This document shows positions 1 to 64,000 of a DNA stretch of 64,000 bases, piece by piece. Below the pieces are notes generated by a model, which had not been told where the DNA came from, searched no databases, and saw nothing but the letters and a program-made list of their open reading frames with translations. The position numbers were made by a program, and so were the translations under genes. Source of the stretch: Haliotis cracherodii (lineage: Eukaryota); assembly GCF_022045235.1 (NCBI RefSeq), contig NW_027266271.1, forward strand, positions 12,586,001 to 12,650,000, given 5' to 3'. Within the stretch, counting starts at the first letter, position 1, and the number at the start of each line of letters is the position of its first letter.

Positions 1-1324
1 CCATCGTCATATAGTTGGAATATTACTAAGTCCTGCATTTAAAACAATCAAACAAACTTTTAATCTCTGTACAACTTTTACTGCCACAATTTTGGTTCTT
101 TCCATGCAATTTTTTACAGTTGTTTCTGTTATGACGATTCAGGATAACAACAGACCCTTTTCTTGATTTTGATTCCTCAGCATCGAAAATCTTGAGGACA
201 TAACAACAGTATGTCAAGGTGGTCTGCCACACTGCCATTACATCGTTACAATAGTGTCACTGTGATATGAACTATATCTACAGTGAGCCAGATGTCATCA
301 CACATATTGTACTGTGATGTATTGTTGCAATCCTAACCAGTAAAGACAAGTGACTACAGATTTTTCTTCAAATAACCTTGGGCAGAAGCCTAGGTGAGTT
401 TCTTGCAAGACCTTCTCTCATAGGGCAAGCAGAGCCAACACAGCAACTAGGCAGACTTTAATACGTTAGGGCATCGTATATCACAAATGCTTGTCCAAAA
501 TAAAATTTGAAAATCGGAAATAGTGGAAAACACCAGAAATGCAAAATCGTCCATACAAAAAAATTCCTCCAGTAAGGGGATTAAAGGAGGTTAAAGCGGG
601 TTCCTGGAGTTTGACACCTTGGCATTTTCAATGACGAGCAAACGCCTTAACCACTAGGCTACTCGACCGCCCCACATCAAGAAGTGACATGAACACATGA
701 TGAAGCATGCCTCCTGCACCTCCCTCCCCTTCTGGATCCACAGTGTTTGTTAGTTTGTACTTTAACGCCGCACTCACCAATATTCCTGCTATAAAACGGT
801 GGTTTATAAATAATCGAGTCTCGACCAGACAATCCAGTGACTGACATCATGAGCAGCCATCTATGCAATTGGGATACGATGACATGCATCAACCAAGTCA
901 GCGTGTCTGACCACATTATTCTGTTAGTCCCCTTGCGCGCCAAGCATGGATTGCTGACCAAATTCCCAAATCAGTTCTAACCCGGATCTTCATGTCAAGG
1001 ATAAAACAAGACTCACAGTTTTACATTTTCAATGAAAACCGAGGAAGAGTGTTTTATCCTCCTTATCAATAGTCTTAATGCAAAACATTCCAGAAAAAAT
1101 AAGAGACCATTGGGTAACCTTATGGTGAAACAATACAATGGGTCACAGTATAAAGGAATTTGATCAAAGTGTGCGAGAAAGATCATGTGCTTTATGCATA
1201 CAACTGAAATCATGACATGTAAAATTGAACAACCTATCACCTAGGTCTTACAATTCAAATGTAAAACCTCTGCACAGGTCTCCCTTGAAAGTAGTACCTC
1301 TCACAAGGTTACTATAAGATAGGA

Positions 1325-1597
1325 TTGGTTGGTTGGTTGGTTGGTTGTTTAATGCCACACTCAGCATTATTCCAGCTCTATGACGGCGGTCTGTAAATAA
1401 TCGAGTCTGGACCAGACAATCCAGTGATTAATATCATGAGCATCGATCCACGCAATTGGGATCGATGACATGCATCAACCAAGTCAGCTAGCCTGACCAC
1501 CCGATCCCGATAGTCGCCTTTTACGACAAGCACAGTCACCTTTTACGGCAAGCATGGGTTGCTGAAGACCTATTCTACCCCGGAATCTTCACGGGTC
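1325..1597 (-). mobile_element. Non-tRNA-headed SINE-like retroposon (family 1); other copies ~744-996, 2161-2345, 7120-7240, 9020-9240, 10595-10838, 10890-11083, 62503-62765
   Basis: 5' GACCCGTGAAGAT(T)CCGGGG, 3' tail GCTGGAAT..TGCTGAGTG(C/T)GGC(G/A)TTAAAC plus (AAC(C/A))n; TSD (C)TATAAGATAGGA at 1312-1324 and 1597-1609. Confidence 0.85.
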
Positions 1598-1683
1598 TAT
1601 AAGATAGGAAGACACCTACAATACAAAAGACAAAAGTGGCATTGATCCTCCTTTAATGTCTGACAGTGTAAAGCAAAGGATAC

Positions 1684-1772
1684 TCAGCGGATGCAGAGCC
1701 CCTGGTGCCGATACTGAAGTTGTCGATGAAGCGGACTGTTCTGCTCTCAAGGGGCACTGTGGTTCCTCCTGA
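1684..1772 (-). CDS. PPCS: Phosphopantothenate--cysteine ligase, coding exon 2 ([30 protein letters not shown])
   Basis: Acceptor TTATCTAG| at 1773; 89 nt encoding the PPCS/CoaB signature GGTxVPLE-x3-VRFxDNFSxGxRG; phase-2 donor GA|GTATCCTTT. The remaining exons appear to lie left of the window. Confidence 0.93.
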
Positions 1773-1829
1773 CTAGATAAATGAAAAAGGGATGATTTCA
1801 ACAAGATGGTGGGTGGATTGTTTGGGAGG

Positions 1830-2460
1830 GAGTAAGAGAGTGTGTAGGTCTGGGTGGAAGGTGGAAGAGTGAGTGAGTGGATGGTGGGAGAGTGAGTGGA
1901 TGGACGGGAGAGTGGATGGGTGGGAGAGTGAGTGGGAGAGTGAGAGTGACTGGGTGAGTGAGTGAGAAAGTGGGTGAGAGAGTGGGAGAGTGAGTGAGTG
2001 GATGGACGGGAGAGTGGATGGGTGGGAGAGTGAGTGGGAGAGTGAGAGTGACTGGGAGAGTGTGTGAGAGAGTGGGTGAGTGGATGGATGGGATAGTGGA
2101 TGGATGGGACAGTGGGTGAGTGGATGGTGGAAGAGTGAGTGAGTGGATGGGTGGGAGAGTGTTTGTTTGTTGTTTAATGCCACGCTCAGCAATATTCCAG
2201 CTATATGACGGTGGTCTGTAAATAACCCAGTATGGACCAGACATTCCAGTGACTGACATCAGGAGCATCGATCCATACAGTTGGGATACAATGACATGCA
2301 TCAATCAAGTAAGCGAGCCTGACCAGCTTATCCCGTTAGAGGTCTATTACTACAAGCATAGTGGCCTGTGGAGAGTGAGTGAGTGGGAGAGTGAGTGGAT
2401 GGGAGAGTGAGTGGATGGGTGAGTGAGTGGATGGGAGAGTGAGTGAGTGGATGGGTGAGT
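1830..2460. repeat. Compound GAGT/GGAT/GGGA tetranucleotide low-complexity tract, interrupted by a family-1 SINE
   Basis: Direct inspection; explains the H/S/L/P/T-rich ORFs at 1773-2568. Confidence 0.9.
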
Positions 2461-3594
2461 TTTAGACAGGAAGCACATGTGAAACAAGAAATTAAGTAAA
2501 AAGCAAAGGTAAGAGTTATGTAACTTATAAACATATCCCTCTGGTGAGACATGTAACAGAGTAATCATAGTATCATAAGCATACAGTGTTACAAATTGGC
2601 ACTAGTCCTGTAGTCCTTGCCAAACTGCCTCATAGTTAAGGTATCATAAGGACTAGTAGAAATTTGACCTTTTTAAGGGGTTACCTATATGTTATCATTA
2701 TAAGGACTAGTGGACTAAAACTGTTAGTTTCTACCACTGGCATAAGATATTTATTTGCAGTATGATATGTTTATGTGACAAGTTGATTAATGCTAAAACA
2801 TGCATGGAAACAAGAGTGTGTCCATTGTGACAAGCCTCCATCAAATTAATAATCATGATGTCTGCTTATGCCGGCCAGTTGACTTGAAAATGGTTTGTAC
2901 AAGATGACAAGCCAAACGATGAAGTATTCTGGTTTTGTGTATCCCCTGTTGTCCTACCGGGGATTTATCCAGGAAACTAAACTAAGTGCTTCTGGCATGC
3001 AAATTGGGGAAGAAAATTGTTATTTTGTTCAAAATTTGGATTTTTTAAAAAGTTCTTGTGTTCCTTAATTCGGAGGTGTTTTGGCATTGTATTTTGATAC
3101 TGTAATGAAAAAATATATAACTAAGCATTAAAATCTCTTTCAATTTATTGGTCTTGTAATCAGTGACAAACAGGTTAATCTATATATAGCAGCCCTGAGT
3201 GATTTATTCTCCCTGCAGTGTTTTACAGTACGATAAACAATGACCATGGGTTGTTTATTTCTCATATGAGATACCGGTATCAACATTGTGTACAGCCTCT
3301 TTAAGGATGTTGATGAAATGTAGAAGCTTTAAAAATATATAACCAAATTTTAATAATGATGACTCCCTGAATAGAATCCGACCTCGGAAATGTCGGACAA
3401 GACCATTTTATGAACAGGTGGATCAGCTTGGTATTTCCTGCATATTCTCCTATCTCCGTGTCAATTATCTGTACCTTTTCTCCTGATACCGATTGTCATA
3501 TGAGATCATTCAGCCACTGCGTTTATCTACATAGCAACTTACTAGACACTTCCCTCTCAAAAATAATGTTGTCCATTACGCGACGTCATCCATA

Positions 3595-5078
3595 TATACT
3601 CAACAATAAAAGTTCCTGTCACACCAGTATATTAGTGTATTTTTCAAACAAGTAAAGTTTGGTTTTCAATATTGTAGTACATGTATGGCATCAAGTCACA
3701 AAAACGCAACTGCTACAGTAAAGCATGCATTCCATGTAAAAGTTTACTTTTATGCAAGCCCCATGCATTTCACTACCCAAGAATGGGTATGAAAACATAC
3801 GGATTTACGGGATTCCATATGCATTGTTTAGCATCGGGCTGACAACAACCACTCAGAAAAACAACAAAATTACGCAATTATTCAACATTACGAAAAGCCA
3901 CGCCTGTCCAAAAATGAGCGTCTGCGAGCCACTTGTATACTTGAAGCAGGATCGAGTCAACGTGATGTTGCAAGACAATTTAATGTCCACAGAAACACGA
4001 TTTGGTGTTAATGGCAACGTTGGCAACAGACGAATGCAGTCAGAGACCGACAGACCATCCTTGGAGTGGCAAGCTACGCGTAACCAATAATCGACAAGAC
4101 AACTGGATTCGAACAACAAACCTACGAAATCGATTCCAGCCAGCAACAGTGACTGCAAGAAGCATCCCTGGCCTTCAACGAATATCTTCACAAACCGTAC
4201 GTCATTGCCTCAGATGTGCAGGGATTATCGCCAGAAGACCCGCAAGACGTCCCATTTGGACACAAAACCACAGTCAAGCACGTCTACAGTGGTTCAGACA
4301 GCGTCCATGCAGTGGGGACAAGTTCTATTCACTGACGAGTCTCGTTTTCACCTCAGCCACAGCGATGGACGGATTCGAGTGTACCGACCTCCAGGTGAAC
4401 GTTACGTCAATCATTGTGTCATGGAAGAAGATCGGTTCGGGGGCGGCAGCGTTACGGTATGGGATTACAGCAAGACAGATGACCCGTTTGATAGTGGTAG
4501 AGGGAAATCTCAATGGACAGCGCTACCGCGACGAGATCATCGGCCCTGTTGTTCTTCCGTTTTTGCGTCGTCATGGCCCAGGCATTACCTTTCAACATGA
4601 CAACGCCCGGTCTCATATTGCTTGTTCAGGATTCTCTTAAAAAAAACAACGTGAATGTCATCCCCTGGCCGGCTCGCTCCCCTGATCTATCACCAATCAG
4701 GCACATGTGGGATGAGATGGATTGGTGCCGTGACGTCAACCACGTGTTCCACAGACACTCCAGGAACTTCGAAACATTCGACAGATATCCAATAGGACTT
4801 TGTGCGATGCCTGGTCTATTCCATGGGACGAAGATGTATTGCTTGCATCGCAACCAGAGGTGGACACACATGCTATTGATTTGTAAATTGACATTTTGGC
4901 ATGTTCATGTTTTTTATGAAATCACACATTTTCTGAAGTCAGTAGGGCAAATTAAACCATTTGAACGCTTACAGGAGTCTTTTATCTATTGCAAACCGAA
5001 ATTGTTTCAGATTTGGTAAAAAACATAACTTGGCATAAATCTTATTCAATGTCACAGGAACTTTTGTTGTTCAGTATA
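3595..5078 (+). mobile_element. Tc1-family DNA transposon, defective, in PPCS intron 1
   Basis: TIRs TATACT(C/G)AACAA(T/C)AAAAGTTCCTGT at both ends in TA context; transposase fragments VLFTDESRF, FGGGSV, FQHDNAR, WPARSPDLSPI, GGHT. Confidence 0.9.
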
Positions 5079-5708
5079 TATAAGGCATAGGACATATTTT
5101 TATATGGAACATTTTTAATTCTAATTTGGGACTTTATTAGCAGGTCTAGAAATATTCCTGTCTACAGTAGCACTCTTTCTATCTTACACATATTAATTGA
5201 ATATTCTTTATTGTTATAAAGATATGAAATAAATGATATTCAATGACTGCTTCACAATGAAAACCACAAAGATTTGCTTGTTTATGAAGGAGGAACAATC
5301 TATGGCGTGGGCGATGTATGTGTAAGTGGAGCGTTGTTATGGAAGAAACGTGGATGAAAATGAATGTATAATTTCCACTTTAATGGAAAACACGTGAAAA
5401 GGATAAATTTCACAATGTTAAGGAAAAGAGATTTTATGAATGCTTCATCAAATATATCCACGAAGTATCGCAGATGCGATTTATGTCCCTTTATATATAA
5501 TCCAAAGTTCATGCGCTGAAAGATCCATGTTCTATCTTTAAATATAACACTGCTAATAGAACATGTCAACAGAATATATACTCAAAACGATCTATTTTCA
5601 ACAGTTACGAACATTCTCTACATAAACATTAGGGCCTAGTTTCAATTCAAAATCCGCATGTGGAAATACGGACTGCACGTGAAAGCGGTACTTTGGACTG
5701 ATACTCAC

Positions 5709-5846
5709 TGATACAAGGACCACCCTGTTCCCGATCGCACTGTGTTTGGATACAAATTCCCTCATATACTCGTATTTGTCATTGAACCTTTCCGGCACTG
5801 CTGTTTGTGCGAAGAAATCATCTTGATTTGTAGATGCCGCACTCAT
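5709..5846 (-). CDS. PPCS: Phosphopantothenate--cysteine ligase, coding exon 1 (MSAASTNQDD...GNRVVLVS)
   Basis: ATG at 5846, 46 codons, phase-0 donor TCA|GTGAGT at 5709. Joined to exon 2 it gives [15 protein letters not shown], matching the PPCS N-terminal motif RVVLVTSGGTxVPLE. Confidence 0.9.
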
Positions 5847-6936
5847 GATTCGTCTTTTGCAAAAACCCTGTTCCTGTAAACTTTCAACACCGTATGGCCA
5901 CTGACAACACTGCGAGCGAGTCCGCAACCTCGTAGCAAAGAGACACCGCTAATATGTAAAACACGAACAGCGCAACGAAACACGATTGCTTGATTTTAAT
6001 ACACATGGTATTGCAACAGCTGTGCACAATTCAATATGTAGCATTCTAATAAAATTCGCTGTTTTACCCAATAAACGAACTCAATGAGTACAAGGTATTA
6101 TATTGCTTGTACATGCAGAAATATGTTTTATCCAATATGAAATACTAAATGTAAATTTTAACAAGAACTCGTTGTTGTTATTATCAATATTGAGACATGA
6201 TTATTTATAAATAAATAGATATATTGAGATGGATTGATGGATGGATGAATAAACGACCAGTGGACCCAGCGCAGTAGAACGAGCGTCGCTGACCATGTGC
6301 AGGGTTGACTGAATCCACATATAAAGATTCAGTCAACCCTGCACATGTTACAGTGTATGAAATGAAATATACTACAATTGGTTCACGTAGACATATAAGA
6401 AAGAACTAATTATTCGTTATTAAAACATAAGTTGTTTGTTTGCCATACGTGAAGGTGGAGTGTGTGCGTGTGTGCGTGTGTGCGTGTGTGCGTGTGTGCG
6501 TTTCTGTGTGTGTATATATACACTCCAATCTTTTTTGGGCGGTCGGGTAGCCTAGAGTTTAAAAGCGTTCGCTCGTCACACCGAAGACCCGGGTTCGATT
6601 CCCGACATGGGTATAATGTGTGAAGCCCATTTCTGGTGTCCCCCGTCGTGATATTGCTGGAATATTGCTAAAAGCGGCGTAAAACCGTACTCACTCACTC
6701 ACTCCAAACTTTTGTTTTTGTCTGTCTATCCATCTATTCCACTGTATGCATACATCCTATACCTATCAACCTGTTTTACATTAAAACATTCGTCTTTGCA
6801 TATTTTTATTGTACTAGAATATGTGTAGTTTCGATAACACAGCATCTGATGTAACATATATGTAATTTAAGAATAATCTTAGAAACCCACGAAACAATAT
6901 TTATCATGCGCATGTTGGTCGTTTACAAGTATGTTT

Positions 6937-7100
6937 AAGTAAGGATAAGAATTTATGGATGAACAACTTTTTTGTTACAACCAAGCGCGACGTGTCGGTG
7001 TTAGAACCTACACCGAAACGTCGCTCTTAATTGTAATATAGAAGTTGTTCATCCATAAATTCTTATCCTTACTCTAACTTCTAAATGCCTATCAAAGAGG
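6937..7100. mobile_element. Palindromic Penelope-derived mini-element with 14-bp target-site duplication
   Basis: Inverted repeat 6938-7073 around CGGTGT-n8-ACACCGAAACGTCG; flanked by TTACAAGTATGTTT at 6923-6936 and 7101-7114. Confidence 0.7.
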
Positions 7101-9530
7101 TTACAAGTATGTTTGTATATTTTTGTTTATGCCACGCTCAGTAATAGTCCAGCTACATGAGGGCGGTCTGGAAATAATTGAGTCTGGATCAGGCAATCCA
7201 GTGATTGATATTAGTAGCATCGATCTATGCAATCCGGTAAGAACATAAAATCAACCAATTTTTGTAAGTTACGCACGCGCATGCCCTTACGAACGAACAC
7301 ACGCACGCACGTCCGAAATCCCCGCGAGTGAATAAGTACATGTATATTATCGTAATATTTCACATGTTTTATTAAATAATTACTAGAATGCAATATTCAA
7401 ACCTGTATTATTTAAATATACCTGTGAGGAAACGTTTGGCAACATCCTATTTTTATGGTGATGTACATCTGCGGCTTCATATAGTAACAGTAAACATTAT
7501 ATTCTGACAATCATATCACAATATTCTATATATTTATTTAAATACACACGAGAGAACTGTAGTTTTACAATGGAACAATAAAAACTTTATGTTGAATACG
7601 TTATCCACGGCTGTGCGTGTAACACATCATTCCATAGACATGCTCAACCACACTACGTCAGTGAGTGATTGCTGCAATATCACTAGTGAGTGTGTTGGGT
7701 TTAACACCCCTTTTAACAATATTCCAGTTAAATCGCGGCGTGTCAGGTTAATATGGGAGGAAAGCCCGAAGTGATGCACATCTCAGACGTTTACCACTTC
7801 GGTGAAACCCACGAGCAAGGGTATGGTGCTGACAAACCTAGAAACTTAATCGGGGCGAACCGGGATTCGAACCCACCACCATAGGTTTCTGGCATGCAGC
7901 AATATCACAAAACGGGATCGGGATAAGAATGGGATAGGATGGAGTTTCAAGAATAATTCTATTCCAGAATCTGTAAATAAAAGCGACAAAACCCTTTCGA
8001 TGCCAAAAGGAGAGTCCATTGTACGATTCCGACTATATCATGAGAATGAGGTGAAATGGGGTTTTCAACGTCGCGTTCAAGATTATTGCACTTATATAGC
8101 TACGTGCATGCACGTGTGTGTGATGCTGCTTGTACATGTACTAGCTAAGTAAGGAGCATCAATTCGCTGTCTAGAGTTGCGTCCCTTGAGCACGTCAAAA
8201 CCCTATGATTGTGGGTTCGAATCCCGGTTCGCCCCGATTATGTTTCTAGGTTAGCCATCACCATACCAGTTTTTGTGGGTTTCGTGATATACGACTGAGA
8301 TCTGCATCACATGTGTTCAGAACGCCGTGCCATATCTGGAACACTGTTCAAAGTTGCGTTAACTATTTACGTTTAATTCGATTATCCTTAAAATAGTATA
8401 AATTATTCTACATTTATACCAGAAGCCAAATAATATACCACCTGTAACCAACTTGTACGATAATACTTATACGCATCATCCTGCACAGTGTCGTGTGTCA
8501 TGTGTCATGATATGTCATGATTCACCAAGCTATCCCGGGGTGTACATGCATATAATGTCGCCATGCACCAGCGCATATCAACAATCTGGGGAACAACGCT
8601 ATCTGTACGTTAATGTAACATTCTTATGTCCCTCTGAACCAAGATCCCTGCTACGTCACAAATATTGACAGACAAGCTGCAGGAAGACGCGATCCATAAA
8701 GTGCACGATAAGCACGTGCCAAACAAAGTATTATGATTTTTGTTTATGGATTATTATGTTTTTATTTGCAGTGTCATCATCAATGCTTATGTAAATATTA
8801 TCAGCTATAATTTCTAAAAGTATTTTTTTTCTGGAATTAATTTTCAACCACATATTCATTCTTATGTAAGCAACTCTAAAACGAATCCAAGGCTTCGTAT
8901 ATATATATATATATATATATATCCAAGGTATATTTGTCGTTTCTGTATGCAAGCTTGTTGAACATAAGAGATAGCGCAACTATTTACAATAAATTTCAAT
9001 GTTTTCTTTTGTTATTTTGTAGCTTAACGTCGCACTCGGCAAAATTCAAGCTATATGACGGAGCTGTAAAAAATCGATTCTGGACCAGACAATCGGGTGA
9101 TTAAAATCATGAGTGAGTAGGTAGGTAGGTAGGTTTTCTGTTTGTTGTTTAAAGCCGCACTCAGCAATGTTCCACCTATATGACGGCGGTCTTTAAATAA
9201 TCGAATCTGGGCCAGACAATCCGGTGACTGACATCACGAGTGTGTATGTGTGTGTGTGTGTGTGTGTGTGTTTGTGTATGTATATGCACGTTTATGCGCA
9301 TCTGGAATAGGGAGATAAACATTACCGAGAATAGAGGAACAAGCACTTCAAACCATTTCCTCTTATTGTTGTGACACTCGTGGGCTACAGTAGTAGACCT
9401 TGTCTGTATTGCCGCCGTTCACACAATACCAGCGGCTTATCATAGCGCTGTTTAGGCCCCTGAGAACCATCTCACCAACAGCTCATAAGTTGTAACTCGT
9501 GTAAGCCTATATACTAGTACATTTGAAACA

Positions 9531-12500
9531 ATGTCTGAAGAAGTCAATCTTGCCTCTAGCGATTTCCAATCAATCGAAGGACTAAACGAAGAACTTGGAG
9601 CAAAGGCAGAAAAACAGAATCGCACCGGTGATGATGACCAAGCACAAGGGGACAGGGTAAGTCTGTGAGTCGTGTTTTACTAAGTGGTCATTGCACGTGC
9701 GTGAGCAAGTGAATACGTTTTTTACGCCGCAGTCAGCCAAAAATTCCACAATATCACGGCGACCTGGAAATTATCGACTCTGTACCAAAGAAACCTGTGC
9801 CAGAAAGAATGGACACAGATCCACGTCACTAGGGTACACTTTCACGCACTCATTCAAATAAATTAATTTCCATTTCTCGTGTCTGCCGTCGTGATTTTAC
9901 CGGAATATTGCTAAAAAGGGCATATCATCCATACTTAGTCACTATTCTTAGTGCACGTGCCATTCGATACAGGCACCCGAGCAAAAGAAAATGAATACAT
10001 TCAAGACGTCAACACCAGAGAATAACCAGTCTCGATTATCCGCCGAACAGATTCCATTGGGAACAAAAGGCAAAACAGTAAAATTGTATGAATGGATCAC
10101 TGAAAGTCAGTGATCGTGAAACGTAAGCGTATCCTGAATTATCAGCGGCCCGACGGCGGCCTGTAAACCAACCTGACAGTCTTCATCATCCAATCCGGGT
10201 TTCAGTCGGCCCTGACGACAGTAATAGGCAATTTTAGCTGACCAGGGAACGTCATATGGTCAAATAACACCATGTCTTCGTTTGTTTTCAGCTTACGCTG
10301 AGGAACAGAGCAGTAGATAAAGGCAAGAAGATCATTGTCTTTCTCGTTCCCATATTTGCCAGTGTGATAGTGAACATCATAGCTGGATTCTTCTACATGT
10401 CGTTCCTGTTCGTCGTCCAGATTGTTGTTACAAGGGCATTCGGTGAAGATGGAGAGATGGTCACTAAAGTACAAAACACATTTAGGGTGTTTTCTGCGCT
10501 GGCAAGTATGTTGTGCTAATTGTGATATTAAACTGTCCCCTCAAGGTGTACGTTTTTTCTGTGTTTTTTTTTTGTAGGGATCATCCTTGATTGTTTCCTT
10601 GTTTGTTGTTTAACGCCGCACTCAGCAATATTCCAGCTATGACGACGGTCTGTAAATAATCGTGTCTGAACCAGGCAATCCAGTGATTGACATCGTGTGC
10701 ATCGATCCACGCAATGTCAGCCAAGTCAGCGAGCCTGACCACCCGATCCCGTTAGTCGCCTCTTACGACAAGCATAGTTGCCTTTTACAGCAAGCATGGG
10801 TTGCTGAAGACTTATTCTACCCCGGATCTTCACGGGTCGACAGGCATCTATAACACTATTATGTATATAATTATGCATGATGTATATCTGTTTGTTTGTT
10901 GTTTAACATTATGACAGCGGTCTGTAACTAATCGATTGATATCATGAGCATCGATCTACGCAATTGGGATACGATGACATGCATCAACCAGGTCAGCGAG
11001 CCTGACCACCCATTCCCGTTAGACGCCTTTTACAGCAAGCATGAGTTGCTAAAGACCTGTTCTACCCCGGATCTTCACAGGTCTGACGTAGATCTACAAA
11101 TAAATGTATACATATTGATAAACAATAGGTTTTTGTCTATTTGGAACATCACAGTTGGTCCAAATATTCTTATGGCCATGTCCACAAGTGTCGTTCTAGT
11201 ATGTTGTTGACGTTGATGGACTGTTATACACCAGTATAAGTATTTATCGGGTGGGTAAGAGCTGCATTTTATCATAATACATGATAATTTATTTTCGCCG
11301 GAATACGAAGATGAATTAAATATGGTTATATTGCACATCTGTGGTTATTTCAGCTGCTCGGGGGCACTGGTGGCAGTGATCAAAGGCGCCGCGATTCGCT
11401 GTGCAGAGATGCGTCCCTTGGGCACGCCGGAAACCTATGATTGTGGGTTCGAATCCTGGTTCGCCCCGATTATGTTTCTAGGTTTGTCAGCACTATACCC
11501 GTGCTCGTGGGTTTCACCGAAGTGGTAAACGTCTGAGACCTGCATCACTTCGGGCTTTCCTCCCATCTTAAGCTGACACGCCGTGATATAACTGGAATAC
11601 TGTTAAAAGCGGCGTTAAACCCAACTCACTCACACACTCACTCACTATTTCAGCTGCTTCCTGTGCGCCGCTTATGATCAGATACGGCTTCCGGAAGGTC
11701 GCCCTGGGCGGAAGTGTTCTACTCATCTTTTCCTGTATCTCGTCGTCATTGACAACCACAGCTGACATTCTGACTATACCATATGGATTTATGGGAGGTA
11801 TGTGTTAGCATCGCCCCTTATATACACGTCACATTATTTTTTCATTAGTCAGTGATGTTTAGACAAAGCGGTGTACGGTGTACAGCTGGAAATGATATAC
11901 CCCCGTTGTTATGGTAACATACATTTTGCCGATAAATTCGTTTCAGGCTATACTAGCGTCTTTCAGCCAAACGGCGTCGCATTATGTGTACCACTATTGA
12001 CCTTAGAAGTGTTGGATGAACAAAGCCGAAACAGAAACAAACTTTTGTATTTTACACGGGATTGAAGAAAAAGTTTCTTTTGTCAATAAAACGATATAGG
12101 TCATATAGACGGATATATTTTTTCTCTCTAGAATTTCCCCCTTTCTCTTTCGCCTACCATTCTGGATTCCTATACGTTCGGCTAATATTATAATTATATC
12201 AATTGAAAAACTGCTTTAAATGTTTGTCCTGACTAAGTACCATATGGAATCTTTGTAAGGCATTGCTTTGGGTCTTCTTCGGACTACTGGTGTCGTGGCC
12301 ACCATCGACTACCTCAACACTCGCCCAGCTCTCGCTCTCTTCATCAGCGTCATCAGCTTCGTCATTGGGAACATCATCGGCATCATTGTCATCATCTTCG
12401 ACTTAATTCAATATCTGGACAGTAGACGGAGATGGTCTAACGTCATGAGAGTGTTTGAGATAACGGCTGTGATAGGACTTCTCGCTGGTAGTTTTCTGCA

Positions 12501-15249
12501 GAAGAACTCACAGACCCAGCAGAATGTGCCCAAGCTCTTCAAACATCCACCTTTTTATTTCCTCATATGGATTAGAGTCGCCGCTTCGGTTGGTAAGTTT
12601 TTCCCCAGTAAACTACGGTTATTTCGAACTCAAAGGGACCAGTAATTTTAGTTTGTTATAACTGTAGTTCGTTATAAGAATATATACACAATATATACAG
12701 CAAATGTCCTGGACCGAAACATATGTTCGTTATATCCGTCAGTTCGCTACAAGCGTGTTCATTATTAACGTAGTTTACAGTACAACACATTTCAAATGAT
12801 CTTCTCTCCTAACTGTGTCTTGGTTTCTAATCGGTGTTCTTTGTGAATCCTGGTTGACATCCAAGTGTTATACTTAGTAAACCCGATACAATCTGCGTCA
12901 TTTGGCCTGCGTGCCGTCATATAACTGAAATACATTTTGAAGGACCCAGTCATCTCATTGGATTCTGAGGAGGACAATAGCCACCACCGTTTATGCGTTT
13001 TGAAATCTTTGATGAGCGTTTTAGAAGTTGGAAGAACATGGCAATTTTTATAGATAACAACTTATTTATCCTCTGAGCTACTCCTTCCCCTATGACCCAA
13101 AGTAACCATGACACATAGTTGCAAAAAAGTTCAATAAAAAAGTTTCATGTCTTCTTTATTTGTGTTGTTGCCAACATGTCTCTAAAGAAAAGGGGAGGTC
13201 GGGTAGCCTAGTGGTTTAAGCGTTCGCTCGTCACGCCGAAGACCCGGGTTCGATTCCCGACATGGGTACAATGTGTGAAGCCCATTTCTGGTGCCCCCCG
13301 CCGTGATATTGCTGGAATATTGCTAAAAGCGGCGTAATACCACACTCCCTCACTCACTCACTCTAAAGAAACCATCGTATAGCTGGAATACTGCACTGCG
13401 ACGTTAAACAACAAACAGACGCTAACGATTCGAAGATTTTACGAACTATAGTTGAACCTACTAGTCGATATTTACATGAAGCTTTATACTGTTATGCTTT
13501 ATAATTAATAATTACACTTATGGATTTAATTTTATCACAACAGGATTGTCAATTCTCCTACCGTCGGCTCAACTCATCCCTTCTGAAAGAGGCTTCACGA
13601 CAGGCCTGGCTAGCACCATTTTGTATTTCGTCCTCTTCGGCAGTCAGTTGATCGTGCTGATTGTTCTGCTGATCATCCGAAAGTTCCAGAGAGAAAATCT
13701 TAAAAAGTCAGCTCTTTTATCGATGGGAATCCTGATCTTAGTTATCGGCCTTGGCACCATGGTCCACCAGGTGGCGTTTGTTAACATTTGGGTTGTAGGA
13801 GTTTTTGCCTTGGTGCTGGGAACCGTGACTGGTACGTGTTATCTGGTTGTACATCATATACACTATACACCGTATTTGTATGTTTCATCTCCCAACTGTA
13901 TGAATTTATATTGATGCAGCTTGTAGGACATCGTTTCAACCCCCCAAAGTGACAAGCGAGTATTATCTGCATCTCTTCGGCGCCTCACTTTTCACTTTTT
14001 CCCCACATGAAGCTGCAATACTGCGGTTTAATTGGTGTTAAACCCAACTCGCTCACTCACTTATTCAAGGTTTGCCCACGCTCGCGGGTTTCACCTAACT
14101 GATACACATGTGAGACCTGTATTACTTCGGGCTTTCCTCCCACATCATGCTGACATGCCCTGATATAACTACGGTATATAAATATTGTTTACAAAGACGT
14201 AAGAGGTGGCGGGGTAGCCTAGTGGTTAAAGCTTTCGCTCGTCACGCCGAAGGCCCGGGTTCGATTCCCGACATGGGTACAATGTGTGAAGCCCGTTTTG
14301 TTGCCCCCCGCCGTGATATTGCTGGAATATAGCTAAAGGCAGCGTAAAACCACACTCACTCACTCACTACACAGATGCAAACCCTCCATCACTTCCTCAC
14401 ACTTTAGTGATGTGTTTTGTCTGATGGAACCACAGTCATGGAGGTAACTGAAGACTTGTGATTTGTTTTCATATTACAGCGTTCGCTCAAGTAATGATGC
14501 CACTGGCGTTGGTCCACGCCACGGGAAGAAGCAACTTGAAACTCTCCCTACCAATGCTGGGATGCTTTGAGGAGGTGGGGGGACTTGTAGGCGGCTCTAG
14601 CATGGGTATGTTGCACTGCTTGGTACTGATACACGATCTCGTTATCCTTTATTTAAGGAAATATAATACAGAAGATGTTGGTGTTCTTGTAACAAACATG
14701 ACCGATTAAATGCCGAATCCCTTCAGTCTATGCTTGTCGTTAGGGGCTACAATAAGAATTGAGTGGTCGCACTCGGTGACTTGGCTGATTGCGTTTCATC
14801 GTACTCCATTGGACGTTGCTCATAACATCAATTACTAGTTTATCGGCAGAGTTAAACAATAAATAAACAAACAATCAAAACAACTAGTTTTCTATTTTTG
14901 ACTTTGTAGTCAATTCACCATGATCACACGAGCTTATAACATTATAATACTCTATATATTCGAGTCTTTCTCATGTTCATAATGCGTCCTGTTTGTGTTT
15001 GTCATTTTAGCAAAAATCATAAAAGAGACATCCTCTGTAAATGGAGCCTTGTATTTTGCTGGAGTGTCCCTGATCATTGCCGGAGTTGGTGCCATCATTG
15101 CATGGGTGCTGATAAAACGCTGGCCCCCTCTCAGTGATGAGGCTGTCTCCCGGGCTTTTGTGATGGGCGTCGAGAACGCTGGCGAGGAGGAAGGGGCAGA
15201 GGACACCGGGGAGGACACTGGCAATGGCGAGACTACTGGGACCCAGTAG
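9531..15249 (+). CDS. Gene A: divergent MFS transporter, SLC16/monocarboxylate-transporter-like, 489 aa, 7 exons, short Tyr-free N-terminus
   Basis: Exons 9531-9656, 10292-10505, 11654-11797, 12260-12592, 13544-13831, 14480-14605, 15011-15249; all GT-AG, frame open (1470 nt). About 12 hydrophobic segments; SLC16-like motifs PLMIRYGFRKVALGG, PYGFMGGIALGL, DYLNTRPALA, LFKHPPFY, ALYFAG. Exon 1 is the least certain. Confidence 0.82.
11359..11645 (+). mobile_element. tRNA-derived SINE (family 3) inserted at the exon-3 acceptor of gene A
   Basis: Box B GGTTCGAATCC, (CACT)n tail, TSD TATTTCAGCTGCT at 11346-11358 and 11646-11658. Confidence 0.85.
12606..12782. mobile_element. Tc1/mariner(pogo)-type MITE
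   Basis: TIR CAGTAAACTACG / CGTAGTTTACAG with internal GTTCGTTATA subrepeats. Confidence 0.6.
13191..13360 (+). mobile_element. tRNA(Asp-like)-derived SINE (family 2); other copies ~6537-6703, 14206-14367, 58151-58301, 57480-57630 (-)
   Basis: Box A TAGCCTAGTGG, GTCACGC anticodon-like loop, box B GGTTCGATTCC, (CACT)n tail, TSD CTCTAAAGAAA at 13180-13190 and 13361-13371. Confidence 0.85.
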
Positions 15250-15835
15250 CTGCTGTTTCACACGTCGATTGGGAAACATGGACAGCTTGAAACTCTATCT
15301 CGGATATCTGCCACACTGGATACATTGTTGATGTTGATGTTAGTATTGAAAATGCCAGAATGTCTGTTATGAAGACAAGCGAGTTGAATATTGGATAATT
15401 GTTATCATTGCGTCAACGATGTTGGTCTGTTCACGGCTATGATGATGAAAGATAGTGTATCTTGAATTTGTATTTTCTGTTTACAAAACCTAAAAATGAT
15501 ATACAGTCATGCACCTGTTTGAAAATTAAAAAAATCCTTTGAAAATCAACTCGAATGTTTGAATAAAAAGGTTTTTCATTTAAAATAGAATTCACGTTTT
15601 TTTCATGTAACACTTGATGGAAATACAATATACACAAGACGTATCAAATACAAAAAATACAACTGCACGAATGCATGCATCAACACAAGGCTTTGCACGA
15701 AGTAATCGTGCCTTCGATGAACCTTAACATATACGATAAACTAACAAACACCATACCTAAGTCTAAGTCAAATTATCATATGTTTAAAATCAAAACATAT
15801 TTAGGATTAAGTATTTGAATGACATTTAGAAGTGA

Positions 15836-16115
15836 GTGAGTGAGTGAGTTGGGTTTAACGCCGCTTTTAACAGTATTCCAGTTATATCACGGCGTGTCAG
15901 CTTAATGTGGGAGGAAAGCCCGAAGTGATGCAGGTCTCAGACGTTTACCACTTCGGTGAAACCCACGAGCACGGGTATGGTGCTGACAAACCTAGAAACA
16001 TAATCGGGGCGAACCGGGATTTGAACCCACAATCATAGGTTTCTGGCGTGCCCAAGGGACGCAACTCTGAACAGCGAATCGCGGCGCCTTAGACGACTGG
16101 GCCACCCGTGCCCCC
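15836..16115 (-). mobile_element. tRNA-derived SINE family 3, full length; other copies ~7665-7890 and 59760-60036, degenerate ones at 8160-8360, 25070-25280, 43980-44200
   Basis: Head GGGGCACGGGTGGCCCAGTCGTCTAAGGCGCCG (tRNA-Leu-like), box B, TSD CATTTAGAAGTGA at 15823-15835 and 16116-16128. Confidence 0.85.
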
Positions 16116-16364
16116 CATTTAGAAGTGATATATATATAAGAATGTGCATACATACACATAACATTATTATGAGGAATACAACGTTTCGGAGTAAATACCT
16201 ACTCCTTCATTGGGTGAATAAAATGCTGTGAAGCAGAGAACATATATATGTACCTGTGAGAACAACAAAAATGATAAAGTAACAAAAGTGCAAACTTCAC
16301 AAGGGAAGCCAACAGATAATTGGCGCTAATAGGTGATTAGTAATGGAGAAATTGAAGCCGGGTT

Positions 16365-16990
16365 CTAATCCGAGGATCTGGAGGGCAAGGGGAGAACATC
16401 AACGTTGTTGTGTAGACAGGTTCTTGTGACCGGTCTTGTATGCGGTCGAGCGTTGTCCTGTTGGAATACACCGTTGCCGCTGGCTACATTTGGGAGGACG
16501 TGCGGTAGAATAATTTCGTTGATGTATCGTTGAGTCGCAAGATTGCCCTGGATATGGACCAAACCTGTCCTGCCATGATGAGAGATATCCACCCACATCA
16601 TAACGCTACCCCCACCAAACATGTCCACTTCCTGAACGCAGTTTCCGCGTAACTTTCTCCCCGACGTCAGTTGACCCGTGCTCTTCCACCCCCTCGACTG
16701 AGGAGAAATCTTCATTCGTCGCTGAACCAGACATATCTCAATCGCAGTTGAGGCCATATCCTGTGTTGACGACACCAATGCAGTTGTTGTTGACGATGTT
16801 GTCGACTCAATATGACGCGTCGAACAGGAAGTCTTGCTCGTAGACCTGCTGCTCTTACGGTTTCGTACGGTATGGTCGGAGATTCTGCTCAATCCAGTTA
16901 TTTGGGATGCGGTTAAGGTGTGGTTGTCCTTTCACGTAGGTGGCACAGTCGGATCACTAGCCTAGCAGGATCAGTTTCATTTTCTGTGTT
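16365..16990 (-). mobile_element. Tc1-family transposase fragment (second family)
   Basis: FGGGSVMMW, VHIQGNL, FQQDNARPHT and LPLPSRSSD motifs with frameshifts. Confidence 0.8.
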
Positions 16991-17255
16991 TGTAGCCCTT
17001 GGAACCTTTTCCCCAAATTAGAACAGTAAGATTTGCCCGAAATATGTCCGAATTGTTACCTTGTTTCGTTTTGTCGCTGTGTGACCACACTTCGTAACGT
17101 TATGACAGGACAGGTCGACTCCAAGCGAACAGGGAAGTAGATACAATTTGTGTGGGCAAGTGTTGTTTTGCCTATATTTAGCGACGCCACTGCATAAGAA
17201 ACAGGTTTCAGTTTGACCCATATTGACTGTTGTCACAGTCTGACCGACACATTAC

Positions 17256-17404
17256 NNNNNNNNNNNNNNNNNNNNNNNNNNNNNNNNNNNNNNNNNNNNN
17301 NNNNNNNNNNNNNNNNNNNNNNNNNNNNNNNNNNNNNNNNNNNNNNNNNNNNNNNNNNNNNNNNNNNNNNNNNNNNNNNNNNNNNNNNNNNNNNNNNNNN
17401 NNNN
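17256..17404. other. Assembly gap (N run)
   Basis: Run of n. Confidence 1.
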
Positions 17405-17550
17405 TTCAAGGATAACTTGCAATGTTATGGAACAAACACTATGTATTTAGCCAAGGCTCGCTAAATACAATGTTTATTCCTAAAAGAGGATATTTACCAT
17501 CCTCAAGCACATTCGTGTGATAACCTCTATATATCCACTTTTACAAACAA

Positions 17551-17835
17551 TATATACTGAACCGCAAAAGAAACGTCACCATGTATAGATATATAGATAT
17601 ATGAGAAACCTTTTTTGTCCAAACACTGTAAACATACTTTGAGACATATTAAAAAGATGAAACTTGGTAAAGCTGATCATCAAGGTTGAAATTAAAGTGT
17701 CAGATGTTCTTAAAGTGAAACACAACACTAGTCTCTGAGACAATGGCATCACAAGTCAGTATCTCGAGTGTCCGCCATGTGCATTGATGACTGCCGTGCA
17801 GCGTCGATACATGGAATGGATGAGGCGGTTGATGA
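17551..17835 (-). mobile_element. Tc1 3' end fragment
   Basis: Minus strand encodes INRLIHSMYRRCTAVINAHGGHSRY*; TIR-like TATACTGAACCGCAAAAGAAACG at the left end. Confidence 0.7.
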
Positions 17836-18279
17836 AAATTAAAACCACCATCTGATAATACTAATAGTCATCATTCACATGAATTGTCCGATCCTCGGGG
17901 TTGAGATTCTTTAACATTCAATTTTGCCAAGTATACAAGAAGACAAAGTAATTATTCAATTTCCTTTCCCTGAAAAATCTTTTCAAATTTGCAGGTGGGC
18001 GAACCGTTGACTCTCTTAAATAGGGTTACATTGACTTAAATATTTCCTTAAAATGAAAAAAACGAAACTGGAATGAATACACATGAAATACGTCCGGGTA
18101 CATTTTCGACAGCGAAAAGTAATTATTCATATGAATATTCAACTAAAAACGCCACAATGAAACGTCCTCGAAACACACCATGGTGTAATGATGTCATTTT
18201 GTCGTTCATTACCTGCAAGTGAGGTGATCAACATACGGTCTGGCTACAAAGAACATATATTACTCTGACGTTACCAACA

Positions 18280-18603
18280 ATGTCGTCTGAATTCAGACCA
18301 ACTTCTCATCATGAATCCTGTGAAATCATCTGTACTCCCGATGGACAAGATATCCTGAATGAAAACAATCATACTGAGCACGAATCCATTGACGAAACTA
18401 AATTTACTACCGATAGTAATGCTCGCACTGACCACGACAATCCTGCGTCTGTTGAATATCACTACATTGACGACGTCAACCCAGCCTCTGCCTGTCAACA
18501 GGTGACAGAAGAACGCCAGTCGAAAGCTGATGATGACTATGAATGCATTGCTGACACCAACACTGCGTATGATTACCTTGAAGCAATAAACGAGCCACGC
18601 ACG
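18280..18603 (+). CDS. Orphan first exon S1 (108 aa, acidic Tyr-motif tail with ITIM-like and ITAM-like motifs); alternative first exon or truncated paralog
   Basis: Homologous to exon 1 of genes B/C/D; intact ATG context (ccaacaATG) and phase-0 donor ACG|GTAAGA; followed only by a truncated exon-2 start at 20009. Confidence 0.6.
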
Positions 18604-18979
18604 GTAAGAGTTGAAATTGTATGTTTTTATGGCACAGGTTACAAAGTTCATTTAAGCTTTTACTGTGTATTTGTTTCGGTTCATGTGGGAGATCAACGTC
18701 ATGCACTTTTAGATTTGTGGGTTTCATTGAGTATTCGATGGCAGGAAATTAAATTTGGAACACTTGAATTGCCTTTGCACGTGTTTGTGACGGGTGCCGG
18801 TGGTGGGGTAGGATAAGCGGATCTTTTCGCGAACGCCTGGTATCATCACTATTTAACAGTGATTTATAAACACATGCCGGCGGTATCGTCAGAATCGTTC
18901 CATGACCGCTCCTTTTAGCAGATATTTCCTCTGGTTAGGGAAAGGGTTTTATTTTGTAATCGGTACTCACTTTAATACA

Positions 18980-19442
18980 TGCGATAACATTTCATGAAAT
19001 AGGTTCTGACATAACATTTCTGCAATGTGTTGAAAACATTGTAATAACAGTGAAATAGTTTCGCCTATCTTATGCAAGATGTTCACGAAAAAAACATTTT
19101 AAAAACATTTCAACACAATTTTGAACAATTATAAAACATTTACATTTATTCGGATGATTTTACATATGTGTACACAATGTATTTAAAACATGATGATAAC
19201 ATTTCATGAAATATGTTCTGGCAAAACATTTCTGCAATGTGGTGAAAACATTGTAATAACATGTTCTGAAATAGTCTCGCTTATGATATAGAATGATGTT
19301 CTTGAATAACATTTTGAAAACATTTCAATAACACTTTGAATAGATGTAAACTATTTCTAAAACGTTAAACAAATGTTTTGACGAAAATGTTTTTGAAAAA
19401 CTACAATGAACCCTTTTTGAAAATGTTATGTGTCAGCTGGGA
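18980..19442. repeat. MITE-like element with internal ~210-bp direct repeat (GATAACATTTCATGAAAT...AACATTTCTGCAATG..GAAAACATTGTAATAACA)
   Basis: Two related blocks at ~18983 and ~19195; ends GTGTCAGCTGGG; absent at the paralogous position near 35.9 kb. Confidence 0.55.
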
Positions 19443-20008
19443 GTGTTAAAAAATGCGTAAAACAAATATTGCCTCCAAGTTTATTTACGCTGTCTTTACA
19501 GGCGGTAGCCCAGTCTCTTGTCACGCTCTTTTGCGTTAGCGAGCAAATCGACTCACGGCAGCTAGTGAGCCCAAGCGGCCAGTGTCAGACAGCCGAGAAG
19601 AAGCCAGAGATTAGTGCCCCTTAAAATGTTAATGGGTTCTCATTGGGTCATTAATCGGGTCATATGTAAGAGATATTTCATTCATAAGCTCACATTTGTT
19701 AACCAATCTAAACATGATACAGTCTTGCTTGACAACGGTATAAGGATCTATACCGAAACTTCGCCTTTACAATATTAAAGAAGTTGTTATCCATAAATTG
19801 TGTCTACTTTGTCATCCGTCAACTTCTAGGTAATGCCCATCAAACAATTCAATCTAAACGTAACCCATAACACGAATATAAGAAGAAATCCAGTTTGCTT
19901 AAGGAACGGAACCAAAACAGAGAAACTGAAGGAAAAAAGTGTATCGCAATATCATCACTGACATTGTTCAAAATATTTTATAGTTTTGCTATTTGTTCGT
20001 TATTTCAG

Positions 20009-20119
20009 TCTACATTGAGGAAAAGAGCAGAAGAAATCAAATATCTTATAATTGAACTGAAACATGTGAGAACAATTTGCACTGGGCCTTCAGGCTGCCC
20101 AGGGTGTATTGAGGAATAA
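20009..20119 (+). pseudogene. Truncated exon-2 remnant after S1 (STLRKRAEE... then unrelated sequence and stop)
   Basis: Acceptor TTATTTCAG| and the first ~9 codons align with exon 2 of A (LTLRNRAVD) and D (PASRNSAVD); the preceding intron is homologous to intron 1 of D. Confidence 0.6.
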
Positions 20120-20739
20120 AACAGACGTTAATCTAACGTTGGGTCAACGTTGGCCATCAACGTTGGGCTAACATTGGCTACGTTGTTGCTATGCTGACGT
20201 CGGTTTTTCAAATTACGCTATACATGTTTCGGCTTTGAATTCTAACATGTCTAAAGGCAGGCACTTTGATTTATATACATGTACAAAGACATAAAACGCA
20301 TGTGCGAGGCAACTCGAAAGTTGAGCTTTGGTTCGTATGGACATTCGATCCGAATTATATCAATATGCATTTGGTCTATTCAGTTATTGACCCATCACAA
20401 CAAATAGTTGCCTGTCATTGCAAACATGATCTTCCTGTAACACGGAAGGCCATGCATCTTGTGAATGGAAACGAAGGGAAAAAGGTTGCTTAGCTGTACG
20501 GTTTTGACATGTTTGAATTATCTCTTTGATCTAGGGGAGATGTCATTTGTCCTGTTTAAAGAGCTGTCAGTCTCAAGTTCATTTTTAAATACAGAGGTTC
20601 AAGGTAGCATACGGGTACATATTCCCCAAAATGAGGAAACTACTGAACAATGGAACGATCACATAAGAACGCAACGTAAAACTTCCGGCTTATCTCCAAA
20701 CACACCACTGTGTACAGACTATATTTTGTGAGGTCAGCT

Positions 20740-21666
20740 TTAAAAAGTATTTATCATTTAACTAAAGCATTTATCCATGACATAAGCTTATGACATAAAA
20801 ACGTGTATGTCATACCCCAATGACATAAGTATGCAAATTAGATGACAGGAAGTAGGACGTTTTTCGCCGTCGCACGTGAGTAGGTGTTTACAAACAATAT
20901 GGCTACCTTTGATGTTGGAGACAATGTTTCAATAGTTCAAAGGGGAAGTGCTACAGTGATATCCGTGTTCACAAATGGATGTTACAGATAACAGGTTGAT
21001 GAAACCGAATTTGAATTTGTCTGTGATGAAGGCAGATTATCAAAAATTCCCTGTGACCAACGTTTCGTCATGGAAACACCATCGTCGAGCACGACAAAGC
21101 AGACGACGAACACGAAGTCTAAAGATGTCCAAGGTAGATTTGTGGCTGTTGAGGATGGCATGATCGATGGTGTGATTCTAGTCAATCAAAACAAAAACAC
21201 AGCCAAGAAAACGTTGTACGATTTGAAACTGTTTGATAACTTTCTAAAATTCCAAAATGAAATTCGCCAAATGCATGAAATACCTCCAAACGAACTAGAC
21301 ACACTTCCCAGCAAGTTTTTCATTAGTGTTAAAAAAATAAAGGGGAAATTATGAGCAGTCTCACAGGTTTTCAGAGCAGCATCGAGAGGTCGCTAAAACG
21401 AAGGGGGTATGGCTATTCACTCACGCCATCTTTAGAATTTTCACGATCACGGTAAGTATTAAAGGGGAGGAAAATTTAACTAAAGAAAGAAGGGCGTGGT
21501 AACTTACCAAGGAGAGCTGACCCGATTGGTGATGAAGAGATCAAGTCCCTGTGGCAGTCCTGATCCATTGGAATCAGTAATCATAAACTGATTAAATAAA
21601 CTGTCTATGGCTCCACAACAAAATCCATTTCGTGTTAAGAGGTGCCAGTGAGCAGTACAACATGTG

Positions 21667-21697
<31 letters not shown>

Positions 21698-23525
21698 AAT
21701 GGAAAGAATGGGTCTGGTGAGAATCCTCGTGATTGTCGTGACGTAAGGCCCCGAATGTGGTCTAATGTTGCTGATCTCGGTGCCCTGTGCAGGTGTATAA
21801 GTATGCCTCCACGCGTCCACTCAACTTCTGTCGAGAAGAAGATCCCTTTTACACCGGCACTCACACTTTAGGCAAGCCTAAACCAGGCGATCAGTGGTTT
21901 ATCCTCTGTCATATTGGGAAAAACAAACTTTCCTCTCATGAAAAACATGTGCGATGCCGCCAGTCTCCAAACATCGAAACGACTCAATAATCACTCTGCG
22001 CGCAAACACCTTGTGCAAGAGTTGAATGACAATAAAGTCCGGCCAAATCAAATAATGCAGATAACTAGTCACAAAAATATCCATTCTGTGAACAATTACT
22101 GCCATATTAATTCTGACCACCACAAGCAAATATCAAACATTATTTCGCGAAAATATAGAGTACTAAACGAGCTCCCGTGTAATACCAATTTTATGAAACG
22201 AGTGAATAGTTCTGATATCTGATGAGAGATTGCTTCATATCTCTCAGGACTCTATCAATCTTTCATCATAAATGGAGTAAGATCAAATAAGTATGAACTA
22301 AAGTTTAAAGTGCCTCAAGGCTCTGTCCTTGGCTCAATACTTTTTGCCCAAAACTCTTGTGCCCAAAATCTAGGCGTGATCATTAACATAGACTTCCGAC
22401 TCTCGTTGCGCTACAGTGCGATCGCCTTGTGGAACGGGGCCCTGCACCACAAAGTTTACAATCACGTTACAATACCCGTTGGCGCAATTTGTGGAAATTT
22501 GTTGCAAGATCCATTGGCGAAACAATGCTATGTGACGTCAGCCTAGCAACGGGGTTGCTTGGGTTATTGCGTGTGCATAAGCTCCTCTCAGTAATCTATC
22601 ATCTCCACACGCAATGTCGTTGAATAAGACAGGGAAGTTGAGAGCTTTCAATATTTGTTCAGGAAACTTGTTCCGACAGTACATAAGCACGCGTTTTGGT
22701 ATTACACATGTGTAATACAGCTGTATGTTTATCAAACGGGTGATCTCTCCACGAGCAAGTGATAACACTCCATCCGACACTGTAACATCCCAGCTTGTTG
22801 ATGAAACTCCCGTCATGTACAGCGGCCCCTCGCGTAATGTTCAAATCGCCAGTAGACAACACAGTCAGCGGTCTCAAATTATAAATGTTTCTGGTGGTGT
22901 CAACACTAAGTTTGATGGCAACATTACTGGTGGAAACTTAACGATCAATCTCGTTAACGATCCAAGCCCGGTTCCGGTCAAACGACGCCGGATTGTCATT
23001 GAAAGTGATAGTGACACCGACTAATGCATCTACTCTGACCGCGAGACATTCTTCAAGTGAGTGAGCGGTTTGTTTCGAAAGCTGTATATAAGCGAAATTA
23101 CACCAGAGATATAATCACATTACACAGAATCGTTGTTGTAACTGTTATTAAAGTTTCAATTATTCTGCAAAACTCTGTCCAAACATTTTGTTTGAAATAA
23201 TCCGAGGAACATTTTTTTCGCAGCGAAAGAATATGACATGAAGGAGTTAAGAGGTTGTTTATTTTGGTTCACAGTAACTTCACAATGGAAAACATGTATC
23301 ACTACGCACGTTCTAAACGTAAGATATCGACAAGTTGCTGATGTAAATACTTTTATTACTTTAAAACGGAAACAATAATGTAAAAATGACAAATAGAATT
23401 CATCACTCGTGTGTTTTAATATGGGAAATATCAACCTCGTCCCGTTGATAAGTATTTGCCTCGCCAAAGGCTCGGCAATCGGTTGATATTTCGCCTTAAA
23501 AAAACACTCGTGATGAATCCTCTAT
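20740..23525 (+). mobile_element. Decayed Crypton-type tyrosine-recombinase (DUF3504 family) element, copy 1
   Basis: Frameshifted ORF pieces: NKNTAKKT..DLKLF, HEIPPNELD...KFFISV, HFVLRGASEQ (catalytic R), NNHSARK (HxxR), ITSHKN..SVNNY (H, Y), C-terminal KRRRIVIESDSD; terminal palindrome 23394-23525. Left boundary approximate. Confidence 0.8.
22145..22395 (+). mobile_element. LINE (CR1/L2-like) reverse-transcriptase fragment nested in Crypton copy 1
   Basis: SYLSG..QSFIING..S....LKFKVPQGSVLGSILF resembles the GVPQGSVLGPLLF RT motif; absent from Crypton copy 2. Confidence 0.65.
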
Positions 23526-23548
23526 ATACTACTCTGACATTACCAACA

Positions 23549-26500
23549 ATGTCGGCTAAATTCAGACCTATTTATCAGGAATCTGGTGAAGAAATCATCC
23601 CTACTCCTGAAGGACAAGAGATGCTGCAAGTAAACAAACCTGCTGAGTACGAATCCATTGACGACAAGTCTACTGCCGGTAGTTACGCTAGCACTGACCA
23701 CAACAACCCAGGTTCTGTTGAATATCACTCCACTGACGACGTCAACCAAGCTCCTCCCGATCAACAGGGGACGGAAGAAAGCAAATCGGATTCTGATGAT
23801 GGCTATGACTGCATTGCTGACGTTAACCCTGTGTATGACTACATTGAAGCAATAAACGAGCCACGTACTGTAAGAGTTGAAATGGTGTATTTTTAACCCA
23901 CAAAGTTATAAGTCTCGGATCAGAATAAAATCATTTATTTTAATTATCTAACATCACCGTTCCATTGTGTTATGACGATTCTTGTACCGGTCTAACTGTA
24001 ATAATTCTAACTGTTTAAGAATATTTCGGTGTCCCATAGGCATGACAGCAACCCTTGATTGCAGCTTCGAATTCACCATGCTTATGATCAATGGTTAACG
24101 TGTACCATATCCATGCTTGGCGTCTAAATAATATTGCAATCAGTTGGAAGATTACCAAACGAATCTGTGGTTAAGAAACTGTAAATAAAGTACATATCAT
24201 AATAAAATGGTGATACGGGGTTATCGAGTAAGGTAGTGTTACATACATAATATTTGGAGGCAAGTGGTATTTTGGTTTTATTTTTTTGTCGACCTCATAC
24301 ATAACTTTTCACAACCAGTAAAATGTTCAAACACAAGGTTATTTTAACGCTTGAGTGCACACACTGTAAATCCTCAAACGACTTTTTCAGATGTCAATGA
24401 GAGAAGCAGCATCTGGAAGGATCATGATTGTCGGTCTGATAATAAACCTCATTGCCGGCGCCTTCTCTGTCTTCTGCAAAAGAAGAGCTGACCGGGAAGA
24501 GGCCTGCGTCAGTTTTCGACTGGCCACTGCAGTGGCTGGTACAGTATATCCAAACTATGTGTTTAGACATCATCGTACTCACTAACTCATTTCTGAACGC
24601 ATACCTTTCATGATGTTTATATTCTTTTTCAGCTGTCTGCTGTGTGCCGCTTATGATCAAATATGATCTCAGGAAGGTAGCCATTGCCGGAAGCGTCGGT
24701 CTCATCTGTTTTTGTACACTGCTGACAGTGTCACTGGCAACTGGAATTGATGTCCTAATTGTTCCAGAAAGTATCATTGGGGGTATGGTTGTGACATTTT
24801 GTTATGGAAGGCAGCAGCTGGTTAACATATGTAAAGTTAATTTCATAAAAAAACGGATGTCTGATAATGATCCAATTTCTTTACGTCTTGATTTTGTTAA
24901 AAGTATTGCTGTATTTATTTTTATTGACTTTTAGGGATGGAGACTGAGGTGGGAGAAGAATTCAAATCAATTAATAGCAGTTCTAATTTGTTTACTTTGA
25001 AAATGAAATACCTGCTGAATGTAAGTAAGACAAAAGGAGCCACACGAGCCTTATAGTGGCCTATATAGTTGCGCCCCTCAGCTGTACCAGGATTCTCAGA
25101 TCAAACGTGTGCTCGCCATAGTATGATTCTTTGTTTGCACGATAGTCGTGTTGATGGGTTTCACCAAAGCGGTAAACGTCTACGATTTGCATCACTTCGA
25201 GTTGTTCTCCCACATGAAGCTGACACGCACTAGTATAACTGAAATACTGTTCAAAGCAGCGTTAAAACCAACTCATCCATTCAAGCAGGAAACTATCGGG
25301 AATGCAGTAAATACATATTGTTACCTGTTTCTGCTCGTTTTTGTTCCTTTAATAATGAAGTAGTTATATTGAGTATCATATTTTATTCGTCTTTATAAGA
25401 GATTCTACATGTTAAAACACAAAACATAACATTTAAGCTAATATTTGTAAAAACACCCATCTATATTACAGGTACTGCATACGGCCTTTTGGGTACAGCT
25501 GGATTTGTCGGCACCATCCTCCTCCTCCCTGGCCGCCTTGCTCTCGCTGTCTTCATCAGTTACGTCGGATGCGTCATTGGAAACATCATCGGCATCACTA
25601 TCAGCTATAAAGTTGATCCGTATGCTTTGTGGGCACTGCCAGCGCTTGGTCTGTTGTGTTGCAGGTTCCTTTCCCACTACGAGAAAACAAGAAATATAAC
25701 CAATATTTTGAGACATTCTTCATTTTATGTCACGTTGATAATGAGAACGTCAGTCTCTATTGGTGAGTTTTACGTCCTTTCAAAGCCATTCAGTCAGATA
25801 AAGTTTTGTTGTACCTTCTGGCAACAACTGATTAAAGTTTAATGTTTCCTTTAACGGCAGCAGATGAGCTGCACACTGACGACTACACACATTTAAATAA
25901 CAATATATGATGGATTGATAATGAAATATTTTATAGATGTTAACCCAGTAGGTATTAGGGGCCTGGTGTAATGAGATTGAATGTGGATTGAAACTAATAT
26001 AACATATGCTTTGAGCAGGTTTTTGCGATGCAAGGACCACTGGGTTGCTTCTATTCACTACACCTATCACTATTTATTTTTTCCAGGATTGGCAATCCTT
26101 CCATCGCTGATCAAAACTGTGTCCATTGCAGAAACGCAATATTTTCTGTTCCTTGTCCTCTTCGGCAGTCAAGTAATGTACATGGTTATTTTGGTAATGA
26201 GTGTCAGGTTTTGGAGAGAAAACCTGCGGAATCCTAGCCCAACACCTTTGGGAATGGTGGTTCTGATGATCGGACTTGGCACCTTGATCCATCAGGTTGT
26301 ACCTATGAACGTATGGATTGTGGGAGTCTATATGGCCTTGCTTGGGATAGTATTGGGTATGATACACTGAAAATATCAATTTATGTTCGAAACAACATTT
26401 CAAGATCTTCTCTTAACATTAACCATTAACGATATGTGTTCAAATCTTGTATCAGTTTTCTCAAAATAGACCTTTCAAGTATGTCTGCAAGGGAAGCATC

Positions 26501-28501
26501 TCTAATGTTGTCGTTTAGCCCACACGATAAGAGTCATCTTCAATCTTCAATTAATACTTAGTTGATCAATATTTTGATAAATGGTACACTGCAATAGCAA
26601 TATATAACCCTTGCACATCTTGGACGATCGATTAATGTCACCATTTTCAGAGTTACTTAGTATTTTTTCTGACTTGATGGGTAACATTTGTTTATAAAAA
26701 ATGTTATGTGTTCGTGGATCGGAGGTTTTCACCTCGTCATCGTGGTGTGACAGGCTGAGCAGATGCTTCCCTTAGTCTAGCAAGAATCCGAGATTATGTA
26801 ATTAGGGTTATCAACACCATACCAGTGCTAATGGGTTTAAATACAGTGGTAAACATCTAAGACAAGCATAGTTTGTGATTCAATCAACATTAGCTGCTAT
26901 ATAATCAGTAGTGTTCAAGACGTCGTAAACACAAATCACGCATACCTTTCTCCGTCTTTCAGTTGGCTTGCTTAAAAAAGTAAACATACAATGTGTCTTT
27001 CGCAACAGCGCGTCCATTATTGCAATAAGTATTTCTCATAGTAATCTTGACCTTGCAGCGTACTCTCACGTAATGATGCCACTGGTAATGCTGCATGCTA
27101 CGGGCACTGCCAACTGCAGACTGACCATTCCTGTCTTGAGATGCTGTGATGAAGTTGGTATAATCCTGGGTGTCGTCATTCTCGGTAGGAAAGATGCTGA
27201 CATAGTTGTCGTGAACCTATATTTGAAAGTTATATACACTTCATGGTGATAATAATCTCATTAATAGCGAGCAAGTTTCTATTTTGTCTTCTTTCTGTTT
27301 GTTACATAGCATATGTCTTCTCTACACTGAATGGTCCAGTGAAGTTTGTTTAAAATTCCTAGTCCTTAAGATTGTCTTCACTGGATAGTTTTCGGTTGTT
27401 AAAGGCCTTGTACAAGGAACGATAATGTCTCCGCACAGAGAGAGACCTATTGCTGGCTCCAGCAAATGTTACACCTAATCCCTGTCTAAAAAAATAAACA
27501 TTATTCTAAACAAAGTCAAGGAATGACTTTCTTTATATTCACAGAAAGTATTCGCGACAAGTCATATCATGTGAGTTCTTAAAAAGTCAGAGGATTTGTT
27601 TCAACATTTACAATCTCAAACAGATTGTTCACTGTCACTTATGTCACAAGTGACACTTTTGTCACAATATTTGATTTTTCACTTAAACCCCACTATCACA
27701 CACGACAATCGTAAGGAGCGGAATCATTCCTTAACCCATGAGGCATTTGTCACTAAAAGGGTTAACCATAGATTTTGATACGTCAATATCGTCAATGTTT
27801 CAGGTCAATTTGTTCAAAATGAAAACAAGTGCCATCTGTAGTTTATAAAGGAAACAGTATGTGAAATGATAGACTTTCTTAATGATAACATCTAGGGGAT
27901 ATTTGGGGATAGGACATTTAGGCAAAAAGGTAGGCATCCCCATGGTCTCCAATTGCGCTCCCTTTCTTACTGATACGTTTCTTAATGAGTATGGATTTCT
28001 GCTCGTTCTGCAAATTCAAAACAAGGACAATGTGGCTTAATTTAAGCATCAGGTATATCAACGATAAATAAATATCACAAACAGTTTTAAAATCGCACTC
28101 TAAAGAATCACGGGGCACAAGGCGTAAACTTATGAAGATCCAAGTATGTACAAGGCATCTCCATTTGCACTGATCATTATTGTCCTAAACGATGTTGCAA
28201 ATAAAGCGTTTCCTTTCCTTTCCTTTTCCAAAATCACAGCACATGTTTTCTTTTCCTCATTTACTTCCTTCATATTTTCCATAACATTCACGGAAAGTTG
28301 ATATGTGTAGATATGCTACTCAAATAGTTTCATGTGTGTGTCTATGCTTTTGCAGATAGAGAGACATTTTGGACACAGAATGGAGCCTTGTACTTTGCTG
28401 GAGGGATTCTCGTCGTGTCCGGGGTCGGCATCCTACTGGCGAGAGGCTACTTGAGACGCCCGCCTCCTCTGACAGATGAGGCTTTATCAATAGTTGGCTA
28501 A
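23549..28501 (+). CDS. Gene B: divergent SLC16-like MFS transporter with ITAM-like acidic N-tail, 483 aa, 7 exons
   Basis: Exons 23549-23869, 24391-24538, 24633-24782, 25472-25762, 26087-26356, 27059-27184, 28356-28501; all GT-AG, same intron phases as gene A (0,1,1,1,1,1), frame open (1452 nt). Confidence 0.82.
27300..28070 (+). mobile_element. Penelope-like RT fragment in gene B intron 6 (longer paralog at ~46830-48330 in gene C)
   Basis: RQKVGIPMVSNCAPFLTDTFL ... RYIND resembles the PLE motifs GIPMGTNCAPLLADLFL ... RYIDD; boundaries approximate. Confidence 0.65.
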
Positions 28502-28633
28502 AACACGGAATGATCCCGGATATTATTCTCCATGTACATAAAGATCAATTAGCAACATGTGTGAATAACAACTATCTCATAACTATCGAATGTTGTCAAC
28601 AAAGCTGTCTTCACATACAATATTAATATTAAG

Positions 28634-29662
28634 CGTTGTTTGCAAGTTGTGTTGGCGAGCCACGATATTACATTGTGAGGTTGTTTGCAAGTTGTGTTGG
28701 CGAGCCATGATATACATTGTGAGGTTATTTGCAAGTTGTGTTGGCGAGCCACGATAATACATTGTGAGGTTGTTTGCAAGTTGTGTTTGCGAGCCATGAT
28801 AATACATTGTGAGGCTGTTTGCAAGTTGTGTTGGCGAGCCATGATAATACATTGTGAGGTTGTTTGCAAGTTGCGTTTGCGAGCCATGATAATACATTGT
28901 GAGGTTGTTTGCAAGTTGTGTTGGCGAGCCATGATATACATTGTGAGGTTGTTTGCAAGTTGTGATGGCGAGCCACGATAATACATTGTGAGGCTGTTTG
29001 CAAGTTGTGTTGGCGAGCCATGATAATACATTGTGAGGCTGTTTGCAAGTTGTGATGGCGAGCCATGATAATACATTGTGAGGTTGTTTGCAAGTTGTGT
29101 TGGCGAGCCATGATAATACATTGTGAGGTTGTTTGCAAGTTGTGTTGGCGAGCCATGATATACATTGTGAGGTTGTTTGCAAGTTGTGATGGCGAGCCAT
29201 GATAATACATTGTGAGGTTGTTTGCAAGTTGTTTTGGCGAGCCATGATAATACATTGTGAGGTTGTTTGCAAGTTGTGTTGGCGAGCCATGATAATACAT
29301 TGTGAGGTTGTTTGCAAGTTGTGTCGGCGAGCCATGATATACATTGTGAGGTTGTTTGCAAGTTGTGTTGGCGAGCCATGATAATACATTGTGAGGTTGT
29401 TTGCAAGTTGTTTTGGCGAGCCATGATAATACGTTGTGAGGTTATTTGCAAGTTGTGTTGGCGAGCCATGATAATACTCGTGAGGTTGTTTGCAAGTTGT
29501 GATGGCGAGCCATGATAATACATTGTGAGGTTGTTTGCAAGTTGTTTTGGCGAGCCATGATAATACGTTGTGAGGTTATTTGCAAGTTGTGTTGGCGAGC
29601 CATGATAATACTCGTGAGGTTGTTTGCAAGTTGTGATAGCGAACCATGATAATACATTGTGA
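28634..29662. repeat. 45-bp minisatellite, ~23 copies (some 43-bp variants), just 3' of gene B
   Basis: Unit CATTGTGAGGTTGTTTGCAAGTTGTGTTGGCGAGCCATGATAATA; gives 15-aa periodic ORFs. Confidence 0.95.
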
Positions 29663-32600
29663 GATGGATCGGTATCCATAGTTGAAATCTCGAACACTCC
29701 AGTTGTGAGAGGATGGATTTGGGATACACTCTGAGTATATGCGCTGACGAGCCATTAGAACATGTGGTTGGGCGTCGGTGCCTGTGAATATTATATACGT
29801 TGGAAATGTGAGGCATCGAGTTAATATTCATGTAAATCACGATGTGTTGATGGTCATGATGCTGTTGATGTTCCTGATGCGGACAATGTTGAAGATAATG
29901 TGGATATATGTTGAAGAATAAACTGCGGTCACTATGTGCACCGTACGGTATCCCAATGTGTTATAGTTGTGTATTTTGTTGTGTTAAGGGGGAGAAGGAG
30001 GAGAAGTCTGTCATTACTTACGACGGTGCTACCGATCGGGCAGTTTGAGTTCATCCTGATGACATCCCAGGATTCTTTGGGAGGGTCTTAAATTTGACCT
30101 TTACAAATTTAATCTTTACTTCTAATATATTAATGAAAATGATTAAATATGTGGATTTGCTTTCGTCATACATTCAGTGCGTTTTGTAGCTCTGCCGAGA
30201 AGATATATTGAATTGTTTTGGAAAACACATCCACCAGATTATTGTACGCGTGTGTGTGTGCGTGTGTGTGTGTGTGTGTGTGGCTACTTGTACTAGTCTG
30301 GATTGATGCCGATTTATAGTGCTTAGCCCACTGAGATACCATGCCGCAGTTTAACATGAATATCTTACTCAGACACAGTATACTGACACCGAGCCGACCT
30401 GTCCTTGTTTTAGCCCCTTAATGCGCTCGAAGGTAACAACAAGTACCTTTTAACATATTTTGGTATGACGCGGCCGGGGATCGAACCCCGGACCTTCCGC
30501 TCTCCGGGCGAATATACAGCTAGAATCAGATAAATACAGTCAAATCCCGTTTATCCGACATTGTTGGTTGCTTCTGATTATGTCGGATTAATGAGTATGT
30601 CGGATAAACAATTTAGGTAGTATCAACGTTCGTGGTCGAAAATCGGACAACTACACGACAGATAACGATTCAAACATGTACTAAAAAAGGAAAAAGGAAA
30701 TGTTCATTTTGTTATGTTACTTTGTTAGCGGAATATATTTTCTAATCATGCAACCTCACAATACTACTACACAATACTACTGTTATGGACTCGTATGACT
30801 GTTTCAAAATATTTTTTAAAGCATAGTCTGGAATGGAAGTCGCCAATTTGAAACTAGTGCGGCAATGCTTAAGAAAGCTGCTTCCTTAGTGACTAATGTC
30901 GACGTCCTGCTGGTAATTTCATTGGTAGCGAGAGCTTGTATCCGATTTAATGAGATTAAGGTAATCTAGGCATGTGATTAATCCTGTTTTGTTTATTTAA
31001 AGCAGTAATTGTTTATTGTAATGCAAGTATATCTCTGCAGCCGTAGAAATATGCAGCTACTCGCCGACACGTCTCGTATCAAAGCACGGGGCTGTGTACT
31101 CGAAGGCAGATGACCACGGTGTAGACTGATCACTGTGTCGGATTAACGAGACTGATTAATAAGTAATTCCAGCAATTCGTTGAAAAATAGGTGTGTCGGA
31201 ATCAGAGTGCAAGACTGTCGGATTAACGGGTCTAAATAGCATTGATTTAATTGACTTCGTTTCCTATACCAAGCTCAAACATCAGTAAACAGTAAATAAG
31301 AAAGCGTACAACTTTATGGATAACAACTTTTGGTTTATTGCATATAGCGACGTTTCGATGTAGTGAGTGTTCGTAGTGTAATGAGTGTTTTGGGTTTATA
31401 GCCGCTTTTAACAGTATTCCAGTTGAATGTAGGAGGAGTCGGAAAGCCCGAAGAGTTTCATTCTCAGCTCCCTGTGAGGCGCTATAAGGTTACCATCTCA
31501 TCCTACCTGGGTACCCACTCAGTGCTGGGTGGACAGAGGCACATTTCGAACAAAGTCACTTGCCTAAGGAGACACGACATGTGCTGCAGGCAGCAGTGTG
31601 GGGCAGGACCCAAGCTCTAGAAACTCTCAGGAGTCAAGCTGCCTAACGTGGTCACTCATCCAACTACTCTCCGAGAACCGACGTTGCTTAACTTCACCTG
31701 ATTTATGACCTGTGTGCTGTGCACAGGGCCACGTGCGACCACACGGATAGACAATAGAAGGTGGTGTGGGTCATCTCAAAACATTTATTTCCATTGTACA
31801 TTGGGACATATCATTTATATATCAATTGCAACTTCGTCATCTTCTATAATTTTATTTTTATAATTACAAAATATCTTATTTCCCCAACAAAGAAACGAAC
31901 CAATGGTCCAAACTGTACATTATAATATTGTTGTTCTAACTAACCTGACAGCTCTCCATCATATATTGTTGGGATACATGAAGGTTTGCTGTCACTCACA
32001 CTTGATCCTTCACGCTAGCCAGGAACTTGTCCACTAGTACTTCTTGATTGGTTCGGAAGGTGGTTGTGGATCTGTCTGTATGTGGTGATGAGGCGATGGT
32101 AGGTGTTGGTGTAGGGCCGGACAAGTAGAAACACATTTCCAATGTATATTTGCATCTCATCTCGTTTTCTCTTAACTTCTGGTCCTAGAATGCAAGACAC
32201 GCCTTGAGTCAGCGCCAAATCTGTAGGTCTACAGGATGCTCTTTATACTGTTACAGAGAGTTCATATGACCAGAGATTAACTTACAATGCCAATAAAAGC
32301 CACAACGTTATATTCATTAGATTGAATTCCCAACATAATCCCTTCAAATTTCAGCTGGGTAGTGTTCCTATTGCAACATCCGATAGTGTAACATATAGGG
32401 TAGTCATTCTAAACATTGCACTACATGTACAAATATGATGGTGCGATGTTGCCAAAACGCAAGACGCACAGTAAGCTCAGTCAAGTCGCTTGGATGTTGC
32501 ATGTTTTAAAATATGGCACCGAATAGTTCTCTCTACTATTGTTTATGCGTGTCAGCTGTTAAGGGGCATACGCGGTAAAGACACTATTTAGATAGAGAAT

Positions 32601-35224
32601 ACTAAACGGCACTTCGCAAGAGTCATTCAAGCTCTAGACCAATAATAATCAACTGATTCAACCATAGCGAATCTAGGAATGCGATCACCAACAGGATATA
32701 TATCTATAGTCAAATGCAGGCTACTACTCCTCGGACGACTGTGTACAAACTCATGCTACGAAACATATTATATGTGCATACTAAGCTTCAGTCAATGTTC
32801 ATACTATCAAAACTAGCACTTGCATATGTAACACAATGATATTAACTGCTTGTAAATATAACCTTAAAAATGTCTTTTTCAACTTTATCAGTACTGGAAT
32901 ATTTCCTTGGAAAATTGAATGGACCGAGGATGTGGTCAGATACAGGTCAGTACACTCAAAACTTAAACTACATGTATTATGGAAACTAGCACTAACTTAT
33001 CCTCGTCTTAGATATTGGATCCAATACTCCCTTGAAATAGCTTCCCGACACATTACATCAAGAGAATGTTGTAAATGTGGCTGACATGTACTTCTACATT
33101 GTGAATATTTTATAAATCATAAATGATCGAAATGAATTCTTCTACACCCTCACTGACAAACTAGATATTGAAAGTTATATTCCGATGTTACCGTATCAAT
33201 TATACGAAATCAGGCTGAGTTAGGTTCACGTGCACCTTGGTGTCAGTCCCTAAGCTGGACGTGAACTGAGATGCCACATTTGCTTGTAAAACACAACTAT
33301 TGTTAATCCCTTACAGGGTTGTGGCAAACCGAAGATAAACATGCATGACATGTTGTGATAAGCAGCAGATTAACATTGAGAACAACAAGTAATATATAAC
33401 AGGTAGTATACAGTTAATTGGATGAAGCCAAATGTACAGTAAGAATAACACATAGCACACAGGTGATGTACAGCTGGATTAAACAGCTGTGACAAACTGA
33501 TTGGATCCTTATTAAAACAGTCTATTGCTTGATTAGATCAACATTGGCAGGCGAGATGTAATACTACATAATCTTACATCTCATCTGCCAATGAGTATTT
33601 TTTTAATATAAAAAACATTTGCTACATTTTACTATTATCGACAACTTGTAACCGTATGGACAAAACTTTGACTGATACATTTTCCTTTCCTCCATACTAT
33701 ATGATAATTTATAGCCAAACTATTGCTGTTTATCCCATTTTATTTGGCCAGACAGTGCGTTCAGATAGCTTTAATAGGGCTCTGATAATAACGGCTATTT
33801 GTTTTTAATCTGCTTCAATGCATGTGAATATATACAGGGCGCTAAAATCTATGACATTCCCTGTTATTCCTGTGACATCTCGTTCCTGGTTAGATTGACA
33901 CATCCTAATGATGTTTGTGTGTACTCCTTTATGAAAACTTCACTAAAAAGTTTACAATAAGAATAATATTTTGCACCTATGAAACCTGAATAATTAGCAG
34001 TAATGAAGCCAACCACGCCAGTCTTACTTGCTACAATCATATTTGCAGTTTAAGAAACACTGTTGAAATGTAGTGACTTGTTTCATATCTGTAAATGCGT
34101 CCTCAATTTGAAGGCGGCAAATTCTTAGGTCAATATGTCCATCGTTATTTTTTACATTCAAAACCTTGTGACTGCATAGCCTGATTATTGAAACTGTATA
34201 TTGAGATACATCGCGTAAGTTAGTTTTTTAGATATCTAGAGGCGTTGGGCTAACTGAAGTTTAATGTCACACTGAATTATTCATGCACTTTTACAAACAA
34301 AATATGATACCGGAAGCAATTGCATCAAAACGTTTTACTAACGTATCGAGAGTACTGCTTGTGGTGTTAATTCGTGTTTTATCTCAGTCCACAACTTGTA
34401 AACCTTGCTTATTGAAACTGTATATTGAGATCAATCCTGTCAGTTTGGGAAAACTAAAGCTATGAAAGCAACATTTTCTTGTTGCGCTAGGATTGAATCA
34501 CTCTAGAGTGACCTGATCCTAGAACTGACATACCCTATTTACATATATACATAAATATATAGACATGTGCATATCTACAGTAAGTAGTTCACAGTTAAAC
34601 AAACGATAGACAATATTTTGAATAGCGGTATCTAGCGGTAAAATATTTCTTTGATACTATACTAGTTGTTGTACTGTCCTCAGTTGACAGGTCTTAGCTA
34701 TATAGAAGTATATGGCGGCAATATTATAGATGCGAAGATTCACATGAATTGTCCGATCCTTGGGGTTGAGATTCTTTAACATTCAATTTGCTCAGTATAA
34801 AAGAAGAAAAATAATTATTCAATTTCTATTCCCTGAAAAATCTTATCGAATTTGCAGGTGGGCCATCCGTTGACTCACTTAAATAGGGTTACATTGACTT
34901 TAATATTTCCTTAAAATAAACAACAACAAAAACAAAACTGGAATGAATACACATGAAATAATTCATTTGCATTTGGGACATAATATTAGCAAACCTTTCC
35001 TTAGTGAAACCGAAGTCACACTACATCCGGGTACATTTTCGACAACGAAAAGAAACTATTCAGCAATGAAACATTCATATGAATATTCAACCAAAAACTA
35101 AATGAAACTTCCTCGAAACACACCATGGTGTAACGACTTCATTTTGTCGTTCATTGCCTCCAAGGAAGGTGATCAACATACAGTCTGGCTACAAAGAACA
35201 CATATTACACTGACGTTACCAACA

Positions 35225-35542
35225 ATGTCGTCTGAATTCAGATCAACTTCTCATCATGAACTCGGTCATCATGAAATCACCCGTACCCCTAACGGACAAG
35301 AGATCCTGGATGAAAACAGTCCTGCTGAGCACGTATCCACCGACGAAACGAAATCTACTACCGATAGTAATGCTCGCACTGACCTCAGTAATCCAGGTTC
35401 TGTTGAATATCCCTACAAAGACGACGTCAACCCAGCTTCTGCCTTTGAAGAAAGACAATCGGAAGTTGATGATGACTATGAATGCATTGCTGACACCAAC
35501 CCTGCGTATGATTACCTTGAAGCAATAAACGAGCCACGTACG
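35225..35542 (+). CDS. Orphan first exon S2 (106 aa, ITAM-like tail); alternative first exon or truncated paralog
   Basis: Near-copy of gene D exon 1; intact ATG and ACG|GTAAGA donor; followed by a truncated exon-2 start at 36632. Confidence 0.6.
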
Positions 35543-36631
35543 GTAAGAGTTAAAATCGCATGTTTTTATGGCACTGGTTACAAAGTTTATTTAAGGATTC
35601 ACTGAATTTGTTTCGGTTCATTTGGGAGATCGACGTCATGCACTTTTAGATTTGTGGGTTTCAGTGAGTATTCGATGGCAGGAAATTAAATTTGGAACAC
35701 TTGAATTGCCTTTGCATGTGTTTGTGACGGGTGCCGGTGGTGGGTAGGATAAGCTGATCTTTTCGCGATGCCTGGTATCATCACTATTTAACGGTGATTT
35801 ATAAACACATGCCGGCGATATCGTTAGAATCGTTCCATGACCTCGCCTTTTAGCAGAGATTTCTTCTGATTAGGGAAAGAGTTTTGTTTGCTTTGATTTC
35901 ATATCTTCATTCTCCCTTTGCATGCAGGTTTGTCATGACAGGTCGTTTCTCAGTTTTCCCATTTTCGCATGTTCTCTCACGTCTTTATTTATAACGTAGT
36001 TATCTAATTGACTTCTCGAACGCCACACGAAACAAAACACTATTTATGAAGCCATGAACTATATATATATATGAAACAACACTTCATATATATTGCATAC
36101 TAAGTACTAAAATACGAACAACTTCAATTCAATTTGTATGCATGCAGAAACAACTTCGTGATAAACATTACTTTCAACAGAGGTACAACCACTTGTGATC
36201 AGCCTCAAGGAGAGAACGGCCCACAACTGCTGATGTTGTGTTTGCTCTCCCTAAAATGTTAACGGGTTCTCATTGGGTCATTAATAGGGGTCATATGTAA
36301 AAGATATTTCTTTCATAAGCTCACATTTGTTAACCAATCTAAACATAGTACAGTCTTGCTTGACAACGGTATAAGGATCTATACCGAAACTTCGCCTTTA
36401 CACTATTAAAGAAGTTGTTATCCATAAATAGTGTCTACTTTGTCATCCGTCAACTTCTAGGTAATGCCTATCAAACAATTCAATCTAAACATAACCTATA
36501 AAACAAATAGAAGAAGAAATCCAGTTTGCTTCAGGAACGGAACCAAAACAGAGAAACTAAAGGAAACAAGTGTATCGCAATGTCATCTCTGACATTGTTC
36601 AAATAGTTTTGCTATTTGTTCGTTATTTCAG

Positions 36632-36694
36632 CCTATGTTGAGGAAAAGAGCAGAAGAAATCAAATATCTTTTAATTGAATTGAAACATGTGTGA
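36632..36694 (+). pseudogene. Truncated exon-2 remnant after S2 (PMLRKRAEEIKYLLIELKHV*)
   Basis: Duplicate of the 20009 remnant. Confidence 0.55.
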
Positions 36695-37269
36695 ACGATT
36701 TGCACTGGTTATTTTTACAAATAAATATTATATACCTTAATTGTACATGTAATTTAACGAAAAACATTTTGATTTTTTTCTTGGCCCTACATCAAACTAT
36801 CCCGAGGTACCCTGTCAAGAGAGTGTATTTCGCTAACTTGTTGTTTGCATGGATAGAGTTAAAAGTAAATTCAGCTTGCAGTGTGTATTGCTTACTACCT
36901 AATGTCTGAACCAGATTGGTACAAACATTTCAGGCTGCCCAGGGGGTATTGAGGAATATAACAGACGTTAATCTAACGTTGGGTCAACGTTGGCCATCAA
37001 CGTTGGGCTAACATTGGCTATCAACGTTATGCCAACGTCTTTTTGTTGACCAGCGGTCTAACGTTGGCTAAATATCGTTGGCCCAACCTTGGGTTGTCGG
37101 TAAAAAAAACTATAATACAACCAGGTTTTAACCAGTACATTACACCCGCAATGGGATGTCCTCAGATCTTTGTTTAGCGGTAGCGAGAACTAAGATCTGA
37201 TTTTGATGCGATTGGTCGAACATCCTTCTTTGTCTTTAACTTGTGATAGTCTGTGATGGCTTCCACTTT

Positions 37270-37772
37270 AGCTGTATTAGGCGCGACCGCGACCGCGACC
37301 GAGGATTTGAGTCGTCTTTCGCCGGAGCATTGACCTGTTTCAGGTCGGCGTCGACAAGGAACAGATTTTCAGGTTTGGGCACCATGATGCAGGGGGAACT
37401 CCAATTGCTGTCGCTGGTGGGGCTCACTCCCTGTCGAAGCATTTTGGGAATAATCTCCTTCTTCAATAAGGCTCTCTTGTGAGGCCCACGCCCATGTCCA
37501 GCACCATTGCGTTGGTAGTACCAGGAGGTCTCATGATCAGCGACCACGGCCTTCAGTTCCTCTTTTTGTTGACTCTGGAGATGTTGTAGCTTGTTCTCCA
37601 AGGCTGCCAGGGCTTCACTGTTATGGAGTTTGCCTCCCGTAACATCTGGACCATCGTTTCCTTCGAGGGTGACTATACTGACTGGTGTGGCACGTCTAGC
37701 TCTGTACGCCTTCAGCAAATTAACTTGACAATATTTCTCCTTCCTGCCTCGATCTGGTGTACTGATAACATA
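37270..37772 (-). mobile_element. Ty3/Gypsy-group LTR retrotransposon fragment with integrase C-terminus upstream of RT (Gmr1-like order)
   Basis: YVISTPDRGRKEKYCQVNLLKAY (IN C-terminal module), then NSEAL..KLQHL, then KMLRQGV.PTSDSNWSSPCIMVPKP (RT start). Confidence 0.7.
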
Positions 37773-39259
37773 CCCTACATCATAAATCTGGCGTTTAACA
37801 GTGTAAGGGCCAAAGTACTTAGCCTAAAGGGAGGACATTATCATTACAGACCCAACCCCAAATATGTCATGTTGCCTTATTTGACGTTCGAATTACCCGT
37901 GTGGGGAATTCAACGTGACAGTCCAAATCTTTCTAGCTACCTGTCTGTACCATTTTACAAGCAGCACCATTGTACTTGTAGTATCTGAGAAAAGTTTGGC
38001 ATTGGAATGCGCCCATGTGCATATGGCTAAAAGTCATCTCTTAATAATTTGTAATAACGAACATTACAATCACGTGACATAGGAGAAACTGAAATTGCAA
38101 TCTGCAGTGCCACGATGTTGGTGTAACCACTTTCTGTGCAAGCATAACACACCGCATAACATCGAAGTCTTAGCAGCTTTCTAAAGTATTTTGAATAAAT
38201 GGATTGCTTGAATCCTGTTACGACATGTTCTTGGCACAGCATTTTCCCTCTCAACAAGTTTTAAAAGTGGGGAAATGTTTTACGTCAATAAAATGTGTTC
38301 CACCTTATCGCTAACGGGTTTTTGCTTTCGCTGTGTATCGATGACGTCATAATCTCGCGACTTGTCGCTCTCGTAACAAATATATGAAACAACAAAATGC
38401 CGACCATCAGCAAGCGACCGAAAGTGGCACTTCCTCCACTAAACTTTGTTTGGAGAATACAGCTCGCAAGGTAGTACAGTCTGACTGAAGTTGCATTCAA
38501 ATCGCGGATGGGAGGACTATGACTTGCCAAATGAAATGTGCATGTTACCTGAAAGATTTTCAATTAAAAAAAAATTAAACTGGAATATGTATATTGCGTT
38601 TAGAAGAACAGTGTTCCCCGTGTTCTGTTTTTAGTAATAATTTCACTCTTGCAATTCAGTCAGTTAGCTTGTGGAGATGATGTATTAGCATGAGTGCTTA
38701 CACATATTCAACCCCAGCTACGTTGTTGCTATGCTGACGTTGGTTTTTCAAATTATGTAATACATGTTATGGCACTGAATTCTAACATATCTAAGCGCAG
38801 GCACTTTGATTTATATACATGTAAATTGACATTAAATGCATGTGCGAGGCAACTCGAAAGTTGAGCTTTGTTCGTACGGATATTCGATCCGAATTATATC
38901 AATATATATTTGGTCTATTCAGTAATTGACCAATCACATTGCAAACATGATCTTCCTGTAACACGGAAGGCCATGAATCTTGTCAATGGAAACGAAGGGA
39001 ACACGGTTGCTTAGCTGTACGGGTTTGACATGTTTGAATTATCTCTTTGATCTAGGGGAGATGTCATTTGTCCTGTTTAAAGAGCTGTCAGTCTCAAGTT
39101 CGTTTTTAAATACAGAGGTTCAAGGTAGCATCCGGGTACATATTCCCCAAAATGAGGAAACTACTGAACAATCGAACGAGCACATGAGAATGCAACTTAA
39201 ATGTTCCGGCTTATTTCCAAACACACCACTGTGTACAGACTATATTTTGTGAGGTTAGC

Positions 39260-41751
39260 TTTAAAAAGTATTTATCATTTAACTAAAGCATTTATCCATG
39301 ACATAAGCTTATGACATAAAAACGTGTATGTCATACCCCAATGACATAAGTATGCAAATTAGATGACAGGAAGTGGGACGTGAGTAGGTGTTTACAAACA
39401 ATATGGCTACCTTTGATGTTGGAGACAATGTTTCAACAGATCAAAGGGGAAGTGCTACAGTGATATCTGTGTTCACAAATGGATGTTACAGATTACAGGT
39501 TGATGAAACCGAATTTGAATTTGTCTGTGATGAAGGCAGATTATCAAAAATTCCCTGTGACCAACGTTTCGTCATGGAAACACCATTGTCAAGCACAAAG
39601 TCTAAAGATGTCCAAGGTAGATTTGTGGCTGTTGAGGATGGCATGATCGATGGTGTGATTCTAGTCAATCAAAACAAAAACACAGCAAGAAAACATTGTA
39701 CGATTTGAAACTGTTTCATAACTTTCTAAAATCTAAAATGAAATTCGCCAAATGCATGAAATACCTCCAAACGAACTAGACACACTTCCCAGCAAGTTTT
39801 TCATTAGTGTTCAAAAAATAAATGGGGAAAATTATGAGCAGTCTCACAGGTTTTCAGAGCAGCATCGAGAGATCACTAAAACGAAGGGGGTATGGCTATT
39901 CACTCACGTCATCTTTAGAATTTTCACGATGACGGTAAGTATTAAAGGGGAGGAAAATTTAACTAAAGAAAGAAGGGCGTGGCAACTTACCAAGGAGAGC
40001 TGACCCGATCAAGTCCCTGTGGCAGTCCTGATCCATTGGAATCAGTAATCCAATGAGCATAATAAACTGTCTATGGCTCCACAACACAATCCATTTCATG
40101 TTAAGAGGTGTCAGTGATCACTACAACATGTGTTGGGGGGACATCATCTTGCCTGTTGATGGAGACGGTCAAGAATATCTTGAACTGCCTTTGAGACAAA
40201 GAAAGAATGGGTCTGGTGAGAATCCTCGTGATTGTCGTGACGTAAGGCCCCAAATGTGGTCTAATGTTGCTGATCTCGGTGCCCTGTGCAGGTGTATAAG
40301 TATGCCTCCACGCGTCCACTCAACTTCTGTCGAGATGAAGATCCCTTTTACACCAGCACTCACACTTTAGGCAAGCCTAAACCAGGCGATCAGTGGTTTA
40401 TCCACTGTCATATTGGGAAAAACAAACTTTCCTCTCATGAAAAACATGTGCGATGCCGCCAGTCTCCAAACATCGAAACGACTCACTAATCACTCTGCGC
40501 GCAAACACCTTGTGCAAAAGTTGAATGACAATAATGCAGATAACTAGTCACAAAAACAACCATTCTGTTAATAATTACTGCCATATTAATCCTGACCAGC
40601 ACAAGCAAATACCCAACATTATTTTACGACCCTCGTTGCGCTACAGTGCGATCGCCTTGTGGAACGGGGCCCTGCACCACAAAGTGTACAATCACGTCAC
40701 AATACCCGATGACGTAATATGTGGAATTGTGTTGCAAGATCCATGGGCGAAACAATGCTATGTGACGTCAGCCTAGCAACGGGGTTGTTTTGGTTATTGC
40801 GTGTGCATAAGCTCCTCTCAGTGATCTATCATCTTAACACCCAATGTCGTTGAATAACCCAGGGATGTTGAGAGCTTTCAATATTTGTTCAGGAAACTTG
40901 TTCCGACAGTACATAAGCACGCGTTTTGGCATTACACAATGTGTAATACAGCTGTATGTTTATTAAACGGGTGATCTCTCCACGAGCAAGTAATAACACT
41001 CCATCCCACACTGTGACATCCCAACTTGTTGATAAAACTCCCGTCATGTACAGCGGCCCCTCGCGTAAGGTCCAAATCGCCAGTAGACAACACAAATTAT
41101 AAATGTTTCTGGTGGTGTGAACACTAAGTTTGATGGCATCATTACTGGAGGAAACATAACGACCAATCTCGTTAACGATCCAAGCCCGGTTCCGGTCAAA
41201 CGACGCCGGATTGTCATTGAAAGTGATAGTGACACCGACTAATGCATCTACTCTGACCTCTCCTCCGCGAGACATTCTTCAAGTGAGTGAGCGGTTTGTT
41301 TTGAAAGCTGTATATAAGCGAAATTACACCAGAGATATAATCACATTACACAGAATCGTTGTTGTAACTGTTATTAAAGTTTCAATTATTCTGCAAAACT
41401 CTGTCCAAATATTTTGTTTGAAATAATCCGAGGAACATTTTTTCGCAGCGAAAGAATATGACATGAAGGAGTTAACAGGTTGTTTATTTTGGTTCACAGT
41501 AACTTCACAATGGAACACATGTATCACTACGCACGTTCTAAACGTAAGATATCGACACGTTACTGATGTTAATACATTTATTACTTTAAAAGGGAAACAA
41601 TAATGTCAACATGACAAATAGAATTCATCACTCGTGTGTTTTAATATGGGAAATATCAACCTCGTCCCGTTATTCAGTATTTGCCTCGCCAAAGGCTCGG
41701 CAATCGGTTGATATTTCGCCTTAAAAAAACACTCGTGATGATTCCTCTATA
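39260..41751 (+). mobile_element. Decayed Crypton/DUF3504 element, copy 2 (co-duplicated)
   Basis: Colinear with 20740-23525; same motifs; terminal palindrome 41619-41751. Confidence 0.8.
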
Positions 41752-41773
41752 AACTACTCTGACATTACTAACA

Positions 41774-44700
41774 ATGTCGGCTAAATGTAGACCTATTTAT
41801 CAGGAATCTGGTGAAGAAATCATCCCTACTCCTGAAGGACAAGAGATGCTGCAAGTAAACAAACCTGCTGAGCACGAATCCATTGACGACAAGTCTACTG
41901 CCGGTAGTTACGCTAGCACTGACCACAACAACCCAGGTTCTGTTGAATATCACTCCACTGACGACGTCAACCCAGCTGTTCCCGATCACCAGGGGACTGA
42001 AGAAAGCAAATCGGACTCTGATGATGGCTATGATTGCATTGCTGACGTTAACCCTGTGTATGACTACATTGAAGCAATAAACGAGCCACGTACGGTAAGA
42101 GTTGAAATGGTGTATTTTTAACCCACAAAGTTATAAGTCTCGGATCAGAATAAAATCATTTATTTTAATTATCTAACATCACCGTTCCATTGTGTTATGA
42201 CAATTCTTGTACCGGTCTAACTGTAATAATTCTAACTGTTTAAGAATATTTCGGTGTCCCATAGGCATGACAGCAACCCTTGATTGCAGCTTCGAATTCA
42301 CCATGCTTATGATCATTGGTTAACGTGTACCATATCCATGCTTGGCGTCTAAATAATATTGCAATCAGTTGGAAGATCACCAAACGAATCTGTGGTTAAG
42401 AAACTGTAAATAAGGTACATATCATGATAAAATGGTTATATAACGTACGGGGTTATCGAGTAAGGTAGTGTTACATACATAATATTTGGAGGCAGGTGGT
42501 ATTTTGGTTTTATTTTTTTGTCGACCTCATACATAACTTTTAACAACCAGTAAAATGTTCAAACACAAAGTTATTTTAACGCTTGAGTGCACACACTGTA
42601 AATCCTCAAACGACTTTTTCAGATGTCACTGAGAGAAGCGGCATCTGTAAGGATCATGATTGTCGGTCTGATAATAAACCTCATTGCCGGCGCCTTCTCT
42701 GTCTTCTGCATAAGAAGAGCAGACCGGGAAGTGGCCCGCGTCAGTTTTCGACTGGCCACTGCAGTGGCTGGTACAGTATATCCAAACTATGTGTTGGTTT
42801 TGATAGATAAATGCAACGTGAGGAAGAAAGCATGTAACAAATGCATTTTCTTTCAATTTCAAACGGAAATACGTACACAAATGCATTTCGTACATGTTAT
42901 ATAGCTTAAACATCTGGCAACATCGAACAGGTCGTTCAAAAATATAGCACTACCTTCTATGATAATATTAAGTGTCGCCCTATTTAACTCTTTGACGTAT
43001 ATTGACGAAGTCAAAGGCTCGGGTCATTTGCGGGTTTGAACTTGTATGTAAATTTATGTATTGGAATGGCTTTGTAGACCCTGATGCACAATAGCCACAA
43101 GGGCAACGTGTGTGTCTGGTGTGTATCCTTTAAACGCATTGTGTGAGTGAGTTCAGTGTATCACCACATTGAAAGGTGTTTCCGTAATTTTACATGTTGT
43201 CAGCTTGATAATAGGGGAGAGCTGGAAGTGATGCTCATATATGTGTATATAGTGCAGGCCGTCATGATATTAATTTTACTGCGGCATTAAATACCATATG
43301 CTCATTCCAAGAGAAGGTCGGACAAGTGTACCAGACCTCATGGTCATCTTGCTGGAATATGAGGCCTCAAACCACATGCTCTCGCCCAACCCTGCTTCAA
43401 TATTATTTACAAGCATGCAGTATTTTCATATATATTACAATGTATTAAGACTGAACTATTCCGATACGACGTTAGACATCATCGTACTCACTAACTCATT
43501 TCTGAACGCATATCTTTCATGATGTTTATATTCTTTTTCAGCTGGCTGCTGTGTGCCGCTTATGATCAAATATGATCTCAGGAAGGTAGCCATTGCCGGA
43601 AGTGTCGGTCTCATCTGTTTTTGTACACTGCTGACAGTGTCACTGGCAACTGGAATTGATGCCCTAATTGTTCCAGAAAGTATCATTGGGGGTATGGTTT
43701 TGACATTTTGTTATGGAAGGCAGCAGTCGGTTAAGATATGTATAGTTAATTTCATAAAAAACGGTTGTCTGATAATAATCAAATTTCTTTAAGTCTTGTT
43801 TGTGTTAAAAGTATTGCTGTATTTATTTTTATTGACTTTTAGAGATGGAGACTGAGGTGGGAGAAGAATTCAAATCAATTAATAGCAGTTCCTATTTGTT
43901 TACTTTGAAAATGAAATACCTGCTGAATGTAAGTAAGACAAAAGGAGGCATACGAGCCTTATATTGGCCTTACGTGTCGTGCAGAGTTGCGTCCCTCAGC
44001 TGTACCAGGATCCTCAGATCAAATGTGTGCTCAAATGTGTGCTCGCCATAGTATGATGTTTGCACGATAGTCGTGTTGTTGGGTTTCACCAAAGTGGTAA
44101 ACGTCCACGATCTGCATCACTTCGAGTTGTTCTCCCACATGAAGCTGACACACACTGGTATAACTGAAATACTGTTCAAAGCGGCGTTAAACCCAACTCA
44201 TCCATTCAAGCAGGAAACTATCGGGAATGCAGTAAATACATATTGTTACCTGTTTCTGCTCGTTTTTGTTTCCTTTAAGAATGAAGTAGTAATATTATGT
44301 ACCATATTTTATTCGTCTTTATAAGAGATCCGACATGTTTAAATACAAAACATAACATTTAAGCTAATATTTTGAAAAACACCCATATATATTACAGGTA
44401 CTGCATACGGCCTTTTGGGTACAGCTGGATTTGTAGGCACCATCCTCCTCCTCCCTGGCCGCCTTGCTCTCGCTGTCTTCATCAGTTACGTCGGATGCGT
44501 CATTGGAAACATCATCGGCATCACTATCAGCTATAAAATTGATCCCCCGATGTCTCGGTATGCTTTGTGGACACTGGCAGCGCTTGGTCTGTTGTGTCGC
44601 AAGTTCCTTTCATACTACGAGAGAACAGGAAATATAACGGATGTTTTGAGACATTCTTCATTTTATGTCACGTTACTAATGAGAACGTCAGTCTCTATTG

Positions 44701-47700
44701 GTGAGTTTTACGTCCTTTCAAAGCCATTCAGTCAGATAAAGTTTTGTTGTACCTTCTGGCAACAACTGATTAAATTTTGATGTTGCCTTTAACAGCAGCA
44801 GGTGAGCTACACACTGACGACAACACACATTTTTAATCACAATATATATGATGGACTGATAATGAAATATTTTATAAATGTGCCAGATCAAAAACAACTA
44901 TCTGAGTTTGTTCAATGAATAATTTGTATTCAGTTATAATGAAAAGAATATCTGTTTCTGTTTGAATCTTTACTTCACACAGGTATTCTCCATATTATGG
45001 AGGACCATACAGAGTTTTTTTTGGACACGTAGTTCAGACATAACAGACATATAGTCTAGAGTAAATACGAATTTATTCTGCCTCTTAAGTTCTCATTAGC
45101 CAATAATTTGCCGTAAAAGGCAACCAGAGAGGATCGAGTGGTCAGATTTTTTGGGGGGCTGATTGTGTGTGTGTGCGCGTGTGTGTGTAATAGGTGCTCA
45201 TATCTTCGTTCAAAGGTTTGCCTGTTGGAGGCTCAATTATTTACAGACCAATGTAACACAGCTGGAATGTTTGCTGCAAATCACCCACTCAGTCTTCAGT
45301 GTTGGCATATGACCTTATGCATGGTGCAAATGTCACAATCCAGTGAAGTTAAGCAACTTGGGTGAACACTGGTGAATTGGTCATTCCGTAGAGTTTCTGT
45401 ACTACCCGTGACGGCACCACAGTTAATTCATCATGAATGTCTCATTTGACCCGACCTTCCCGACCTTCCTCTCTGTTAACCCAGTAGGTATTAGGGGCCT
45501 GCTGTAATGAGATTGAATGTGGATTGAAACTAATATAACATATGCTTTGAGCAGGTTTTTGCGATGCAAGGACCCTTGGGTTGCTTCTTTTCACTACACT
45601 TATCCCTATTTTTTTTCCAGGATTGGCAATCATCCCATCGCTGATCAAAACTGTGTCCATTGCAGAAACGCAATATTTTCTGTTCCTTGTCCTCTTCGGC
45701 AGTCAAGTAATGTACATGGTTATTTTGGTAATGAGTGTCAGGTTTTGGAGAGAAAACCTGCGGAATCCCAGTCCAACACCATTGGGAATAGTGGTCCTGA
45801 TGGTCGGACTTGGCACCTTGATTCATCAGGTTGTACCTATGAACGTGTGGACGGTGGGAGTCTATATGGCCTTGCTTGGGATAGTATTGGGTATGATACA
45901 CTGAAAATACCAATTTATGTTAGAAACAACATTTCAAGATCTTTACTTAACATTAACCATTAACGATATGTGTTCAAATCGTGTATCAGTTTTCTTAAAC
46001 CAGACCTGTCAAGTATGTCTGCAAGGGAAGCATCTCTAATGTTGCCGTTTAGCCCACACGATAAGAGTCATCTTCAATCTTCAATTAATACTTAGTTGAT
46101 CAATATTTTGATAAATAGTACACTGCAATTGCAATATATAACCCTTGCACATCTTGGACAATCGATTAATGTCACCATTTTTAGAGTTACTTAGTATTTT
46201 TTCTGACTTGATTGGTAACATTTGTTTATAAAAATGTTATGTGTTCATGGATCGGTGGTTTTCACTTCGTCATCGTGGTGTGACAGGCTGAGCAGATGCT
46301 TCCCTTAGTCTAGCAAGAATCCGAGATTATGTAATTAGGGTTATCAACACCATACCAGTGCTAATGGGTTTAAATACAGTGGTAAACATCTAAGACATGC
46401 ATAGTTTGTGATTCAATCAACATTAGCTGCTATATAATAAGTAGTGTTCAAGACGTCGTAAACACAAATCACGCACACCTTTCTCCATCTTTCAGTTGGC
46501 TTGCTTAAAAAAGTAAACATACAATGTGTCTTTCGCAACAGCTCGTCCTTTATTTCAATAAGTATTTCTCATAGTAATCTTGACCTTGCAGCGTACTCTC
46601 ACATAATGATGCCACTGGTAATGCTGCATGCTACGGGAACTGCCAACTGCAGACTGACCATTCCTGTCTTGAGATGCTGTGATGAAGTTGGTATAATGCT
46701 GGGTGTCGTCATTCTCGGTAGGAAAGATGCTGACATAGTTGTCGTGAACCTATATTTGAAAGTTATATACATTTCATGGTGATATTAATCTCATCAATAA
46801 CAAGCAAGTTTCTATTTTGTCTTCTTTCTGTTTGTTACATAGCATATGTCTTCTATACACTGAATGGTCCAGTGAAGTTTCCTAGTCCTTAAGATTGTCT
46901 TCACTGGATAGTTTTCGGTTGTAAAAGACCTTGTACAAGGAACGATAATGTCTCCGCACAGAGAGAGACCTATTACTGGCTCCAGCAAATGTTACACCTA
47001 ATCCCTGTCTAAAAAAATAAACATTATTCTTAACAAAGTCAAGGAATGACTTTCTTTATATTCACAGAAAGTATTCGCGACAAGTCATATCATGTGAGTT
47101 CTTAAAAACTCAAAGGATTTGTTTCAACATTTACAATCTCAAACAGATTGTTCACTGTCACTTATGTCACAATATTTGATATTTCACTTAAACACCACTA
47201 TCACACACGACAAACGTAAGGAACGGAATCATTCCTTGATCCATGAAGCATTTGTCACTAAAAGGGTTAACCATAGATTTTGTTGCGTCAATTTTTTCAA
47301 TGTTTCAGGTCAATTTGTTTAAAATGAAAACAAGGGCCATCTGTAGTTTATAAAGGAAAGAGTATGTGAAATGATAGACTTTCTTATTGATAACATCTAG
47401 GTGATATTTGGGGATAGGACATTCAGGCAAAAAAGGAGGCCTCCCCATGGCCACCAATTGCGCTCCCTTTCTTACTGATATGTTTCTAAATGCATATGGA
47501 TTTCTGCTCGTCTTGGCAAATTCAACACAAGGACAAGGGGGCTTAATTTAAGCATCAGGTATATCAACGATCTGATAGCATTCACCGTGGCTTTATTGAA
47601 AATGTCATTTTTGGATATATTTCATCCACTGCATGTTTGATTATGAAATTTAATATGCTCCAGTAATGTTGTTTTCGGGATAACATATAATACGTTTCGT

Positions 47701-48903
47701 GGCATATTAAGCTGATCTAGCTTCGACTACTGACATTCAAGTACCCACGTTTTTTGTGTTACAGCATTTCGACATCTCCTCTGAAACTAAGAACACAAAT
47801 TGTGCAAGTTTGGAAAACCATATGTTAGACCCCACCACACACTAGCCTGTCACACTGTTTCATCAAATTATCTTCATACATTGGGGAGCATTGGCAAAAA
47901 GAAGGTTTGACATGGAAACCAAACTTGACTTAAAAAAACAAATGGTTCGAACATCACTGGGTGATGTCGGCAGAAAGATTGTACAGGCAACGTTTCACCA
48001 TCCAACATTTTTAAATTTAGGAGAAACTTGAGAAATAAATTCAAGCAGGCCACAAGTGTCCACGAACGAGGGGCCGCCGATTTTGCTAATTTGACTAGTG
48101 TGTCAAGTCCCAAACAACTATTGCTTCAGCAGTCGGCTAAGGACCTACATCACGTTAAAAGGTGTTCTTGTTCGTGACAGACTGCTTGAAAGCAACACGA
48201 CCTTGTAATCTCCAGTAAACCCGATACCGACTTTTGCAGTTGAAAGACTTTCTCTCTTCTCCTGTGGTACTGTTTCACTGTTGAAGCTGAGATTTGGCAT
48301 GCAGGTTCCATCTTGTGAAGACATTGTATCTTGTGATCAATGTGATTTTAAAAAAAAACAATATTAAAAAATTAAATGTCACAAACAGTTTTAAAATTGC
48401 ACTCTTAAGAACCACGGGTCACAAGGCGTAAACTTATGAAGATCTCAAGTATGCACAAGGCATCTCTAATTGCACTGATGATTGTTGTCCTAAACGATGT
48501 TGCAAATATAGCGTTTCCTTTCCTTCCCTTTTCCAGAATCCCAGCCCATGTTTTTCTTTTCCTCATTTTAGAAGTTTGTACTAAAATAAGGTTGATGTAT
48601 CATACAATTATTTCTTCATAAATCAGGTGAGCTACAGATATTGTGGCTCTATTTACCTCTAATAGGGATATATCCCTCATATTCTCATAATCTTCAGGGA
48701 AAAGTTGTGTAGATATGCTACGCAAATATTTTCATTTTTATGTCTATGCTATTGCAGATAGAGAGACATTTTGGACACAGAATGGAGCCTTGTACTTTGC
48801 TGGAGGGATTCTCGTCGTGTCCGGGGTCGGCATCCTACTGGCGAGAGGCTACTTGAGACGCCCGCCTCATCTGACAGATGAGGCTTTATCAATAGTTGGC
48901 TAA
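41774..48903 (+). CDS. Gene C: recent duplicate of gene B, 487 aa, 7 exons
   Basis: Exons 41774-42094, 42623-42770, 43542-43691, 44398-44700, 45621-45890, 46592-46717, 48758-48903; all GT-AG, frame open (1464 nt). Confidence 0.82.
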
Positions 48904-49989
48904 AACACGGGATAGTCCCGGGTATTATTCTCCATGTACATTGAGATCAGTTAGCAACATGTGTGAATAACTACTATCTCATAACTATCGAATGTTGTCA
49001 ACAAAGCTGTCTTCACATACAATATTAATATAATTTCTTTCGTTTGAGGGACGAATTAGAACGAAATTATTTTCTCCTAACGTCGGAAAGCACAACAAAG
49101 GGGGTTAACTTGGTCCCGTAATGGGTATACAACTAAAGGCGGGAAGTTGAAACTTCATTCTCAGGTGCGGTGCACGCTGGGCTGGCTATATTAAACATGT
49201 TCGGTTATGTATGATGCCGATTGAAGTACAAGTCGGGTGACTCGTTACTTTTTATTTTTTATGTGTGTATTGGCTGCTGCTGTCCATATAATGATCAGGA
49301 TGTTATGGGTTGTTTGCAAGTTGTGTTGGCGAGCCATGATAATACATTGTGAGATGGATCGGTATCCATAGTTGAAATCTCGAACACTCCAGTTGTGAGA
49401 GGATGGATTTGGGATATACTCTGATGAGTATATGCGCTGACGAGCCATTAGAACATATGATTGGGCGTCGATGCCTGTAAATATTATATACGTTGGAAAT
49501 GTGAGGCATGTGAATCACGATGTGTTGATGATCATGATGCTGTTGATGTTCCTGATGCGGACGATGTTCATGATAATGTGGATACATGTTGAAGAATAAA
49601 CTGCAGTCAGTCAGTGCACCGTACAGTACCCCAATATGTTGTAGTTGTGTATTTTGTTGTGTTAAGGGGGAGAAGGAGAAGTCTGTCATCACTTACGACG
49701 GTGCTACCGATCGGGCAGTTTGAGTTCATCCTGATGTCATCCCAGTGATAACAGGATTCCTTGGGAGGGTCTTGAATTTGACCTTTACAAATTGAATCTT
49801 TACTTCTAATATATCAATAAAAATGATTAAATATGGGATATTTGATCACAAGTTTTACCTCAAACTGTTTCCATCATCTGTGGATTTGCTTTCGTCATAC
49901 ATTCAATGTTTTTGTATCTCTGCCGAGAAACTTTTGTCAAATATATTGAATTGTTTTGGAAAACAAATCCACCAGATTATTGCACGTGT

Positions 49990-50245
49990 GTGTATGTGTG
50001 TGTGTGGCTGATTGTACTAGTCCGGACTGATGCCGATTGACAGTGCTGGCTCACTGAGATACCATGCCGCAGTTTAACATGAATACCCTACTCAAACACA
50101 GTATACTGACTCCGGGACGACCAGTCCTTGTTGTAGCCCCTTAATGCCGAGCATCAGACAGGGTAACAACAAGTATTTTGGTATGACGCAGCCGGGGATC
50201 GAACCCGTCCGGGCGGACGCTCTACCACTAGATCACGGAGGCTGT
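49990..50245 (-). mobile_element. tRNA-derived SINE family 4 (paralog ~30250-30510; another copy begins at ~63931 on +)
   Basis: GTGGTAGAGCGTCCGCCC...GGGTTCGATCCCCGG..CGTCATACCAAAA head and (CA)n tail. Confidence 0.65.
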
Positions 50246-50362
50246 CCCCATCAGTTAATGAAAATAGGGAATGTTTTTTTCAGGTTTGCTCCATTATTAT
50301 ACCAATATGAACTGCCAGCTGCGAATGCTGGGAATATTCAGGAACTGCTAGAATCAGATAAA

Positions 50363-51125
50363 TACAGTCAAGTCCCGTTAATCCGACATTGTTGGTTGCT
50401 TATGATAATGTCGGATTAACGAGTATGTCGGATAAACGAATTTAGGTAGTATCAACGAACGTGGTCGAAAATCGGACAACTACACGATAGATAACGATTC
50501 AAACCTGTTGTAAAAAAAAGGAAAAAGGAAATGTTCATTTTGTTATGTTACATTGTTAGCGGAATATGTTTTCTAATCATGCAACCTCACAATACTACTG
50601 TTACGGACTGTATGACTGATTCAAAATATTTTTTAAAGCATAGTCTGGAATGGAAGACGCCAATTTGAAACTAGTGTGGCAATGCTTAAGAAAGCTGCTT
50701 TCTTAGTGGCTAATGTCGACGTCCTGTTAGTAATTTCATTGGTAGCGAGAGCTTGTGTCCGATTTGATGAGAATAAGGTAATCTAGACATGTGATTAATC
50801 CTGTTTTGTTTATTTAAAACAGTAATTGTTTATTGTTAAGCAAGTTTATCTCTGAAGCCGTTGAAATATGCAGCTACTCGCCGACTCGTCTCGCATCAAA
50901 ACACGAGGCTTTGTACTCGAAGGCAGATCACCACAGAGTACGCTGATCACTGTGTCGGATTAACGAGTAAAAAGTAATTCTAGCAATTCGTTGACATGTA
51001 GGTGTGTCGGAGTCGGAGTGCAAGACTGTCGGATTAACGGGTCTAAAAGCACTGATGTAGTCGATTCTCATCATAAGTGTCGGATAAAGCCGATTGTCGG
51101 ATTAACGAGATCATTTTTGGGCTTG
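50363..51125. mobile_element. pogo-type non-autonomous element (paralog ~30535-31240)
   Basis: Starts TACAGTCAAGTCCCGTTAATCCGAC; repeated GTCGGAT(T/A)AACG subterminal motifs at both ends. Confidence 0.55.
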
Positions 51126-51396
51126 TAAATATACTCTGTCGGTTAAAAGAGAACGCTCGGGTAATAAAATATGCTTCCGACAGAGTCAATTGGACATTTT
51201 GTTCATATTTGATTTTAAACGCTAATTGGTATGACCTTGTCTACGATTATCGTTATGGTTAGAAAGCATTTATGAAACCATTTGCTAATAAATACTGGGA
51301 GTGTAGGATGTTTGTGATGTTCATTAACAACAGTTGTACACAGTATAGGCTGAAAATAAAAGTGGCAAAACACTTTCCATACTGTACTATTCCGAC

Positions 51397-52736
51397 TATA
51401 CTCAACAACAAAAGTTCCTGTGACACCAATATTTTAGTGTATTTTTCAAACAAGTAAAGCTTGGTTTTCAATATTGTAGTACAATGTACATGTATGGAAT
51501 CAAGTCACAAAAACGCAACTGCTACAGAAAAGCATGCATTCCATGCAAAAGTTGACTTTTATGCAAGCCCCATGCATTTCACTGTCCAAGAATGGGTATA
51601 TAAACGTGCGTTAACGGGATTCCATATGCATTGTTTAGCATCGTGCTGAAAAATTACGCAATTATTCAACATTACGAAATGCCATGCCTGTCCGAAAATG
51701 AGCGTCTGCGAGCCATTGGTATTCTTGAAGCAGGATCGAGTCAACGTGATGTTGCAAGACAATATAACGTCCACAGAAACACCATGTGGTGTTTATTGCA
51801 ACGTTGACAACAGTCGAATGCAGTCAGAGACCATCCTCGGAGTGACAGGCCACGCGTAACCAATAAGCGACAAGACAAGAATCCACCGTCAAACACGTCT
51901 ACAGTGGTGCAGACAGCATCTACGCTGGACGACCATGCAGTGGGGACAAGTTCTATTCACTGACGGGTCTCGTTTTCACCTCAGCCACAGCGATGGACGG
52001 ATTCGAGTGTATCGACGTCGAGGTGAACGTTACGTCAATCATTGTGTCATGGAGGAAGATCGGTTCGGGGCGGCAGCGTTATGGAATGTGGTGGGATTAC
52101 AGCAAGAAAGAGGACCCGTTTGATAGTGATAGAGGGAAATCCTAATGGACAGAGCTACTGCGACGAGATCATCGGCCCTGTTGTTCTACCGTTTTTGCGT
52201 CGTCATGGCCCAGGCATTACATTTCAACGTGACAACGCCCCGCCTCATATTGCTCGACTTGTTCAGGATTCCCTTCAACAAAACAACGTGAATATCATTC
52301 CCTGGCCGGCTCGCTCCCCTGATCTCTCACCAATAGAGCACTTGTGGGGTGAGATGGATCGGCGCCTTCGACGTCATCCACGTGTTCCACAGACACTCCA
52401 GGAACTTCGAAACATGCTCCAGCAGATATGGACAGATATCCCACAGGACTTTGTGCGACGCCTGGTCCATTCCATGAGACGAAGATGTGTTGCTTGCATC
52501 GCAACCAGAGGTGGACACACACGCTATTGATTTGTAAATTGACATTTTGGCATGTTCATGTTTTTTGTGTGAAATCACGCATTTTCTGAAGTCAGTATGG
52601 CAAATTAAACCGTTTGAACACGTACAGGAGTCTTTTATCTATTGCAAACCGAAATTGTTTCAGATTTGGTTAAAAACTTAACTTTAAATGCATTAAATCT
52701 TATTCAGTGTCAAAGGAACTTTTGTAGTTCAGTATA
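51397..52736 (+). mobile_element. Tc1-family DNA transposon, same family as 3595-5078, internally deleted
   Basis: Same TIRs; ORF 52042-52530 has FQRDNAPPH, WPARSPDLSPIEHLW and GGHTRY; absent from the paralogous spacer near 31.2 kb. Confidence 0.9.
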
Positions 52737-54209
52737 TATCGTAAGGATGCTATATCCAGCAATATCATAAATCTTTGGACTAGACACAACACATTTGCAT
52801 GCCATATAGTTTGAATAAAAAACCTTTAATTACATTACTCTGAGACATGAATTTCCCTAGTTTTATTCATATGGAGCTACAAATAGCCGACAATACAATG
52901 TATAGAGCATAGGTGACCCAGTGGCCTAAGGCGCCGCAATTGGTTGATTAGAGTTGCGTTCCTTAGACGTTCAAAGATCCACTCATCAAGGATTTATACC
53001 CCAATGATCCTTCGTTTTTTAGGGAAAGGTAAAGACCGACCAGACTGGATTTCCTCTCGCTTTTAACAGTATTCCAGTTATATCAAGGTGTGTCAGCTAA
53101 ATGTGAGAGGAAAGCCCGAAGATTTTCATTTTCATCTCCCTGGGGAATATACAACCCGAGCTGCCTATGAGGCGCTAGAAGGTTACCATCTCATCCTACC
53201 GGGTACCCACTCACTGCTGGGTGAACAAAGGCACATTTTGAACTTGCCTGAGGAGACTCCACATGTGCTGCATGTGCTTCAGGGCCGAAGCCTTTGAAAA
53301 ATCTCAGGAGTCAAGCTGACGTGGTTACCCATCCAACTACTCTCTTTGTTACCCATCCTCTACTCTATTGTTGTTCTAACTACTCTCCGAGACCGACGTT
53401 GCTTAACTTTCCCAAGCAAAGAAACGAGCCAATTGTCCAAACTGTACATTATAATATTGTTGTTCTGACTAACCTGACAGCTCTCCTTCATATTGTTGGG
53501 ATACATGTAGGTTTGCTGTCACTCTTCACTTTATCCTTCACGCTAGCCAGGAACCTGTCCACTAGTACTTCTTGATTCGTTCGGAAGGTGGTTGTGGATC
53601 AGTCTGTATGTGGTGATGAGGCGATGCTAGGTGTTGATGTAGGCCGGACAAGTAGAAACACATTCCCAATGTATATTTGCAACTCATCTCGTCTTCTCTT
53701 AACTCGGAACTTCTGGTCCTAGAATGCAAGACACTACATTAGTCAGCGCCAAATATGCAGGTCTACAGGATGCTCTTTATACTGTTACAGAGAGTTCATA
53801 TGACCGGAGATTAACTTACAATGCCAATAAAAGCCACAACGTTATATTCATTAGATTGAATTCCCAACATAATCCCTTCAAATTTCAGCTGGGTAGTGAT
53901 CCTATTGCAACATCCGATAGTGTAACATATAGGGTAGTCATTCTAAACATTGCACTACTTGTACAAATATGATGGCGCGATGTTGCCAAAACGCAAGACG
54001 CACAGTAAGCTCAGTCAAGTCGCTTGGATGTTGCATGTTTTAAAATATGGCACCGAATAGTTCTCTCTACTATTGTTTATGTGTGTGAGCTGTTAAGCGG
54101 CATACACGGTAAAGATACTATTTAGATAGAGAATACTTAACGGCACTTTGCAAGGGTCATTCAAGCTGTAGACCAATAATAATCAACTGATTCAACCATA
54201 GCGAATCTA

Positions 54210-54374
54210 NNNNNNNNNNNNNNNNNNNNNNNNNNNNNNNNNNNNNNNNNNNNNNNNNNNNNNNNNNNNNNNNNNNNNNNNNNNNNNNNNNNNNNNNNNN
54301 NNNNNNNNNNNNNNNNNNNNNNNNNNNNNNNNNNNNNNNNNNNNNNNNNNNNNNNNNNNNNNNNNNNNNNNNNN
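54210..54374. other. Assembly gap (N run)
   Basis: Run of n. Confidence 1.
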
Positions 54375-56248
54375 CCTCGGACGAGTGTGTACAAACCCAT
54401 TCAACGAAACATATTATATGTGTATACTAAGCCTCAGATAACTGGATGAAGCCAAATGTACAGTAAGAATAACACATAGCACACAGGTGATGTACAGCTG
54501 GATTAAATGATTAAACAGCTGTGACAAACTGATTGGATCCTTATTAAAACAGTCTATTGCTTGATAAGATCCACATTAGCAGACGAAATGTAATACTACA
54601 TAATATATAATCTCATCTGCAAATGAGTGTTTTTTTTTATCAAAAACATTCGCCAAATTTTAGTATTATCGACATCATGTAACCGTATGGACAAAACTTT
54701 GACTGAAACATTTTCCCTTCCTCCATACTACATGACAATTTATAGCCAAACTATTGCTGTTTATCCCATTTTATTTGGCCAGACAGTGCGTTCAGATAGC
54801 TTTAATAGGGCTCTGATAATAACGGCTATTTGTTTTTAATCTGCTTCAATGCATGTGAGTATATACAGGGCGCTATAATCAATAATCTTCCCTGTTATTT
54901 CTGTGACATCTTGTTCCTGGTTAGATTGACACATCCTAAGGGTGTTTGTGTGTACTCCTTTATGAAAACTTCACTAAATGGTTTACAATAAGAATAATAT
55001 TTTGCCCCCATGAAACCTGAATAATTAGCAGTAATGAAGCCAACCACGCCAGTCTTACTTGCTACAATCATATTTGCAGTTTAAGAAACACTGTTGAAAT
55101 GAAGTGACTTGTTTCATATCTGTAAATGCGTCCTCAATTTGTAGGCGGCAAATTCTTAGGTCAATATGTCAATCGTTATTTTTTACATTCAAAACCTTGT
55201 GACTGCATAGCCTGATTATTGAAACTGTATATTGAGATACATCGCGTAAGTTAGTTTTTTAGATATCGAGTGGCACTGGGCTAACTGAAGTTTAATGTCA
55301 CACTGAATTATTCATGCACTTTTACAAACAAAATATGATACCGGAAGCAATTGCATCAAAACGTTTTACTAACGTATCGAGAGTACTTGTGGTGTTAATT
55401 CGTGTTTTATCTCAGTCCACAACTTGTAAACCTTGCTCATTGAAACTGTATATTGAGATCAATCCTGTCAGTTTGGGAAAACTAAAGCTATGAAAGCAAC
55501 ATTTTCTTGTTGCGCTAGGACTGAATCACTCTAGAGTGACCTGATCCTAGAACTGACATACCCTATTTACATATATACATAAATATATAGACATGTGCAT
55601 ATCTACAGTAAGTAATTTACAGTTAAACAAACGATAGACAATATTTTGAATAGCGGTATCTAGCGGTAAAATATTTCTTTGATACTATACTAGTTGTTGT
55701 ACTGTCCTCAGTTGACAGGTCTTAGCTATATAGAAGTATATGGCGGCAATATTATAGATGCGAAGATTCACACGAATTGTCCGATCCTTGGGGTTGAGAT
55801 TCTTTAACATTCAATTTGCTCAGTATACAAGAAGAAAAAGTAATTATTCAATTTCTATTTCCTGAAAAATCTTATCGAATTTGCAGGTGGGCCATCCGTT
55901 GACTCACTTAAATAGGATAGCATTGACTTTAATATTTCCTTAAAATAAACAACAACAAAAACAAAACTGGAATGAATACACATGAAATAATTCATTTGCA
56001 TTTGGCTCATAATATTAGCAAACCTTTCCTTAGGGAAACCGAAGTCACACTACATCCGGGTACATTTTCGACAACGAAAAGAAACTATTCAGCAATGAAA
56101 CATTCATATGAATATTCAACCAAAAACTAAATGAAACTTCCTCGAAACACACCATGGTGTAACGACTTCATTTTGTCGTTCATTGCCTCCAAGTAATCAA
56201 CATACGGTCTGGCTACAAAGAACACATATTACACTGACGTTACCAAAA

Positions 56249-59200
56249 ATGTCGTCTGAATTCAGATCAACTTCTCATCATGAACTCGGTCATCATGAAA
56301 TTACCCGTACCCCTGACGGACAAGATATCCTGGATGAAAACAGTCCTGCTGAGCACGTATCCGTTGACGAAACGAAATCTACTACCGATAGTAATCCAGG
56401 TTCTGTTGAATATCACTACATTGACGACGTCAACCCAGCTTCTGCCTTTGAAGAAAGACAATCGGAAGTTGATGATGACTATGAATGCATTGCTGACACC
56501 AACCCTGCGTATGATTACCTTGAAGCAATAAACGAGCCACGTACGGTAAGAGTTGAAATCGCATGTTTTTATGGCACTGGTTACAAAGTTTATTTAAGGA
56601 TTCACTGACTTTGTTTCGGTTCATTTGGGAGATCAACGTCAGAATTGTTTAGATTTGTGGGTTTCATTGAATATTCGATGGCAGGATATTTCATTTGAAA
56701 CACTTGAATTGCCTTTGCATGTGTTTGTGACGGGTGCCGGTTTGTGTGCCAGTGATATTATCTGAATCAATCCATCATGACCTCTGCAGGGATTTCTTCT
56801 GTTTCATTCACCCTCTCATTGCATGTTCTTAATTAATCATGTTCTCGTGCATTTCTTCTTCGTATGTAACATAGCACTTCATTTATATTGCATACATAAT
56901 ACTAAAATACGAACAACTTCAATTCAATTTGTATGCGGAAACAACTACGTCATGAAAAGTGGTCATAAGAGATATTTCATTCATAAGCCCACATTTGCTA
57001 GCCAATCTAAACATAACCTATATTACAATATTAAAGAAGTTATTATCCATAAATTGTGTCTACTTTGTCATCCGTCAACTTCTAGGTAATGCTTATCAAA
57101 CAATTCAATCTAAACATAACACAAATATAAGAAGAAATCCAGTTTGCTTTAAGAACGGAACCAAAACAGAGAAACAGAAGGAAACCAGTGTGTCGCAATG
57201 TCATCACTGACATAGTACAAATATTAATATGTTATTTCTTGGTTATTTCAGCCTGCATCGAGGAACAGTGCTGTAGATAAGTGTAAGAAGACCATGCTTT
57301 TTCTTGGTCCAATATTTGCCAGTGTGACAGTGAACATCATAGCTGGGTTCTTCTATTCCTTCCCGTTTCTTGTCCCTGTCATCTCAAGAAGAGCATTCAG
57401 TGAAGGGACGGACCCGGACGTTAAAATCCCAAACATATATTGGGCGTGTTCTGGACTGGCAGGTATATTAAGATGAATGAGTGGTTATGGCTGATGCCGC
57501 TTTATGCAATTGTTCAGCAATGCAATAGCACGGCGGGGGACATCTATCAGAAATGGGATACACACATTGTACCCGTGTGGGGGAATCGAACCCGGGACAT
57601 TGGATTGACGAGTGAGCGCTTTATTCACCGTCCCAATTACGAATTGGTCCCTTTAAGCTAAATGAATCATGGTAACCAACCTCACATCTGTCTGTAATTT
57701 TCAATGTCAATAGACAGGGATTGTATATTGCCAAATGTTTACATATATATAGTGAAACTTTATATTGCACATATGTGGTGTATTTCAGCTGCTTCCTGTG
57801 CGCCGCTTATGATCAAATGCGGCTTTCGGAAGGTCGCTCTGGGCGGAAGTGTTCTACTCAACTTTTATAGTATCTTGTCGCCGTTGTCAACCACAGGCGA
57901 TATCCTGACTATCATATTAAACGTCATGGGAGGATAGTCCAAATCCTTAAATGTTTTTCAAATGGAACCATGTAGAGCTTGTTTAACTTTCCAGATACAA
58001 ACCTCACACAGCCAAGACAAAGGCTAAGAATAAATTCAACTTAACACACAAGCGATCTCTTCTTGAACATTTTGTTTTAGGCCTAACTTGAGAATGTTAT
58101 ATGAACCGTACGTGTCATATGTGGATTACACAGTGATTCCTTGTGTTCACGGGGCGGTCAGGGAGCCTAGTGGTTAAAGCGTTCGCTCGTCACGCCGAAG
58201 ACCCGGGTTCGATTCCCGACATGGGTACAATGTGTGAAGCCCATTTCTGGTGTCCCCCGCCGTGATATTGCTGGAATCACTCACTCACTCACTCACTCAC
58301 TCTTTTATCTTCTGTTACAGTAAGTTGTCTGTGTCGACAAATATTCTGAACCTATGGACGGCTTTGAAAAGTTTAAGATATATAATTATGTGATGTACTA
58401 CAAAAGGGGTTCATAGCGCGATTGAAAAATTGTCTTAAACTATTTGACTTACGAGCGTATGTTTTATGAAATTTGTGTTAGGTTTTGCTGTTGGTCTTCT
58501 TCGGACGACTGGTGTCGTGGCTTCCTTGGACCATCTCTACACTCGCCCAGTTCTCGCTCTTATCACCAGCTACGCCAGCTTCCTCATTGGTGCTGTCAGC
58601 AGCAGCATCGTCTTGATTACTTGTAATTATCTAGACAGTAGACTGGATTGGTCTGACGCCATGTCTGTGTTTGCGATAACTGCTGTGATTGGACTTCTCG
58701 CTGGCAGCTTTCTGAAGAAGAATTTACAGACCCAGCAGAATGTGCCCAAGCTCTTCACATACCCACCGTTTTATTTTCTCATGTTGATAAGACTTGTGGC
58801 GTCTTTGGGTATGTTTAGTCAAATTTACAATGAATTTCTAAACTTTAATCAGGGTGCTGGGTGAACCTGTGCGTTTCAAATCGTCCCTTATCAGCCACAA
58901 CCCACTCGTCGCTGGTTCGAAAAGCAGAATCCTCCCACCTTAAACCTTGAATGAATGTCTGATCTTGACATTGACCATGGTATTTGTAATGAATTTGACA
59001 AATAACAGGGGTTGATAAAAGCAAATATTATTTGTCCTTATTGAATAGAAAAGTGTTCATATTACATTAAAATCTTTATTTACAAGAAACTTATCGGTCC
59101 CTAATCTTGAGAAGACTTTACAGAAACGGGTCTAGTACATTTAGCTACTGCGTAATATGGCCTAGTCACGTAATTCACAGTAGTGTGTTATAAGCATATA

Positions 59201-61734
59201 GGACAGTTGTTCAGTGTAGGCTAAAAACACTGATGGATCTTTTTCTGTCTTACAGGGTTGTCATTCGCTCAACCACCATTCATAATCATACATTCTGCAA
59301 GGGTTTACCTGCCTCTCCTCACCTTCTTCGGTCAGTTTATCGCGCTGATTGTTCTGCTGATCATCCAAAAGTTCATGAAGGAATGTCCGAAAAAGTCAGC
59401 TCTTCTATTGATGGGGATACCGATCCTAGCTACTGGCCTTGTCACCATGGTCCACAAGTTGGTTTTTGGCAGTTTGGGGTTTGTTGCGGTCTTTTTCGTC
59501 ATGCTTGGAGCTGTCAATGGTGGGTAAACCAGTGAGTGTACTCTATGCACGCACTAAGTTTTCATTAGTTTGAGGGGGCAGGGGTGGCACAGTTGTGTAT
59601 GTCACCGTAATATGCCGTGCAGAATAGCGCCCAGAAAACTGTGATCATAGGTACGAATTCCAGATTCGCCTTCACTGTGGGTCTAGGTTTGTTAGCACCA
59701 TCCAGAGCTTATGAGTTTCACCAAAGAGGAAAACATCTAACACCTGCATCACATCGGTGGTGAGTGAGTAAATGAGTGACTGATTGAGTTGGGTTGAACG
59801 CCGCTTTTAACAGTATTCCGGCTATATCACGGCGTGTCAGCTTAATGTGGGAGGAAAGCCCGAAGTGATGCAGGTCTCAGGCGTTTACCACTTCGGTGAA
59901 ACCCACGAGCACGGGTATGGTGCTGACAAACCTAGAAACATAATCTGGGCGAACCGAGATTCGAACCCACATTCAAAGGGACGCAAGTCTGTACAGCGAA
60001 TCACGGAGCCTTAGACGACTGGGCCACTCGTGCCCCCTCCTTTTACATGAAGCTGACACACTGTGAAATACTGTTCCCAACAACATTAAACCCATCTCGC
60101 TGTCCAGGCTGATAACCTGAGACCTGCATAACTTCTGTTATACCCCACATCACGCAGACTCGCCGTGATACATAAACTGTTTAAAGCGATGTAAACTGTA
60201 AATCACTCACTCGCACTTTAGTTCTATTGTGCGATGTCTCGTTTATACTGTCATGTGTTTGTCTAAAAATAATCACATAAGTAAATGAAGACTTACATCT
60301 TGAGATTTGTATAAATATTCCAGTACTCTCTAAAGTAATGATACACCTAGCGTTGGTCCACACCACGGGTAGAAGCAACTTGAAACTGGCCCTCCCAGTG
60401 CTTGGCTGCTTTGAGGAGATAGGGGGTCTTATCGGCAACTCCATCATTGGTAGGTAGTGTTCTGTGTTTCTTCAGCGTCAGTTACGTAAACTTGTAAAAC
60501 ATGAACCAGTGTCAAAATGACAGGGTCAACATAAAGCCAACACTGATACACTATCGACACACAATACTGTCTGTACTATATGAACAATGTATTGTATTTA
60601 TTAACCTTCATGTGGATACTGTGGATAATACACACTTCTGAAAAGAAATGAGTTTAAGTTTCAATCATAGATGAACAGCCACAGAGAAAATTATATCTAC
60701 AGTATCACTGCTTGATTTTGAAAAATGGTATATTTCCTGTGTCCATGTAGTCCATCATAAATACCATGACCCCTGCCACTGACAATGAAGGGCAGTAAGT
60801 AGAAAATCATTAGCAATCCTTTTTTGTTAACATGAATACTGATCCTTCCTTCGACCTTTTACAAAGTACTGGTACAGCATAACTCAACTGTGGATAGTGT
60901 GATTTCAGGCTTATTTAGAGATGTTACTTATTCATTATCTTAGTTTAAGATGTACGTATGATATTCAAAACTCTTTCAGAATTATCATCCTTTCTATCCA
61001 GCGTGTTGCAGGAGAGCTTCTGTAGGTGCTCCAGTAGAATAATACTGTAGACTTAACTTTACAGCTTACGGTACTTTCTCTTTCGAAGGACACTTATTCA
61101 TGGTTTGTGTGCTATTTGTCTGGGAGACTTGTAAGTGTCACATCAGTCTTCCAGAGTTATTTAAGTGCATCCATTATGGAGCCGGCTCGGCACGTTATAT
61201 TTCTGAAATATAGGCCATCGCTACGGCTCAATATGTATTTTAAAATCTATCTCTTTCTTTTACCATCCAAATCTTGATGTATATTTGACGTACAATGAAA
61301 ATGGTAAAAGTTGCTGGGATTATTTTATTAAAATCAGAATAATATATTTTAATAATAATGTTAACACGTCACGCCTGGATAATACAAGCTACACATAGGT
61401 GATCCGCGAAATATATAAACTAACTCAATCCATAAAAGGTATGAAAGACCCAAAACGCTCACCACACCAAATCTGTAAGGTTCACTTACAGGAACAAATT
61501 ATACATCTTTTTTTTGTTACATGGATCAAACATGACCACTTTTAGTTAAGGATTCTGGTTGTGTTTGTCATTTCAGCAAAATTCATACAAGGAACATCTT
61601 TAGCGAATGGAGGCATATATTTTGCTGGAGTGTCCATGGGCCTTACGGGAGTTGGTGCCATCGCTGCATGGGTGCTGATGAAACAATGGCCCAATCTGAG
61701 TGATGAGGCTGTCGAGAACACCGGCGAGGAGTGA
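56249..61734 (+). CDS. Gene D: SLC16-like MFS transporter with an A-type body and an ITIM/ITAM-like tail, 508 aa if spliced; intron-3 donor is GA, so possibly a pseudogene
   Basis: Exons 56249-56545, 57252-57462, 57789-57932, 58482-58808, 59256-59519, 60324-60449, 61577-61734. All exons are open and in phase, but exon 3 ends GGAG|GATAGT where gene A has GGAG|GTATGT. Confidence 0.7.
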
Positions 61735-62875
61735 GATCATCCTGGTGTGGAGGAGACAGATGACAGTGTGTGTGGAAGACATGGCACGAGGAATGCGGCA
61801 GAGGATCCTGGCAATTGATGCACCTGTAAAAGAATAACCTGGTGTTGCACGATTTGTTTTTCGATAGAAACACTGGTTCGCTCGTGAACTGCACAATTAT
61901 TATAACTATATCACGGATCAAAAGAAAACAACACTGGTGACAGTGTCGAAAATAGCAACGCCAGTATTATTTTCCCATATACTTATAAAACTACAGTGAA
62001 AACGAGAAATTATGATATTGACCTTTCAATGCATTTTGTTGTTTTCCGGCTGCGTTGATGGTTGTGGCTGTAATAAACAAACATTATCTGCCAAAACTTG
62101 TTTGAAATGATTTGTAACTGTAAGCCCTATGAGTATCTAGAGCGCTTTTTGTGTACATATGCTCAACGTCACTGGTATTTTGTACTGTAAATACCACTTT
62201 GAATGTTTGAATATTATTACCACTTTTCTGGCTTGAAACTATTGTCGTCTTACTTTTTCAGAAGCTCTTTTGATACATTGTATCGGGAACGTAGTCATGC
62301 TATTTTGTACTTGAGTTCATGTCAGAAAGGAAAATATTCCGTGTTATAATTTTTGTCTGATGCTGAGCCACATTAGATATTTTGCCACCATATACTTTTA
62401 ATCAGATGTTTTCTGTACTGGATATATCGCCTTGAATTAAAATGTTTTTCTTTCATATATGTAGATACTTATTTTCAGTTGACAAAGCACTTGGTATGAT
62501 TGTGTTTGTTTGTTGTTTAACGCCGCACTCAGCAATATTCCAGCTATATGACGGCGGTCTGTAAATAATCAAGTCTGGACCAGACAATCCAGTGATTGAC
62601 ATCATGAGCATCGATCCACGCAATTCGGATACAATGACGTGCATCAACCAAGTCAGCGAGCCTGACCACCCGATCCCGTAAATCGCCTCTTACGACAAGC
62701 ATAGTCGCTGTTTACGGCAAGCATTGGTTGCTGAAGACCTATTCTACCCCGGATCTTCACAGGTCTCTTGATATGACATACAATACCAATTACATTATAC
62801 GTGAAACACATCACATCTAGAAATAACGCACTTCGCCACATTACCACGTGACCCGTGAAGATCCGGGTTAGAATA

Positions 62876-63400
62876 TGTTGACGAGGTGTATGAAATCTGG
62901 TGTGTTCATGACGGCAGCTGGTGATGGTGTTATCCTTACGGAGTTCAGTCATGGCATGTCTCTCTTGGGTGGTGAGCTTTAGGTGTGGTTTGGGGGCTTT
63001 CTTGATGGTGTCTATAATCTGATGGCGGAGGTAGTCAATGTTGCCGTTTGGAGCCAGTTGTTGGAGGCGATGAAGTCATCTGTGTTGATCTTTGCACTGA
63101 CTGACTTGAGGTGTTTGACGAGGAGGAAGGTTCGTGCGGATGTGAGGGTCTTGCTGCTCAAATTAACTACAGTCTTGTTGTTGGTTTTTCGCCCTGGGGC
63201 TGGCTTCTGGGACATGGTTGTGGAGTGGGCGTTGTAGTTGAGTGAGCTTGTTGATGTGAGTGGACTTGATTTTCTCGTTGAGCTGGTGACGGCTGGTCTT
63301 GGCTAGGGACTGGGTCTTGTGGTACAGGTCAGGTTTGTGGATATCTTCTAGCTGTGGCCTTGCTGTCTCAATCTGCGTGTGGACACGGCATGTCTCTCGT
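62876..63400 (-). mobile_element. Penelope-like element N-terminal ORF fragment
   Basis: TVVNLSSKTLTSARTFLLVKHL resembles the PLE motif VVNLSxxxLTxxExxLLxKGL. Confidence 0.55.
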
Positions 63401-64000
63401 AAGAAATATTCGAGACAACAAGGTTGCCGGAAACGGCGCTTTCTCCACTTTGCTTTGTTTGGAGAATACAGCACGCCATGTAGTGCAGTCTCACGAAAGT
63501 TCCATAGCATGTACCTTTAAAGTTTGCGGAAGGACGAACGATGACCCGCTTAATGATGTTTAAATATTACCTGAAAGCATTTCTTTAAAATAAAATTCAT
63601 AACTTGAATGATCAGAATACATAAGTTACATACGTGAGAACAGTACGCCGCTGCGGGTTATTTTTGGTGATGATTTAATTAAAACCCGGTTTAGTTTATA
63701 TCGCTGGATATTTGTTCAAGATTTAAACATGATCAATATGAAGTAATGTGCGAGGCAACATGAGAAAAGAACCTTGGTTCGTATGGAATTTCAATCAGAT
63801 CTAGTTTCAAATTTTATTCGTCAATATTGTCGAATTCAGTTATTGACCAATGAGAAACTTAGTTTTCTGTATTGCGAACATAATCTTCCTGCAAGATGTA
63901 AGGCCACTTATTATGTGGCCTGACACGAAGGACCGCCTCCGTTGTCTAATGGTAGAGCGTCCGCCCGTCATACCAAAAGACGTTAAAAGATGGTACTTGT

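What the first reader, a model, noticed from the sequence alone, without database searches (positions are those of the whole stretch)
18280..61734. Tandem family of MFS/SLC16-like transporters fused to an ITAM-bearing cytoplasmic tail: candidate signalling 'transceptor' cluster
Seen: exon 1 of genes B, C, D and both orphan exons encodes ~100 aa of acidic, hydrophilic sequence ending in DDDYECIADTN(T/P)AYDYL (18538-18579, 35477-35518, 56480-56521) or DDGYDCIADVNPVYDYI (23804-23845, 42029-42070). Both Tyr, the +3 I/L residues, the 6-residue spacer and the Asp at -3 are kept in all five copies, while spacer residues and the rest of the tail vary. Established: D/ExxYxxL/I-x6-8-YxxL/I is the ITAM consensus bound by tandem-SH2 kinases (Syk/ZAP70, Shark), and MFS N-termini are cytoplasmic. 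I know of no SLC16 member with such a tail. Inference: a duplicating family of 12-TM proteins coupling a transporter fold to phosphotyrosine signalling, possibly in immune or nutrient sensing.
Basis: partly seen in the sequence, partly recalled or inferred. Interest (0 to 1): 0.85.

Follow-up and report, generated by a model that had tools for sequence, protein, structure and literature searches.

The report
Abalone transporters with ITAM-like tails
Black abalone has an abalone-only, tandemly expanded family of divergent monocarboxylate-transporter-like membrane proteins with a disordered acidic N-terminal tail; the tail keeps a paired-tyrosine motif shaped like an immune-receptor signalling motif, but whether it signals or only directs trafficking is untested.

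Summary
All five motif copies lie exactly where stated, in roughly 100-residue acidic exons (pI about 4.1).

The window is Haliotis cracherodii. RefSeq proteins P0016 (gene A), P0024 (gene B) and P0035 (gene D) are reproduced from its letters.

- The two "orphan" exons are not orphans. In genes B and C both tail exons are coding exons of one gene, giving two motifs per protein.
- Gene D has a non-canonical GA splice donor, and its RefSeq model is truncated at 344 aa.
- The N gap at 54210-54374 is intergenic.

The membrane body folds as a 12-helix MFS. Its nearest relatives are SfMCT and MCT1 by profile, fold and language-model features. It falls below Pfam's MFS_1 cut-off and lacks the SLC16 signature residues.

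The genome holds 24 tail exons in three clusters. The pattern Y..[IL]-x6-Y..[ILM] is kept in 33 of 36 tail modules from four Haliotis species, with no Tyr-to-Phe change. It overlaps an NPxY. Aplysia and Plakobranchus homologues have no tail.

Function is unproven. A phosphotyrosine docking site (ITAM-like, about 0.4) competes with YxxPhi/NPxY sorting signals (about 0.3). Synonymous sites in the motif are also nearly invariant, so protein-level selection is not shown. RNA reads could not be obtained.

The parts
9531..15249 (+). Gene A, the tail-less paralogue (489 aa). Exons 9531-9656, 10292-10505, 11654-11797, 12260-12592, 13544-13831, 14480-14605, 15011-15249. It has a different, short acidic first exon containing S-D-F-Q-S-I.
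   Evidence: Reproduces RefSeq protein P0016 exactly with GT-AG introns. MFS_1 29.8 bits, E 3.9e-7.
18280..18603 (+). Gene B tail exon a (108 codons, pI 4.19). Motif at 18538-18579.
   Evidence: Residues 1-108 of P0024. Donor ACG|GTAAGA.
21008..21133 (+). Optional linker exon of gene B (RefSeq model P0024). It overlaps a Crypton-like recombinase remnant in another frame.
   Evidence: Residues 109-110 of P0024 cannot be placed on the window with canonical sites. H. rufescens isoform X2 (P0030) skips this exon.
23549..23869 (+). Gene B tail exon b. It has its own ATG at 23549 and an internal acceptor AG|23579 used in the RefSeq model. Motif at 23804-23845.
24391..28501 (+). Gene B membrane body. 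Exons 24391-24538, 24633-24782, 25472-25762, 26087-26356, 27059-27184, 28356-28501 (with stop).
   Evidence: Exact reproduction of P0024 residues 111-625, all GT-AG. AF2 gives 12 helices, pLDDT about 80.
35225..35542 (+). Gene C tail exon a. Motif at 35477-35518.
41774..42094 (+). Gene C tail exon b (ATG 41774, internal acceptor at 41804). Motif at 42029-42070.
42623..48903 (+). Gene C membrane body. Exons 42623-42770, 43542-43691, 44398-44700, 45621-45890, 46592-46717, 48758-48903 (with stop). A linker-exon homologue lies at about 39512-39616.
   Evidence: Mapped from gene B. All exons are open and in phase, and all introns are GT-AG. No RefSeq protein was found for it.
56249..56545 (+). Gene D tail exon a (99 codons). 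Motif at 56480-56521.
   Evidence: Residues 1-99 of P0035.
57252..61734 (+). Gene D body. Exons 57252-57462, 57789-57932 (followed by GA, not GT), 58482-58808 (the RefSeq model reads on to a stop at 58864), then open homologues of exons 5-7 at 59256-59519, 60324-60449 and 61577-61734.
   Evidence: P0035 (344 aa) is reproduced only if the GA donor is allowed. Downstream exons come from homology to gene A.
54210..54374 (.). Assembly gap, intergenic between genes C and D.
17256..17404 (.). Assembly gap, intergenic between genes A and B.

Best explanation
Genes B, C and D belong to a Haliotis-restricted, tandemly expanded clade of divergent SLC16-like MFS membrane proteins. Each carries an N-terminal, intrinsically disordered, strongly acidic module of about 100 residues that most likely faces the cytosol. 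Genes B and C carry two modules in series.

The best-conserved parts of the module are tyrosine-based short linear motifs: an upstream E-Y-x-Y-I-D-D block, and D-Y-E-x-[IL]-x6-Y-D-Y-[IL]-E, which overlaps an N-P-x-Y.

Most likely mechanism (inferred, not shown): the tyrosines are phosphorylated by Src- or Syk-type kinases. The resulting pY-[E/D]-x-[I/L] sites then recruit SH2 or PTB proteins, so the tail acts as an ITAM-like docking or regulatory site on a transporter-fold protein.

Shown: the gene structures, the fold, the family distribution and the motif conservation.
Inferred: cytosolic orientation, phosphorylation and the binding partners.
For: Gene structure:
- Tail exons are joined to the body in RefSeq models that the window reproduces.
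- AF2 leaves residues 1-253 of P0024 at pLDDT about 30-37 and builds 12 helices at about 80.

Orientation:
- The positive-inside count and the motif-A-like loop 2-3, aligned to MCT1 and SfMCT, put the N-terminus in the cytosol.

Motif conservation:
- The pattern is kept in 33 of 36 modules from H. cracherodii, rufescens, rubra and asinina.
- There is no indel in the 14-residue block, although the rest of the tail has many.
- Majority-residue conservation is 0.77 in the block against 0.47 in the rest.
- No Tyr-to-Phe change occurs at any of the three tyrosines. The only losses are to His or Asn, in 3 modules.

Sequence context:
- Y+1 is always acidic at the first Tyr (E or D) and D/N at the second. 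+3 is I or L at the first Tyr in every module and I, L or M at the second in all but one (Ser in P0002). Acidic residues precede the first Tyr. From general knowledge this matches Src/Syk-class SH2 and kinase preferences better than adaptin preferences.
- Chance expectation of the pattern is 0.3-0.5% per tail.
- The module is duplicated in series in genes B and C and in the H. rufescens orthologue.

Precedents:
- An oyster receptor ITAM binds CgSyk (PMC6994640).
- The acidic N-terminal Tyr8/Tyr21 of the transporter Band 3 are Syk substrates and SH2 docking sites (PMC13404981).
Against: - There are no expression, phosphorylation or binding data.
- Synonymous sites in the motif are also almost invariant: 18 genomic copies share CCTGCGTATGATTAC[A/C]TTGAA.
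- In 10 pairs the block had about half the dN of the rest, but about half the dS too. Protein-level selection on the motif is therefore not demonstrated. Gene conversion, recency or exon-end splicing constraints could contribute.
- The spacer itself is conserved (A-x-T-N-P-x), unlike classical ITAMs, which points to a compound motif with NPxY.
- No Syk or Shark orthologue was identified. The tandem-SH2 loci I inspected look like SHP-2, PLC-gamma, PI3K p85 and a Csk-like kinase (identified from my own knowledge of those sequences).
- Tail-less gene A has acidic-F-x-x-I in its own first exon, which a phosphotyrosine reading does not explain.
Confidence: 0.4

Rival explanations
1. The tyrosine motifs are unphosphorylated sorting signals. 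YxxPhi would be read by AP-2/AP-3 mu subunits, and NPxY by PTB adaptors such as Dab2, ARH or Numb. Helped by the acidic cluster, these would send the transporter to endosomes, lysosomes or a specialised compartment.
For: Y-E-x-[IL] and Y-D-Y-[IL] both fit YxxPhi. N-P-x-Y is present in 28 of 36 modules. The conserved spacer residues (T-N-P-x) are explained by NPxY, not by an ITAM spacer. The motifs lie about 15-25 residues before TM1 in single-tail members, a usual distance for endocytic signals (general knowledge). Tyrosine and dileucine signals in the N-terminal tails of polytopic transporters are common (general knowledge). The absence of Tyr-to-Phe changes also fits mu2 binding.
Against: NPxY is lost in 8 modules that keep both YxxI/L. 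The residue at -5 from the NPxY tyrosine is D, G or E rather than the aromatic of FxNPxY. The invariant acidic Y+1 is not required by adaptins. In genes B and C the first module lies about 150 residues from the membrane. Serial duplication of a sorting signal has no obvious benefit.
Confidence: 0.3
2. The block is conserved for reasons other than a protein-interaction motif. The family may be young, paralogues may exchange sequence by gene conversion, or the last 75 nt of the exon may be constrained as splicing-enhancer sequence next to the donor. On this view the ITAM-like pattern is a frozen accident of the ancestral tail.
For: dS in the motif block is lower than in the rest of the tail in 9 of 10 pairs, and dN/dS is not lower. 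Several motif codons are single-codon invariant across 23 copies. The first intron bases (read-through T-V-R-V-E) are also shared among clusters. The rest of the tail evolves at dN/dS of about 0.5-1.5.
Against: The pattern survives in H. asinina and H. rubra proteins whose neighbouring residues have changed (A to G, A to P, C to F/D). Changes within the block fall on non-key positions (91, 93-95) and spare Y, +1 and +3. There are no indels in the block. The sample is only 17 codons, so dS is very noisy.
Confidence: 0.12
3. The motifs are acidic-aromatic-x-x-[ILV] sites of the LIR/AIM type (Atg8/LC3 binding) or a similar hydrophobic-pocket ligand. They would couple the transporter to autophagy or another scaffold.
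For: D-D-Y-E-C-I, N-D-Y-E-S-L and gene A's S-D-F-Q-S-I (also kept in the H. asinina orthologue P0014) all fit [DEST]n-[WFY]-x-x-[LIV].
Against: Within the tail family no F or W ever replaces Y at three positions in 36 modules, which is unexpected if only an aromatic side chain were needed. The fixed pairing and spacing are not explained.
Confidence: 0.08
4. The tail is extracellular or luminal, and the acidic tyrosines are sulfated ligand-binding sites, as in chemokine-receptor N-termini.
For: Tyr flanked by Asp/Glu is the usual tyrosylprotein sulfotransferase context (general knowledge).
Against: The protein has 12 helices with an MFS 6+6 layout and the cytoplasmic motif-A-like loop 2-3. Lys/Arg are concentrated on the N-terminal side of TM1 and on the even loops. 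There is no signal peptide, and the acidic tail is 100-250 residues long.
Confidence: 0.03

Closest known systems
SLC16 monocarboxylate transporters (human MCT1/MCT2/MCT10; bacterial SfMCT)
   Same: The fold is a 12-helix MFS. SLC16 gives the best profile-to-PDB hits (SfMCT E 1.4e-6, MCT1 4e-6) and the best Foldseek hits (6zgr, 6g9x, 6lz0; TM-score 0.73-0.78 on the target). The nearest ESM Atlas clusters are named monocarboxylate transporter 10 and 13-like. The loop 2-3 and pre-TM5 R-P-x-L-A segments are similar.
   Different: Identity is only 15-17%. Pfam MFS_1 is below its gathering score. There is no [DE]G[GS][WF][GA]W before TM1, and no Asp/Arg pair in TM8. The TM6-7 loop is short (about 18 residues). 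The acidic N-terminal tail modules have no counterpart in SLC16.
Canonical ITAMs (FcR gamma, CD3, Ig-alpha/beta, DAP12; oyster CgIgR, PMC6994640)
   Same: Two Y-x-x-[IL] sites 6 residues apart, acidic residues upstream, on the presumed cytosolic side of a membrane protein. The module can be repeated in one chain, as in CD3 zeta.
   Different: The carrier is a polytopic transporter fold, not a single-pass receptor or adaptor. The motif is N-terminal. The spacer is conserved and contains NPxY. No kinase or tandem-SH2 partner is shown.
Draper/CED-1/MEGF10 cytoplasmic tail (NPxY plus ITAM read by Ced-6 and Shark; PMC4503800)
   Same: NPxY and an ITAM-type pair of tyrosines are combined in one invertebrate tail.
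   Different: In Draper the two motifs are separate and the ITAM spacer is longer. Here NPxY overlaps the second ITAM tyrosine. The carrier protein is unrelated.
Band 3 / AE1 (SLC4A1) acidic N-terminus
   Same: A solute carrier whose disordered, very acidic cytoplasmic N-terminus carries two tyrosines in a D-D-Y-E-type context. These are phosphorylated by Syk and then bind an SH2 kinase (PMC13404981).
   Different: The transporter fold is unrelated (SLC4). The Band 3 tyrosines are 13 residues apart and are not YxxL/I pairs. No homology is implied.
Tyrosine-based sorting signals (YxxPhi of TfR/LAMP1; NPxY of LDLR/APP)
   Same: The letters fit both consensus patterns, at a suitable distance from the first transmembrane helix.
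   Different: There is no aromatic residue at -5 of NPxY. Y+1 is invariantly acidic. The spacing between the paired tyrosines is fixed.

Membership tests
ITAM (immunoreceptor tyrosine-based activation motif) | Two Y-x-x-[L/I] separated by 6-8 (up to 12) residues | tested here: met
   Spacing is exactly 6 in all five window copies and in 33 of 36 modules of four species.
ITAM (immunoreceptor tyrosine-based activation motif) | Acidic residue upstream of the first Tyr (D/E-x-x-Y) | tested here: inconclusive
   Asp at -3 is present in the five window copies. Most paralogues read E-A-N-D-Y, with the acid at -1 and -4 but not at -3.
ITAM (immunoreceptor tyrosine-based activation motif) | Lies in the cytoplasmic part of a membrane protein | tested here: inconclusive
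   Inferred only, from MFS topology, the aligned cytoplasmic loop 2-3 and the positive-inside count. No experimental topology is available.
ITAM (immunoreceptor tyrosine-based activation motif) | Both tyrosines phosphorylated by Src-family kinases | not testable with these tools
ITAM (immunoreceptor tyrosine-based activation motif) | Doubly phosphorylated motif binds the tandem SH2 of a Syk/ZAP-70/Shark kinase present in the organism | tested here: inconclusive
   The SH2 scan of the genome gave 58 hits. The tandem-SH2 loci I inspected resemble SHP-2, PLC-gamma, p85 and a Csk-like kinase. No Syk or Shark was identified, but the scan is exon-wise and incomplete. Syk is known in oyster (PMC6994640).
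SLC16 / monocarboxylate transporter family | 12-TM MFS fold with SLC16 proteins as nearest relatives | tested here: met
SLC16 / monocarboxylate transporter family | Signature [D/E]G[G/S][W/F][G/A]W leading into TM1 (recalled from the literature) | tested here: not met
SLC16 / monocarboxylate transporter family | TM8 Asp/Arg pair and TM1 Lys used for proton-coupled monocarboxylate transport in MCT1-4 (recalled) | tested here: not met
   The HMM alignment puts hydrophobic residues opposite the F-V-D-M-V-A-R-P segment of MCT1. TM8 of P0024 has no charged residue in its core. The alignment is remote, so this is indicative only.
Pfam MFS_1 (PF07690) | Score at or above the gathering cut-off of 33.4 bits | tested here: not met
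   P0016 scores 29.8 bits, P0003 31.7 and P0014 31.8. P0024 has no hit at E 0.01 or better. Single exons give nothing. The matches do span the whole profile (3-345 of 347), and fold evidence supports the superfamily.
YxxPhi / NPxY sorting signals | Y-x-x-bulky hydrophobic, or [FY]-x-N-P-x-Y, in a cytosolic tail | tested here: inconclusive
   YxxPhi is met at two sites. N-P-x-Y is present in 28 of 36 modules but without the aromatic at -5. Adaptor binding is not testable here.
LIR/AIM (Atg8-interacting motif) | [W/F/Y]-x-x-[L/I/V] preceded by acidic residues, with aromatic residues interchangeable | tested here: inconclusive
   The pattern is met, but no F or W ever replaces Y in 36 modules. 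Gene A's separate first exon has S-D-F-Q-S-I.

The most novel reading that the evidence does not exclude
A transporter-fold protein family has acquired a true ITAM. On substrate binding or clustering, the N-terminal tail (single or doubled) would be phosphorylated and recruit a tandem-SH2 effector (Syk/Shark, or SHP-2/p85). These abalone-specific SLC16-like proteins would then act as signalling 'transceptors' in immunity or nutrient sensing, and the tandem expansion would reflect diversification of what they sense.
Probability: 0.2. Interest if true: 0.85.

Novelty: new variant of a known kind. Interest (0 to 1): 0.55.

Why it matters
All members are annotated only as 'uncharacterized protein', and no paper mentions them. 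They form a genus-restricted expansion: at least 24 tail exons and about as many membrane bodies in three clusters. This suggests recent adaptive use of a transporter scaffold.

If the paired tyrosines are phosphorylated docking sites, this would be the first MFS protein with an ITAM-type module. It would give a direct, testable link between a solute-carrier fold and phosphotyrosine signalling in a mollusc.

If they are sorting signals, the family is an ordinary but undescribed lineage-specific endomembrane transporter group.

Either way, the corrected gene models are useful for annotation: tandem tail modules, an exonised transposon fragment, and a decaying copy D.

Tried and rejected
No junction is confirmed by reads.

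2. Pfam on single exons of the body and on the five tail exons gave nothing useful.

3. The E1a-to-linker junction of P0024 could not be reproduced with canonical sites. Residues V109 and T110 have no place in the window letters. The direct E1a-to-E1b junction (as in H. rufescens isoform X2) is canonical in the window.

4. The dN/dS contrast of motif block against the rest of the tail was inconclusive: dN is halved, but dS is too, over only 17 codons.

5. The profile search with alignment A1 saturated at 8000 candidates, probably on the acidic repeats, and added only P0035.

6. Search for a Syk/Shark gene through SH2 hits: the inspected loci look like Csk-like, SHP-2, PLC-gamma and p85 genes. 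This is no verdict on Syk.

The gapped form worked.

8. The motif occurs nowhere else in the genome, so there is no sign of exon shuffling onto other receptor families.

9. They were checked exon by exon, by reference and in phase, only locally.

10. Complex prediction was not used. I do not claim a specific binding pair, and phosphotyrosine cannot be modelled there.

Full report
**Observation**

A six-frame search finds the five motif copies at the stated coordinates:
- Type a: 18538-18579, 35477-35518 and 56480-56521.
- Type b: 23804-23845 and 42029-42070.

Each closes an ATG-started exon of 99-108 codons that ends at a GTAAGA donor. The exons are strongly acidic: 24-26 D+E against 5-7 K+R, pI 4.05-4.24, GRAVY about -1.1.

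Shuffling one tail gives the Y..[IL]-x(6-8)-Y..[IL] pattern in 0.3-0.5% of trials.

**Assembly gaps**

The gap at 54210-54374 lies between the stop of gene C (48903) and the ATG of gene D (56249). Its flanks align colinearly with the paralogous unit (31879-32675 and 33411-35738), where no exon exists. No reading frame crosses the gap. Only the adjacency of genes C and D depends on the scaffold.

**Organism and gene models**

The tail exon hit two Haliotis rufescens proteins. A body exon searched against 1.84 billion representatives hit only 11 proteins. Nine are from Haliotis, and two are distant, tail-less proteins from Aplysia and Plakobranchus.

H. cracherodii RefSeq proteins map to the window at 100% identity, so the window is black abalone, contig C8:12586001-12650000.
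- P0016 (489 aa) is gene A. It is reproduced exactly from seven GT-AG exons and has a different, short first exon.
- P0024 (625 aa) is gene B. From residue 111 onward it is reproduced exactly. It contains tail exon a, a 42-codon linker exon (21008-21133), tail exon b entered through an internal acceptor at 23579, and six body exons.

The 'orphan' exons are therefore consecutive coding exons of one gene, and the protein carries two motif-bearing modules. The H. rufescens orthologue has isoform X1 (with the linker) and X2 (exon a spliced directly into exon b). That direct junction is canonical in the window.

Two residues at the exon a/linker junction of P0024 cannot be placed on the window letters.

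Gene C, the 82-95% identical segmental duplicate, has all homologous exons open, in phase and GT-AG. I found no RefSeq protein for it.

Gene D corresponds to P0035 (344 aa). It is reproduced only if a GA donor after exon 3 (57932) is allowed, and it ends by read-through after exon 4. Homologues of exons 5-7 downstream are still open as far as 61734. Gene D looks like a decaying or aberrantly spliced copy.

Joined models of C and D were not sent to search tools. They were checked exon by exon.

These RefSeq models are predictions.

**Family identity**

Single exons give no Pfam hit. Full-length members match MFS_1 across the whole profile but below the cut-off (29.8-31.8 bits against 33.4). P0024 has no hit at all.

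Other lines of evidence point to SLC16:
- A profile of 31 members finds SfMCT (E 1.4e-6), MCT1 (4e-6) and MCT10 as the best solved relatives.
- AlphaFold2 leaves residues 1-253 of P0024 disordered (pLDDT about 30-37) and builds 12 helices (pLDDT about 80).
- Foldseek ranks SfMCT and MCT1 first, with 313 MFS-type hits at E of 0.001 or better.
- The ESM Atlas neighbours of P0016 are named monocarboxylate transporter 10 and 13-like.

TM8 lacks the Asp/Arg pair.

I therefore call the body a divergent SLC16-like MFS, not a demonstrated SLC16 member.

The positive-inside distribution and the aligned cytoplasmic loop 2-3 place the N-terminus in the cytosol. This is an inference.

**Size and spread of the family**

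The genome has 24 tail exons, one of them broken, and 24 matches to a body exon. They lie in three clusters, on C8 (continuing beyond the window), C4 and C18.

A gapped degenerate DNA pattern for the motif hits 18 places, all within these clusters, and 0 in the control. The module has not spread to other gene families.

**Conservation of the motif**

I aligned 36 tail modules from four Haliotis species.
- Y..[IL]-x6-Y..[ILM] is kept in 33 of 36.
- NPxY, which overlaps the second Tyr, is kept in 28.
- There is no indel in the block.
- No Tyr-to-Phe change occurs.

A second conserved block (N-P-x-S-V-E-Y-x-Y-I-D-D-V-N-P) lies about 25 residues upstream. Majority-residue conservation in a non-redundant subset is 0.77-0.78 in the two blocks against 0.47 elsewhere.

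One caveat matters. Synonymous sites in the motif are also almost fixed. Across 10 pairs the block's dN is about half that of the rest, but so is its dS. Selection at the protein level is plausible but not demonstrated.

**Mechanism**

The letters fit several short-linear-motif classes.

I favour a phosphotyrosine docking site (ITAM-like), at confidence 0.4, for these reasons:
- The Y+1 residue is invariantly acidic.
- +3 is I or L.
- Acidic residues lie upstream.
- The spacing is fixed.
- Phe never replaces Tyr.
- The module is duplicated in series.

Precedents are the oyster ITAM-Syk pair (PMC6994640), Draper's NPxY plus ITAM (PMC4503800), and the Syk-phosphorylated acidic N-terminus of Band 3 (PMC13404981).

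The main rival is unphosphorylated YxxPhi/NPxY sorting signals (0.3). This is the commoner role for such motifs in transporters, and it explains the conserved spacer.

Lesser rivals are:
- non-protein-level conservation (0.12);
- LIR-type motifs (0.08), hinted at by gene A's S-D-F-Q-S-I;
- extracellular sulfotyrosine (0.03).

A Syk or Shark gene was not identified. The tandem-SH2 loci I inspected resemble SHP-2, PLC-gamma, p85 and a Csk-like kinase (recognised from memory).

**Earlier notes of this scan**

Two notes on this window suggested alternative first exons (s1-834591) and a first-exon swap between genes A and D (s1-834590). The RefSeq models show serial rather than alternative use in gene B. 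They confirm gene A's separate first exon at 9531-9656.

Other unchecked notes report ITAM-type tails on IgSF and lectin receptor families elsewhere in this genome (s1-834033 and others). I did not test those.

**Verdict**

This is a real, undescribed, abalone-restricted family of SLC16-like MFS proteins with one or two disordered acidic tail modules carrying a conserved paired-tyrosine motif.

The 'ITAM transceptor' reading is permitted but unproven.

Novelty: a new variant of a known kind. Interest: 0.55.

Noticed in passing
window 20992-22219 and 39388-40367: A Crypton-like tyrosine-recombinase remnant lies between tail exons a and b of genes B and C (Phage_integrase hit, E 3.8e-6, at 21872-22219). 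The optional linker exon (21008-21133) overlaps its first ORF in a different frame, so it looks like an exonised transposon fragment.
   Followed up: partly
window 20981-21010: Residues V109 and T110 of RefSeq protein P0024 have no canonical place in the window. G-T-T-A-C-A lies 21 nt upstream of the rest of the linker exon and has no AG before it. This is either an indel difference from the annotated assembly or a model artefact.
   Followed up: partly
window 57930-57940: Gene D has G-A-T-A-G-T where gene A has the donor G-T-A-T-G-T. Read-through gives a stop two codons later. The RefSeq model P0035 uses this GA donor and is truncated after exon 4.
   Followed up: yes
window 28635-29663: A 45-bp tandem repeat of 23 copies at 94% identity sits just downstream of the gene B stop. 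The homologous place after gene C (about 49031-49308) is much shorter.
   Followed up: no
window 3984-5016, 51867-52527, 16368-16931 (-), 37239-37823 (-): Transposon remnants: Tc1/mariner-type transposase pieces (HTH_Tnp_Tc3_2, DDE_3) and a retroelement integrase C-terminal fragment.
   Followed up: partly
window 9531-9656 (gene A exon 1): The tail-less paralogue has its own short acidic first exon with S-D-F-Q-S-I. The H. asinina orthologue P0014 keeps it as N-D-F-Q-S-I. It is an acidic aromatic-x-x-I site with Phe in place of Tyr.
   Followed up: partly
tail exons, e.g. window 18445-18490 and 23711-23756: A second conserved block, N-P-x-S-V-E-Y-x-Y-I-D-D-V-N-P, lies about 25 residues upstream of the paired-tyrosine motif. 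It is as well conserved as the motif itself and contains another Y-x-Y-I.
   Followed up: partly
paralogues on C4 and C18 (P0015, P0022, P0033, P0034): These carry long C-terminal repeats rich in His, Asp and Glu (units like E-D-H-V-E-E-T, up to about 350 residues). The window's genes A-D lack them. They may bind metal or protons.
   Followed up: no
L025:2304-2792, L025:6232-6573 and L027:267-1983 (G000 C1:59.02-59.03 Mb): Two complete Csk-type SH2 exons lie 3.8 kb apart, followed on the same strand by a Csk-type tyrosine-kinase domain. This is either a tandem-SH2 Csk-like kinase or a pair of mutually exclusive SH2 exons.
   Followed up: no
G000 C8:12650539-12775790, just beyond the window: The cluster continues past the window, with at least six more tail exons and body exons (L005, L020-L024). 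One body-exon match contains a TAG and one a TAA.
   Followed up: partly
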